Below are positions 1-64,000 of a stretch of DNA of 64,000 nucleotides, piece after piece. The translations under genes were made by a program, and so were the position numbers. Numbering within the stretch: the stretch's first letter is position 1; each line of letters starts with the position of its first letter. The stretch is from contig OZ249436.1 of the NCBI GenBank assembly GCA_965235115.1, positions 4,714,001 to 4,778,000 on the forward strand, given 5' to 3'. This DNA comes from Laetmonice hystrix. Lineage: Eukaryota. The notes under the pieces were generated by a model. The model saw only the letters and a program-made list of their open reading frames with translations, ran no database searches and was not told where the DNA came from.

Positions 1-234
1 CAGTATGCAATTACACGGGTTGATGGGAGGTTGTCCGCCAAATTATAGCGGGAGATGTGCTATCGGGAGAAATCTATAGGTTTGGTCGTATAGAACCTAC
101 TTGTGCTGCATACACAGCGAAAACACGTCCGAGGACAAAATGCTGTGGTAGGATTATTTACTTGGATCCCTAGTACACGGTCATGTTGGATAATTGCTAA
201 AAATCCTCAAAAACGTGTTTCATAGCATGCCCCT

Positions 235-3200
235 TTAAACAAAACAAACTCTCGACTCCTTTATTTGGCCTACAAACGCAACCCGAGAGGTCGGGATGCA
301 GGTGACGGGCGTCCCCCGGGACACAGTTGAGAGAACGTCGCGAAGGGCCACACCTGATCGACCCGGGTGGACGATAAAGGACCGATTCTTGCCTATGAAA
401 ATATATACTTTGACGCTCTTGTCGACAAGTACACCATCAGTCGTAGCTTCGAAAATACAAGTTACAATCAATGACTACATGTCGGCCTATACAAACGCCG
501 AATTACTTTTTAAACAGAGGAATAAAGAGTGGCAAGGACTGGGAGAACAATGCTACCTACCTACCACCTAACTAGTGCAGCTACCTCTCGCCGTTACACC
601 ACTTCCCGTTTAAAATGCGCGCGCAACATTCATGACGTCATTGACGGGTATTTGACAAGTTTATGACGAGGGAAAAGTGTCAGAAACTCCCTAAATATCA
701 CGAAGTCTTTGACAACCGACAAACTTGTCACCGTTGAAGATGCATTGACGAGGCTTTGACGAGGCTGGGTTTTCTGTGTAATTCCCTTAAAATGACGTCA
801 TTTGGGAAACCCCTCGGCATAGGCATCGGAAGATATTAAAAGTTGGGGGGGGGGGGCAAAGGTCCCAAGTTCCAAGATTTATAATGCTATACAATGAAAA
901 CATGGACCCGTCAAAAATTAGACAAGTTTAGGCTTGTCAATCTGACAGTGTCGAAATCAACAAGTCAACTTGTCATATCCTTGTCAATAACAAGCTTGTC
1001 ATAGCCTTGTCAATAGGCCTAACTAGCTTGTCATATCCTTGTCAATAGGCCTAACTAGCTTGTCATATCCTTGTCAATAAATGTACAGGTCATTTCCAGG
1101 TCACAGGTCATGTTCCTCCGCCTGAGAACTGTTTCCCGTCGTTAGTTGATCCTCCTGACTTTCACTGCAAGGTGCTTCCTGCCCTTCCATCCACGAACCG
1201 TTTCCTGTCCTTGTCTTGAGTGAGTCCTCCCGACCGTCACTGCCGTAATCCTGCTGGAGTCCTGCATGTCCTGATACAAGTACCAATAACTGTTAAAGTT
1301 ATTAAAATAAGTAACGAAATGATTACCATGAACAAAGATTAACATGTTCAAAACAGGTTTGAAGAGTGAGATATTTAAATACTTTTAAAAGGCAGACTTA
1401 GCTACCCCTCTCGACGGATCGACCTTGTGTCCGTTAAGTGCTGGGAATTGTCAAAATTTGTCATTGGGCTTGACTAGGCTAAACTCGTCATTTTGACAAT
1501 CAGTTGACAACTCAAAGTTTTCAGCGTAGTCATGAGAGCGCCGAAGGCGTGAAGCCTCGAGCCCTGGGGGACCTCTCCCAGAGCCCTGGGGGCCCTCTCC
1601 TCGAGCCCTGGGGGCCCTCTTCCAGACAAATCTGAAAATTAAAGTGCCCCCTGACGGTCTGACCATCTCCTGCCACCTTTAGGCTGGAGGGGGCAGGGGC
1701 AAAACTATATACTTCCTGATAGTTCTGTTGGCTGCCGTGTCCACTGTGAAAAACCTACAACCGCGTCCGTAACTGTATCCGTGTCCGCATCCGGACCTGT
1801 GGACACGCAGCTGGGGATCAGACCAATGGCGACGTTAGTCCTCACCTCGAGCTAACATTTTCGTGATATGTGATTTCCGGACAGGAATGAGGGGAAATAT
1901 CGCAGTAGTCACGCCACGTGAGTATAGCAAGTATAGCAAGTCGTTGTATAAACACGTGTTAGTCTCCGCCTACGGTAAGAGTGGAGCAGAATGAATGACT
2001 CCATAAGGAAATCATATCTCCTCAGCCAAAAACACGCTGGAAGGGCACATCTCGCCTATATTTCTACAAATTTGATATGTCTGGTTCGATTTTAACCTTT
2101 TTCATGTCAAACGAAATGTCTTGAAATCGACATCCCATTTCTTAATGTTTACTGGCAGCATATATGAGACGTGCATCAACAGCATCAAGCCACTTAGAAC
2201 ATCCACAGATGTGAACAGATTATCCAATCCCTACAAATAGCTAATTTCATTCCTTTTAATTGTTTTCCATCATACTTGATTTCCAAACTCCTATTCAACA
2301 GACCATTTCTGAGTGTATATTTTGTTGTTGTTGGAGTAACCCTGTTGTGTGCAAGTGTTCTTCGGGACCGCGTGATCGTGGCAGACGTAGTATACCTGTA
2401 CAGTGCAGTAGGTCGGAAATCTGCCTGGACGGAATCGTATGCTATTTGGTGAGTTCTAATTGTTGTGCGGATATGCGTCCACGATTTCCGTAGACAGGGC
2501 TTTCGTTCTTTACAAAGTTTTTTTCGCCTTTATTATAATTTTCAAGAACATAACCTAGAAACTTTTTGAATATAAAAGCTAGCCGCCGCCTCCTCCTTCC
2601 CTTCTTGTTTTTCCTACGTTTGCACTGCCTCATATATTTTCTTGGGAAACCTATACCTATGTACAATAATCGTGAGGTCTTATCTTTCACGTCGACTCGT
2701 ATGAAGTAGGTGTAGATCACACCTATAAACCTAATTCCTCTTAGGTTTTTATTCTCCATGGACTTTGGCAGAGTTTGCCCTTCTACTTTTTTATAAGGCC
2801 CTCCGTGTAAAGGGAAAAGTACAGTTTCTACATTGTCAGTATAGAAGGTTGCCTTATCTACTCAAAATGGGGGCTACTAATGAATGTTTTACTTAGATAT
2901 AATGCTGACGGCATAGATATTGCTTCTTTCCTTGTCTCATTGCCTTCAACGTAATCTCCCGTTCGCTGCCCACGCATAGCGTGTCATAGATGCAAGGAAT
3001 CGCAGACGGCAAACAGTGATTCCATTTACAGAGTTACTGATAACATGATAGTTTTGTCGGGCCCATTAAAAGATTTGGTATTATCATAGTTATAGAAGGA
3101 CCATTAAAAGATTAAATTGAGACAGAAACAACAGTACCGATATGAGAAAAAGTAGTGTGATAGTCATTAAATAAATACCATTAGGGGGATCACTACCTTA

Positions 3201-3821
3201 GACCTCCTCTAGATCGGACGTTTGCCATGAACATATCATCTAATCTTTGTATTGGCTAGCCTTAGAATAGAGCAATCACAACACTGAGGGCTTCCTACAT
3301 GTATTGACTGGCCTTATACTCGAGCAAACACTACAGTGAGGCTTCCCTACATGTATTGGCCGGCCTCATACTCGAGCAAACACTACAGTGAGGGCTCCCA
3401 ACATGTACTGACTGGCCTCATACTCGAACAAACACTACAGTGAGGGCTCCCAACATGTACTGACTGGCCTCATACTCGAACAAACACTACAGTGAGGGCT
3501 CCCAACATGTACTGACTGGCCTCATACTCGAGCAAACACTACAGTGAGGGCTCCCAACATGTACTGACTGGCCTCATACTCGAACAAACACTACAGTGAG
3601 GGCTCCCAACATGTACTGACTGGCCTCATACTCGAGCAAACACTACAGTGAGGGCTCCCAACATGTACTGACTGGCCTCATACTCGAGCAAACACTACAG
3701 TGAGGGCTCCCAACATGTACTGACTGGCCTCATACTCGAGCAAACACTACAGTGAGGGCTCCCAACATGTACTGACTGGCCTCATACTCGAGCAAACACT
3801 ACAGTGAGGGCTCCCAACATG
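235..3821. repeat. Copy A of a ~3.6 kb local direct duplication
   Basis: From 235 (ttaaacaaaacaaactctcg) the sequence matches that from 3995 almost base for base. Duplicated ORF pairs include 296..571/4056..4331 and 2260..2493/6122..6355. The copy ends in the 52-bp array. Confidence 0.9.
3270..3821. repeat. 52-bp minisatellite, ~10 copies
   Basis: Unit ggcctcatactcgagcaaacactacagtgagggctcccaacatgtactgact; period 52 (3421 vs 3473). Confidence 0.95.
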
Positions 3822-5595
3822 TCTTACTCTTACTCTTAGGTGCGCCGTAGACACACTGCAAAATGATAATCTAACCCTGGAGTGGAGTCAGTTGAGTCAG
3901 TCAGGACCTGACCCCCCCCCCCCCCCCGACCCGCCATTGGAATAGGGATACTGGATAGATATGCCTATAGGCCCGCTCCTATTCATATTGGCTATTAAAC
4001 AAAACAAACTCTCGACTCCTTTATTTGGCCTACAAACGCGACCCGAGAGGTTGGGATGCAGGTGACGGGCGTCCCCCGGGACACAGTTGGGAGAACGCCG
4101 CGAAGGGCCACACCTGATCGACCCGGGTGGACGATAAAGGACCGATTCTTGCCTATGAAAATATATACTTTGACGCTCTTGTCGACAAGTACACCATCAG
4201 TCGTAGCTTCGAAAATACAAGTTACAATCAATGACTACATGTCGGCCTATACATACGCCGAATTATTTTTTAAACAGAGGAATAAAGAGTGGCAAGGACT
4301 GGGAGAACAATGCTACCTACCTACCACCTAACTAGTGCAGCTACCTCTCGCCGTTACACCACTTCCCGTTTAAAATGCGCGCGCAACATTCATGACGTCA
4401 TTGACGGGTATTTGACAAGTTTATGACGAGGGAAAAGTGTCAGAAACTCCCTAAATATCACGAAGTCTTTGACAACCGACAAACTTGTCACCGTTGAAGA
4501 TGCATTGACGAGGCTTTGACGAGGCTGGGTTTTCTGTGTAATTCCCTTGAAAAGACGTCATTTGGGAAACCCCTCGGCATAGGCATCGGAAGATATTAAA
4601 AGTTGGGGGGGGGGGGGCAAAGACCAAATCATAGGTCCCAAGTTCCAAGATTTGAAATGCTCTACAATGAAAACATGGACCCGTCAAAAATTAGACAAGT
4701 TTAGGCTTGTCAATCTGACAGTGTCGAAATCAACAAGTCAATTTGTCATATCCTTGTCAATAACAAGCTTGTCATAGCCTTGTCAATAGGCCTCTACTTG
4801 CTTGTCATATCCTTGTCAATAAATGTACAGGTCATTTCCAGGTCACAGGTCATGTTCCTCCGCCTGAGAACTGTTTCCCGTCGTTAGTTGATCCTCCTGA
4901 CTCTCACTGCAAGGTGCTTCCTGCCCTTCCATCCAGTGAGTCCTCCCGACCGTCACTGCCGTAATCCTGCTGGAGTCCTGCATGTCCTGATACAAGTACC
5001 AATAACTGTTAAAGTTATTAAAATAAGTAACGAAATGATTACCATGAACAAAGATTAACATGTTCAAAACAGGTTTGAAGAGTGAGATATTTAAATACTT
5101 TTAAAAAGCAGACTTAGCTATTACGTACCCCTCTCGACGGATCGACCTTGTGTCCGTTAAGTGCTGGGAATTGTCAAAATTTGTCATTGGGCTTGACTAG
5201 GCTAAACTCGTCATTTTGACAATCAGTTGACAACTCAAAGTTTTCAGCGTAGTCATGAGAGCGCCGAAGGCGTGAAGCCTCGAGCGGGGGGTCTGGGGGC
5301 CCTCTTCCAGAAAAATCTGAAAATTAAAGTGCCCCCTGACGGTCTGACCATCTCCTGCCACCTTTAGGCTGGAGGGGGGGGCAAAACTATATACTTCCTG
5401 ATAGTTCTAGTGTTGGCTGCCATGTCCACTGTGAAAAACCTACAACCGCGTCCGTAACTGTATCCGTGTCCGCATCCGGACCTGTGGACACGCAGCTGGG
5501 GATCAGACGAATGGCGACGTTAGTCCTCACCTCGAGCTAACATTTTCGTGATATGTGATTTCCGGACAGGAATGAGGGGAAATATCGCATTAGTT

Positions 5596-5750
5596 ACGCC
5601 ACGTGAGTATAGCAAGTCGTTGTATCACGCCACGTGAGTATAGCAAGTCGTTGTATCACGCCACGTGAGTATAGCAAGTCGTTGTATCACCCCACGTGAG
5701 TATAGCAAGTCGTTGTATCACGCCACGTGAGTATAGCAAGTCGTTGTATA
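5596..5750. repeat. 31-bp tandem repeat x5, each unit containing CACGTG
   Basis: Unit acgccacgtgagtatagcaagtcgttgtatc; a single unit sits at the paralogous site near 1910. Confidence 0.9.
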
Positions 5751-6637
5751 AACACGTGTTAGTCTCCGCCTACGGTAAGAGTGGAGCAGAATGAATGACT
5801 CCGTAAGGAAATCATATCTCCTCAGCCAAAAACACGCTGGAAGGGCACATCTCGCCTATATTTCTACAAATTTGATATGTCTGGTTCGATTTTAACCTTT
5901 TGCATGTCAAACGAAATGTCTTGAAATCGACATCCCATTTCTTAATGTTTACTGGCAGCATATATGAGACGTGCTTTATTATAACTAAAGATCTAAGGCC
6001 CTGTGTTTGGGCGAGAACTGGACGCACTATGCATCAACAGCATCAAGCCACTTAGAACATCCACAGATGTGAACAGATTATCCAATCCCTGACTACAAAT
6101 AGCTAATTTCATTCCTTTTAATTGTTTTCCATCATACTTGATTTCCAAACTCCTATTCAACAGACCATTTCTGAGTGTATATTTTGTTATTGTTGGAGTA
6201 ACCCTGTTGTGTGCAAGTGTTCTTCGGGACCGCGTGATCGTGGCAGACGTAGTATACCTGTACAGTGCAGTAGGTCGGAAATCTGCCTGGACGGAATCGT
6301 ATGCTATATGGTGAGTTCTAATTGTTGTGCGGATATGCGTCCACGATTTCCGTAGACAGGGCTTTCGTTCTTTACAAAGTTTTTTTCGCCTTTATTATAA
6401 TTTTCAAGAACATAACCTAGAAACTTTTTGAATATAAAAGCTAGCAGCCGCCTCCTCCTCCCCTTCTTGTTTTTCTTACGTTTGGACTGCCTCATATATT
6501 TTCTTGGGAAACCTATACGTTGCAGACACAGACGAAAAGCTGACTAAGCGATCATGTACAATAATCGTGAGGTCTTATCTTTCACGTCGACTCGTATGAA
6601 GCAGGTGTAGATCACACCTATAAACCTAATTCCTTTA

Positions 6638-7554
6638 TACCCCCGTCACACTTATTCGGAATCAGCAGGAATCAAGCAGAACCAGCCGGAATGAAGAATT
6701 CTCAAAATTCGCGCCACATTCGGGAGGGAATTTCAAATTGACCAAAATTCTTACCGCTTTGTAAGAATAGCGTTTGAATACCTAGAATGCGCTTCGAACC
6801 CGCCTCGAATGATTCTTGTACATTCCGGGTGTATTAGCTCGAATGCAGCTCGAATGTAGTTGGAACACAGTAGGAATATTTAGAATATTGTTAGAATGCA
6901 GTCAGAATATTTAGAATGCACCTCGAATGCCGTACGAGTGCGGTTCGATTGCTGCCCAAATACCGCCCGATGTCTGGATGGAAGGTGCCTCGAATGCTGT
7001 ACGAATTCACCTCAAATGCAGTCAGAACGCTGCCGGAATGGCCGCCGAATATGGTTCGAACGTCCAAAAATTCAAACAGAATGCAGCTCGAACACTTAGA
7101 ATGCACTTCGAATGTACTTAGAATGTAACACGAATCTTCGAGTATAGATTCCGGCAACAATCGAGATGCATTCGAGGTGCATTCCGGCTCATTCGAGGCG
7201 CATTCGGGACATTCTGGCAGGATTTGAAGTGGCTTGCCGTTTCGATTCTGCCTCGAATGCGATCAGAATGTTTCGAATGCTGTTGGAATGCCGTAAGAAT
7301 ATTTAGAATGGAGTCAGAGTGCATTTAGAATACACTTCGAATGCCGTTCGATATTTTTCCCCTTCGAATGTACCTCGAAAGTTTTGAGCATGAGCAAAAC
7401 ATTCGGGCCGGCCACAAGGATGGGCCCGAATATTTGGAATGCACTCAGAATGCAGTCAGAACTTTTAGAATGCACTTCGAATATCCAGGAATATACCAAG
7501 AATTTTCATTCCGACAGCATTTTGGCTCATTCCGTCTCTAGTGTGACTAGGGTA
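6638..7554. mobile_element. Non-autonomous PIF/Harbinger-type MITE (917 bp)
   Basis: TIRs tacccccgtcacact / agtgtgactagggta flanked by TTA on both sides. Copy A has the empty site with one TTA (~2741). The interior is rich in cgaatg/cattcg motifs. Confidence 0.85.
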
Positions 7555-8059
7555 TTAGGTTTTTATTCTCCATGGACTTTGGCAGAGTTTGCCCTTCTAC
7601 TTTTTTATAAGGCCCTCCGTGTAAAGGGAAAAGTACAGTTTCTACATTGTCAGTATAGAAGGTTGCCTTATCTACTCAAAATGGGGGCTACTAATGAATG
7701 TGTTACTTAGATATAATGCTGACAGCATAGATATTACTTCTTTCCTTGTCTCATTGCCTTCAACGTAATCTCCCGTTCGCTGCCCACGCATAGCGTGTCA
7801 TAGATGCAAGGAATCGCAGACGGCAAACAGTGATTCCATTTACAGAGTTACTGATAACATGATAGTTTTGTCGGGCCCATTAAAAGATTTGGTATTATCA
7901 TAGTTATAGAAGGACCATTAAAAGATTAAATTGAGACAGAGACAACAGTACCGATATGAGAAAAGGTAGTGTGATAGTCATTAAATAAATACCATTAGGG
8001 GGATCACTACCTCTAGATCGGACGTTTACCATGAACATATCATCTAATCTTTGTATTGG

Positions 8060-9600
8060 CTAGCCTTAGAATGGAGCAATCACTACACTGAGGGCTTCCT
8101 ACATGTATTGACTGGCCTTATACTCGAGCAAACACTACAGTGAGGCTTCCCTACATGTATTGGCCGGCCTCATACTCGAGCAAACACTACAGTGAGGGCT
8201 CCCAACATGTACTGACTGGCCTTATACTCGAACAAACACTACAATGAGGGCTCCCAACATGTACTGACTGGCCTTATACTCGAGCAAACACTACAGTGAG
8301 TACTCTGTACTTGTATTGGCTGGCCTTTGACTGGAGCAAGCACTACAGTGAGGCCTCTCTACATGTATTAACTGGCCTTACACTCAAGCAAACACTACAG
8401 TGAGGGCTCTCTACATGTATTGACTGAACTTAGACTGAAGCAAACACTACAGTGAGGCCTCTCTACATGTATTAACTGGCCTTACACTCAAGCAAACACT
8501 ACAGTGAGGGCTCTCTACATGTATTGACTGAACTTAGACTGAAGCAAACACTACAGTGAGGCCTCTCTACATGTATTAACTGGCCTTACACTCAAGCAAA
8601 CACTACAGTGAGGGCTCCCGACATGTATTAACTGGCCTTACACTCAAGCAAACACTACAGTGAGGCCTCTCTACATGTATTAACTGGCCTTACACTCGAG
8701 CAAACACTACAGTGAGGGCTCTCTACATGTATTGACTGAACTTAGACTGAAGCAAACACTACAGTGAGGCCTCCCTACATGTATTAACTGGCCTTACACT
8801 CGAGCAAACACTACAGTGAGGGCTCCCTACATGTATTGACTGAGCTTAGACTGAAGCAAACACTACAGTGATGGCTCCCTACATGTATTGACCTGCCTCA
8901 GCCTGGAGCAAACACTACAGGAGGGCTCTCTACATGTATTGACTGAGCTTAGACTAAAGCAAAGACGACAGTGAGGGTTCACTACATGTATTGACTGGCC
9001 TTATACTCGACCATACACTACAGTGAGAGCTCCCTACATGTATTGAATGCCCTTGGGCTGGAGCAAGCACTACAGTGAGGGCTGCCCACATGGACTGACT
9101 GACCTTATACTCGAGCAAACACTACAGGGAGGGCTCACTACCTGTACTGACGGAGCTTAGACTGAAGCAAACACTACAGTGAGGTCTCCCTACATGTATT
9201 AACTGGCCTTACACTCGAGCAAACACTACAGTGAGGGCTCCCTACATGTATTGACTGAGCTTAGACTGAAACAAACACTACAGTGATGGCCCCCTACGTG
9301 TATTAACTGGCCTTACACTCGAGCAAACACTACAGTGAGGGATCCCTATATGTATTGACCTGCCTCAGCCTGGAGCAAACACTACAGGAGGGCTCTCTAC
9401 ATGTATTGACTGAGCTTAGACTAAAGCAAAGACGACAGTGAGGGTTCACTACATGTATTGAATGCCCTTGGGCTGGAGCAAACACTACAGTGAGGGCTCC
9501 TTACATGTACTTGCTGGCCTTATACTCTAGCAAACACTACAGTGAGGGTTCCCAACATGTACTGTCTGGCATTATACTCGAGCAAACACTACGGTGAGCT
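8060..9600. repeat. 52-bp minisatellite, ~29 diverged copies (same family as 3270-3821)
   Basis: Repeated core gcaaacactacagtgag...acatgta. Confidence 0.95.
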
Positions 9601-9929
9601 CTACATACATTCGTGTCTTTGAAGAAACGCTCATGTTGATAAGCAATTCGTCTGCTTCAACTTGTAATCTTTACTGAGGAGCCACTCTTCTTGATTCCGA
9701 TATGGCCGAGCTCTCCTACGCCATTCATTATCCCTATCCCCATCCACTAGATTTCTTTAAAAAATTACCCCCCACCCCCCCTTTACTATAACAATAATTG
9801 TAGCCCTGAAGATTCGTGAAGAGTGCGGATCTGCCGTTGGGGAAGTTTCCAATGCTGCTAAGTTCCGGAAGGTAAATCTGTCTGCAGGATACCGACGTGA
9901 TGAGAGACGCGCCTTTGTCTGGAGATCAG

Positions 9930-10152
9930 CTGGAGATCGTTTCACTGATGTCCGATTTCCACCGGACGCGAGCTAGCCATTTGTTTTGGTGCGCACGCGC
10001 GTCAAAAGTAGGAATAGATTGCAGTAATTTCCACCAGATGCGAGCGCGGCATGGTGTGTGCGTGCGCGAATTGTGGAAATCACTGCAATCACTTCAACTA
10101 TTTCTACTTTTGACGTCCGGTGGAAATCCCGCATTAGTGAAACGGGGCCCAG
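9930..10152. mobile_element. Short palindromic MITE
   Basis: Left end ctggagatcgtttcactgatgtccgatttccaccggacg is an imperfect inverted match to right end cgtccggtggaaatcccgcattagtgaaacggggcccag; internal arms are also inverted. Confidence 0.6.
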
Positions 10153-10924
10153 GTGACGGTTTATTCCGACGGAGTTCTATATCAGCTTCGATCACAAAAG
10201 ATTGGACGGGAAGAGTGTAGGATTTGTGCATATATCCGCTTATAACGGGTGATCTCCAACTTCCCCACTTCGCCGAATAACTTAGGTGTGATTAATTATC
10301 CAAGAAAATGATAATGATAAAGAAAATGATACACTAACGTTTTATTGATAGAGTTACATTTTTAGCTGTGATTTTGACGACACTGATGAAGACAATGAAG
10401 AGCCATACAAACTCATAGCACGTTGATTTCGTCTGACATGTCATGCAGGCAGTTTGCACGAAGGAGTAGTTTTTCGTGGGGCACACGATCCACGCTCAAG
10501 AAAACGTTTCTTATGTTGCCAAGGTCAGTGCGTTCATCGCACATGCACGTGAGCAGTTGGCTCATACATTGAGGCATGCCTTGTTTTGATTGTCGAATCT
10601 TATAGGGCATGTCAGCCCAGCTTCGTAGGGGCACTTATTTAAGAGAAATAGTGTTCGAACGGGAACTGACCCCCCTCCCTAAACTGGCCTGCAAACCTGA
10701 TAGACAGAGACGTGTGACAGCGCCCTTAGACAATCAAATTTATTTATTTATATCGCTACTATCGCCTCAGAAATATATATGGACCGGTTTTTCAGTCGTT
10801 AGGCAAGTCCCTTGTTTAACTTTAGCCATCAACGGACTGTCTAACTGCCTGCAACAACAAAAAACGGTTAGGCAAGGTCAGTGACTACTTGGGGGTCTCA
10901 AATGTGACCAAGAACCCGGCCCTG

Positions 10925-11073
10925 CAGGGGCGGATCCAGGGTTTTGGTAAGGGGGGTTAAGGGAGGAATTTGCTTAGGGGGGCTTAACATGGTCAATTCA
11001 GAAAGTTCAATGGAGAAAAAAAGAAAAACTGGCTGCCGAGGGGTTACCCCCCCCCCCCCCCCAATCTGCCCTG
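10925..11073. mobile_element. Short G/C-tract MITE-like element of the CAGGGGCGGATCCAG type
   Basis: Starts caggggcggatccagg and ends aatctgccctg. Related ends occur at 39369, ~40650 and 59131. No clear TSD. Confidence 0.45.
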
Positions 11074-12094
11074 GCTTCCCTTGTTCAGTCCCCAGATAAC
11101 TCGACCAGTAGGGGGGAGTAGTCGACAGTCGACTATTTAGTCGGGGGAGTCAGTACGTGTATCATTATGCAGGGTTTCCTGCAGGCCCTTTTTTTTTGGG
11201 GGGGGGGAGACTCCCCCCCCCCCATTATTCAGCTACTCCCTCCCCCCCCCCCAAAAAAAAAATTCCAGAGGGAAATATTTTGCATTACTCCCCCCCCCCC
11301 CCCCAATGGACACGTTGAAAGTTTTCCTGAAGTGACCGGGTATAAAATTCGAGGGCTGTTTATTTTTTACTGAAGATGTAAAAACCACTTGTTTGTTAGT
11401 TCTCACAATATGACGTCATGCACACTTCAGAGAAATACATTCTCACAATATGAGACTCTATGAAGTCATGCACACTTCAGAGAAATGCAGGATAACTATC
11501 TATGACAGGGATTAGTGGCGACAACGTACACAACGACAAGTTATTATTAAAGATATTCTTATCGGAGCATTACTATTATTGAGAATGTAATTATACTCCG
11601 ATATCAAATTAAACCTGTGGGATTGTATTTTTTGCATGTTAATTATTACTCCAACATTAATTAATGTCAAAATTTCACAACGGAAATACATGTTTATTTG
11701 ACATGAGCAAGAAGGTGCAGGCTATCCAATAAAACTGCGTATGATATTACGGCATTAATCTTGTGTTGATGTGAAACTTCCTAATGTGTCAAAGGAACCA
11801 TTCGTAGGCCATGTACCAGCGTAGATAAGCCTGTCCCTGGAGGGACGAATCCAGGAATGTTAAAAGATCGGTTTAAAGGGGAGATTCTGGCAGAAGGGGG
11901 CGCAACAGGGTCGAATTCGATCTTAAAGACAAAGGCTTGTCAACATTCACACTTGGCCCGCCGCAAGGCCTCCATGTATACTCACCTTTCACAGAAGTGG
12001 TTGGAAATAAATGCCCCCCCCCCCCCCATTCCAAGAAGTCATGACAAGCGTGTAAAAATCACCGGCTTTACCAGCGCAGCCATTGTGGCACTGT

Positions 12095-12318
12095 CCGGAA
12101 GTCCGTTTACGTCACAGTGCTATTAAGGTTCCGGTCTATATCTATTTGAGCATGCGCCTACTGCTGTCTGCTGCCAGCAAGAGAGCGGACCGAAACTACA
12201 GTCGCCCGGTTGGCAATATGGCAGGGTCTGGGGCGGCAGGGAGACAGATGTGACTATTGTGTACTACATATAGCTGCAATACCAGCTATACGGGCAGACA
12301 ATACGAATCTACATTGAA
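12095..12318 (+). promoter_or_regulatory. Candidate housekeeping-type promoter and non-coding first exon, probably of the GST gene
   Basis: Cluster of CCGGAAGT (ETS, 12095), TTACGTCA (CRE-like, 12107), GCATGCGC (NRF1-like, 12150) and AACTACAGTCGCCC (ZNF143-like, 12194). A donor gaa|GTAGGT follows at 12319, and an acceptor gttgttcag| lies at 14269 just upstream of the GST ATG. Confidence 0.45.
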
Positions 12319-13380
12319 GTAGGTGGTATGGGGAATGTTGAAAACTGGCCATCACTTGCTGTGATAGGCTATTGTATTAATTCATATGAACGGGGCTATC
12401 ATATACTGCATGCTTAATCGGTGTGATTCGACGTCCGCTGGCCACAGATAAATCCTTCATGAAAACGTTTCGATTAAAAACATGCACATCAATCTGCATG
12501 TTTCATGCCCACTCGCTTTCCATGGATGATAGAGAATATACAATACAATAGTAAACTGAGACACTTCTTGATTTCAATGAAAGAAAGAGAAGCTGATGTT
12601 AAAGGTGCTATTCGTCTCGCACAGAATGACATTTCTCCTATCATACATTGTGCACATAGTACTAGAAAAAATTCCTACCGATACCATTGGCCTGATAAAC
12701 CTTCTATTAGTTTGTGTGCAGCATTTGAAACCTATCTCGGTGCGCACCGAGATAGAGCCATTTCCTATGGTGGGGCGTGTCAGAGTCTCCACAGGCCTTC
12801 TGAGAGAGCCCCATTTGTGCCGTTATCCATGAAAATTTTTGATTTCCTTTGGTTTGAATATATTTCCATGATATACGTCAACAAAATTAAAAATAAAAAA
12901 ATTGAATTTTTTTTCACGAATAGCACCTTTAAGCTGCCCCACAAAAATAGGGTATTCATCGTCAAAGAGACGTCCTGAACTGAATCGCGATTGATGAATA
13001 TTATGATCAGTGACTGTTTAATAATGGGCAATATTTTACGGAAAGTCTTATCCGAACGGGAGAAACATCAAGATAAGAAGGCCTATACAATCAGACCGTC
13101 GTCCAAATATGTGCATCTTTAATCCTTAAGTTTCATAATCCGAATAATGTTCTGTGGGCATCAAGCTGTTCGTAAAAGAACACTTGCCTGTTCTCAATAA
13201 TAGTAGGGCGTATCGTCCCGGTGCGCGGGTTCCCTGTGCCATCAACGCACGGGAAAAACAAATATTCGTTCCCGTCTTCACGATGGCCAACAGTTGCTGA
13301 ATGTTACTCATTGTCTCTGGGAGCTACTAAATCACAAAATCGATGAAGACACTGACTTATCACCGCAAACTTGTGTCCTG

Positions 13381-14040
13381 TGGCAACCTACAGTTGACAG
13401 ATGGCAACCTACAGTTGACAGATGGTAACCTACAGTTGACAGATGGTAACCTGCAGTTGGCAGATGGCAACCTACAGTTGGCAGATGGTAACCTGCAGTT
13501 GACAGATGGCAACCTACAGTTGACAGATGGTAACCTGCAGTTGGCAGATGGCAACCTACAGTTGGCAGATGGCAACCTACAGTTGGCAGATGGCAACCTA
13601 CAGTTGACAGATGGTGACCTGCAGTTGGCAGATGGTAACCTACAGTTGGCAGATGGTAACCTGCAGTTGACAGATGGCAACCTACAGTTGGCAGATGGTA
13701 ACCTGCAGTTGACAGATGGCAACCTACAGTTGACAGATGGTAACCTGCAGTTGGCAGATGGTAACCTGCAGTTGACAGATGGTAACCTACAGTTGGCAGA
13801 TGGCAACCTACAGTTGACAGATGGCAACCTACAGTTTGCAGATGGTAACCTACAGTTGGCAGATGGCAACCTACAGTTGGCAGATGGTAACCTACAGTTG
13901 ACAGATGGCAACCTACAGTTGACAGATGGCAACCTACAGTTGGCAGATGGTAACCTGTAGTTGGCAGATGGTAACCTGCAGTTGACAGATGGCAACCTAC
14001 AGTTGACAGATGGCAACCTACAGTTGGCAGATGGCAACCA
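13381..14040. repeat. 21-bp minisatellite, ~31 copies
   Basis: Unit tggcaacctacagttgacaga with variants. Confidence 0.95.
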
Positions 14041-14300
14041 CCAGCCTGTAGGTGATAACTTGCGACCTGCGCGTGCATGGTGGGTGCCCACAGGACCCCG
14101 GAAATTAGGGCTATTCAGATATGCGGGTTCTTTCATACGGCCAGCATATTGGACTACACCCGTACCAACCCCGCAGAATGCAAGCAGCGACAAGCCTTCC
14201 AGGGCAGAATGATGCCCTATAAAAGTCTGCTTTTAGAAACCTTAGGAGAACAGGGTAGTCGTTGTTCAGGAGACAAGTCGCCAAGGTTACTGACAATAGG

Positions 14301-17134
14301 ATGCCGCTGGAGTTGTACATTTGGCCGACGAGTCCACCGTGTAAGGCCACGCTAATGGTGTGTCTGGCGGCTGGAGTCGATGTCAAAGTCAAAATGGTGA
14401 ACTTGCCACAGGGCGAGCATCGACGGGAGACCTTCACTAAAGTAAGTCAGCCGTTAAAAGCCGACTTTCGGCGTGAGACCTCCACTAAAGTAAGTCAGCC
14501 GTTAAAGGCCGACTCTCGACTCGAGACCTCCACTAAAGTAAGTCAGCCGTTAAAGGCCGACTCTCGGCTCGAGACCTTCACTAAAGTAAGTCAGCCGTTA
14601 AAGGCCGACTCTCGGCTCGAGACCTTCACTAAAGTAAGTCAGCCGTTAAAGGCCGACTCTCGGCTCGAGACCTCCACTAAAGTAAGTCAGCCGTTAAAGG
14701 CCGACTCTCGGCTCGAGACCTTCACTAAAGTAAGTCAGCCGTTAAAGGCCGACTCTCGGCTCGAGACCTTCACTAAAGTAAGTCAGCCGTTAAAGGCCGA
14801 CTCTCGGCTCGAGACCTCCACTAAAGTAAGTCAGCCGTTAAAGGCCGACTCTCGGCTCGAGACCTTCACTAAAGTAAGTCAGCCGTTAAAGGCCGACTCT
14901 CGGCTCGAGACCTTCACTAAAGTAAGTCAGCCGTTAAAGGCCGACTCTCGGCTCGAGACCTTCACTAAAGTAAGTCAGCCGTTAAAAGCCGACTTTCGGC
15001 GTGAGACCTCCACTAAAGTAACAGGGCTGTCCAAAGTTGAGGCTGCTTGGTGCTCAACACGCGTAAATCCGCGCACCAGAATTACCAACCGAGTAACAGG
15101 GAAAAACAGTTTTCCAATAACCAGAAATACTTGGTCGCCCACGTGGGCAAGTAAGTGTCGCCCAACAGAACATTTGCTCACCTAACTACTTTTGCTTTTT
15201 TCAACAATCATTCTGGGCCCATTTTTTGTGTCAGCTGTTCTAAAAATTATTATTTTATAAACTGAGCTGCTTGACAAATGATCAGGATGTAAACAAAAAT
15301 AGGTACATCGCCCATGATAACTTAAACACCACGAAATTTGGTGGAAAGTAAAGATCCATGGCCCTGACCTTATCCCTAACCCCTAACCCCAGTCCCTACA
15401 CCTGCCAAAAACATATCCCTATCCTATCCATATCCCTATCCCTGACCTTAACCCTAACCCCTGCCCAAACATTTCGTGGTAAGTTATCATGGGGGAAGAC
15501 CCCAAAAATATGTGTACACAAGAACGGCTGTTAGGTTTAAGGAATAAGGGCGCATCTAAGACACCGAGAGACAGAGAGTAAGATACATAGGCCTATATTC
15601 ATTTTTAAGTTTTGTCGCTCACTTTTTTTCTTGTCGCATTTGTGTCACTGTTGTCGCTCCATGGCGCGACATAGCGACAAATGGACAGCCCTGAGTAAGT
15701 CAGCCGTTAAAGGCCGATTCTCGGCTGGAGACCTTCACTAAAGTAAGTCAGCCGTTAAAGGCCGACTTTGGGCGGGAGACCTTTACCAAAGTAAGTCAAC
15801 CGTTAAAGGCCGACTTTGGGCGGGAGACCTTTACTAAAGTAAGTCAGCCGTTAAAGGCCGACTCTCGGCGGGAGACCTCCACTAAAGTAAGTCAGCCGTT
15901 AAAGGCCGACCTTGGGCGGGAGACCTTCACTAAAGTAAGTCAGCAACTAAAGGCCGACTCTAAATTTAAGTCATTCCATGGACTAACTTCAGGGGACGTT
16001 CTTGGAAATGCCATTCGTACTCATCTATGCATAAACTCACTTCTGTACGCTATATCGTGGCAGTAATATAATTATATTTGCTCCGACTTTTCAGATGAAT
16101 AATTTCCAGTGTGTTCCAGTGCTTGACGACAATGGTGTTTTCATACACGAAAGGTGCAGCAGTGTAAATTGTTTTCACCAATACTGAAAGGCGAACTCTG
16201 CAGATTGCATTGCGTCTGTCAGATTGACAATGAAGCCAAACAAGTGTATGCATTGCACAGCGTAACAACTTTTCTTTTATGACAATTTTCGTCACCATCT
16301 AGTTTATGGAGCCAAGGATATTTTGCACGCTAATGTATGTACATGCATTATATGGTAGAATTTACATGAATTTTAGCGCCGTAATTAATTCTCTTTTTTC
16401 GAGCATTGTGTGGTTAAATCGTTAAATAACATGACGTTTACACAGTAATCGTTTCACTTTTACAAGCCGGTCGATCATGCGTTACGTGGTGGATAAATAC
16501 AGCCGGGTGGACAAGTTATATCCATCAGATCCTCACCAGAGGGCGCGCGTGAATGCCGTCTTAGATTACGACTGTGGCACTGTATCTCCCACGGTCCAAT
16601 CATACGTGGTCTGTAGCTTTAGGCACACCAGCTGGGTTTATAAGTAGATCTATACAAAATTAGTTTGCAAATATTACTTTTGTATTTTGGGCTTACGTGT
16701 ATTGTGACTAAATATCATTCAGTACAATTGATTTCTCGTCTTTCCTATGGATTGATTTTGAATTGTATTCATTTTGTTTCTGCGAAATATCCTGTGAAAC
16801 ATTTTGTCCTGACTGAGACTGACTGCCTTGCCCTCGCCAGTGCCCGCAGGTATTCCAACACCAAGAAGAGGACCCCGTGTGGAGAGGACGGTTGTTACGG
16901 GTACTCGGTCTCCTGGAGTCCTCGCCGTCCTACTGGCAGGAGGACTACCTTACTGGACCTTCAGTCACTATCGCTGATCTCTCCTTGACTGCCACTCTCT
17001 CCTTCCTCGAGGTGATCCACTTCGATATCTCTCGCTTCCCACAGCTACAAACCTGGCACGGACGAATACGCAATCTGCCCTACTACTCCAGAGTACACGA
17101 AACGTGCCAAGGTTTTATGGTGAACAAGTCTTAA
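14301..17134 (+). CDS. Cytosolic glutathione S-transferase, theta/delta-like (catalytic Ser), 211 aa; exons 14301-14441, 16095-16153, 16467-16608, 16841-17134
   Basis: Spliced translation MPLELYIWPTSPPCKA...NLPQGEHRRETFTK|MNNFQCVPVLDDNGVFIHES|RSIMRYVVDKY...LYPSDPHQRARVNAVLDYD...|...YLTGPSVTIADLSL...FPQLQTWHGRI. It has Ser11-PPC, the cis-Pro VP, ES and the TIAD N-cap. All introns are GT-AG and phase-consistent; AATAAA near 17555. Confidence 0.92.
15022..15693. mobile_element. Non-autonomous DNA transposon with 12-bp TIRs and 5-bp TSD (hAT5-like)
   Basis: TIR cagggctgtcca / tggacagccctg; TSD agtaa at 15017-15021 and 15694-15698. The satellite resumes in register after it. Confidence 0.85.
15302..15502. 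mobile_element. Nested ~200-bp MITE with 8-bp TSD and CCCTAA-like interior
   Basis: Imperfect TIRs ggtacatcgcccatgataact / agttatcatgggggaagaccc with subterminal accacgaaat/atttcgtggt; caaaaata on both flanks. Confidence 0.65.
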
Positions 17135-17649
17135 TTACGGACAAGTAATTAAGGAGCCAATTTAATAGTCTCCGCAAATAGGTGAATACTGTATCGTGAT
17201 AATAATCACCTGCGGTGAGATTAGATCTTGTGTGGCCATGAATCAGCGACAGTACCTTTTGGTGGGCTTCAGTAAATAGGCCTGCTGGCGATGATAATGC
17301 TCTAATCTAAAAAAAAGTTAGATACAATCACCTTATGAATCCATTTAGAACAGTTTTGCCATCAGAGTATGGGTCGCCACTGGCACAGCTTATCCTCAAC
17401 TTCATTAAGCTAACTCCATACTCATATACTGAGTAGGTCTCATCCTGTCACCGGCTCACCACTACTGACCCGCAAACGTGGAAAGGATGTACTTTTTCCA
17501 AGTTCGCGCCTTCTTTCGCTATCCTGGATTCTGGATGTCTGTGGTAAACACTGAATAAAAAAGGGCAGGTATAGAGCTGGTGGTAAACAGAATGGATGAC
17601 ACGGAGGATAGGATCACAGTAAACAAGTACCAGAAAGTATTATAAAACT

Positions 17650-19660
17650 AACAAGCTTGTGAAGCTTATAGCCCCCACCACGAACTATGGATTCTTGAAA
17701 AAACGATGCACGACTTCAATTGATCTTTGAAGGGCAAAGGAAATATTGTCAAATGAAACTTTGTAAACTTAGTAAAGTTCTATGCAGTTGTACAGCTTGA
17801 TGGCGGTATCCGGCGTAAAGATGCATGTCTCTGCAATAACTATACAGTTATGTACAGTTTGATAGTGTTATCCGACATGAAGTGTTTTGTAGATATGCTT
17901 GACCTCGATTGACCTTTAGAGGTCAGTTATGTACAGTTTGATAGCGTTGTCTGGCGTGAACCAACTGAGTAGGGACAAATTATCTGTGGGTCCGGGGACT
18001 ATACGTACTTTTCGCACGCTTGTTGCCCCTCATGCATTCTGTCAGCAAGAACGAAATCCAGAAAATGGCAGAGTTATTGCTTCGAACTTCTTTAAATCCA
18101 AGATGGCCACCAAGCCATATATTTGGCCTGTGTCCTCCTTAGACTGTCCCTGGTTATTATGTAATGTTTCATGCAAGATTAGATGTTGTTATTTTCAACT
18201 GGTTTGGAGGTACAGGCCATTAAAATATGCGTGACCTTGATTGACCTTTCAAGGTCGCTCAAGGTCATGAAAAATGACGCCAAATGAAACTTCATATATG
18301 ACTTCCTATCTATCAATAATAATAACTGTTGCCTTATCTTGCACCGTTTTCGAGATATGAGCCAAAACAGTGTTATGGGGGGGGAGTAAAATATTAATAT
18401 GGCCGCCATGTCGCCATATTCGCTCTGATCTGGCAATACATTGGCATATACATTGCCCCTCATATACACCTTCTTTCCACCAAATTTGAAAGAAATCGGG
18501 ATCGTTTTGTCCGAGTTATTGCTCCAAATGTGTTTACATCCAAGATGGCCACCACGCGGCCATTTTGACCTGCCTCATCCGTGGACTGTCCCGGATCATG
18601 ATGTAATGTTTCATGCAAGATTATGTCGTTATCTTTAACTGTTTTGAAGATCCAGGCTATTGCAAATATGCATGACCTTGATTGACCTTTCAAGGTCGCT
18701 CAAGGTCATCGAAAATGGCGTCAAATGAAACGTCATATATGACTTCCTATCTGTCAATAATAATAACTATTGCCTTATCTTGCACCGTTTTCGAGATATG
18801 AGCCAAAACAGTGTTATGGGGGGGGGTAAAATATTAATATGGCCGCCATGTCGCCATATTTGCTCTGATCTGGCAATACATTGGCATATACATTGCCCCT
18901 CATATACACCTTCTGTCCGCCAAATTTGAAAGAAATCGGGATCGTTTTGTGTGAGTTATTACTCCAAATGTGGTTACATCTAAGATGGCCACAACGCGGC
19001 CATTTTGACTGATGTCAAAAATATCTTTGACCTGCCTCATCCGTGGACTGTCCCGGATCATTATGTAATGTTTCTTGCAACATTATGTCGTTATCTTTAA
19101 CTGTTTTGAAGATCCAGGCTATTGAAAATATGCATGACCTTGATTGACCTTTCAAGGTCGCTCAAGGTCATCGAAAATGGCGCCAAATGAAACGTCCTAT
19201 ATGACTTCCTATCTATCAATAATAGTAACTATTGCGTCATCTTGCACCGTTTTCGAGATATAAGCCAAAACAGTGTCATTGTGGGGGTCAAGAAACAAAT
19301 ATGGCCGCCATCTCGCCATTTTGGATCTGAATTGAAATTTTATTGTGATGCATATTGGCCCTCATTATGCCTCATCCCTGCACCATGTTTGAAAGAAATC
19401 GTGATTGTTTTGGCTGAGTTATTGCTCAAAATGTGTTTTCATCCAAAATGGCCGCCAAGCGGCCATTTTGAATGATATCAAAAATCTGTTTGACGTGCAT
19501 CATCCTCAGTTCATCCCTGATCCTTGTGTGAAGTTTCAAAGAAATCGACCCATACACTTCTGAGAAATCGCTGTCTACGGACATACGGACGGACGGACGG
19601 ACGGCCGTACGGACGGACGGACGGAGGTCGAATTATAAGCCCCCCGTTGTGGGGGCTAAT
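17650..19660 (+). mobile_element. Non-autonomous Helentron/HINE (DINE-1/pearl-like) element with internal ~450-bp tandem units
   Basis: Starts aacaagc...ttatagccccc. Internal units are marked by tgaccttgattgacctttcaaggtcgctcaaggtcat at ~18232, ~18673 and ~19135. There is a (GGAC)n microsatellite at 19578-19625 and a 3' hairpin agcccccc-gttgt-gggggct. Confidence 0.7.
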
Positions 19661-22010
19661 TACCTGCACGGGGCACCTTACTTAATAATCTAATCTAAAA
19701 TAATAATAATATGATGTGATTCCATTATCTGCTGGGGAAATCCACAATAAGCAACTCCGTGTAGGCGGTACGGTCCAATAAGGCGATTTTCCATAAAGCG
19801 TCTTTGCGATTTTTGCCACATTAGTTACTTCTATTGTTGTTCCCGGTTGAAAAATGAAACCTTATTCAGAATAAGGTGAGAATAGCAAATAAATACGCGC
19901 GGCAAAATGATCGTACAGGTTTGAGACCAAATTTGCAAACATCTTGAAATATAACCCCCCAACCTCACCCCCCCCCCCCCACCACCCGACCCCCCCCCCC
20001 CACACCACCCGACCCCCACCCCACACACACACCCACACACACACCCACACAACCTCCCCTCTCCACACACACCACACACACTTTCAAAACTCTTCCGCGG
20101 TCCCTGGTTTATAAGTCCCACAGCTTCATACTGAGGATGGTGGATCCTATTTTTATACTTCTATTACCTCCTCATTATATCTTTCCTTATCGATATGCTG
20201 TGCTGCCATATTTTTGTTCTTGTTTGGATCTAGATTTTCGCCGTTACTGCATGGTTAACCTCAATGTAGCAGTGAAATCAAGTGTGTTATCGCAACTCCA
20301 TGCCAGTGCTACCAATCGTTTCTCTCCCAGAGGATCTATTAGTTGTGACTAGACGTCGATCACGCCTAATGCACCGAGAGTTTTAGTGACGTCGCTCGAG
20401 CCTTCACATACATCCATCATAATGGTCAGGAACGTCTAGAATTCACTTTTTTTAAACAATATCAGTCATCCAAGCTCCCCAGTATAAGGCCTGCCGTATA
20501 CTGTAATTTGTGAGACATTGAACTATAGATATAGACTATATAGATTAGATAGCGAATGAAGACCAAAAAAGTGCGTAGAATCCAATTCCGAAACAGAAGC
20601 CAATCCTGAATTTAGAACGGAGGGGGCAAAAGGAAATCGTACAAAAGCACCCCCCCCCCCCAAAAAAGGGGGGGAGTGTATGAAAGAAAAGAGTATGAGA
20701 CTGATGATTTTAACAGATTCCGACCCCCTGGACCCCATCCTAGCCAGGTTTGGGTGTTAACTATATCAAGTCAGCATGGCTTTAGACCTTTATCCTCCCT
20801 ATAGCAGTGAAGTCACTTAATACACCAACATCGTAAACCATTCCGGCCTAAATTGTTTCATAAGTCTGATTCGATTGGATTATTCAATTCAATTGAAATT
20901 CTACCCACCCCACTCAACACACAGGGTTGTTAGCAGTGGGGGGGGGGGGGGGGTCGGGGGAGCTGTGAACCCCCCTCCCCCTCCCCCTCCCACCACCACC
21001 ACCACCAATCTGAAATCAAGTATAGATCTACAGCTTGAAAATTATCACTTCTGACATATCATTTCAGACCTTATTTTGTGCTCTAAAATGCACTAATGAC
21101 GACAAATTACCCCTCTCCCCCCGCTCAAGTGTGACCCCTCTTAAATATCCTGCGCACGGACCTGCACCACCCCACCCCACTCCACCCACACCGCATTGTA
21201 AAATTAGAAGGAAAGGGGGGAGAAAATTTGCCACTGGTCACCAACTGCTACATTACTCTCCGCTAATGCAGGTTGTTCGGGTTGGCAATAATAAATTGTT
21301 TTCAATGGGTGAGCCGTAAGGTGTCTGTGAGAGAATTAGTGGTTGACTGGCCTCTCTGTGAGACTTGGCTTAACGTTGACAAAACAGAACACTCACTTGG
21401 CTACGAAAATAATAGCGTGTGTAACGAGTTTCATGTCGGGTGAACTTTAGACACTACAAATTTTAAAATTTGTTTCATTTCGGGTGAATTTTAGGCATTA
21501 CAGATTTTAAAATGTTGCTTTGTTTCATGTCGGGTGAACTTTAGACACTACAAATTTTAAAATGTTGCCCCGGTTAGTACTGTGTCCCGAATATAGGCCT
21601 ATTCTATAATCCTTCTGGGACAGATTTAAAATCTTGAAACGCCCTGGAGGGTCTACCAAGAAAATCTTAAAAATGGGGGGGGGGGGGCATCAGGGAACGT
21701 CGAGAAAAAGGGGTCCGACAGCGATCACTTTGGGAAAGTCTATTAGAAGAAACTAGACCTTAAAAGGGGGCCGCACCCCCGCCAAGCACCCGCCTGAATT
21801 TTCAAGGACACCGTCTCATGTTTTACAGGACTTCATGTTTTACAGTGAGAAGTTTAGGGAGGCAAGGGCATATGATCCAAAAGGTTTTGAACAACTTTAA
21901 GCGCCTGATCGACTGAGGCTTGCGTGTGTTTGGTACACACAAGTAAAAACGTACCATGTACCGTGTCCCATGTGGCGATGCGTGGCGATCTACATTTTTT
22001 GATCGTGTAA

Positions 22011-22216
22011 TGCCTGGTGCACACTGCACGACATGCAGTATTGAGTTGCTATTTTTCCCGATTCCCGATTAAAGACTGACACGCGCACACTACATGACAG
22101 TTGTCCTGATTCACTGTTTAAATCGTATACGACTCCCGGTCGCCGACTCGAAACTCGTCGTAAAAGTTATCAGAAAGCTGATCCCCGACTGAAAACCGTG
22201 TAGTGTGCACCGGGCA
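22011..22216. mobile_element. Short MITE (~206 bp)
   Basis: TIRs tgcctggtgcacactgcacg / cgtgtagtgtgcaccgggca; TSD not clean. Confidence 0.6.
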
Positions 22217-22461
22217 CTTAAGATCAACAAATTATATAAAGTTACAATTTCGTTTATTTGATACGAAAAAACAATAATGACGTGTTTTATACATCATAAA
22301 TACATTTCAATACATGTAGATACTCTTCCATTTAGAGGGCAGGGCGTCAAGTTGGAAATATGGTTCCTGCTATCTACCAGTCCGTATATATGTGTAGCTG
22401 TGACTAGAGCAAGACGGCCAAACAAGTTTGCCACCGTTGTCGTGTAGACTCGACCTTCGAA

Positions 22462-22598
22462 AAAAACGGACTAGATTATAATGCTGATGGCGGGAAGTGA
22501 TGATAAAAAACGGACTAGATTATAATGCTGATGGTGGGAAGTGATGATAAAAAACGGACTAGATTATAATGCTGATGGCGGGAAGTGATGATAAAAAC
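22462..22598. repeat. ~45-bp tandem repeat x3
   Basis: Unit aaaaaacggactagattataatgctgatggcgggaagtgatgat. Confidence 0.9.
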
Positions 22599-22819
22599 GC
22601 TGTCTTTCCTATGTCACCGGTCTCAGCTGTGGATCAGGGTTTGGCAAGGTAGGGGGTAATTAAGCTTTCTAAATTACACCGGCCTTTTTTTTTAAATTAG
22701 ATTCATACATCGACCTCACAGACCCTAGTTATAGGGGAGAAAATGGGGGTCGCTACGTCCAGACAATTGTAGGCCCTCCCCCTCCCGATCTACTGCTGTC
22801 TTCTCTCTATCTCTGAGTC

Positions 22820-23945
22820 AGCTGTTCCAGGCCACATTCACGTCCCAACACCAACCACTGTCCCAGCCGACTCCACACCGTGTGCACACTGACCTCCTGG
22901 CACCGGGTTCTCCACCATGGTCACTCCTCCACACTCGGACTCCGCTGTTCTAGGCCACAGTCACGTTCCAACACCAACCACTGTCCCAACCGACTCCACA
23001 CCGTGTGGACACTGGCCTCCTGGCACCGGGTTCTCCACCATGGTCACTCCTCCACACTCGGACTCCGCTGTTCTAGGCCACAGTCACGTCCCAACACCAA
23101 TCACTGTCCCAACCGACTCCACACCGTGTGCACACTGACCTCCTGGCACCGGGTTCTCCACCATGGTCACTCCTCCACACTCGGACTCCGCTGTTCTAGG
23201 CCACAGTCACGTCCCAACACCAATCACTGTCCCAACCGACTCCACACCGACACCGTGTCCACACTGGCCTCCTGGCACCGGGTTCTCCACCATGGTCACT
23301 CCTCCAGACTCGGACTCCGCTGTTCTAGGCCACAGTCACGTCCCAACACCAACCACTGTCCCAACCGACTCCACACCGACACCGTGTCCACACTGGCCTC
23401 CTGGCACCGGGTTCTCCACCATGGTCACTCCTCCAGACTCGGACTCCGCTGTTCTAGGCCACAGTCACGTCCCAACACCAACCACTGTCCCAACCGACTC
23501 CACACCGACACCGTGTCCACACTGGCCTCCTGGCACCGGGTTCTCCACCATGGTCACTCCTCCAGACTCGGACTCCGCTGTTCCAGGCCACAGTCACGTC
23601 CCAACACCAATCACTGTCCCAACCGACTCCACACCGTGTGCACACTGACCTCCTGGCACCGGGTTCTCCACCATGGTCACTCCTCCACACTCGGACTCCG
23701 CTGTTCCAGGCCACAGTCACGTCCTAACACCAACCACTGTCCCAACCGACTCCACACCGTGTGCACACTGGCCTCCTGGCACCGGGTTCTCCACCATGGT
23801 CACTCCTCCAGACTCGGACTCCGCTGTTCCAGGCCACAGTCACGTCCCAACACCAATCACTGTCCCAACCGACTCCACACCGTGTGCACACTGGCCTCCT
23901 GGCACCGGGTTCTCCACCATGGTCACTCCTCCACACTCGGACTCT
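22820..23945. repeat. 123/129-bp minisatellite, ~9 copies, overlapping the end of the 24124-23840 exon
   Basis: Repeated ggcaccgggttctccaccatggtcactcctcca...; some units carry an extra 6 bp (gacacc). Confidence 0.95.
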
Positions 23946-24124
23946 TGATGTCTCCTCCTGTTACGAGCCTCTGTCTTCCTCCGGAGTAGCTCGGCCCATT
24001 TCTCCGGCCGGTAAAGTCGGAGTCGCTGCCGGTACCGCTGCATACTCTCCCGCTTCCGGCGTCTCTTCTCCTCCTCCAGCGTCTCGGGCGCCCTCTGTCC
24101 ACCGCCACACGAACTAGGCCACAT
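23840..24124 (-). CDS. Putative alternative terminal exon B of the 28785 gene; basic helical segment (94 aa)
   Basis: Acceptor ...ggtggtttcag|ATG in phase 0, matching the phase-0 donor at 28011. Encodes MWPSSCGGGQRAPETLEEEKRRRKRESMQRYRQRLRLYRPEKWAELLRRKTEARNRRRHQ...; minus-strand AATAAA at 22258-22253. Confidence 0.6.
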   Translation of the reverse strand: MWPSSCGGGQRAPETLEEEKRRRKRESMQRYRQRLRLYRPEKWAELLRRKTEARNRRRHQESECGGVTMVENPVPGGQCAHGVESVGTVIGVGT

Positions 24125-25038
24125 CTGAAACCACCGGTACGGGCGGATATGAGGGAAAAGACGGAACAACCATTAACTCGGCAGGGGTGCTAATGATTCC
24201 AACGGTAAAGGGATTCTCGGTAATTTTGAAAAATATCTCGAATAGCCAAGAAAAAAGTAACTCAAGCTCCAACATTCTAGTTATTTGTGTGAAAAAATGA
24301 AAGCAAAATTCCATTCTGGTTAACTGCTACCGACACGATTTGAACGTTTTAAGCTGTTCCACCCTAGGTTTTACGTCCCCGCGTCTGGTCCGGCTCACCC
24401 CCCCCCCCCTAACTTTATAAAAAGTGTATTGAGGAAATTTTAGGGATGAATCGGTCAATGAATGACCCGAATGTGATCTGCTAGCGTCCAGATGTGCCCA
24501 TGTTGACATCTATATCAATATTTGTATCTCCTATATCCCGACGGGGTTTGTTGTGAGAAATAAACGTAAACTTCACCCAACCCCGTAGGTGTATAGGGTT
24601 ACGTGGCCTGGAAGTGGTGACCACACCGAACCCTTGCTGACTATACTAACTGCCTCACAGCACGGCTCCATTCGTTAGATGCCGTCCAATACCGACTACT
24701 TCTACACCCCTGGCCATGGTAAAGTTCCGACCTTAGCACCGTCGTATCTGTTCCTTTCCCCTAATACACGTAGGCCTGTTCATGTACAGTATTTAACATT
24801 TGTTATGTGGGGCCGGTAAAATTCTCCGCCTTGCACACAGTTCCAGTGCACAGATCTGTACTATAGACATTGTATTTATTTTGTATTCAAACAACACTGC
24901 TCTGAAACCACGAAGGAGATGGGTACACGTTCGGTGAATGTTGGGTGAATACGGTTAATCAGACAGTGTTCACACCTGCGCACTTTTAACTCGCTCCTAG
25001 TTTGACCTCCTGGCAATCCTTGTATAATTCCCCGTGGG

Positions 25039-26204
25039 GACCGCCACCCTCCGGCCCTTCCAGCACCCAGGAACCTTCACTTTATCGGCGTGTCCTGTGG
25101 GTTATAGAGCAGACCGCCACCCTCCGGCCCTTCCAGCACCCAGGAACCTTCAGTTTATCGGCGTATCCTGTGGGTTATAGAGCAGACCGCCACCCTCCGA
25201 CCCTTCCAGCACCCAGGAACCTTCACTTTATCGGCGTGTCCTGTGGGTTATAGAGCAGACTGGCACCCTGCGGCCCTTCCAGCACCCAGGAACCTTCAGT
25301 TTATCGGCGTGTCCTGTGGGTTATAGAGCAGACCGCCACCCTCCGGCCCTTCCAGCACCCAGGAACCTTCACTTTATCGGCGTGTCCTGTGGGTTTTAGA
25401 GCAGACCGCCACCCTCCGGCCCTTCCAGCACCCAGGAACCTTCAGTTTTTCGGCGTGTCCTGTGGGTTATAGAGCAGACCGCCACCCTGCGGCCCTTCCA
25501 GCACCCAGGAACCTTCACTTTATCGGCGTGTCCTGTGGGTTATAGAGCAGACCGCCACCCTCCGGCCCTTCCAGCACCCAGGAACCTTCAGTTTTTCGGC
25601 GTGTCCTGTGGGTTATAGAGCAGACCGCCACCCTCCGGCCCTTCCAGCACCCAGGAACCTTCACTTTATCGGCGTGTCCTGTGGGTTATAGAGCAGACCG
25701 CCACCCTGCGGCCCTTCCAGCACCCAGGAACCTTCACTTTATCGGCGTGTCCTGTGGGTTATAGAGCAGACTGCCACCCTCCGGCCCTTCCAGCACCCAG
25801 GAACCTTCAGTTTTTCGGCGTGTCCTGTGGGTTATAGAGCAGACCGCCACCCTCCGGCCCTTCCAGCACCCAGGAACCTTCACTTTATCGGCGTGTCCTG
25901 TGGGTTATAGAGCAGACCGCCACCCTCCGGCCCTTCCAGCACCCAGGAACCTTCACTTTATCGGCGTGTCCTGTGGGTTATAGAGCAGACTGCCACCCTC
26001 CGGCCCTTCCAGCACCCAGGAACCTTCACTTTATCGGCGTGTCCTGTGGGTTATAGAGCAGACCGCCACCCTGCGGCCCTTCCAGCACCCAGGAACCTTC
26101 ACTTTATCGGCGTGTCCTGTGGGTTATAGAGCAGACTGCCACCCTCCGGCCCTTCCAGCACCCAGGAACCTTCACTTTATCGGCGTGTCCTATGGGTTAT
26201 AGAG
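25039..26204. repeat. 73-bp minisatellite, 16 copies
   Basis: Unit gaccgccaccctccggcccttccagcacccaggaaccttcactttatcggcgtgtcctgtgggttatagagca; period 73 (25039 vs 25112). Confidence 0.95.
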
Positions 26205-26779
26205 CTGGTGCGATGGCAGTACATGTAAATGAATTCCTCCGTTAATCAAGGTTTCCGCAAACTGTGACCGCTCAAATTAAAAATGGCTAATCTTGATCTT
26301 AGACAAAAGCCGTAGTAAAATCTTTGCTTCCAATTCGAACTGAACCCAGGAATAATGTTTCCGATGCCTGTCGGGTTTTATTCCACTCCCTGAATTAACA
26401 AACGTTTTTGACAGCATCCACTGTACTAGGCGATACTCATGAAAGACACTAACCTACAAAGGCTACGATTTTCAAAATCACCCCCAAAGCCAAGCGAATT
26501 TTAGATCTATAACAAAAGAAAAATTAATGCCAGATGATCCAATCTTCTTTATTGTTTTACATCATTAGCATGTGAGGCAGAATGGGTATTTTAAGTAAAC
26601 ACTTGAAATTTTCGTTTATATTAAACAATAGCTGCGCAATGAGTTTCATTAGAAAGATGAGTTGTACCAAGAGGACAAGATTTTAACTGTGACAATAAGA
26701 TGTCCTCGGAGAACCCCCTCCCGTGACCTCCTGGACACAAACAGTGACCGACTCATGGTGACACAGATCTTTATCATTA

Positions 26780-28785
26780 TCATGGCGAAGGTTCGGAAGC
26801 GTCCAACTTGGGCGGCAGATACAAAGAGAATTGTTCTCGCAGCATCTGAACCTCGTCATCAGTCAGTCCCATGGATTCCAGCGGGAAAAGTTCCACTTGA
26901 TAGGGACACATAGTCATTAATGATTCCACGTAACTATACCACGACTTGGCAGTCCCTGCCAACGCCTGAGGGTTCATATGGAAGAGTTCACTGTACCGTT
27001 TTAGGGTAAGTCGAGCATTACTGAGAGCCTCTGGTCTCAAAATGGATGGAGGACACTTGAAGAAGACTTTGATGCGTGATGTTATCTCGACGTATTCACC
27101 AATATAGTGAGCGTGTCCGCGTGGCTTACTGAGGGCTTTCATGGCCTTCAGCACCGAGTTGACGCCGACTTTCATGGTCTGACATATACACCGGGGGATC
27201 ACCACACAGGCCCGCTGGCCGATGATGTTCGCCACCAAGCGGTTAAACTTGAAAGCTTCCATCTCCACCTGCTCTGCTGTCAGTGCTGCCCCCTGGTTTT
27301 CAACCAAGCCTAGTGGCGTCATCTGGGGAGAAATGAACATGCCTGTTGGTTGGCACACTGGATGCACTGGAGTCTTACATTAATTTCCCCCACAGCTTGA
27401 CATTCTGACCTCTGTCTTTTCCCTCCAAGGTCATTGCAGATCAAGGACCGGCTTAGTGTCCGAGTTCTTTCAAATTTCAAATGCAGATTTAATACTCTGA
27501 TAAAGGGAACAATGTCAATGAAACAAAATTTAATTATCCCAAACACGTGCCATGTACTTTTGTATATATGGTGTTGAACGTTGAATGCTTCTTTCAGTAA
27601 ATTAAGCAACCATTTGTACTACAAAAGTTATATTGGTAATTGGGCTATCTAGTAGTAAAGGGGGCAGCAGTAAAATGTTTAACAGTGATTATGTAGAAAT
27701 TTATCAATCAAACTACTAGAGCAACACAAAAATATGTTTGTTCAAATTGTTGATCAACTCAACATAATATTAACTATCCACAGGTATAAGACGAAACACA
27801 ATTTTGCAACTGATATAAAAGACTATTTGAGAACCTATTATATGCCTAAATAATTATTTTTTTAATTTTCAAGTACCAGTATCTTTATTAAGATAATCGC
27901 AGGGCTAATGTAACCTTATTTCCAATTATTGAAACCATTTTTTTAAATATTACCGTATGTTACATGAAGACTATAAATTAAAATATCTTAGTCAAGGAAA
28001 ATTATAGTTACCATCCTCTGCTGCTGACATTGCACAAAGTCCTCAGAAGCTGAAATGCACCTATCCGGAGTATCCTGGTATCCACCTGCTAATAGTCTGA
28101 CCTCTTCAGGTATGTATGTGGCCTCTGGACCTAATAACATTTCCTGACTTATCCCTTGAATATCTTTACCTAACGTGACTCTCTCCCCTAATGACACGTT
28201 TGGCATCATGTTGAATATAGCTGTCTTTGAGGTTTCCACAGACTCTGAGTCGGAATGAACCTCTTCTTTAATAACCACTGACTCCCTGCTATGTTCATTG
28301 TTCAAAGCTGAGCCACTGGCACGTGGACTGCCACAGGGAGCAAGCCGTTTATAATACTGTCCAGACTGGTGATCCTCACTCAGTCTCTGACTTTGACAAC
28401 TTGAGTAAGACCTCTTCCTTCCCGGGTTCCCTGAACTCTTCAATATGCTGTCAATTCTGCTTTCACTTTGATGAGATTCATGAAGCTCGGCAGTACTATC
28501 TTGAGGGTTCTCTGAAAACTTAGAAGTTACACTGTTACAACTTGAGCTCTTAATGTTTTTGCAGACAGCCTGAGGACAATCAGACTCAAAACTTTTTTCT
28601 TTGTCACTGCTGATGAGCTCATTGACTTTGACTAAAAATATGTCCTCTTTGTCGAGTGTGATGGCCAGCAGCCCCTCGATAGTGAGCTCCGAATTGAAAC
28701 TGAGGCCGTTTTTACAAAGCACAGTAATTGCCTCGGTGAGTAAGGCTTGGATCTTGTGCCGGTCCTGCTTCGCCACCATCGTCAT
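26780..28785 (-). CDS. Uncharacterised protein, isoform A (~438 aa); coding exons 28785-28012 and 27322-26780
   Basis: Long ORFs joined by ATG|GTAACT (28011) and ttcatttctccccag|ATG (27322), phase 0. The N-terminus (KIQALLTEAITVLCKNGLSFNSELTIEGLLAITLDKEDIFLVKVNE) looks globular; I recall a similar unnamed domain in lophotrochozoan nuclear proteins but cannot verify this. A Ser-rich linker with IKEE follows. Minus-strand AATAAA at 26553-26548; upstream acceptor at 28916. The start could be the ATG at 28779. Confidence 0.8.
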
Positions 28786-30049
28786 AGTGTGGCTGTTCAC
28801 GATCGTAGGGCAGTGGTTCAATGGTCACTGGATTACTCCTCACGTCACCTCTCCAGGTCTGTGACAACAGCTTACAGCCACTGCTCCCAGATCCTACTGA
28901 AGTCTGAAGTCCTATCTGAAGTCAAAGGAAACCATGTATTACTTGTCTCTTGTTTTAAACTCTTCAACATATTGGTCCGGACGCCACCTTCTTACAATCC
29001 CCAAATAAGATCAAATAAATCAAATAGCGGAGGTTTGTAGAAAAAGACATTTCATAATTTATTTACTCAATTACTGCATGTTCATTCATTGACTGAGTCT
29101 AGACTCTACAGTACTCTGTGTCAGGCTCTGGCTCTGCCTCTGGTCAGCTATAATAATATACGGGGATCTCGCTGGCCGCTCACCACTTCGCCATCGGCGA
29201 ACAGAACTGCAATGTGGCTAATAAATTTAATTAATGGGTCGCCACTTTGGCAACTGCTTCCCGGCCCACCTATCCAGTGTCATTCATGGTGCCAGCCCAG
29301 CATTGTCGATCACTCGCTGCCGCTGAACCACTGATGTGACCTTTGACCCCACCAAGTTGCAGACCTGTGTCTCAAACTCATCATGTAATGCCACGTGCCT
29401 CCCTTATTGGAAGGTGTTGTGGCCTGTGAGTGGAGGTGGGTGGGAGAAACATTTGGTGTTGGGGGGGGGGGGGGGCAAACCTGTTGATGGAGCAGGTGTG
29501 AGCGGGATGAGAGGCTTCTGTTACCAGCCAGTTGTCAGTGCATCTGTGATCAGTAGTCCTGCGAAAGGATGCTGCTGTAGCCATCTCCCAAAAGGGGTTG
29601 TCTCAAAAATGTGTTTTTAAAATGTGTGACAAAATATTTAAAATGTGGGACCACTGTGACTGGGGGACCCTGTATTAAGTCATGAATAGGACTGGTTGTG
29701 CTGCACAATGAACATTCAACGTGGGGAAATAGACCTTTTTACCAAATGACTTTTGTGGCTAATGGATCATAAATGTGGCTCATCAAAACTCTGTTCAGTT
29801 AGCCACAGCCACAGGCACAGTGACAGTCACAGTCAGTGGCTAATGATTTTTGAAATCCTAGCCTAGCGAGATCCTTGATTAAAAACGATTATGAAACCCT
29901 CAACTCAAGCTCAAACGCTACTCCAACAAGCCAGAGTCTGATATCTGATAATGTACAACAAACTAGCAGAAACAGGGTCTAGGTTCCTGGACTAGCTCAA
30001 ACGCCAAAGGGAGGGCGGTAACTTAGTATATCATAATATAATCCACCTA

Positions 30050-30693
30050 CCACCTGTTAAGTGTTTTACTGTCAACATAGAACTAGGTTTTCTAGTTTTA
30101 TGCTGTCAACAACCGTGTAGCATCACCGACAGCCGACATCAACACTGCCACCGGATGTAGAATTAGATCAGAGAGTGCGATTAGATTCCGTCCACTACGT
30201 ACCAACATGGTTCTGATATTTTCCACCAGGCGGCAGTGCCGGGGCTCGTTTCACTAAACACTCGTATTTTATTTTTACGAGCTCGTAATTTCTATAGATC
30301 ATAATAGCAAAATGTACGAGGGGTTCTCAAGGCGTCGATGGGGTTAGGGCTATGGTTTTTTTATTGTACTTGACTCCTTCCTTGTGGCTGTGATTTCCTT
30401 TTTAGATCTTTTTAGGCTCCCATGTCATTAATGATTTTGTCTGCTAATGCTATTCGGCTGAGATACATAGGGCAGCGAAAAATGTACTGTTTCTAGTTTA
30501 CTTTAAAGCTTTACTCAAGTTAATTTTTTTTTGCAAAACTTGGCCCTGGTGTTATTTTCCATAGAACGTTCTATGCCGGGAAAGAGCACAAGCTGGCCCA
30601 AACCCAGAAACATGAAAATGACCTAGTGTGTTTAAGCGAATAAAGAGAGTTCGACTTTGGCACTGGGTGATCACGCTGCTTTCTATACCAACC
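30050..30693. promoter_or_regulatory. Candidate bidirectional promoter between the minus-strand gene and ACOX, with a CTCF-like motif
   Basis: The two genes are head-to-head. A minus-strand donor GTAGGT near 30050 suggests a 5' UTR exon, and CCACCAGGCGGCAG lies at 30223-30236. Confidence 0.4.
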
Positions 30694-33600
30694 ATGGCGT
30701 GGATGAGGGTTGGGGATCAAAGCCCGACTGAAGTTCATCCTGATTTACAAAGGGAACGCAAAACTGCCACGTTCTGTCCTGAGCTACTGACAAATCTACT
30801 GGATGGAGGGAAAGACCACACCGATCGTCGACGGCAAGTGGGTGCGTGTAGGCCTACACACTACTGGCCAGTTTTGGAGTGCAGCCCTTGGAACTGAGGC
30901 GTAATGTAGGACAAATATAATTCGGGCAGTTTTCTCAATCCATCTTCTTCGGGCAATGACCATTTATAGCGCCTGCCCTCAACGTTTTAGGTTCTCCATA
31001 ATCATACAAACAAAAATAAAACAATACCAACAAGAATTTTTTAAAATTATGAAGAATAATCATAAAAGATTTACAATGCTTTATTATGACAAACTGGCAG
31101 TTAAACTTAAAGTTACCTCATTGCCAACTGTAGGCCTATAATATATTAAATGAAAATAGCCTACCTCTAGAGTTCATTGAAATTACTAATTAATATAAAT
31201 GTGTGTTTATTTATCCACAGTTAGCACCCTTTTCCAGAACGCTGCCTTTGACCCCAAAGATTCCCATTTCCTGTCACGTTGGGACTCCTATGGCCGTGCG
31301 CTTCAAAAGGGTACGAAACTTCTGTCTGTAGGAATCCAACACGGCTGGAACAGGGACGATTTCAACCATGCTGTCAGGTAACAGGAAGGAAAAGTTTGAC
31401 AGTCACAGAGTGTCCGTGTATGACCGACCCATGACGTGCATTGGCTGTCAGAACCCATCATAACTATAGATTGAGATGGGGAGAAAAAAAAACCAGCCGA
31501 ACTGATTTTTTTATGAAAAAGCACATTTTGGTTACATCTACAGAGCGGTAACTATACACCATAAATTTAAAAGAGACAGATGTGCTAATTGTAGTAGGGT
31601 GGGGGCCGGCTCCCTAGAAAATTTCTTCAGACATATAGGCCCGAACTGGCTCAGAATGAGAGGAGGCTCCAGCATTCATGAGAGTGTTGGTCAACAAAGT
31701 GTTTGAATGGCCTTATATACTCCGTACAACATCAGGATAATATATTGGAAATTTCTTTATATTCCCTCACTGATTCCCAACAAGATCTTCTAAGATATTA
31801 GGAAGTAATCTCTAACTTTCACTGATAGGTTGTGTGCTTTTCCTCACGATGGAAATTTATTTGCAGTTTACTATTTTATTTCAGTGAGGGCGATTCATTA
31901 ATTAAAACATGTGTTGTTCCTTTAGCTAACCTTAACACCTAGAGTCATGGGATTCTCCTGATAGCAAAAGCTAATTCAATGCTCCTCACTGTAGATCCAT
32001 TCGGTTTGATGTCGGAATGGGCGTACATGTTATAATGTTTCTCCCTGCCATCGAACGTCTGGCAACGGACGAACAGAAGGCCGAGTGGCTCCCCCTAGCG
32101 ATGAGTCTGAAAATGATCGGTACCTACGCTCAAACTGAACTCGGACATGGTAAGTTACAGAGGTATAACTCCCTAGCCGGGTCATGGTAGTTTTGGGGAA
32201 TGTGACATTTTCAGTCCTAAATGGTTAAACGTATTGAACCGAGCATGGATGAGCCTGATGAGGTAGTCCTTTATATAATATGAAAAAGTAAACCTTAGGC
32301 CTAGCTGCAACAGATGAGTTGGGAGAAACAGCCGTGTTCAACTGAATATTAATAATGCCAGTTTATTTATGGTTTTCTTGTCTTTACTTAAATAGGGACT
32401 AACCTCCGGGAACTTCAAACCACGGCCGAGTACAACCCAACGACACAGGAGTTTGTGTTAAACACACCATTTCCAACAGGAATGAAATGGTGGCCAGGAG
32501 GGTGTGAGTTTAAGTTTGTAAGAGAAGAGAATATCAATACTTCAGGTGGCTAGAATTCAACAAGAATACTGTCCGCATATAGATCTATACATGCAGCACC
32601 TGAGAGAAAGGGAGAACAGTACTACATGTAGTTTTACGTATGCACAACCTTATATTTAATGTAGAATAATGTCATTTTTTTAAAATCATTATTAGCAAGG
32701 GTTATTAACTGTATTAAATGATTGGTGTAATTTCTTTATTGTTTTTAAAGTGGGGAAATCGTCAAACCATGTATTGTTACTGGCCCAGCTGATTGTGAAG
32801 GGGAAAAGATGTGGTATGCAGGCCTTCCTAGTCCCAATACGAAGTATGGAAACACACAAACCACTACCGGGTATGTAACTTCATACCCACTGAACCCAAA
32901 CAGGTATGTAACTTCATACACACTGAACCCAGACAGGTATGTAACTTCATACCCACTGAACCCAGACAGGTATGTAACTTCATACCCACTGAACCCAGAC
33001 AGGTATGTAACTTCATACCCACTGAACCCAGACAGGTATGTAACATCATACCCACTGAACCCAGACAGGTATGTAACATGACACCCACTGAACCCAGACA
33101 GGTATGTAACTTCATACCCACTGAACCCAGACAGGTATGTAACTTCATACCCACTGAACCCAGACAGGTATGTAACTTCATACCCACTGAACCCAGACAG
33201 GTATGTAACATCATACCCACTGAACCCAGACAGGTATGTAACATCATACCCACTGAACCCAGACAGGTATGTAACTTCATACCCACTGAACCCAGATCTT
33301 CATACCCACCCAACCCAGACAGGTATGTAACTTCATACCCACTGAACCCAGACAGGTATGTAACTTCATACCCACTGAACCCAGACAGGTATGTAACTTC
33401 ATACCCACTGAACCCAGACAGGTATGTAACTTCATACCCACTGAACCCAGACAGGTATGTAACTTCATACCCACTGAACCCAGACAGGTATGTAACTTCA
33501 TACTCACTGAACCCAGACAGGTATGTAACTTCATACCCACTGAACCAAGACAGGTATGTAACTTCATACCCACTGAACCCAGACAGGTATGTAACATCAC

Positions 33601-36600
33601 TCACACTGAACCCAGACAGGTATGTAACATCACTCCCACTGAACCCAGACAGGTATGTAACTTCATACCCACTGAACCCAGACAGGTATGTAACTTCATA
33701 CCCACTGAACCCAGACAGGTATGTAACATCACTCACACTGAACCCAGACAGGTATGTAACATCATACCCACTGAACCCAGACAGGTATGTAACTTCATAC
33801 CCACTGAACCCAAACAGGTATGTAACTTCATACCCACTGAACCCAGACAGGTATGTAACATCACACCCACTGAACCCAGACAGGTATGTAACATCACACC
33901 CACTGAACCCAGACAGGTATGTAACATCACTCACACTGAACCCAGACAGGTATGTAACTTCATACCCACTGAACCCAGACAGGTATGTAACATCACTCAC
34001 ACTGAACCCAGACAGGTATGTAACATCACTCACACTGAACCCAGACAGGTATGTAACTTCATACCCACTGAACCCAGACAGGTATGTAACTTCATACCCA
34101 CTGAACCCAGACAGGTATGTAACTTCATACCCACTGAACCCAGACAGGTATGTAACTTCATACTCACTGAACCCAGAGAGGTATGTAACATCACACCCAC
34201 TGAACCCAGACAGGTATGTAACTTCATACTCACTGAACCCAGACAGGTATGTAACTTCATACTCACTGAACCCAGACAGGTATGTAACATCACACCCACT
34301 GAACCCAGACAGGTATGTAACTTCATACCCACTGAACCCAGACAGGTATGTAACATCACACCCACTGAACCCAGACAGGTATGTAACTTCATACCCACTG
34401 AACCCAGACAGGTATGTAACTTCATACCCACTGAACCCAGACAGGTATGTAACTTCATACCCACTGAACCCAGACAGGTATGTAACATCATACCCACTGA
34501 ACCCAGACAGGTATGTAACTTCATACCCACTGAACCCAGACAGGTATGTAACATCACACCCACTGAACCCAGACAGGTATGTAACATCACACCCACTGAA
34601 CCCAGACAGGTATGTAACATCATACCCACTGAACCCAGACAGGTATGTAACATCACACCCACTAAAACCCAGACAGGTATGTAACTTCATACCCACTGAA
34701 CCCAGACAGGTATGTAACTTCATACCCACTGAACCCAGACAGGTATGTAACTTCATACCCACTGAACCTGACAGGTATGTAACTTCATACCCACTGAACC
34801 CAGACAGGTATGTAACTTCATACCCACCCAACCCAGACAGGTATGTAACATCACACCAACTGAACCCAGACAGGTATGTAACATCACACCCACTGAACCC
34901 AGACAGGTATGTAACTTCATACCCACTGAACCCAGACAGGTATGTAACATCACTCCCGCTGAACCCAGACAGGTATGTAACTTCATACCCACTGAACCCA
35001 GACAGGTATGTAACTTCATACCCACTGAACCCAGACAGGTATGTAACATCACTCCCGCTGAACCCAGACAGGTATGTAACTTCATACCCACTGAACCCAG
35101 ACAGGTATGTAACATCACACCAACTGAACCCAGACAGGTATGTAACATCACACCAACTGAACCCAGACAGGTATGTAACATCACACCAACTGAACCCAGA
35201 CAGGTATGTAACTTCATACCCACTGAACCCAGACAGGTATGTAACTTCATACCCACTGAACCCAGACAGGTATGTAACTTCATACCCACTGAACCCAGAC
35301 AGGTATGTAACTTCATGCCCACTGAACCCAGACAGGTATGTAACTTCATACCCACTGAACCCAGACAGGTATGTAACTTCACTCCCACTGAACCCAGATC
35401 TTCATACCCACCCAACCCAGACAGGTATGTAACTTCATACCCACTGAACACAGACAGGTATGTAACTTCATACCCACTGAACCCAGACAGGTATGTAACA
35501 TCATACCCACTTAACCTGGCAGGTATGTAACATCACACCCACTGAACCCAGACAGGTATGTAACTTCATACCCACTGAACCCAGACAGGTATGTAACTTC
35601 ATACCCACTGAACCCAGACAGGTATGTAACATCACACCCACTGAACCCAGACAGGTATGTAACATCACTCACACTGAACCCAGACAGGTATGTAACATCA
35701 CACCCACTGAACCCAGACAGGTATGTAACATCACTCACACTGAACCCAGACAGGTATGTAACATCACACCCACTGAACCCAGACAGGTATGTAACATCAT
35801 ACCCACTGAACCCAGACAGGTATGTAACATCACACCCACTGAACCCAGACAGGTATGTAACATCACACCCACTGAACCCAGACAGGTATGTAACATCACA
35901 CCCACTGAACCCAGACAGGTATGTAACATCATACCCACTGAACCCAGACAGGTATGTAACATCACACCCACTGAACCCAGACAGGTATGTAACATCATAC
36001 CCACTGAACCCAGACAGGTATGTAACATCATACCCACTGAACCCAGACAGGTATGTAACATCACACCCACTGAACCCAGACAGGTATGTAACATCACTCA
36101 CACTGAACCCAGACAGGTATGTAACATCACACCCACTGAACCCAGACAGGTATGTAACATCACTCACACTGAACCCAGACAGGTATGTAACATCACACCC
36201 ACTGAACCCAGACAGGTATGTAACATCACTCACACTGAACCCAGACAGGTATGTAACATCACACCCACTGAACCCAGACAGGTATGTAACATCACACCCA
36301 CTGAACCCAGACAGGTATGTAACATCACTCACACTGAACCCAGACAGGTATGTAACTTCATACCCACTGAACCCAGACAGGTATGTAACATCATACCCAC
36401 TGAACCCAGGCAGGTATGTAACATCATACCCACTGAACCCAGACAGGTATGTAACTTCATACCCACTGAACCCAGACAGGTATGTAACTTCACTCCCACT
36501 GAACCCAGATCTTCATACCCACCCAACCCAGACAGGTATGTAACTTCATACCCACTGAACCCAGACAGGTATGTAACATCATACCCACTGAACCCAGACA

Positions 36601-39600
36601 GGTATGTAACTTCATACCCACTGAACCCAGACAGGTATGTAACTTCATACCCACTGAACCCAAACAGGTATGTAACATCATACCCACTGAACCCAGACAG
36701 GTATGTAACTTCATACCCACTGAACCCAGACAGGTATGTAACTTCATACCCACTGAACCCAGACAGGTATGTAACATCATACCCACTTAACCTGGCAGGT
36801 ATGTAACTTCAAACGCACCCAGTAAACCTTCCGAATATGTTACATAATACCTCAGAAAAACAACAATGCCTTCATCACTGACACTTCCTTCGCCAATTGA
36901 TTCCTAATTTCACAGTTAGGTATATATTATGTGTGATGGTAATGTTAACTGTTACTTTTACTGTAACTGTTACTGTTAAAACTGAATGTTTCATGTCTAA
37001 AGGAGTTGAGGTTGGTGAGATCGGCCCGAGACTTGGCCTGAATACTGCTGACAATGGTTTCCTGATACTAAGAGACGTACACATTCCCAGAACAAACATG
37101 CTCATGAAATACAATCAGGTAGGTATGGATCGACCTGGTGTGCCTGGTGTGATCCCTCCACGACAAGGGCATTCCATAAACTGGGAGTTGACTGGTTTTA
37201 ATTTGTAAAAGAAATTTAACCGGTAAAATGTGCTGGTAGGAGCACATTATATGTAGGAGCTGGTATATAGAGTGTCAATGTTGTACATGAGACCTGTACA
37301 TATGATGTCTGTTAACCTATGTCTGTCTAAAGACCAGAGATTGAGTTTGAACAAGTAACATGTGTTGATCCCTCGTTTCGATCTATAGGTAACCGAGGAG
37401 GGGGAGTTTACGACTGGAAGCGAGGGTGGCCGCGCCACCTATAATACCATGGTGATGGTGAGGACTGCTATTGTTGACCACTGCTTCATGTTTGTGTCAC
37501 ACGCTACTACCATAGCAACACGCTACAGCGCCGTGTGGCGGCAGTCCGAACTAAAACCGGGGTCAGTCTCACAGCCTCACATTTATGGGCTGGAGAAAAT
37601 ACGTTACCATAGTGATAGAATGATTCCTTCAACTTGTTCACGTCCGTTTCATAATATCACTACAAGATTCTTTAGAAAAACTTAAGCAGTCCAATTGAAT
37701 GATAGTGTAGGCATATGTCAGAGGTATTTCTAAATTCTATTAAATGCTGCACTTATGTCAGCCTATGACATCTCGGCAGATATTCTATGATATGTCAATA
37801 TGTACGACATGCCACCATAGACCATGTTTCAACATCTGTTGCCATTTCTTCGATATTTCAGAGATGGGGAGGTCCAGGTGCTCGACTTCCAGACTCAACA
37901 GTACAAACTATTCCCAAACATAGCACTCGGGTACAGTTTTTATTACGCCCAGCGTGATATCGCGGCCACATACGAACGGATGTATAAAACTGAACTCAGT
38001 AAGGGCAACTTCACCAACGTACCTGAGGTAGGTCAGGAATTCCTGGGGGGAAGGGGGGAATTGGATGATTTGTCTGGTGGTCTGACCCAGAGATGATTTA
38101 TCTGGCGTCTGACCTCGAGTTGTAATAATTCTCCCTCCCCCACACACCCACAGATGCACAGTCAGAGTTGCTGTCTGAAGGCATACGCCACCGACCTGAC
38201 CACCGAGGCCGTGGACGTGTGTCGCAGAGCGTGTGGAGGACACGGATACCTGCTTTCCTCCGGGCTGGCTGACCTCCTCCAGGACTGCCTGGCTGGGGTC
38301 ACGTATGAGGGAGAGAATACAGTGCTCTACCTCCAGACCGCCAGGTATGGGGGCAAGGGTGGGGTAGGGGTGGGTACGGACAACTGGGGGTGGGGTATGG
38401 ACCAAGGGATGAGTGGAGGGGGTATTTATAGTTACCTCATCACGGTAATCCTGTCTTGTAAATTAGGACCCAACCTATTTTCTAAAGATGAAATGTCAAA
38501 TATGGAATACAATTCTTCGGGTGGGTCCATAATTAGGAATTGATTTTACCTCTATATGTATTGGAGAGATGAGCTGAGATAGTATAGGGGCAGGAGTGAG
38601 CTAATTGTCTGACCAACACATCACCACCATGCTGTCTCAGTTCTCACCGACCCTTCCTCCATACCAGATACCTGGTAAAGGCTTATACTAGTACTGGAGG
38701 AGAGCTGACTGGGACGAGTGCCTACCTAAGAGGACACCTCCAGGCTGCTCCAGTACATACAGCTACCGACTGTCGAAACTTCCACACCCTCACCACCGCA
38801 TTCAGGACACGGGCTCTGTAGTAGGTCCCGGCGATTTCAAATACATACCATAGGCGTCCTCGGGGGAGGAGGGGGGGACGTAATGAAGTTGAGTTGCAAG
38901 TCTTTCGTAATTCCTCTTCTGGTACCCGTAGCTCTGTGCTGACCACAGGTGCCTCCTGAAGTCGAATTCAACCCACCGTTTGGAAACCCTGGGGACACCT
39001 ATGTATACCTCAGCACTTCATGTTAGCTAGAGTTTCTTTGCCTTTGATGCAATAAATCTAACCTCACGAGTACTCAAGAAGGAAATGACCGTGACCGTGA
39101 CCGTTGATCCCCTCTATATTGAGATGTAAATAAAATCTCCTCCTCTATCGTCTAGCATGGTTCGTATTGCTGCAAACAACCTACAGAGGGCGCTAGCGTC
39201 TGGCAAGCCCCAACACGTGGCATGGAACGAGAACTCGGTCGACCTTGTCACAGCAGCTAAGGTATACTGTGCTAAGATTGTCATCCTTCAAGGTTACCCA
39301 GGTCATATCTGCTCGATACTTGGTAAAACTATTTAAACACACTCATTGAATATAGAGATATCTATACCCAGTGGCGGATCCAGAGGTCGGGGGTGTACGG
39401 TTGCAACCCCCTCCCCCCTAAAGTAATTTTTCTTTCTTTGCGCAAAACCTGAAAACTTTTTTGGGGAATAACTTTTTTTCGGTATTCCTTCCAGAGGGGC
39501 CTGCAGGAAACCGTGTTCGGGATTGGTGTGAATTAAAAGTAGAAACAGATGAAATGCTCCCATTTCTATAAAAAAAAAAAACTACTTCTAACTAGAAGGA

Positions 39601-41352
39601 GGTGGTTACTTCTATATTGCCCCGGTCCTTCTCAATCCTGCCCTACATGTTCAGGAGCCACGACCTTTGTGTTGCCAGGCCCACGTAGACAGTTACGTGG
39701 CAGTGACCTTCATGGAGAACGTCAAGCAGACGACAGTCTCTGACCCAGTCATCCGTGACGTCCTCCTCACCCTGGCCACGCTCCACGCCCTCCATAGGAT
39801 TGTGGTCGGCGCAGCCCAATTCCTCGAGGTAACCATGACGACAACCCTAATCCAGGAATTAGATACACTCGATATGAGATTTTTGTGGATCGGTAAGTTC
39901 TCGGGCTAAAGATAGTGGTCGTAGAACGCCTTCTCTTGGCAGTAGGCCCCCCTACACCTCGTGAGAAGGGTAACATACATGATTTCATGTTTATAGAGTG
40001 GCGCCATCTCACGGGAACAGTTGGAACTAGTACGTCGCCAGGAGGTGGCGCTGCTGCCAAAGATCAGGTGAGTCTGCATCATGTGGTCCTCACGTGCCAT
40101 TTGTTTGTCAATACATTTGTATTTATATGGAACTTTGTCCCAGTAAATGGCCTGATATCCAAGCTGGACTTGAAAAAGTAGGCGCTCGGTAAATATGATG
40201 CAATAACACCTATTCAGTTTTCTTCGAATTCCACTGAAACCATTGAACGCGTGGAAACTCCCAGCTGTCAAAATTTATCAGACCTACATCAATGTATCCA
40301 AGACTCACTAATAAGTCGAACATTAATTATTACAGGCATTACGATATTTTAATCCTAATTAAGAAATCTTTTCCATTATCTCTGTATATTAAGTTTATAC
40401 ATGTATTTCCCCCCCGTGAGGCCGAACGCCGTAGCTCTGGTAGATGCCTTTGATCTACATGATTTCTCGTTGAATTCGACTTTGGGGAGTTACGATGGCC
40501 AGTGCTACACTCGACTTTACGAACACGCTAAACGGAACCCACTCAACCAACAGCAGGTAACACTCAGCTTTCTGAATTGACCACGTTGGATTTGGATTTC
40601 TTTGGAGTCCCCCCCCCCCCTCCCACCCACCGGACCCCTTCAAAAATTCTGGATCCGCCCCTGGTAGCAGCCGCTTTTTATAGGGCGCCGTGCATAAATT
40701 ATGTAACGCGATTCTGACCAAAATCTGACCCCACCCCGCCCCACCCCACCCCCGTAATGCTTTCAATGGAGCTTTATAATAGACCCTAACAAGTACATAC
40801 ACCAGCACCCCACCCACACCCCCACCCCCACCCCCACCCACACCCCCACCCACACCCACACCCACACCCACACCCCCACCTCCACCCACACCCACACCCC
40901 ACCACCACCACCACCACCACCACCCCACCACCACCCCCACCCCCCACCCGCCACCGCCAGCGTTAAGGAGCGTTACGTCATTTATGGACGGCCCCTAAAG
41001 ACTCCACTAAGGAATGACATGGATAATAAAAAGTACAGTATGTCATTGTCAGGAACCAGTTCAGATAATATCTCCTGCCCATACTACCGACAGAGGGACT
41101 AAAATTGCCATGTTGATCCAAGATGCCATTTTCAAATGGCGGTGTTAAATTTTAGGGGATATTTATGGTAGGCCTAACCCCGAACCTTCTCAATCTGTGT
41201 TTTACTGGCAGGGAACAAACATCTACGTTTGACTACCCTTGGTAACTTGTCTAATAGATTATAAATCCATGTCTTTGTCATTTCAGGTCCATCCTGGCTA
41301 CTTCAAGTACATTAAACCAATACAGGAAGCCGCATTCTCAGCAAAACTCTGA
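30694..41352 (+). CDS. ACOX1: Peroxisomal acyl-CoA oxidase (ACOX1-like), 671 aa, 15 exons: 30694-30841, 31221-31377, 31995-32149, 32396-32503, 32751-32870, 37003-37118, 37389-37561, 37862-38027, 38154-38344, 38668-38820, 39156-39261, 39679-39828, 39997-40067, 40421-40556, 41287-41352
   Basis: Motifs [65 protein letters not shown] (catalytic Glu), [12 protein letters not shown] and C-terminal AKL (PTS1). Exons sum to 2016 nt with consistent phases and an ACCATGG start. Orthology to ACOX1 is not tested. Confidence 0.95.
32871..36810 (+). repeat. 33-bp minisatellite, ~119 copies, filling ACOX intron 5
   Basis: Unit GTATGTaacttcatacccactgaacccagaCAG; the first unit begins at the intron's first base (32871). 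Confidence 0.97.
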
Positions 41353-41414
41353 ACTGCTATTTGAGACTGTCTGCTGCTATTCAACATTCCCTGCCGCAGA
41401 TTCTCAGGACTAAT

Positions 41415-42120
41415 TTACTACCATCACAATAATATTACGAGACAGACAGCAATTGTTCAAACCATACATCGTCAATATCTATAACAGTGTCGAACTACTT
41501 TACTACCATCATGTCACAATAAGATTACAAGACGGACAGCAATTGTTCAAACCATACATCGTCAATATCTATAACAGTGTCGAACTACTTTACTACCATC
41601 ATGTCACAATAATATTACGAGACGGACAGCAATTGCTCAAACCATACATCGTCAATATCTATAACAGTGTCGAACTACTTTACTACCATCATGTCACAAT
41701 AAGATTACAAGACGGACAGCAATTGTTCAAACCATACATCGTCAATATCTATAACATTGTCGAACTACTTTACTACCATCATGTCACAATAAGATTACGA
41801 GACGGACAGCAATTGTTCAAACCATACATCGTCAATATCTATAACATTGTCGAACTACTTTACTACCATCATGTCACAATAAGATTACGAGACGGACAGC
41901 AATTGTTCAAACCATACATCGTCAATATCTATAACAGTGTCGAACTACTTTACTACCATCATGTCACAATAATATTACGAGACGGACAGCAATTGCTCAA
42001 ACCATACATCGTCAATATCTATAACAGTGTCGAACTACTTTACTACCATCATGTCACAATAAGATTACGAGACGGACAGCAATTGCTCAAACCATACATC
42101 GTCAATATCTATAACGGTGT
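41415..42120. repeat. 90-bp minisatellite, ~8 copies, in the probable ACOX 3' UTR
   Basis: Repeated tttactaccatcatgtcacaataagattacgagacggacagcaattgttcaaaccatacatcgtcaatatctataacagtgtcgaactac; AATAAA at ~42252. Confidence 0.93.
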
Positions 42121-44010
42121 CAAACTTTCTGTGATATCAGCTCTGATTGTTAAAGGTTTTTGATTAATTAATAATTATTAATTAGTAGACCTCTAGCCAT
42201 TGTTCCACTCTTATCTTCTTGTCCATAATATGATTTTTTTCTTCGAAAAGAAATAAATGTTTTAGGACAGCGAGGCTCAATACTTGGGGGGGGGGGGAGG
42301 TTGCTATAGGCTTTTTTTTCTAGACTAATCCACTCTGGATTAGAGTCTCTCGATTTTCATTTGGCGCGAGTTCAGCCTTGACATCACCATCCGTCCAGTG
42401 CTGCCACCTTGCGTCCAACACCAGTACTTGCAGCCAGTGTGGCCGACCGGTTACCCCATCCCCCCGTCCCCCGGATCAGCCTCAGTACGTGCGTGTCATA
42501 AACTCTGGGTTCCCAGTGAAGGGTTCAGATATATGCCTCTATCTAGAGGTCCAGCCCAATGTTTTAACCCAACCCTCCGGCCTGAGATACCCTGACACAG
42601 CCGAAACGATACTATATATTGATAAGGAGTAACTGGAAATGTTCGTATGTATCCTCAATGGGAATGACCAGTTTCAGATGTCTGACAATCTCGGCCCCGA
42701 GGGGGCGGGGTGTTTGGGATGATCAGGACCTTTGTTTGCTTTCCAAACCCTGTGTGTCAATCCATGCGTATAGGTGGAAGGAAAATTATTTATATGATCA
42801 AATATAAACTGCACTGTCGTTTGGAAATGTTGAACACTTTTTGCCTCGCCTTATTGTATCATTCACAATACATTTGGGAGGGTTGGTAAACGAGTGAAGA
42901 CTATAATGCCTAATGAACTACAGGTTCCAGTTATATGAATGGGATATTAATTGACAAAGATTAATGGATTTCGCCGACTTCCTCTTAATTCCCTTGTTGT
43001 CCTTATTGACCTCGCCCACGCCCACTCGCCGGGGTTCTCCGGGGCCTTGGGTATCTACCTGGAGTACCCTACTTGGGGTACGCTAGCGACCTGGTGGGGG
43101 GTGTACCCAGTTCGCGAGAGGGGTATAGAAGAGGGATCGAGGTTGTATCCGTTCTAGGTCCCCGCTGTTCCTGTTGAGTTCCTTAGATAAGGGAACATTT
43201 TCTGACATTCAGGGAGGTTCTACAATAATCATAATTGTAACATTAACTAGAAGCAGCAAAAAGCATGTATTTCAAACGCTGAAATTTCGCCCTATTTTAC
43301 GGGTGTCTTAGATCTATCCCACCTCGCTTACATTAATTACCCCTACCCACACTCCCCAGCTACCCATAGTTTCAACCCATTTCCTGCCGCGACGATGTAC
43401 CCTTTTACCTAACCCCCTCCGCCCACTTCCCACCCCAGATAGGCACGCCAATTTTATGTACCCCAAGAGAAACCCCCACCCCCGAACCCTGACATGCACG
43501 CAAGTATCTTCACACGCGTGTTGACGTGCGTTCTATCTTTGTCCTTGCGATGTGTGTGTGTGGTGTTAGTGAACATGAAGTTAGCCGTGCGTGCTGTTTA
43601 GGGTTTTAAGGGTTGCCGCACTCCGTACCAGGGCTCAATTAGGCATCATTACATGGTTACAGACCCATACATGCGCTCGCACAGTGTAGTTGAGCCCCAG
43701 CCAAATCTTAAACGCAATTAGCAAAGATGTCTGTGAATGGGCGCGTTACTGTCTGATGCTGCTTCCTGTTTGATGTGGCACATACTACAGTCGCACTAAT
43801 TGACCCGTTGATGACAATGGATAAGTTTATAGACCTATTCTAATAATGGATCACACGCTACAATAATGATTATTATTGGAAGCACCTGCGCCTCGTTTAT
43901 CATGTATATCTTTGCTTTTTCTTCTATCTTCTCGATCTAACATTTCATGTATCTTCTCGATCTAACATTTTCAATCAGTTCTATAGTTTTCATATTTCAA
44001 ATCCGTCTTA

Positions 44011-44539
44011 GTAATGGGGTGTCCACACTATGAGAGTAGGACCTTGCGTTTGGTCCTGCGTTTAGCGCACCCACGGTCAACGCACGCTTCATGGCAAGGA
44101 CGCAGCTGCCGCTGCGTTGTTCCAGTTCGACGCAACAGTGTCCACACTAGATTGCGTCTGGATTCAGCGCAGCAGACAATCCTGACCCTGCGTCGGGCTC
44201 TGCGTCGAGCCCTGTGCTGTCCACACCAAAGCGCAGCGCCCGACGCCCGACGCCCGACGCCCGACGCCCGACGCAGAACGTAAGAGTTCCACTCAGCAAC
44301 CCAGGTGGCGGGTGGTGCGCTCATCCACGCCGTGTTGCCCGCACGCAGAAATCAAACCAATTTGAGTTTGAGATATCCGACTTGCGTCGTCTTGCGCTTT
44401 GGGGAGTGGAGCGTGCGCTTCCTCACACAAACGTAAGCCTGTCCACACTGGTTGGTGTTCTGCGTCGGCCTTTTCGAGCGCAACAGACGCAGAACACGAC
44501 GCAACACGGACGCAATGTTCAGTGTGGACACCCCATTAG
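44011..44539. mobile_element. PIF/Harbinger-type MITE (~530 bp)
   Basis: TIRs taatggggtgtccacact / agtgtggacaccccatta, TTA on both flanks (44008-44010, 44540-44542), internal repeats of gtccacact and (cgcccga)n. Confidence 0.8.
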
Positions 44540-44873
44540 TTACTGGCAATATTTTCCCAAACGTATCAAAGCTTTAACCCTATCTCGATCTAGATTGATA
44601 TAGGGTCCATATATTACAATCGGTGCCGAGAAAAAACTTGGGCCAAGAGATGATAGCAAAGTTCCCAGCAGGGGATGATCACGTGTTCAACAATAGAAGT
44701 TTTGACCAGAGGACCAGTGTCCGAGGGCATAGATCATAAACCTTGAAATTTGATCTTGCGATGACGTCTTCCCCTATTCAGTAAGGTCAAACGTTATCTG
44801 GACCAATAGATAATTAAAGTAATTAAAGATATACAAGCTAGATATCGATAAAAAGTACGCCAGTATAACTGAC

Positions 44874-46409
44874 CTGAGCGGCCTTGCTTTCTGTCATGCA
44901 CAGGTCCCCATTTTTCGCTTGCCATGGTTTCTAACGTCAAATGACTGAAATTCACACTTAGTTGTCGAGTTATGACATGAGTGTTCCTGGTAAGTATTTT
45001 GGAGAAGGACGTCAGTGTAACACCAGCGCGCAGTGCATGGTGCGCGTGTTTTCCATGCCTGTTTTAGAATTATTGAACCGTGAGGCATGTCTTGAAGTCC
45101 CACTTGTTTGCTCGGGTTTTTCGTTTGTTTTTTCAAAATAAACTGTGAAGTTTGCTTATAGGCTAATGACTACTTTGACATCCATGTATCCATGTTTAGG
45201 GGAAACCCATGCAGCAGTAATGATACTGATTACAGATAACGTATAGATCCCAGATTAATCAGTAAATAATGCATGATATTATAGAAAGGGAAGAGTTATA
45301 AACTGTATAAATTTAAGTTGGGAAAATCGGCAATGATCGAGCCGGTGGGCCGGTGGGCCGGTGGGCCGGTGGGCCGGTGGGCCCGGTGGGACGGTGGGCC
45401 GGTGGGCCGGTGGGCCGGTGGGCCGGTGGGTCGGTGGGCCGGTGGGACGGTGGGCCGGGTGGGTCGGTGGGTCGGTGGGCCGGTGGGCCGGTGGGCCGGT
45501 GGGACGGTGGGACGGTGGGCCGGTGGGACGGTGGGCCGGTGGGCCGGTGGGCCGGTGGGCCGGTGGGCCGGTGGGCCGGTGGGACGGTGACGAAGAATTC
45601 CTCTGGATCGTGTCACTTTAGGGTTCGGTGCTAAATGGCGAGCATTGAATTGTTATTGTTTGTGCCTGATACAAACGACATATAATATTGCGTTGCTTTA
45701 AGTCAGGAGACCCGCTTACGGCAGCCCTGAGACGATAGCGTACTTTGAGGGTTTACTAGATCTATAGACGTACTTTGATGGTTTACTAGATCTATAGACA
45801 TACACTTTGAGGGTTTACTAGATCTATAGACGAACTTTGAGGGTTTACTAGATCTATAGACGAACTTTGACGGTTTACTAGATCTATAGACGTACTTTGA
45901 CGGTTTACTAGATCTATAGACGAACTTTGACGGTTTACTAGATCTATAGACGTACTTTGAGGGTTTACTAGATCTATAGACGTACTTTGAGGGTTTACTA
46001 GATCTATAGACGTACTTTGAGGGTTTACTAGATCTATATAGACGTATACACTTTGAGGGTTTACTAGATCTATAGACGAACTTTGAGGGTTTACTAGATC
46101 TATAGACGTACTTTGACGGTTTACTAGATCTATAGACGTACTTTGACGGTTTACTAGATCTATAGACGTACTTTGAGGGTTTACTAGATCTATAAACGTA
46201 CTTTGAGGGTTTACTAGATCTACAGACGTACTTTGATGGTTTACTAGATCTATAGACGTATACACTTTGAGGGTTTAGTAGATCTATAGACGTACTTTGA
46301 CGGTTTACTAGATCTATAGACGTATACACTTTGAGGGTTTACTAGATCTACAGACGTACTTTGACGGTTTACTAGATCTTCAGACGTACTTTGACGGTTT
46401 ACTGGCCAT
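44874..46409 (-). CDS. Putative small gene, first coding exons 46409-46390 and 44944-44874 (MASKPSNHLTLETMASEKWGPVHDRKQGRS...), possibly continuing at ~43181
   Basis: Kozak accATGg at 46409, donor AA|GTACGT, then a phase-matched stop-free exon bounded by gaatttcag| and CAG|GTCAGT. A perfect NRF1 palindrome lies upstream. No homology recognised. Confidence 0.35.
45341..45587. repeat. 9-bp GC-rich repeat (ccggtgggc)n
   Basis: Direct inspection. Confidence 0.95.
45740..46403. repeat. 30-bp minisatellite, ~22 copies
   Basis: Unit gtactttgagggtttactagatctatagac. Confidence 0.95.
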
Positions 46410-46517
46410 GGTGTCTTGGCGTCCATTGAGACTTACGTCGATGACCAAACGAAGGATAGTAACCCAGGTGTGGCGGTCCCGTTGTTCCTGTGGACTCGTG
46501 GTTCCTATAGTATCCAA

Positions 46518-46529
46518 TGCGCATGCGCA
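46518..46529. promoter_or_regulatory. NRF1-type palindrome TGCGCATGCGCA
   Basis: Exact consensus, about 110 bp upstream of the ATG at 46409. Confidence 0.5.
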
Positions 46530-47948
46530 GGATAGAAGCCACTCCCACAGGAACTTTGGGAACGCGTATAGCCATGCCCTGGGTTCCCCCGGTCTCAGAG
46601 TTACCCTACAGTGTAGTGGTGATAGTGGGTAGCACCACTTAAATTAGGCTGACTGCATGGAAAAGGCGAAGTAAAGCAAGTTGTGTTTTATTGTCCCGTC
46701 ACTTGACTGGCATACATCCATGCTAAATTAAAAAAAATATATATATAACGCAAAACCAATCAAATTGAAAACATAATAAAATGATATTTAGATAAGTCCA
46801 AGGCAAAGGTTCTGAAACAACCACTAAAGCATACCTTCTTTGTAAAAAATGGGCCTAGTACTAAATCTTTTGCTGTAACAATATAGAATTTGTCCTAAGG
46901 TTGATTTGCTTGGTAAGGTAACATGTAAAAATGCGGCCTACAGTAACTGAAAAATGAAGACACAACGTCTTACACGGCGGTGCAGGAACAACTGGACTGG
47001 GGCTCTAGCTGTTGCTGTCCGAGGGACGGTTTTCACGCCTGCACGGCTGAGCGCACATGTGGTTCTGGATTTTGATTGGATATAGGAACTTTCGGACTGA
47101 CAGGAACCCCGGGACCGTGACACCGGCCTGTGTTGAAGTGGTTAATTAGTGCAGGCGGTCCCTTCCCCGCTAACAACCTCTGTTTACCGTCATTAACACA
47201 TCGTTTTCATCCAACTGCTGCGGAAGCGTATGAGCCGTCACGTACGTCGAGTATTTCTGAACTTGTGTTTCAACAGGATAGCACCGGTGCAGCTATAAAG
47301 TCTATAGGCAGCCCCTGATTACGACCCTCTGAGTACCGTGCACAGTCAAGAGGAGACAAAAGACAGATGGCTTTAAGAAATTCTTATGCAGAGATATGGA
47401 GCTCTCGTTAGGTCATGATAAACAGGTTGTCAAGATATGAGGATTTGACAGTTTGATGTGAGATGTCCCTCTTGGTTAATCTCACTAAGCCTGGCTGTGG
47501 ATTCCGCCGTCTATGGGTGCCGGTAAGGGGCGTGAGGTGTAAGCCAGGGAGAATATTTACGACTCTTAGAGGGAAATCTCAGTCGCTGACTGTGAGCGTA
47601 CGCCTTACGGAGTTTGGAATAATGTATTAGGCCTACTACCTTTCTTTCCCCCCTGATTTGAGGCCCAATCTGTTGGGTTTAGTAACAGTGACACTGTCCT
47701 AGATTCCTATGCATTTCTTGGTTCTAGGCGTGGGAGGTATCAATTTTGCATTACAAATGGCTTTAGGTTTTTTGCAATGAGTCAGATCAATGGGTTTTCT
47801 TTTATTCCTTAATTCACAATCATTGACAACTCTGATGAATAAAGTTAACGGATGAAACACATGAGGCCTTGATCTGATCATTAATTCGACTAAAATAAAT
47901 AGCCAGCTCAGAGTTTTTCGTGGCTGTTGAAGCCCCTAGCTGTTTCAC

Positions 47949-50900
47949 AGTGAGAGCGTCAGATAGATAGAGGCACCATTTGGTTTCTGTTTGAGTGAGA
48001 GCGTCAGATAGATAGAGGCACCATTTGGTTTCTGTTTGAGTGAGAGCGTCAGATAGATAGAGGCACCATTTGGTGTATGTTTTAGTGAGAGCGTCAGATA
48101 GATAGAGGCACCATTTGGTTTCTGTTTTAGTGAGAGCGTTAGATAGATAGAGGCACCATTTGGTTTCTGTTTTAGTGAGAGCCTCAGATAGATAGAGGCA
48201 CCATTTGGTTTCTGTTTTAGTGAGAGCGTCACATAGATAGAGGCACCATTTGGTTTCTGTTTTAGTGAGAGCGTCAGATAGATAGAGGCACCATTTGGTT
48301 TCTGTTTTAGTGAGAGCGTCAGATAGATAGAGGCACCATTTGGTTTCTGTTTGAGTGAGAGCGTCACATAGATAGAGGCACCATTTGGTTTCTGTTTTAG
48401 TGAGAGCGTCACATAGATAGAGGCACCATTTGGTTTCTGTTTTAGTGAGAGCGTCAGATAGATAGAGGCACCATTTGGTTTCTGTTTTAGTGAGAGCGTC
48501 AGATAGATAGAGGCACCATTTGGTTTCTGTTTTAGTGAGAGCGTCAGATAGATAGAGGCACCATTTGGTTTCTGTTTTAGTGAGAGCGTCAGATAGATAG
48601 AGGCACCATTTAGTTTCTGTTTTAGTGAGAGCGTCAGATAGATAGAGGCACCATTTGGTTTCTGTTTTAGTGAGAGCGTCAGATAGATAGAGGCACCATT
48701 TGGTTTCTGTTTGAGTGAGAGCGTCAGGCACCATTTGGTTTCTGTTTTAGTGAGAGCGTCAGATAGATAGAGGCACCATTTGGTTTCTGTTTTAGTGAGA
48801 GCGTCAGATAGATAGAGGCACCGTTTGGTTTCTGTTTTAGTGAGAGTGTCAGATAGATAGAGGCACCATTTGGTTTCTGTTTTAGTGAGAGCGTCAGATA
48901 GATAGAGGCACCATTTGGTTTCTGTTTTAGTGAGAGCGTCAGATAGATAGAGGCACCATTTGGTTTCTGTTTTAGTGAGAGCGTCAGATAGATAGAGGCA
49001 CCATTTGGTGTATGTTTTAGTGAGAGCGTCAGATAGATAGAGGCACCATTTGGTTTCTGTTTTAGTGAGAGCGTCAGATAGATAGAGGCACCATTTGGTT
49101 TCTGTTTTAGTGAGAGCGTCAGATAGATAGAGGCACCATTTGGTTTCTGTTTTAGTGAGAGACTAAGATAGATAGAGGCACCATTTAGTTTCTGTTTTAG
49201 TGAGAGCGTCACATAGATAGAGGCACCATTTGGTTTCTGTTTTAGTGAGAGCGTCACATAGATAGAGGCACCATTTGGTTTCTGCTTTAGTGAGAGCGTC
49301 AGATAGATAGAGGCACCATTTGGTTTCTGTTTTAGTGAGAGCGTCAGATAGATAGAGGCACCATTTGGTTTCTGTTTTAGTGAGAGACTAAGATAGATAG
49401 AGGCACCATTTAGTTTCTGTTTTAGTGAGAGCGTCACATAGATAGAGGCACCATTTGGTTTCTGTTTTAAGATAGATAGAGGCACCATTTGGTGTATGTT
49501 TTAGTGAGAGCGTCAGATAGATAGAGGCACCATTTGGTTTCTGTTTTAGTGAGAGCGTCAGATAGATAGAGGCACCATTTGGTTTCTGTTTTAGTGAGAG
49601 CGTCAGATAGATAGATAGAGGCACCATTTGGTTTCTGTTTTAGTGAGAGCGTCAGATAGATAGATAGAGGCACCATTTGGTTTCTGTTTTAGTGAGAGCG
49701 TCAGATAGATAGATAGAGGCACCATTTGGTTTCTGTTTTAGTGAGAGACTAAGATAGATAGAGGCACCATTTAGTTTCTGTTTTAGTGAGAGCGTCACAT
49801 AGATAGAGGCACCATTTGGTTTCTGTTTTAGTGAGAGCGTCAGATAGATAGAGGCACCATTTGGTTTCTGTTTTAGTGAGAGCGTCAGATAGATAGAGGC
49901 ACCATTTGGTTTCTGTTTTAGTGAGAGCGTCAGATAGATAGAGGCACCATTTGGTTTCTGTTTTAGTGAGAGCGTCAGATAGATAGATAGAGGCACCATT
50001 TGGTTTCTGTTTTAGTGAGAGACTAAGATAGATAGAGGCACCATTTAGTTTCTGTTTTAGTGAGAGCGTCACATAGATAGAGGCACCATTTGGTTTCTGT
50101 TTTAGTGAGAGCGTCAGATAGATAGAGGCACCATTTGGTTTCTGTTTTAGTGAGAGCGTCAGATAGATAGAGGCACCATTTGGTTTCTGTTTTAGTGAGA
50201 GCGTCAGATAGATAGAGGCACCATTTGGTTTCTGTTTTAGTGAGAGCGTCAGATAGATAGAGGCACCATTTGGTTTCTGTTTTAGTGAGAGCGTCAGATA
50301 GATAGAGGCACCATTTGGTTTCTGTTTTAGTGAGAGCGTCAGATAGATAGAGGCACCATTTGGTTTCTGTTTTAGTGAGAGCGTCAGATAGATAACGTTA
50401 GAGGCACCATTTGGTTTCTGTTTGAGTGAGAGCGTCAGATAGATAGAGGCACCATTTGGTTTCTGTTTGAGTGATAGCGTCAGATAGATAGAGGCACCAT
50501 TTGGTTTCTGTTTGAGTGAGAGCGTCAGATAGATAGAGGCACCATTTGGTTTCTGTTTGAGTGAGAGCGTCAGATAGATAGAGGCACCATTTGGTTTCTG
50601 TTTTAGTGAGAGCGTCAGATAGATAGAGGCACCATTTGGTTTCTGTTTTAGTGAGAGACTAAGATAGATAGAGGCACCATTTGGTTTCTGTTTGAGTGAG
50701 AGCGTCAGATAGATAGAGGCACCATTTGGTTTCTGTTTTAGTGAGAGCGTCAGATAGATAGAGGCACCATTTGGTGTATGTTTTAGTGAGAGCGTCAGAT
50801 AGATAGAGGCGCCATTTGGTTTCTGTTTTAGTGAGAGCGTCAGATAGATAGAGGCACCATTTGGTGTATGTTTTAGTGAGAGCGTCACATAGATAGAGGC

Positions 50901-51942
50901 ACCATTTGGTTTCTGTTTTAGTGAGAGCGTCAGATAGATAGAGGCACCATTTGGTGTATGTTTTAGTGAGAGCGTCAGATAGATAGAGGCACCATTTGGT
51001 TTCTGTTTTAGTGAGAGCGTCAGATAGATAGAGGCACCATTTGGTTTCTGTTTTAGTGAGAGCGTCAGATAGATAGAGGCACCATTTGGTTTCTGTTTTA
51101 GTGAGAGCGTCAGATAGATAGAGGCACCATTTGGTGTATGTTTTAGTGAGAGCGTCAGATAGATAGAGGCGCCATTTGGTTTCTGTTTTAGTGAGAGCGT
51201 CACATAGATAGAGGCACCATTTGGTTTCTGTTTTAGTGAGAGCGTCAGATAGATAGAGGCACCATTTGGTTTCTGTTTTAGTGAGAGCGTCAGATAGATA
51301 GAGGCACCATTTGGTTTCTGTTTGAGTGAGAGCGTCAGATAGATAGAGGCACCATTTGGTTTCTGTTTTAGTGAGAGCGTCAGATAGATAGAGGCACCAT
51401 TTGGTTTCTGTTTTAGTGAGAGCGTCACATAGATAGAGGCACCATTTGGTTTCTGTTTTAGTGAGAGCGTCACATAGATAGAGGCACCATTTGGTTTCTG
51501 TTTTAGTGAGAGCGTCAGATAGATAGAGGCACCATTTGGTTTCTGTTTTAGTGAGAGCGTCAGATAGATAGAGGCACCATTCGGTTTCTGTTTTAGTGAG
51601 AGCGTCAGATAGATAGAGGCACCATTTGGTTTCTGTTTTAGTGAGAGTGTCAGATAGATAGAGGCACCATTTGGTTTCTGTTTTAGTGAGAGCGTCAGAT
51701 AGATAGAGGCACCATTTGGTTTCTGTTTTAGTGAGAGCGTCAGATAGATAGAGGCACCATTTGGTTTCTGTTTTAGTGAGAGCGTCAGATAGATAGAGGC
51801 ACCATTTGGTTTCTGTTTTAGTGAGAGCGTCAGATAGATAGAGGCACCATTTGGTTTCTGTTTTAGTGAGAGCGTCAGGCACCATTTGGTTTCTGTTTTA
51901 GTGAGAGCGTAAGATAGAGAGGCACCATTCGGTTTCTGTTTC
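47949..51942. repeat. 45-bp minisatellite, ~89 copies
   Basis: Unit agtgagagcgtcagatagatagaggcaccatttggtttctgtttt. Confidence 0.97.
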
Positions 51943-52925
51943 TGTTGCCTTCTAGTAAATTTGCGAAAGTTCGTGACCTTGTCATGCGCAGAGTGAGTCA
52001 GATCTAAATGAGGTTTATCACATTGCCATTACATGGCGGCGCTCCTTCTCGTAGCATGAGCACCACTTCTGTGAGCCCCCACACCCCACACCCCCACTCC
52101 AACCACACCCCCACTCCCACCACACCCCCACCCCCACCACACCCCCACTCCCACCACACCCCCACCCCCACCACACACCCCACCATGCATGAAACGCCCG
52201 CGGGACTCAAATCGGATCACTTGTGTCTCCTTTCATTTCAAACGCCGCAGATACCTTTTCAGTTGTATCAGCCTTTTAACTGCCGCTGAGTTTTGAGTTT
52301 TTTTGCCGGTTTCTGCGTGAGCCGACAGATAGGCTTCGTTAAAATCAAATCCCAAATGCTAACAAACATGTCGCCCATGTGCCAGTAGAAATCACAAATT
52401 TTAATATGACGAGTCTTTGTTTGGTGCTCTTTTATTTCAATTGGACGACAATTCACAAGTAGTCTCTACACCACACACAAACAAATTATTAATGAGCATG
52501 CCACTTATCATTTCATGCCAAATTACAAGGGACATAGCGATCAACGATCATGGTACATCGACTTTCTCACTGGTGTCAAAGTAATTTCGATCGTTCAGGA
52601 GACATTTCCAACTAACAATGTGATTTTCAAAACTGTCACAATACCGCATGAGTCAAGAAGGCATTGTCAAGAAGGCGCGTATTTGTCTGAATCCTCACAA
52701 TTGACAACCCTTGTCTGCTCCAGGAAGGAGACAAAGCCAGACCCGACAGAGAGAATTTAAAACAGAGGGGCACGGAGGGGGGGGCGCCCCTGGAAGTTTT
52801 TCGATTGATTACATTTCACCGATCTGAAAGGCGATGCACATTGTAATGTAAGGTATAGTGTAAGGGGAGGACATTCAAGTGACCTGGGAGGGAGAAACAA
52901 TACCGTGAGTATCATCCCAGAATAA

Positions 52926-54815
52926 TCAATAGAAACATGTCTCCCTGACCACCCAGCTTCTGTTACAGCTTTGTCGAGATTGATGGGTTGCTATCTCATC
53001 AATAGAAACACGTCCCCTGACCACCCAGCTTCTGTTCTAACTTTGTCGAGATTGATGGGTTGCTATCTCATCAATAGAAACATGTCCCCCTGACCACCCA
53101 GCTTCTGTTCTAGCTTTGTCGAGATTGATGGGTTGCTATCTCATCAATAGAAACATGTCCCCCTGACCACCCAGCCTCTGTTACAGCTTTGTTGAGATTG
53201 ATGGGTTGCTATCTCATCAATAGAAACATGTCCCCCTGACCACCCAGCTTCTGTTCTAACTTTGTCGAGATTGATGGGTTGCTATCTCATCAATAGAAAC
53301 ATGTCCCCCTGACCACCCAGCTTCTGTTACAGCTTTGTCGAGATTGATGGGTTGCTATCTCATCAATAGAAACATGTCCCCCTGACCACCCAGCTTCTGT
53401 TCTAACTTTGTCGAGATTGATGGGTTGCTATCTCATCAATAGAAACATGTCCCCCTGACCACCCAGCTTCTGTTACAGCTTTGTCGAGATTGATGGGTTG
53501 CTATCTCATCAATAGAAACATGTCCCCCTGACCACCCAGCCTCTGTTACAGCTTTGTCGAGATTGATGGGTTGCTATCTCATCAATAGAAACATGTCCCC
53601 CTGACCACCCAGCTTCTGTTACAGCTTTGTCGAGATTGATGGGTTGCTATCTCATCAATAGAAACATGTCCCCCTGACCATCCAGCCTCTGTTACAGCTT
53701 TGTCGAGATTGATGGGTTGCTATCTCATCAATAGAGACATGTCCCCCTGACCACCCAGCTTCTGTTCTAACTTTGTCGAGATTGATGGGTTGCTATCTCA
53801 TCAATCGAAACATGTCCCCCTGACCATCCAGCTTCTGTTCTAACTTTGTCGAGATTGATGGGTTGCTATCTCATCAATAGAAACATGTCCCCCTGACCAC
53901 CCAGCTTCTGTTACAGCTTTGTCGAGATTGATGGGTTGCTATCTCATCAATAGAAACATGTCCCCCTGACCATCCAGCCTCTGTTACAGCTTTGTCGAGA
54001 TTGATGGGTTGCTATCTCATCAATAGAGACATGTCCCCCTGACCACCCAGCTTCTGTTCTAACTTTGTCGAGATTGATGGATTGCTATCTCATCAATAGA
54101 AACATGTCCCCCTGACCACCCAGCTTCTGTTACAGCTTTGTCGAGATTGATGGGTTGCTATCTCATCAATAGACCCATGTCCCCCTGACCACCCAGCTTC
54201 TGTTCTAACTTTGTCGAGATTGATGGGTTGCTATCTCATCAATAGAAACATGTCCCCCTGACCACCCAGCCTCTGTTACAGCTTTGTCGAGATTGATGGG
54301 TTGCTATCTCATCAATAGAAACATGTCCCCCTGACCACCCAGCTTCTGTTCTAACTTTGTCGAGATTGATGGGTTGCTATCTCATCAATAGAAACATGTC
54401 CCCCTGACCACCCAGCTTCTGTTCTAACTTTGTCGAGATTGATGGGTTGCTATCTCATCAATAGAAACATGTCCCCCTGACCACCCAGCTTCTGTTCTAA
54501 CTTTGTCGAGATTGATGGGTTGCTATCTCATCAATAGAAACATGTCCCCCTGACCACCCAGCTTCTGTTCTAACTTTGTCGAGATTGATGGGTTGCTATC
54601 TCATCAATAGAAACATGTCCCCCTGACCACCCAGCTTCTGTTCTAACTTTGTCGAGATTGATGGGTTGCTATCTCATCAATAGAAACATGTCCCCCTGAC
54701 CACCCAGCTTCTGTTCTAACCTTGTCGAGATTGATGGGTTGCTATCTCATCAATAGAAACATGTCCCCCTGACCACCCAGCCTCTGTTCTAACCTTGTCG
54801 AGATTGATGGATTGC
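52926..54815. repeat. 73-bp minisatellite, ~26 copies
   Basis: Unit tcaatagaaacatgtccccctgaccacccagcttctgttacagctttgtcgagattgatgggttgctatctca; period 73 (53071 vs 53144). Confidence 0.96.
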
Positions 54816-56477
54816 ATTCTCATTGTCTCCCTCATCATCACAAAATATAAAACTAATTTAAAACTTAAAAACGTTTGACATATACTCTCAAATGGTTGTA
54901 TAGATCGTTTCCCCGTTGAAACTCACTTGAGAACCCCATGTATGCCTGTTGTACGACGACACAGAAATATGGCATTTTGGACAATAATTACAAAGCCAGA
55001 ACAACATTCCCTTGTTGGACATTAACACTTTCATGACGGATTGTGAGAGAAATCATGATAATGTGAGATCATGGTTGACATATACTTCCCATTAAACACG
55101 GTCTTCTGGTTCAAACGGTTGTCGAGCGGTATTTCAGAACGGGAAAACCTAGCATAGCCGGATCAAGGATTTTGAAAGAAATGGATGACGGGGAAAGTCA
55201 GCAAAGAATGGATTCCCCCTCAGAAGGGATTTATGGTAGATTATCTAACAATAGTGAGGATTATGTTACTGGTAGGCGGGCCTATACTGTTCAGTGAACG
55301 TGCTTCCGAAGTCCATGTCAGCACAGTGCTATTTATATGATAAATTACATGAATGCAAACATCCGTGTGTGTGGGGGATCTTGTCCCAGTCATGCAGGAT
55401 CTGTCTATCTGTCCTAATGACCCAGTGTGTGTGTATGTGTATAACCTCGATCTGTAGGACTAGTTAGACCTACATGTATAGATCCGATAGGGTATAATAT
55501 GCAGGGCTACCGGTTTATGCTCATAAGTGTCATGCAAAAAAATGCCGGGTTTCCCCCCATAATTGTATAACTAGACTGACTAAGCGTCGGTCTACTTCCT
55601 ACACATTAAAACCAAAAAGAAACGTTTAATGATTTATAATAAAGACGTAATCCAACTGGGGCCAGTTGCATGACTGTCCGTTCGTTAATTTCCCCATGTA
55701 TTTTCAATGAGAATTTTAACGAACGGACAGTCATGCAACTGACCCCTGACGAGACTTTTTGCACTAGGGTTTTACATTTGAGCAACACCAGCAATGGTGA
55801 TGTAACATAGGTAAGTAAGGAAATCTAACCCTTGAAAGTCAACGACCATGTCAGCAAATATCTGACAATGAATTTTTCCAATGCCTGTGGCGCCCCCTGG
55901 AACGGAAGTAGTGGAAGCGTACCGGAAGTTGACGATGCGTCCGCCGGTGATGAAGGACCTCCCCCCCCCCCCTTCGCTCTTACCATGTACGGTGTGTATT
56001 AATAAATCTATGGCCTGATGACTTCTTTGAGCTTGGACCACTTGAAGTCATCCTTTGACCACAAGTATTGGCCGAGTCCCCGCGACGTACCAACACAGTA
56101 TTATACGTGGTCCAGCGATAGCTATTATCTAATTCCTCCGGAAACGACATAGATCTATATTCACACAAGAGGTTCCACGATTATGGTTACGTTTGGGGAA
56201 ACACTTAAGTCATCTACCAACTACATACACTAGGCCCAGTTACAGAAACACCTAAGTCATCTACCAACTACATATACACTAGGCCCAGTTACCGATACAT
56301 CCACGGTTACAGTGCCTGCAGAAGTGACGACACAATTTTATGTTTTTCACCGAAATAATCTTTGGAACCACACAGGAGAATGTAAAATAAAACTCCTTTT
56401 GAAATTCATAGATTTATACTATAATGCGTCGGCCTATATACAAACTCAGAGAGAGTTCCGGCAAAATGTCCCCTTGG

Positions 56478-56854
56478 CAGGGGCGCCGGAAGCAAATTAT
56501 TATTGGGCGGGAGCAAGAGAGCTAAAGCGAAAGTCATAGGCTACGACATGTTTAGTAAAGCAAGGTCGGAGACCCTCCCCAAGAAAATTTTAAAAACTAC
56601 ACACCCTTTTGAGGCAAGATTTTTTATGTTTTGAAGGCGTGAATGAATAAATTACAATGTATCATTAGGACAATCGACCCAGTCTTTGAGGCACCCAAGT
56701 CATGGTTTCAACAGGCCTACTGTATGTGGAAAAAAAACTGCCTTTTTTCATTCATGATGACAGAATTTTTTTTGGGGGGGGGGCGATGCCCCCCAACCAG
56801 ATTATTGAGGGGGCGATCCCCCCTGCCCCCCTCCCCCCACTTCTGGCGCCTATG
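56478..56854. mobile_element. hAT-type MITE
   Basis: Ends caggggcgccggaag / cttctggcgcctatg; near-identical 8-bp flanks ccccttgg / cctcttgg. Confidence 0.6.
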
Positions 56855-57687
56855 CCTCTTGGAAGTAAACGTTTCATCGCTCACATAGGTCTGTATTATA
56901 GGCCTATGCCTAATACGCTACTATTCAGCATTCAAATATGGTATGCGATTTATAATGTTTCTGTAGGCCTATCACCCTAGGCCAAGTCCACCTCTCACTA
57001 TGGCCAAAATATAGCAAATTATAACAAAATGTATACATAGTATATAACCATCCTGAACGCAATGAGACCATATGAACCCCCCACCCCACCCCCACCCCAC
57101 CCCACCCGTTCATAACCTCGAGGGTAAAAGCCTCCCCTTGTAACCGGCGGCCGCCCCTGGGGACCAGTACCCGGATTCATTTTCTCTATTAGCATATAGC
57201 GGGCGGAACCCCCAACCCAACCCTGCTGGGCTTTGATCATACCGGCGTCTCTGCTCTCAACCACAGGTATCTGATCACGGATCGCTCCTACCTGTGAAAG
57301 ATTATAGGCACCTTGGTCCCCATGGCAGCCCTACTTTGTGTTCATTTACCTGACATAATACTTATAGAGACCATCAAAGACGATCATACAATGTTATGTT
57401 TTCAGGCGTTTTTTCTCCTCTGACGATGGCAGAACAAAGGTGATGTTCTTACAAGATGCCGGTCTTACATCAAAGGAAATCGTTGAGATTAGCATGTTTT
57501 AGCCCAATACAAAGAATGGAGACGTCAGTTTTGTGTTATGCTTGCTACCTCGCAGCTCTCGTATATGGATTTATTTGGAGAGTTGGGGTTTTTTTTGCCG
57601 ATACGCCATTCTGGCTTTTACCTGGATGTTTCTTTCAAGGAGATGATTCTTACTTTCTAACTTGAGGTGAAGAATACTGACGCTTGA

Positions 57688-58504
57688 AAACCAATCGGTG
57701 AGCAGTATACCCCATATACAGTATACTCAATGTTGGATCTATAAACCGATCTGTGAGCAGTATACCCCATATACAGTATACTCAATGTTGGATCTATACA
57801 CCGACCGGTGAGCAGTATACCCCATATACAGTATACTCAATGTTGGATCTATAAACCCATCGGTGAGCAGTATACCCCATATACAGTATACTCAATGTTG
57901 GATCTATAAACCGATCTGTGAGCAGTATACCCCATATACAGTATACTCAATGTCGGATCTATAAACCGACCGGAGCAGTATACCCCATATACAGTATACT
58001 CAATGTTGGATCTATAAACCGATCTGTGAGCAGTATACCCCATATACAGTATACTCAATGTCGGATCTATAAACCGACCGGAGCAGTATACCCCATATAC
58101 AGTATACTCAATGTTGGATCTATAAACCGACCGGAGCAGTATACCCCATATACAGTATACTCAATGTTGGATCTATACACCGACCGGTAAGCAGTATACC
58201 CCATATACAGTATACTCAATGTTGGATCTATACACCGACCGGTGAGCAGTATACCCCATATACAGTATACTCAATGTCGGATCTATAAACCGACCGGAGC
58301 AGTATACCCCATATACAGTATACTCAATGTTGGATCTATAAACCGATCTGTGAGCAGTATACCCCATATACAGTATACTCAATGTTGGATCTATAAACCC
58401 ATCGGTGAGCAGTATACCCCATATACAGTATACTCAATGTCGGATCTATAAACCGATCTGTGAGCAGTATACCCCATATACAGTATACTCAATGTTGGAT
58501 CTAT
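57688..58504. repeat. 53-55-bp minisatellite, ~15 copies
   Basis: Unit gtgagcagtataccccatatacagtatactcaatgttggatctataaaccgatct. Confidence 0.95.
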
Positions 58505-58900
58505 TGAGAGGGGCTTTAGGGAGCACAAGCATCCCCAGCTGATTTGCTAATTTATAACTTTTCTGGGGAAAATGGCCCCAGATTCCCTAGTGCGTGGAGT
58601 GCACCAACATCGCACCTCATATAGGCAGACTAGCACCCACCCACCCGTTTCTGGAACCCCCCCCCCCCCGATACATTGTGAATTCTTATTCATGACTAAT
58701 GAAAATAGAATTCAGATCGCTGTTATTTAGCATACTAATTCAGAGTTTACCAATGGTCCGAGAATTCAGATCGCTGTTATTTAGCATACTAATTCAGAGT
58801 TTACCAATGGTCCGACACATTCAAAGAGGTCGGGGTTTCCGTCAGGTCGTACGTTAATGATCAGAGATTCTTCCGGTGACATCCGTCCAGCGGGTCAGCT

Positions 58901-58917
58901 GGCGCCCTCTAGCGGCA
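58901..58917 (-). promoter_or_regulatory. CTCF-type motif
   Basis: Reverse complement TGCCGCTAGAGGGCGCC matches the bilaterian CTCF consensus. Confidence 0.5.
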
Positions 58918-59130
58918 CGGGTACCTCAGGTCAACCTGGGTGACTAGAATCTACTCCAACCTTGAACTTCTTCACGTACTCCACAGGATCCTCGATCTCA
59001 TGTCTAAATAATATTTGCTGGTCAATAGTTACCTCAAGTAGAGTTCATTTCGCTATATTACGATACAATATAATGGTAACACCATCACTAACATGAGTTC
59101 AAGCTTGTCCTCAATGCACTGGCCCATTCG

Positions 59131-59202
59131 CTGGGGCGGAGCCAGAGGGGTCGTTGCCGGTGGGGGGGGGGGGGGGGGCACCGGGTGTTGGGTCCGCCAC
59201 TG
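59131..59202. mobile_element. 72-bp MITE with 5-bp TSD
   Basis: Ends ctggggcgga / tccgccactg; attcg on both flanks. Confidence 0.55.
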
Positions 59203-60175
59203 ATTCGTCAGTTTAAAAAACGATGGGGAAAAATTGTAATTTTCCGACGTACTTTTATTTATATCGGCCAGGCATTTAATGGTGTATATATAAAACAAAT
59301 ATTATAATAGCATCATAATCTTATAGCCTATTCTGTAGCCTTGATTCATAAACTAAATGAATAATGTTCTGCTCATATGGAAGACGCCTATTTTTTCCTA
59401 ATCATTCTCCTTGCCACCGTTGTAACCTAAGATCATCTACCACGTTTCATCAATTTAACATCAATTCATTAAAAACAACTTAAAGCAACCCACGACTATC
59501 TCTTATTTCAATGACTCCAAAATAAAGACATAGGTTGTTAGATTAGATAAGGCTTTGGGAATGGAGAAATCTAATGAAATTCAATATTCCAGTAGCTTGT
59601 TGTCGCTCTGGGGCGATCGTCTTATGGCTGGTTGTTGACAAAATAGTTGACCTGGCATTGCGTGAACAGCCAATAAAATTCACCGGTTCATCGCCCGATA
59701 AATTTCATGTCTTATATTTTGGAGTCATTGAAATAAGAGATAGGCGTGGTTTGCTTTAAGTCAGCAAAAAACACTCATGATATTTGATCCACCGACTTTG
59801 TTGGAATCTCAATACTCCTTGGATAATGACATGATTGCCTATCTTTTCCGGAAATTGTCTAGTTATCCATGTACATATTCAAATTACAAAATTAAGTGTG
59901 ATGACGATACGATTGATTTATCGTATGATTAATGAGTATAAATCAGTAGTTTCCGTTACTTGGCATTAATTTGTGCTCAGTTGACCAGTGCGAGCGTGGA
60001 GTCAACAAATGCCTGGTCATGGCTTGCACGGTGCCAAGTTTGGGTTTAAAGTTTATGATGATAGGGGGGCCTACCCTCGCAGAGAGCAGAGGTCAAGTCT
60101 CCCAGCCACCGGATAATCTGGAGTCACGACAGGACAGCTGTGGATTGAGGTCAGGGCAGTGTTACCTGGACTTAC

Positions 60176-62681
60176 CTGGGCTGTCTGTGTACCGGTTACC
60201 CTTCACCTCTGTGTCCTCGGCCGGCCGGCTGCTGGCCCGCTGAGCACTGGCAAGCTGTCTCCGAGTGCATGGGTGACTCTTAAATCCGCTGCCGTAAGGA
60301 GCCGATGGCATGCCGCCAAACGTTCTGGCCACAGCGGACACAGAGGTGTGACCGTCTGGAGCGACCATTAGGATAGTTTATGTCAGGAGGGGGGAGGAGG
60401 GGGGCACGTGTGCGTGCTCAGGTACAATAGGAGTTTCTACTTTTATGTCCGTTTGATGGCTATTCCGTGTGACGTCGTGACACGTCATCAGGGGTTGGGT
60501 CGACCGGCGGGCAGGGCTTGGGTGGCGGGCAGGGGTTGGGTCGACCGGCGAGCAGGGGTTGGGTCGACCGGCGGGTAGGGGTTGGGTCGACCGGCGGGCA
60601 GGGGTTGGGTGGCGGGCAGGGGTTGGGTCGACCGGCGGGCAGGGGTTGGGTCGACCGGCGGGCAGGGCTTGGGTCGACCGGCGGGCAGGGCTTGGGTCGA
60701 CCGGCGGGTAGGGGTTGGGTCGACCGGCGAGCAGGGGTTGGGTCGACCGGCGGGCAGGGGTAGGGTCGACTGGTGGGCAGGGGTTGGGTCGACCGGCGAG
60801 CAGGGGTTGGGTCGACCGGCGGGCAGGGGTAGGGTCGACCGGTGGGCAGGGGTAGGGTCGACCGGCGGGCAGGGGTTGGGTCGACCGGCGGGCAGGGGTT
60901 GGGTCGACCGGCGAGCAGGGGTTGGGTCGACCGGCGGGCAGGGGTAGGGTCGACCGGTGGGCAGGGGTAGGGTCGACCGGCGGGCAGGGGTAGGGTCGAC
61001 CGGCGGGCAGGGGTAGGGTCGACCGGTGGGCAGGGCTTGGGTCGACCGGCGGGCAGGGGTTGGGTCGACCGGCAGGCAGGGCTTGGGTCGACCGGCGGGC
61101 AGGGCTTGGGTCGACCGGCGGGCAGGGGTTGGGTCGACCGGCGGGCAGGGGTTAGGTCGACCGGCGGGCAGGGGTTAGGTCGACCGGCGGGCAGGGGTTA
61201 GGTCGACCGGCGGGCAGGGCTTGGGTCGACTGGTGGGATGGCACTCAGTGCACCAGCCACCGAACTCGGTGCAGCCCTGGGTTCAACCCGGGCGTCGATG
61301 ACACTACGGGGGAACTCGGCTGAGGTTATGGCACCGAATCTAACAGAATATTTGTCAAGAAGATAGAAATAAAAGAAGGATATAGATCTATAGTGATGAC
61401 TCGAAACGATGGAGAAATGTTAAGCTTCTTCTTCACCATCTTATTTTTTTATATAAAGAAGGTACTCAAGTCTACATAAATCTGTAATTGTCTTTTTTAC
61501 CTGCTGGATTCACAAAGAGTCAAGACAATGACAGGCCGATAGCTCGAAAGGGCGAATAAAAAGAGTATAGGCCCCTAGATGTGAAAAAAATAAGATCGAT
61601 ACAACAGCTATTCAAACAGGGCTGCATTATAGCATATGGTGCAAGAAAAATAGGTGGAGCTATGACAAGAATGTCATTCTTTTATTTATTTGCACGGGCA
61701 TTAGGTGTAATCCAGATACTTTCAGAATGTCCGGAAAGAGAAAAGTTGGATAGTCCTCTGTAGTGGAACTGAACCCCGGCCCCAAGATTACTACACCCAT
61801 TCGCATATATCATACGGTATCAACGCCTGTGAGTAGGCGTAGTGTGACCAGGATGGGAGTACAGACGCTCCCTGAACGTGCCCATTTATGTAGTAAGTCG
61901 TGTGACCCTGCATGAGTGTACCCAGATACATGTAAAAAAATTATGAAAGAACTGCGCAGAGAGAATCATAGCTGAGTACAGAGAAAGTGGGGAGATATTT
62001 AACAATAAACTGGTAGAAAAATCACACAGCAACAAGTAAAGTTATGACGCAGCTACATAGAACTGGCGTTTTAGTTCTTTTGTCATGTTGTTTAACCTTT
62101 CTGTCCTCTGCTTTCAAAAAGGGGCACTGCCACGTAACAAAGGGGCACTGTCCCGTAAACAAAGGTAATTGTAAAACCCGTATATCATTTCCATCTGGCA
62201 TGCTGCCTACCTTATTTAAATCATTACAATAAGTCAGCATTATTCTTTCCATTCCGTACGCTCTATATACGTCCCAATTACCCCTTGAAATAAAAGCCAA
62301 CAGTTACTGATCTCCTGCACCCTTCGTTAGATGCCCTTTGTAGTCTTTCAACCCTCCTATTTGTGTGAAGGTAGCTCGGGCATGGATTTACATGTGAACA
62401 TCATGATTTCAAAGTGGGCTTTGTCTTTAGACGCAGCTTCCGATGTTCGTGGGAACGCCATCTAGCGGCAATGGAAGCAGCCGTTACCTGCAGACAATGG
62501 TGTGTTCCGGACCCTGAGTGAGCGGTCGGACTGCGAGTCACCCGATCTGTGTCCTTTGTGACAAGCTACTGATGTACCTTGGGGTGCCGACTTGTAGCAG
62601 TGTCAGACATAATGACATAATAAAACACAGCCTACAGCTATAAACATGATCAACCTGTGACTCACTTCAGGTGCTGCCTTT
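60176..62681 (-). CDS. Putative internal exons of an unidentified minus-strand gene: 62681-62666, 62590-62488, 60355-60176 (next exon probably ~59003)
   Basis: Donors GAA|GTGAGT, CAG|GTAACG and CAG|GTAAGT with AG acceptors give a stop-free, phase-consistent chain KAAPE|SAPQGTSVACHKGHRSGDSQSDRSLRVRNTPLSA|DGHTSVSAVARTFGG...YTDSP. The product is low-complexity and no homology is recognised. Confidence 0.4.
60489..61236. repeat. 23-bp G-rich minisatellite, ~32 copies
   Basis: Unit ggggttgggtcgaccggcgggca. Confidence 0.95.
62455..62470 (-). promoter_or_regulatory. CTCF-type motif
   Basis: Reverse complement TGCCGCTAGATGGCGT. Confidence 0.45.
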
Positions 62682-63091
62682 CTACATATTGTAATACAAC
62701 AAGCCCTCATCGCCAATTTTAATGCATGTAATTAATTCTGATTGTTCTCTTTTGTAAACTAAACATCATTATGCATGTGCAACATGTTTTTAACTATTAG
62801 ATCACGGAAGAAGCAGAAATTCATGTGGGCCATTTTTCTTATTTTTCTCACCGCTGCAATATAATGTTATATAATAATATACCTTGGCTATAGGTGGTTA
62901 CATTAAATTATGTTCTGTGACTATTGTTGATACCGCAGCTGTTCCTGCCGCCCCCCCCCCCACCCACCCACCCCACCCCATCCCCCGCCTTTCAGCTCGA
63001 CCCCAGGGGTACATTTCATTAAGCCAAAAGATGTCTCTAATATTGTGGAAACATGGTTCTAGCCAAAATAGTCTCTTCTGGTAACGTCATG

Positions 63092-63295
63092 CTTCAATAA
63101 CTCCAATTACTTCAATAACTCCAATTACTTCAATAACTCCAATTACTTCAATAACTCCAATTACTTCAAAAACACCAATTACTTCAATAACTCCAATTAC
63201 TTCAATAACTCCAATTACTTCAATAACTCCAATTACTTCAATAACTCCAATTACTTCAATAACTCCAATTACTTCAATAACTCCAATTACTTTAA
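63092..63295. repeat. 18-bp tandem repeat, ~11 copies
   Basis: Unit cttcaataactccaatta. Confidence 0.95.
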
Positions 63296-63301
63296 TACGT
63301 C

Positions 63302-63700
63302 CTCGTTATATTGACTCATTCAATACTGTCCACAAGTTCTGTCTAGTTTCGTTACATTCACTCATTCCATACTGTCCACAAGTTCTGTCTAGTCTCGTTA
63401 CATTCACTCATTCAATACTGTCCACAAGTTCTGTCTAGTCTCGTTACATTCACTCATTCAATACTGTCCACAAGTTCTGTCTAGTCTCGTTACATTCACT
63501 CATTCAATACTGTCCACAAGTTCTGTCTAGTCTCGTTACATTCACTCATTCAATACTGTCACCAAGTTCTGTCTAGTCTCGTTACATTCACTCATTCAAT
63601 ACTGTCCACAAGTTCTGTCAAGTCTCGTTACATTCACTCATTCAATACTGTCCACAGGTTCTGTCTAGTCTCGTTACATTTAGTCATTCAATACTGTCAC
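63302..63700. repeat. 46-bp tandem repeat, ~9 copies
   Basis: Unit ctcgttacattcactcattcaatactgtccacaagttctgtctagt. Confidence 0.93.
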
Positions 63701-64000
63701 CATGCAAGATCTCGCAGTAGTCTCGTCTTCCCAACGAGACTAGACAGAAGTTCTGTCTAGTCTCGTTAGTCTTTCTAAATGACGTCTTTGACGTCTTGAT
63801 TACTGAAATAAGCTGACATACACCCAAGCTGTGCCGGCTATGTCAGGCACCCTGCACGCTGAAGCTCAAAACCAGGGACCCCTTTTCATATACTACTTAG
63901 TGCAGGTCAATGTGGGAAGGTAACGTTCACGTGTGTAGGTCACACATTAACAGTTGACGACCACGTGGTTCACATGAACATACATATTCTGCTGCATACA

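Follow-up and report, generated by a model that had tools for sequence, protein, structure and literature searches.

Tandem repeats that cross an exon-intron boundary have been described in amphioxus as 'mirages', with regular splicing and an origin that is left unclear in the available portions of the report (PMC3087553). The amphioxus mirage genes are Adh3, the globins BflGb6 and BflGb9, troponin C and PGBD5 (PMC3087553, PMC3902484), the troponin C and PGBD5 cases being added by PMC3902484. In intron 7 of human F7, which contains a 37-bp VNTR, only the most upstream of several identical donors is used, and as far as the available text goes, this gene is the one in which 5'-3' scanning has been shown to select the first donor (PMC1557585). 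Splicing is normal alongside this anatomy in the accounts of PMC3902484 and PMC1557585 as well. Further human cases listed there are 6-16, CBS, lamin B2 and PDGF, with use of proximal pseudo-sites in 6-16 and CBS. Anchoring at junctions is absent from the account of earthworm intron arrays in the accessible part of PMC12783039, and no genome-scale rate of junction arrays against a null was found in the portions of the open-access literature available. The anatomy of the arrays described below is already known, and the measured excess of arrays near exon edges is the one addition made here.

The window, which is the whole 64-kb stretch analysed, corresponds to C1:4,714,001-4,778,000 in an animal assembly of 627 Mb and 35 contigs. 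Tandem Repeats Finder returned 48 rows, ~20 of them minisatellite arrays, and the features discussed are collected in Table 1. The initial annotation had proposed that arrays with unrelated units begin or end exactly at exon boundaries and copy the splice signal into each unit. An exact start at the boundary is found only in the acyl-CoA oxidase (ACOX) gene, as the array in the glutathione S-transferase (GST) gene starts 15 bp within exon 1.

Table 1. Genes, arrays and other features of the window, with positions counted from its first nucleotide.
Feature	Position	Strand	Basis or detail
Glutathione S-transferase gene, delta/epsilon/theta-like	14301..17134 (exons 14301-14441, 16095-16153, 16467-16608, 16841-17134)	+	frame, GST_N/GST_C profiles, solved delta-class GSTs
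48-bp array, 12.4 copies, proximal GST block	14427..15021	+	Tandem Repeats Finder
Transposon-like insert, 672 bp	15022..15693	.	12-bp terminal inverted repeats, 5-bp target duplication
48-bp array, 5.6 copies, distal GST block	15694..15961	+	Tandem Repeats Finder
73-bp array, 16 copies, minus acceptor-like motif	25039..26205	.	Tandem Repeats Finder, motif
Peroxisomal acyl-CoA oxidase gene; 671-aa frame intact over 15 exons	30694..41352	+	full-length homologue
ACOX exon 5	32751-32870	+	homology
33-bp array, 118 units, from exon-5 donor	32870..36818	+	Tandem Repeats Finder
ACOX exon 6	37003-37118	+	homology
30-bp array, 21.8 copies, donor-like AAA|GTACGT	45735..46403	-	Tandem Repeats Finder, motif
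45-bp array, 89 copies, plus acceptor-like motif	47949..51941	.	Tandem Repeats Finder, motif
73-bp array, 26 copies, adjacent not spanning	52925..54823	-	Tandem Repeats Finder
Candidate 61-nt exon, open, directly after 55-bp array	57622..57682	-	inferred
55-bp array, 15 copies, abuts candidate acceptor at 57683	57688..58504	-	inferred

The GST gene retains an intact 213-aa frame. In the profile search, GST_N fell under the cut-off on exon 1 (E=0.0016) and GST_C was over it on exon 4, while exons 2 and 3 gave no Pfam match of their own. Solved delta-class GSTs align with residues 1-49 but not with the repeat beyond, and the homology ends at residue 47-49, which is where the repeat starts. The 48-bp unit is made up of the exon-1 tail, the donor AAA|GTAAGT and the head of the intron, with 15-18 of the last 18 exon-1 bases matched by the units. 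AAA|GTAAGT occurs 17 times in intron 1, as 1 real donor and 16 identical decoys, and the earlier description of this array, as 48-bp units that copy the donor, holds. Both blocks belong to one array of ~18 units split by the 672-bp insert, and the distal block ends 133 bp short of exon 2. The unit is private to the locus, as 17 of 17 matches in the genome lie in the two blocks. Units 1 and 12 depart from the inner type, and divergence is also seen in the last unit; homogenisation in this gene and in ACOX is judged from unit variants. The array continues the exon-1 frame without stops, each unit predicting 16 aa, and insertion through a decoy would fall at position 47 of the 76-position profile, within the N-terminal domain. 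With the array collapsed, intron 1 is ~160 bp.

The insert lies inside a GST decoy donor, and is composed of an outer dispersed element and a second dispersed element of ~200 bp nested within it. It has at least 60 matches in the genome, mostly 90-99% identical, and a phage search with the 672-bp sequence gave no match. The frame of the GST gene is unbroken despite the presence of a dispersed element in the array.

For ACOX, 14 HSPs to a full-length homologue (P0004) cover all 15 exons. The best match shares 75% identity, and matches from insects, spiders and vertebrates share 51-65%. The real exon-5 donor is CGG|GTATGT (8.0 bits), and 117 decoys carry the splice signal. The decoy form CAG|GTATGT is present in 116 copies and scores 10.1 bits, above the real donor. 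Hence the 33-bp array first reported at this donor is there, but CAG|GTATGT, given as the donor itself, is the form of the decoys. Of the 118 units, 110 are exactly 33 bp; a small number of variants dominate the array, its end units are diverged, and the unit is nearly devoid of exon sequence (~1 exon base; 12/33 identical in register). Descent of the unit from the exon-5 tail was considered and not established (local similarity P=0.04 and 0.12). The unit has 113 matches in the genome, and the best 100 of the 113 are all at its own locus. Residues 188-226 of 7q84 correspond to exon 5 and exon 6 picks up at 228-229, so the protein alignment fits use of the first donor. Read-through would give GGT ATG TAA, a stop two codons past the donor. 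Intron 5 is ~270 bp with the array collapsed. Contigs aligned to 29500-32905 extend only into the start of the array, and three sequencing runs from one sample covered the introns of this segment with no spliced joints, and therefore behave as DNA.

Four further arrays had been put forward as weaker cases of the same kind. When random windows of 30-73 bp are made tandem, 35-67% contain a splice-like site of at least 6 bits on either strand, and cases identified by a motif only are therefore at chance level. The acceptor case at 48-52 kb and the minus-strand case at 25-26 kb, both without a homology-supported exon, are unconfirmed; the last 45-bp unit of the former stops ~15 bp short of another acceptor-like site. 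On the minus strand at 46.4 kb, AAA|GTACGT (6.5 bits, 46389) is preceded at a distance of 47 bp by a comparable donor, GAC|GTAAGT (7.1 bits, 46436), so that two donors compete, and with its motif at chance level this case also lacks confirmation. The CG|GTGAGC donor proposed at 57.7 kb was not upheld, as the plus-strand exon required before it has stops in all 3 frames. This array reads better as a putative acceptor array on the minus strand, where the 55-bp copies have weak acceptor-like TAG sites (1.3-4.8 bits) at their ends and the candidate exon 57682-57622 is phase-compatible with two more candidates, 57291-57243 and 52883-52820. The plus-strand GTGAG is CTCAC on the minus strand, which we take to be a branch-point-like motif. 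A search for homologues of the candidate minus-strand gene through its 60-kb exon found none among 48 candidates, which is weak evidence, and homology at 57.7 kb backs neither strand's reading. The 73-bp array at 52925..54823, absent from the initial annotation, stops ~41 bp short of a candidate acceptor with a strong score (11.1 bits). Pfam matches on the frame of a 123-bp repeat were rejected as repeat artefacts, with 0 passing stretches.

An array seeded uniformly over the 17 introns of the window (collapsed) would span a splice site with P 0.18-0.25, and GST and ACOX are therefore weak evidence alone. Enrichment was assessed in an independent 244-kb sample of the genome, with exons located by family searches that are blind to repeats (myosin, kinesin, SNF transporter and aldehyde dehydrogenase). 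The sample took in 156 of the 299 family matches (71/86, 41/85, 28/112 and 16/16, respectively), all within the 244 kb, and 135 kinase matches were left out. It consists of 199 kb around the top-scoring matches and 45 kb picked for closely spaced exons, a choice biased towards short introns. A weight matrix served to predict the splice sites in the vicinity of family-match ends. Each array with a period of 12-250 and 2.5 copies or more was reduced to a single unit, and the edge facing the exon was binned by distance.

The sample is small, with 278 predicted splice sites and 49 array edges. Arrays span 7 of the 278 sites (2.5%; 2 donors and 5 acceptors in 7 genes; 0.64 per kb). The deep-intron rate predicts 1.87 (P=0.003) and a locus-by-locus expectation 2.69 (P=0.016), sites within one gene not being independent. 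Another 9 arrays start within the first 50 bp of the intron, short of the junction, against 2.36 expected (P=0.0008; 0.65 per kb). Further in, the edge rate is 0.15 (50-150 bp), 0.12 (150-400 bp) and 0.20 per kb (>400 bp). The two near classes together give 16 against 6.0 expected (locus-conditional P=0.0001). In the 199-kb unclustered part alone, 5 spanning arrays compare with 1.4 (P=0.014) or, borderline, with 2.18 expected (locus-conditional P=0.064). Spanning counts are 9 against 2.5-3.4 at a cut-off of 1.9 copies and 7 against 1.2-2.1 at 4 copies, and the excess holds at 1.9, 2.5 and 4 copies and for strong sites only (P 0.0003-0.016). When two arrays with <6 bp of exon are dropped, 5 spanning arrays remain against 1.59 expected (P=0.023). 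One further candidate, a myosin array at C12:10990429, proved to have a mis-called donor in a wider donor search, which took the count from 8 to 7.

These counts suggest a real ~3-4-fold excess of arrays near exon edges relative to deeper intron. The non-spanning arrays at 0-50 bp are as enriched as the spanning ones, so the splice signal is not singled out as the seed, and the effect is one of closeness to exons, not of signal copying. The proposal that array boundaries are enriched at splice sites is supported in this sample. The sample's spanning arrays have 7 further unrelated units, and the outermost copy adjoins the family-matched exon in 9/9 sample cases inspected. Units include 0 to 75 bp of exon sequence at scattered offsets, and 2 donor arrays, in ACOX and in a myosin gene on C18, start at donor position 0 to -1. 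Among deep-intron arrays, strong donors were found in 4/29 (1.9 expected) and strong acceptors in 5/29 (2.9 expected).

The coding consequences of decoy use were predicted for 11 spanning arrays, which are the sample set and the two window arrays and include two 2-copy cases. A frameshift or stop would follow in 7/11, and an in-frame, stop-free added peptide in 4/11, GST among them; the period is divisible by 3 in 6/11 (P=0.12). The exon-proximal site is probably the one used, i.e. the first donor or the last acceptor. Some leak to inner sites is possible, given the 4/11 in-frame arrays and the use of proximal pseudo-sites in human 6-16 and CBS. The problem of choice among decoys raised in the initial annotation is real and, in the available text of PMC1557585, already studied in human F7.

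The arrays are probably minisatellites of the mirage type, local duplications tolerated next to exons as by-products without a regulatory role. A 30-130-bp stretch at an exon edge is duplicated in tandem on the spot, as the private units and the host exon tail in the GST units show. The pair would then expand and homogenise as any minisatellite does, through slippage or unequal exchange; the arrays do contain variant blocks and have diverged units at their ends. The gene would survive because the exon-proximal copy stays intact and in use, which is consistent with homology. In the 244-kb sample, arrays are 3-4 times denser within ~50 bp of exon edges than deeper. The likeliest cause of the excess would be proximity to constrained sequence rather than the splice motif: deletion could remove an exon-adjacent array from one side only, and deep intron DNA may be diluted by young insertions. 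Retention beside constrained sequence is the likeliest account, and its main rival, a raised birth rate, predicts the same counts. Under that rival, which we regard as unlikely, exon-intron edges are where DNA breaks or template switching concentrate, possible triggers being R-loops, nucleosome edges and polymerase pausing coupled to splicing, and the arrays are still neutral. A rate raised 3-4-fold to either side of the junction and flat beyond 50 bp (0.12-0.20 per kb), and the start of the ACOX and C18 myosin arrays at donor position 0 to -1 agree with it, but an equal excess of non-spanning arrays and offsets scattered over 0 to 75 bp point away from a fixed breakpoint. That exon edges are birth hot spots through a splicing- or transcription-coupled lesion, ~6% of sites having an array that crosses them or lies no more than 50 bp away, is similarly doubtful; if true, natural decoy ladders with up to ~120 sites would number in the thousands and could serve genome-wide tests of splice choice and of intron gain by duplication.

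It is improbable that there is no real enrichment, and that uniformly seeded arrays lie near exons since they inflate short introns. The collapsed introns are indeed short (~160 bp in GST, ~270 bp in ACOX), uniform seeding in the window gives P 0.18-0.25 and the first part of the sample alone gives P=0.064, but collapsed coordinates still yield 7 against 1.9-2.7 and 16 against 6.0, and the excess is robust to copy cut-offs, restriction to strong sites and removal of low-exon arrays. The least credible reading is the suggestion in the initial annotation that the arrays tune splicing, or that they yield in-frame isoforms (in GST, +16 aa per extra unit). Although the GST decoys are the same as the real donor, in frame and stop-free, 4/11 spanning arrays are alike in this and human tandem repeats can change splicing according to the accessible part of PMC10078293, the period is divisible by 3 in 6/11 (P=0.12), and 7/11 arrays give a frameshift or stop. 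ACOX decoys hit a stop at once, GST insertion falls within the N-terminal domain and units are private to single loci; tuning is not borne out.

The 116 decoys of ACOX intron 5 score above the real donor, and those of GST intron 1 are in frame, so that decay could not mask them; both introns are good natural systems in which to test first-donor scanning outside mammals. Gene predictors are also misled by arrays of this kind.

Compared with the available descriptions of amphioxus mirages (PMC3087553, PMC3902484), boundary copies at donors and acceptors, unrelated units in unrelated genes and end units diverged from a homogenised interior are the same. Copy numbers are 2-7 in the amphioxus globins and PGBD5, whereas they reach 118 here, and regular splicing was shown by RT-PCR in amphioxus, whereas for the present arrays a rate was measured against a null. 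Under the definition in PMC3087553, as available, GST is a mirage, its unit spanning the exon tail and donor, and ACOX is borderline, starting at the donor with ~1 exon base. Copies carry the GT/AG signal (16 GST and 117 ACOX decoys), origin is local with a different unit at each junction, and inner units in both genes are concerted with the ends excluded. Both frames are intact, and in ACOX homology runs across the junction. The human internal tandem repeats of PMC2812944, in the portion available, are likewise ~30-bp minisatellites at exon-intron boundaries, but alter exons or create introns, whereas GST and ACOX show no such change. In human F7, as here, the first monomer spans the donor and identical pseudo-donors follow the real one; the available account (PMC1557585) gives 5-9 copies, whereas there are 18 and 118 here, with ACOX decoys above the real site and acceptor arrays as well. 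The GST and ACOX arrays are of the known mirage or F7-IVS7 type.

The 48-bp minisatellite of GST intron 1, whose units carry decoy donors, is interrupted at 15022-15693 by two dispersed transposon-like elements, one nested in the other, and the insertion point lies exactly within a decoy donor. The insert has terminal inverted repeats of 12 bp and a target duplication of 5 bp, and the nested pair is a young insertion. At the start of the window, about 240-3822 and 4000-9598 are two copies of one local segmental duplication, each closed by a common 52-bp array (10.6 and 29.8 copies, respectively).

Further arrays and the minus-strand gene, candidate gene and candidate exon are listed in the table. 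The orphan N-terminal domain has no real match in Pfam and 9 homologs (55-70% identity). The 23-, 55- and 73-bp arrays are inside introns of the candidate multi-exon gene.

Further arrays, gene, candidate gene and candidate exon in the window
Feature	Position	Strand	Remarks
462-bp x 3 array	18071-19471		Degenerate
Candidate exon, basic coiled-looking peptide	24125-22821	minus	Runs on into 123-bp x 9 array
Gene with orphan N-terminal domain	28785-27991 and 27379-26780	minus	
90-bp x 7.8 array	41424-42126		Begins 72 bp past stop codon of ACOX (peroxisomal acyl-CoA oxidase)
Candidate multi-exon gene	62600-52030	minus	Without known homolog

Contigs from the sequencing runs that behave as DNA, covering introns without spliced joints, include a second allele at 30297-31689; over these 1.4 kb it differs by roughly 16 substitutions and by several indels.

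In the separate genome sample, loci rich in arrays often seem to be placed toward contig ends. One sample locus, L096 (C18:26.75 Mb), is a single SNF transporter gene in which arrays span or adjoin 3 or 4 junctions.

Follow-up and report, generated by a model that had tools for sequence, protein, structure and literature searches.

A donor-spanning 48-bp minisatellite at the first exon of a putative delta-like glutathione S-transferase gene in Laetmonice hystrix

Introduction

Minisatellites that copy a splice donor are known from several genes. In human F7, the upstream donor of a 37-bp VNTR in intron 7 is the only one used, although splicing at copy five or six would not introduce a premature stop, according to the excerpted text of Borensztajn et al. 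2006 (PMC1557585). The same excerpt reports two extra donors in use at 6-16 (IFI6) intron 2 and CBS intron 13, and use of the first donor only in LMNB2 and PDGF (PMC1557585). Extracts on CBS place its array at the exon 13-intron 13 boundary (PMC2630376, PMC5188458), with a unit, c.1444_1467+7, that comprises 24 exon and 7 intron nt (PMC2630376). In the lancelet genes Adh3, BflGb6, BflGb9, TnC, and PGBD5, boundary-duplicating 'mirages' leave splicing undisturbed and show concerted evolution within a cluster, with divergent units at its edges, in the portions of the reports cited here (PMC3087553, PMC3902484).

The locus described here is a four-exon glutathione S-transferase (GST) gene of Laetmonice hystrix, at 14301-17134 of the window, by which we mean the whole 64,000-nt stretch analyzed (contig OZ249436.1 of assembly GCA_965235115.1; G000:C1:4714001-4778000 in our coordinates), within a 627-Mb genome. 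Anopheles delta GST (aggst1-alpha / adgst1AS1) joins a shared 5' exon to alternative 3' exons, giving full-length enzymes. Among donor arrays, the 12-bp unit of 6-16 gives in-frame isoforms, and in vitro work has found the downstream site preferred among duplicated donors. An initial annotation of the window read 14426..15961 as one in-frame ladder of duplicate donors behind GST exon 1, from which the gene would either make a series of isoforms or strictly select the first donor.

Results

The GST gene

By similarity, the gene is classed as a delta-like cytosolic GST. Its normal splice product would be ~211 aa long; the spliced frame is intact, and GST_N and GST_C domains, the N-terminal Ser, the cis-Pro, and the ESR motif are all present. 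The gene is laid out as follows:

14218..14225, + strand: TATA-like box 5' of the gene, by motif match alone
14301..14441, + strand: exon 1 coding part from the ATG at 14301, 47 aa, delta-class-like N-terminal domain (GST_N and structure match)
14442..14447, + strand: authentic donor GTAAGT (AAA/GTAAGT), phase 0 (paralogue and homologue alignment)
16095..16153, + strand: exon 2, which holds cis-Pro55
16467..16608, + strand: exon 3, with an uncertain 3' end (16593, 16605, or 16608, all of which keep the frame)
16841..17134, + strand: exon 4 with the stop, GST_C match; start at 16841 or 16850

Ser10 of exon 1 occupies the expected catalytic position. The exon's match to GST_N (E 0.0016) falls slightly short of the cut-off, and its best natural-protein structure matches are delta GSTs (E 1.7e-6), with GST1-3 and GST1-4 chains matching equally well in the structure search. 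The protein is divergent: in a representative search that gave 150 matches, the best natural relative was a 103-aa fragment (57% over exon 4), and none of 188 candidates was a longer homologue including exon 4, which is weak evidence. At 16095-16118 the protein reads N-N-F before the cis-Pro motif, where most homologues have N-P-x; given this difference, the enzyme may be atypical.

Exon 1 of a paralogue (G000:C1:8611516) ends at the same codon as exon 1 here, which supports 14442 as the ancestral donor. The paralogue has an apparent GC donor (AAG/GCAAGT) at the same intron position and no array beside it. The acceptor of exon 2 lies at 16094/16095, and intron 1 is now 1653 nt long. Upstream of the gene, a 21-bp x31 array at 13381-14039 ends ~180 nt 5' of the TATA-like box and could affect the GST promoter.

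Anatomy and origin of the array

The array consists of ~18 head-to-tail units in two blocks and is itself far beyond chance:

14421..15021, + strand: 48-bp minisatellite, left block, with 11 intact in-phase donors and one damaged (TRF, unit comparison)
15694..15961, + strand: 48-bp minisatellite, right block, with six donors at 15695-15935 in phase 2 (TRF, phase computation)
15935..16094, + strand: putative remnant of an ancestral 160-nt intron 1, from unit structure

With a period of 48, TRF counted 12.4 copies at 14427-15021 (96% matches) and 5.6 copies at 15694-15961 (90% matches). Intact GTAAGT copies recur every 48 nt from 14490 to 14970 in the left block, all 11 in phase 0, while the twelfth donor copy (15018) is damaged to GTAACA; the last unit of the right block continues into unique intron.

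The initial annotation had correctly placed a 48-bp unit across the exon 1-intron boundary, but its division into 15 exon and 33 intron nt does not hold, since in all 17 units the similarity to the end of exon 1 extends over its last 21 nt (2-4 mismatches each). These matches favor a division into ~21 exon and ~27 intron nt. The proposed phase is borne out in the left block, where the copies from 14490 to 15018 share phase 0 and each 48-nt step corresponds to 16 aa. The idea of a single in-frame ladder reaching 15961 survives for this block and fails for the right one: a miniature transposon (MITE) lies between the two, and the six donors past it are in phase 2 beyond a stop.

The unit is confined to a single locus, with 8 of 8 genome matches falling here (2 of 2 candidates scored), and the array originated in place. 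In three DNA-like contig sets, all from one sample of one study that is possibly the source of the assembly, array words reach ~7-10x the flank depth (231-511 versus 29-56, compared over 15890-17330); the array is therefore no assembly artefact. One array word in the contigs has no counterpart in the window, implying a unit variant of the second haplotype, though contigs cannot count units. Together with contig ends, this word suggests that the other haplotype also has the array.

The units are thus tandem, the first spans the exon-intron boundary, and the repeat was born at its locus, as in splice-junction-spanning minisatellites. On structural grounds, the array is a 'mirage' minisatellite, a further case of an already known kind, the F7-type VNTR.

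The transposon that splits the array

The two blocks are one array cut by a transposon, which carries a smaller element of its own:

15022..15693, no strand assigned: non-autonomous DNA transposon (MITE), 672 bp, with 12-bp terminal inverted repeats and a 5-bp target duplication
15183..15185, + strand: first in-frame stop, a TAA within the MITE
15302..15502, no strand assigned: second element, 201 bp, lying within the MITE and flanked by an 8-bp target duplication

The target duplication of the MITE (15017-15021 and 15694-15698) lies inside a donor copy. Twenty loci examined yielded 13 distinct copies of the MITE with both ends, 11 of which have an exact 5-bp duplication; one of the other two has a mismatch in its 5 bp, and the last has a duplication of 6 bp. 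The empty site of the 201-bp element is visible in three other copies. By its target length alone, the MITE may be termed hAT5-like: hAT5 is defined by a 5-bp TSD, and TSDs of 2-5 bp combined with CA..TG termini occur in the CMCT clade, according to the excerpted classification (PMC12730594). The family appears recently active, its best matches being 92-98% identical among the best 40 of 2605 candidates.

The MITE brings both a stop and a frame shift, so the right-block donors are unable to yield a GST isoform.

Open frame and constraint

The GST frame runs open from exon 1 through the 12 left units to the TAA at 15183-15185, which agrees with the annotated open frame and with its description of the unit as stop-free and a multiple of 3. 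These properties are at chance level, a one-in-three coincidence. With periods of 20-80, the reconstructed junction allows 2257 duplications across it; 739 have a length divisible by 3, and 720 (32% of all 2257) lack a stop as well, a result that partly reflects the stop-free start of this intron. Across the window, 25 tallied arrays cover 34% of its length, and 11 of the 25 have a period divisible by 3. Two of the window's arrays, 123-bp x9 (22821-23944) and 90-bp x7.8 (41424-42126), each have one stop-free + strand frame, with no gene linked to them.

Variation among the units was compared with expectation block by block. The translatable left block has 3 synonymous and 3 non-synonymous changes (2.2 synonymous expected, P=0.40), and the right block 4 and 5 (P=0.40). 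Taken together, the two blocks show 8 synonymous changes, where 4.6 are expected, and 5 non-synonymous ones (P=0.049, conditioned on base type); no stop arose in the pooled units, for which the probability was 0.67. A naive binomial value for the pooled units (P=0.004, 24% expectation) was discarded, as it takes no account of transition bias. The pooled synonymous excess is borderline and the sole result that leans toward coding use, and it vanishes within each block and includes untranslatable units.

The exon 1 junction lies just before the cis-Pro loop, as annotated, with the cis-Pro 8 residues on. Of 26 proline-bearing rows, the window GST among them, 24 have 8 residues between the junction (K47) and the proline, and the other two have 6 and 10; none of the aligned homologues has a repeat-type insertion at the junction (maximum spacing 10 residues). 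The insertion point is predicted to be a surface region near the G-site. In 5 of the 12 left units, the first two among them, a Phe is replaced by Ser; 25 of 27 ungapped alignment rows have F or Y at this position. In exon 4, five of six heterozygous differences are synonymous (P=0.019 versus the transition expectation); the normal protein thus looks constrained, which fits a working enzyme.

Intronic polyadenylation that would yield a 294-aa read-through frame was considered and rejected, there being no AATAAA or ATTAAA from 14400 to 17554. In that 294-aa frame, Pfam matches beyond GST_N were all below the cut-offs.

Donor-spanning arrays elsewhere in the genome

An ACOX1-like gene (exons ~30695 to 40570) carries a 33-bp array from its donor at 32871, extending over 32870-36818 with ~118-120 copies. 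Each of 118 donor copies reads Gly-Met-stop (TAA) in the coding frame, and most have CAG before GTATGT, which also supplies an AG and makes a stronger donor than the real one. The unit is locus-unique but for two weak 72% matches.

Beyond the window, donors were sampled in conserved gene families, in which rows share genes, and a donor was counted as plausible at a score of at least 1 on a donor-scoring matrix, judged on sequence. For sample A, Pfam searches of the genome supplied 59 exon matches in myosin and ALDH genes, and 52 of these had a plausible donor. For sample B, 200 short regions were planned and 157 used, 141 with a plausible donor; the 200 planned were made up of 120 kinesin rows out of 140 (the remaining 20 stop where the domain does and were dropped), 60 of 142 kinase rows hand-picked to avoid domain ends, intronless copies, and tandem copies, 20 further myosin rows, and none of 20 AMP-binding rows. 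The donor is reiterated downstream in five of these 193 sampled donors (2.6%, 95% interval 0.8-5.9%), a figure that misses long or decayed units and leaves out one weak further array found at a lower threshold. The five are:

G000:C12:11022056-11022529 and G000:C1:15946394-15946661: myosin donor array, 34 bp x13.9, and ALDH donor array, 134 bp x2
G000:C3:20998699-20999244: kinesin motor exon donor array, 45 bp x12.1, in frame and stop-free throughout, 15 aa per unit
G000:C20:12503546-12504170 and G000:C1 ~17203810-17203950: the other two kinesin donor arrays, one of 51 bp x2.7 with a stop in the first unit, the other of 58-66 bp x ~9 with stops present

Four of the five are frame-breaking or stop-containing and one, the 45-bp kinesin array, is open; this array lies within the motor domain, and its units differ by 11 non-synonymous and 4 synonymous variants. 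The GST array thus has many counterparts in the genome, an open one among them.

Arrays spanning acceptors, judged by eye, also occur in myosin genes, at G000:C18:5566017-5566382 (57/107-bp) and G000:C20:22392033-22392362 (59-bp). Within the window, two related 52-bp arrays (3270-3822 and 8052-9598) have similar left flanks and were probably carried by one dispersed element.

Discussion

Donor choice

Our analysis makes it probable that the first donor dominates and that the array is inert intron. The array arose by a local tandem duplication, which probably copied the last ~21 nt of exon 1 together with the first ~27 nt of a 160-nt intron, and ordinary minisatellite turnover expanded it to ~18 units. 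The MITE later entered one donor copy and split the array, after which the two blocks drifted apart. As in human F7 and the lancelet mirages, the spliceosome would splice from 14442, the donor farthest upstream; at a first exon, cap-linked U1 recruitment and co-transcriptional order would favor this site. The gene would then yield the normal GST, with the remaining donors as silent pseudo-donors. Of the two outcomes offered by the initial annotation, both evidence and literature strongly favor strict selection of the first donor over an isoform ladder, which the sequence makes no more than possible. The ladder is disfavored by the chance-level frame and by the frame-breaking or stop-carrying arrays of like build in myosin, kinesin, ALDH, and ACOX genes.

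The same neutral origin could instead be accompanied by a minor leak, in which a minor share of transcripts is spliced from 14490 or 14538 and gains 16 or 32 aa, the products being unselected and probably inactive; we regard this as possible but doubtful. All copies carry the 9-mer of the true donor, whose score on the donor-scoring matrix is 5.8 versus a sample median of 5.6, and in-frame leak products escape nonsense-mediated decay, which would leave their mRNA stable. The excerpted literature has examples on either side: human 6-16 and CBS splice at two pseudo-donors besides the authentic one, whereas F7, LMNB2, and PDGF splice from the first donor only (PMC1557585). Furthermore, the ACOX gene tolerates 118 copies with a stop in each, many of them stronger CAG/GT donors, which argues against leakage.

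Alternatively, the later donors may be used deliberately, 16-aa modules beside the glutathione-binding site tuning activity, specificity, or dosage, with repeat number as a heritable dial. The frame that stays open over 12 of 12 left units, the borderline pooled synonymous excess, and an insertion point predicted at the surface near the G-site are consistent with such a function. We nonetheless consider it very unlikely: no aligned homologue has an insertion of this kind, the conserved aromatic is Ser in 5 of 12 units with the first two among them, and a third of the array was put out of frame by the transposon, its donors being kept nevertheless. The equally open kinesin array (15 aa x12), whose variants are non-synonymous by 11 to 4, also speaks against it.

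That the intron-proximal last donor wins, giving most transcripts the stop at 15183 and making the gene a null or strong hypomorph, is extremely unlikely: in vitro work does show the downstream site to be preferred, early duplicated-donor studies gave opposite results in the excerpted account (PMC1557585), and the GST protein is a divergent one, its best relative reaching 57% over exon 4, but the spliced frame is intact, the GST motifs are kept, five of six heterozygous differences in exon 4 are synonymous, both haplotypes seem to have the array, and the same rule would knock out the ACOX, myosin, and kinesin genes.

Dominance of the first donor thus remains our preferred reading, and under it the single GST locus is a tidy example of a known oddity whose value is as a test case. 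Because the donors of its left block do not differ and all keep the frame, nonsense-mediated decay would not hide which of them the RNA was spliced from. With arrays at ~2.6% of sampled donors, a single long-read RNA set could set the rule that the most upstream donor wins against proximity models over many natural cases, in-frame arrays being compared with frame-breaking ones. In the most far-reaching reading, in-phase donors used at a real rate would produce a repeat-number-dependent ladder of GST subunits whose 16-aa inserts lie next to the glutathione site and which heterodimerise with or dilute the normal enzyme, and array length would thereby tune detoxification; in-frame arrays across the genome, such as those of GST and kinesin, would keep supplying new protein segments. 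We think this very unlikely.

Comparison with known systems

The Anopheles delta GST makes its splice choice near the corresponding exon 1 boundary, but in the present gene duplication affects the donor alone, and no sign of alternative 3' exons was observed. As described in the excerpts, 6-16 and CBS resemble the GST array in having donor-spanning repeats of 15-25 copies and are the known cases of a short ladder; the CBS unit, unlike the GST unit, is no multiple of 3. The lancelet mirages are likewise locus-specific, minisatellite-like boundary duplications in a marine invertebrate, while the portions of their accounts considered here do not include a GST host, full frame preservation, or interruption by a MITE. 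The human F7 repeat, in the text cited, has 37-bp units with 4 exon nt at an internal exon, in 5-9 copies of which some are in frame, and its donor usage was measured. The GST array has 48-bp units with ~21 exon nt at a first exon, all left-block copies in frame, and a transposon inside, and is known from sequence alone. In both arrays, as far as the F7 excerpt goes, the first unit spans the exon-intron boundary and identical donor copies follow the authentic one.

Follow-up and report, generated by a model that had tools for sequence, protein, structure and literature searches.

The window analysed here is a 64-kb stretch of Laetmonice hystrix DNA (64,000 nucleotides; contig OZ249436.1, positions 4,714,001 to 4,778,000), on the minus strand of which one common first coding exon is followed by two candidate end exons, B and C. 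All of the coordinates given in the first-pass annotation, including those of the phase-0 donor and of the two phase-0 CAG/ATG acceptors whose exons end in their own stops, were confirmed. The features, numbered from the first letter of the window, are as follows.

28012..28915, minus strand: common first coding exon (acceptor 28916/28915, ATG 28785, 258 codons, phase-0 donor 28011)
28609..28770, minus strand: unnamed N-terminal domain, residues ~6-59 (AlphaFold2 model and genome matches)
27323..28011, minus strand: intron to the proximal end exon, 689 nt, GT..AG (joint in one contig of run X4, depth 27.4)
26780..27322, minus strand: coding part of end exon B (CCCCAG/ATG acceptor, 180 codons, stop 26782-26780)
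26548..26553, minus strand: AATAAA after exon B, candidate signal, 227 nt past the stop
26382-26377, minus strand: second AATAAA after exon B, read from the sequence
25039..26205, no strand: 73-bp minisatellite, 16 copies, between end exons B and C
23840..24124, minus strand: coding part of end exon C (TTTCAG/ATG acceptor, 94 codons, stop 23842-23840)
22821..23944, no strand: 123-bp minisatellite, nine copies, from which exon C takes its stop and most of its 3' UTR
22253..22258, minus strand: first AATAAA after exon C, candidate signal, 1.6 kb past the stop

Because the acceptor that opens the common exon precedes the ATG, this exon also contains 130 nt of 5' UTR; it ends in the donor ATG/GTAACT at 28012/28011. 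Its 258-aa product matched no Pfam family at E<=1, which agrees with the original description of the front domain as unnamed and non-BTB. The AlphaFold2 model (pLDDT 88.3) consists of a helix (residues 6-27) and a long beta-hairpin of two 12-residue strands (33-44 and 48-59), and is followed by some 200 poorly conserved residues rich in Ser, Glu and Lys. Neither the window protein nor the 134 relatives scanned (of 150) gave a Pfam match to BTB, ZAD, KRAB or SCAN, and no BTB chain appeared when PDB was searched with a profile. ZAD has four Cys; the front domain has a single conserved one. Foldseek returned nothing for it at E<=0.001, and the best hit of a fold search (Z 4.2) is no clear structural match, a result that is no proof of a new fold. 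Searches of the ESM Atlas yielded nothing usable for either the front domain or the exon B domain. Relatives of the front domain amount to 1722 representatives at E<=0.001, and the 64-kb window holds no second exon encoding it (N exon).

The junction from 28012 to 27322, proposed in the first-pass annotation, is present in one contig of run X4, in which 689 nt are skipped (CT..AC on the plus strand). Contigs of this run cover the common exon at 28012-28757, and one runs unbroken across the donor and ends at 26714; runs X1-X3 cover the intron. We took X4 as RNA because of its exon-only cover and the GT..AG joint, and this RNA-like cover concerns only the proximal end exon of the window gene in one run of one study, possibly the source sample. 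No loose end was found at 28012 among the X4 ends listed, an observation that has no bearing on exon C, since contigs drop rare forms. The isoform with this splice, of 438 aa, joins the front domain to the product of exon B.

The 180-aa product of exon B, previously described only as globular-looking, is predicted to fold as a winged helix-turn-helix (residues ~16-105) with a helical tail (pLDDT 83.6; helix 16-34, a short strand, helices 43-50 and 54-64, strands 75-79 and 85-89), although such a fold does not show function. The best structural match is middling (Z 6.8, rmsd 2.7, 72 aligned); the top rows are of BrxR, PadR, MarR and Z-alpha types (Z 5.6-6.8), and the comparison gave no family-level match. 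In sequence searches, exon B had no relative among longer proteins and none in PDB, a profile had two matches among 1212 candidates, and a fold search of PDB and viral folds gave nothing at E<=0.001. A viral or transposon origin of exon B was considered and found no support in the searches. The B domain of the window gene lies on a long branch.

The product of exon C contains a helix rich in Arg and Lys (residues ~16-58), and two paralogues have homologous end exons, so that the basic helix noted from the window recurs elsewhere in the genome. Exon C has 41% identity (E 1e-8) to a paralogous exon; its basic helix is 41-53% identical to the paralogous exons, and these two are 57% identical to each other. 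A profile built from those two ranks the exon C frame first among the 1926 frames of the window (E 7.8e-9; next, 1.2). Its acceptor has a moderate tract of 13 pyrimidines in 20 positions, and that of exon B 14 in 20. Only the first 60 codons are unique sequence; the last 34 codons and most of the 3' UTR are minisatellite. Exon C has one basic repeat versus two in the paralogues, the first being absent, and with the minisatellite end this suggests that exon C in the window may be decaying. The C-type ends had no PDB match, and a likeness to STPR repeats was unsupported by Pfam. From 24124 to the GST gene we found no further end exon. An AATAAA does follow each end exon, at 26548 and 22253, as first described; however, the minus strand has four AATAAA and three ATTAAA from 21000 to 28100, and with the 1.6-kb gap before 22253 the hexamers are weak evidence by themselves.

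The front domain marks at least 38 genes of the genome (of 50 candidates, 38 matched, all free of internal stops), 31 of which are on one contig; the window gene stands away from the main clusters, in a region swollen by repeats. The best donor of the first exon is in phase 0 in 27 of 28 cases, two of the 30 loci having run off their ends. At eight loci, three of them chosen for their B match, frames of >=130 aa behind an acceptor numbered 19, 1 and 2 in phases 0, 1 and 2 on the gene strand and 1, 1 and 1 on the opposite strand. All seven B-type, all three C-type and all 56 matches to a third type, D (an unnamed 215-aa domain), have an N exon upstream on their own strand at a distance of no more than 55 kb, and zones of this kind make up 0.17% of the genome. 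These counts come from only 5, 3 and 10 genes, respectively, and are not independent, the 55-kb bound was chosen after the fact, and the third C exon came to light when the sequence behind an N exon was read. All 66 matches are colinear with their genes, with no end exon on the opposite strand. At C1:31.69 Mb, a paralogue repeats the order N, B, C of the window gene; the N-domain tree, with three of its 33 inner branches starred, leaves their sisterhood unsettled. Type D is present in both main clades of the N-domain family.

Arrays of terminal exons, which the first-pass annotation suggested seeking at homologous loci, are indeed present. Nine of the 13 paralogues read downstream have at least two stop-ending phase-0 end exons and four have a single one; one first exon is followed by as many as 20 candidates, and about 88 have been counted behind 20 genes so far. 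The arrays of 17-20 exons span 28-51 kb, nearly all exons are followed by a polyadenylation hexamer, and no N-domain exon was found inside the arrays read. Behind the paralogues the ends encode C2H2 fingers, HTH-like domains, winged helices, basic helices or the D domain, and unrelated types are interleaved within one array; the paralogue at C1:29.33 Mb has seven end exons of single-finger type in 10 kb. C2H2 exceeds the Pfam cut-off in several end exons, the HTH-like matches are all below it, and FLYWCH gave no match among the end exons scanned. Many end exons start without Met, and in one B exon (43.59 Mb) the sole phase-0 acceptor listed is inside the domain. The D exons, for which neither Pfam nor PDB gave a match, are clearly products of tandem duplication; they show 32-44% identity to the first row, and despite this deep divergence 55 of 56 matches lie in open frames of >=219 aa without an internal stop, one copy being a 101-aa fragment. 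DNA binding is established for C2H2 fingers and likely for the HTH and winged-helix ends; to assume it of the basic helix or of the 215-aa domain would be a guess.

The arrangement of an N exon and then end exons is also present on contigs of other animals. One locus (L072) has four separate end exons with four fingers each, and in another (L087) the N domain runs in frame into one finger, and another finger exon lies 540 nt onward; in some relatives the front domain precedes C2H2 arrays. B-type exons follow N exons in three of 79 loci, mostly short, and none of the 79 yielded an exon of type C or D. L094:2638-2997 looks BEN-like and the end of L093 resembles a pogo HTH, but Pfam supported neither likeness. 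Most database relatives are first-exon frames running on into the intron, and no first exon with two different spliced ends was found among the database proteins or loci compared. Searches of viral contigs (0 of 24 stretches) and of prokaryote genomes (0 of 102) gave no relative of the N domain. We found no description of the front domain, or of a family of this type with alternative ends, in the literature searched, whose full-text coverage excludes most subscription papers, and four short front-domain motifs are absent from the 37-gene table of PMC7441323 (the first 400 characters of its entries, which should suffice for an N-terminal domain).

ZAD, KRAB and SCAN families are lineage-restricted and combine a small N-terminal domain, a linker and C2H2 fingers; they expand in clusters and diversify mainly by whole-gene duplication. 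The worm family shares the small N-terminal domain and linker, the C2H2 ends in some members and the clustering on one contig. In contrast, the proteins scanned gave no Pfam match to their N-terminal domains, the worm family has also multiplied its end exons inside single genes, and a large number of its ends are not zinc fingers.

The closer likeness is to lola and mod(mdg4). Both have a common 5' coding region and, behind it, a series of 3' exons of one phase, each with its own stop, that encode DNA-binding domain types, as in the worm (C2H2 by Pfam, and B by predicted fold). Unlike these genes, the worm family has no N-terminal BTB/POZ by sequence; its design extends over at least 38 genes rather than one locus as in lola, and its ends also include winged helices, basic helices and the 215-aa domain. 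Some mod(mdg4) exons are on the opposite strand, whereas the tested worm end exons are colinear on one strand, and neither BTB nor the FLYWCH of mod(mdg4) is found. According to PMC11426971, C2H2 fingers that differ from one another form the ends of 17 of the 20 lola isoforms, mod(mdg4) has at least 30 isoforms, mostly FLYWCH (compared with up to 20 candidates in the worm), and ttk, broad and fruitless isoforms differ in the DNA-binding end while the front multimerises, as is predicted for several isoforms in the worm with respect to the end. Since that source reports that the TTK-type motif was not found in Annelida or Mollusca, the worm family cannot be orthologous to the Tramtrack group, and on this ground the layout is convergent.

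We regard the window gene as probably belonging to a family of modular nuclear regulators with alternative last exons that is undescribed in animals and present at least in annelids. A large coding exon for the ~55-aa helix-plus-hairpin domain and a disordered linker ends in phase 0, with one to about 20 self-contained last exons behind it, each of which provides its own domain and stop and opens at a phase-0 acceptor. The last exon would be chosen most simply by cis-splicing in competition with polyadenylation at proximal exons, and the outcome would be proteins with the same front and different ends, probably including a 352-aa isoform of front and basic helix, a splice with strong indirect support, and others using further distal exons. 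The first-pass comparison with lola and mod(mdg4) as a combinatorial system is thus supported, at a larger scale. It is somewhat more probable than otherwise that such a system evolved in annelids, perhaps in spiralians widely, independently of arthropods, with a new oligomerisation domain and as a whole family, in which hetero-oligomerising fronts would each have private arrays with end types found nowhere else in the genome. On this view the uniform phase 0 would make ends portable between genes; B, C and D do recur behind different paralogues.

A part of this reading concerns the front domain, which seems too small and open for a stable monomer and is placed as BTB is in lola, so that it may oligomerise; a complex prediction for two copies of residues 1-64 scored 0.02, with the alignment unused and the fold uncertain. 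It might instead be an adaptor for a co-repressor or another partner, like KRAB, which is of about the same size, and not a self-association module like BTB or ZAD. The helix and hairpin could equally complete a fold on a partner, and the position before C2H2 arrays in some members would suit this, but a long two-stranded hairpin is the type of element that may pair with itself into a sheet, and we consider an adaptor possible though doubtful. It is a little less probable again that exon C is a decaying relic and the window gene makes only the winged-helix isoform, the family still using alternative last exons: the lost basic repeat, the minisatellite stop, the isolated and repeat-swollen position and the long branch of the B domain point that way, yet the acceptor, phase and frame of exon C are intact and its helix keeps 41-53% identity to the paralogous exons, against 57% between these two.

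The manner of joining has a further alternative, in that distal exons might have their own promoters and be trans-spliced to the common exon, in which case phase 0 could even allow joining across paralogues. Common and end exons of lola and mod(mdg4) are so joined (PMC4387717; PMC11426971), from independent promoters and with a U1-binding intronic core. The longest worm arrays, with hexamers after nearly all exons, would be hard to read through in cis; however, the colinearity of all 66 matches includes nothing that requires trans-splicing, and the first 600 nt of 28 introns share no 8- to 10-mer beyond A/T runs, a weak test given that the lola motif is about 2.2 kb into its intron. We regard trans-splicing as unlikely. 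It is highly improbable that the exons downstream are never spliced to the N exon and represent separate single-exon genes or dead tandem copies of one last exon: both end exons of the window and some paralogous ones do start with ATG, and the tandem D exons include a fragment, but exon B is spliced rather than free-standing, many ends have no starting Met, phase-0 acceptors are kept, nearly all D frames are open and unrelated domains are interleaved.

That one interaction domain can be combined with alternative DNA-binding ends is textbook knowledge for arthropod BTB genes. If the present reading is true, the worm family would clearly exemplify convergence in gene architecture, and much of the transcription-factor repertoire of spiralians that is still unannotated would belong to it. 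Loci of this type are easily mis-annotated, as the database relatives show. The family supplies three unnamed domains (the front, B and D), and it makes a standing question testable outside insects, namely whether the choice of a distal last exon beyond numerous polyadenylation sites is made in cis or in trans, and how.

The gene in the window lies on the minus strand, where a common first coding exon (N), encoding an unnamed front domain and then a linker, is followed by end exon B and a candidate end exon C.

Common exon (N), minus strand: ATG at 28785, phase-0 donor at 28011; 258 codons
End exon B, minus strand: acceptor at 27322; 180 codons, stop, AATAAA at 26553-26548
End exon C, minus strand: acceptor at 24124; 94 codons, stop, AATAAA at 22258-22253

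The start, donor, acceptors, stops and AATAAA positions of the first-pass annotation proved exact. Exon C retains the acceptor, stop and AATAAA described there but is less clean: only 60 codons are unique, and a 123-bp minisatellite contains the others together with the stop and the bulk of the UTR. No Pfam family was found for the product of any of the three exons, and neither a third end exon nor a second N-domain exon was found in the window. The locus is closed by an opposite-strand glutathione S-transferase (GST) gene at 14.3-17.1 kb (14301-17134, plus strand), whose first intron holds 48-bp repeats (14427-15021 and 15694-15961) starting where the first coding exon ends. Near-identical frames at 197-2861 and 3897-6543, ~3.7-3.8 kb apart, represent a local tandem duplication, and high-copy repeats (summed contig depth hundreds to thousands) occupy 29100-30430, upstream of the gene.

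Four sequencing runs, all from one sample and study, contain this region and were compared over 26210-32860. Three of them cover the intron, as DNA does. Contigs of the fourth, X4, cover both exons and not the intron between them, and a single 1022-nt X4 contig joins 28012 to 27322 over 689 nt with GT..AG ends, which is the proximal junction anticipated by the first-pass annotation. Because of this exon-only cover and the GT..AG joint, we infer that X4, not on record as such, is RNA; the 438-aa isoform composed of the common exon and exon B is therefore real.

Residues ~6-59 are the conserved part of the common-exon product, and the linker is not conserved. The 627-Mb Laetmonice hystrix genome (G000) contains at least 38 front-domain matches among 50 candidates, 31 of them on contig C1; a second query gave 37. 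In 27 of 28 loci the best donor close to where the first-exon frame ends is in phase 0 (30 were fetched, two of which ran off their ends). One family member (L028; G000:C1:12469324, plus strand) carries C2H2-type fingers in frame with the N domain, without an intron. A profile search with the front domain found 1722 cluster representatives at E<=0.001. Most relatives are first-exon frames continuing into an intron; one belongs to the annelid Paralvinella palmiformis, and six (P0009-P0014) have two copies of the domain. Among 134 relatives scanned from the best 150, three had C2H2 fingers above the cut-off and none had BTB, ZAD, KRAB or SCAN. An AlphaFold2 model predicts a helix and a long hairpin (pLDDT 88.3), for which structural searches gave no clear fold match. 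The front domain is probably an oligomerisation module, the rival reading being an adaptor.

Downstream DNA, mostly 9-24 kb each, was read for 13 paralogues. Behind nine of these lie at least two stop-ending phase-0 exons, the arrays that the first-pass annotation had proposed seeking at homologous loci; the DNA read for the other four contains a single end exon. D denotes an unnamed end-exon domain of ~215 aa.

Candidate end exons behind paralogues of the window gene (by genome position)
30.42 Mb: three B
31.69 Mb: B, C
31.68 Mb: two HTH-like (below the Pfam cut-off), two C2H2
19.95 Mb: two C2H2, one B, 17 D matches (15 read, with phase-0 acceptors)
36.50 Mb: two C2H2-type
36.69 Mb: two C2H2-type
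46.64 Mb: one other domain, 17 D matches
C2:16.94 Mb: two basic exons, 6 D matches
29.33 Mb: seven single-finger-type (two checked in Pfam, one above cut-off), 7 D matches

Another three genes each carry two D matches. Each of the 56 D, seven B and three C matches falls in the 55 kb that follow an N exon on the same strand, a space amounting to 0.17% of the genome; the matches derive from 10, 5 and 3 genes, respectively, and do not count as independent. At eight loci, three of them picked for their B match, acceptors followed by a long frame numbered 19, 1 and 2 in phases 0, 1 and 2 on the gene strand, versus one in each phase on the other. No N exon occurs inside any fetched array; parts of the long arrays rest on genome searches rather than fetched DNA. 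The D domain was found solely in end exons of family members (at G000:C1:19918630-19938054, at 46591254-46636757 and at eight more loci) and has no match in Pfam or PDB; its copies are 32-44% identical to the first row of the alignment. The arrays expanded as end exons duplicated in tandem. The same end modules recur behind different paralogues, and D is present in each of the two well-supported clades of the family tree, suggesting either an old common ancestor or movement of exons.

A further unnamed end-exon type, of 235 aa (G000:C1:46641207; L018, minus strand), lies directly behind an N exon and ahead of a D array, its first 186 residues having no Pfam match. A Polinton-like insertion (G000:C1:~30420000-30438500, L040-L042; DNA_pol_B_2, E 4e-22; 56-bp repeat blocks at both ends) separates the N exon at 30.416 Mb from the three B exons of that gene. 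Just before it, a candidate 45-codon phase-0 exon (L040:1316-1450, plus strand), whose Myb/SANT-like match is weak and falls below cut-off, is possibly a truncated end exon.

Exon B has six paralogues in the genome (seven matches among nine candidates), each with a stop at its end and a phase-0 acceptor at its start, which in one falls inside the domain. Its AlphaFold2 model (pLDDT 83.6) has a predicted winged-helix topology with a helical tail, and its structural neighbours, at intermediate scores (best Z 6.8, rmsd 2.7, 72 aligned), are winged-helix-type proteins. The B end probably binds DNA. Two exons are homologous to exon C: the first immediately follows the N exon at C1:30.45 Mb (53% identity, E 0.0023), and the second, at C1:31.70 Mb (41% identity, pairwise E 1e-8), belongs to a gene with the order N, B, C of the window gene. 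A profile of both places window exon C at the top of 1926 frames (E 7.8e-9, against 1.2 for the next). Genome searches pick up this motif poorly: two of them each missed one of the three C exons.

For other animals, scanning metagenomes for the front domain gave 86 relatives among 172 stretches, and 79 loci were kept. In L072, N and a second common exon precede four separate four-finger end exons, and in L119, L059 and L123 N is followed by B-type frames; neither C nor D was found in the 79 loci. One L119 end exon (1494-2837, plus strand) encodes, in a single frame, two or more B-type winged-helix units in tandem. L085, L095, L115 and L087 combine N and fingers in a single frame, as expected of spliced transcripts, and 540 nt beyond the L087 stop lies a second finger exon that has an acceptor of its own.

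The proposal of a lola/mod(mdg4)-like system on an unnamed non-BTB domain is supported. The family works like these Drosophila loci as portrayed in the available parts of PMC11426971 and PMC4387717, but by sequence it lacks the BTB domain that defines them. PMC11426971 reports that Annelida and Mollusca lack the TTK-type BTB. Literature searches found no description of the front domain or its gene system, and its motifs do not appear in the available portion of the spiralian-specific gene table of PMC7441323 (supplement 2). The lola-like layout itself was already known; the novelty lies in the scaffold, the unnamed end domains and the spread of the design over a whole family.

A conserved front meets heterogeneous ends at a uniform phase-0 junction, the ends form arrays, and one splice is observed. 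The simplest route would be cis-splicing in competition with proximal polyadenylation, which would suffice for the window gene with its two end exons; trans-splicing may be needed where the arrays are long. C2H2 fingers bind DNA, and the C2H2 ends imply DNA binding. Choice of the last exon would give isoforms with the same front and different ends.
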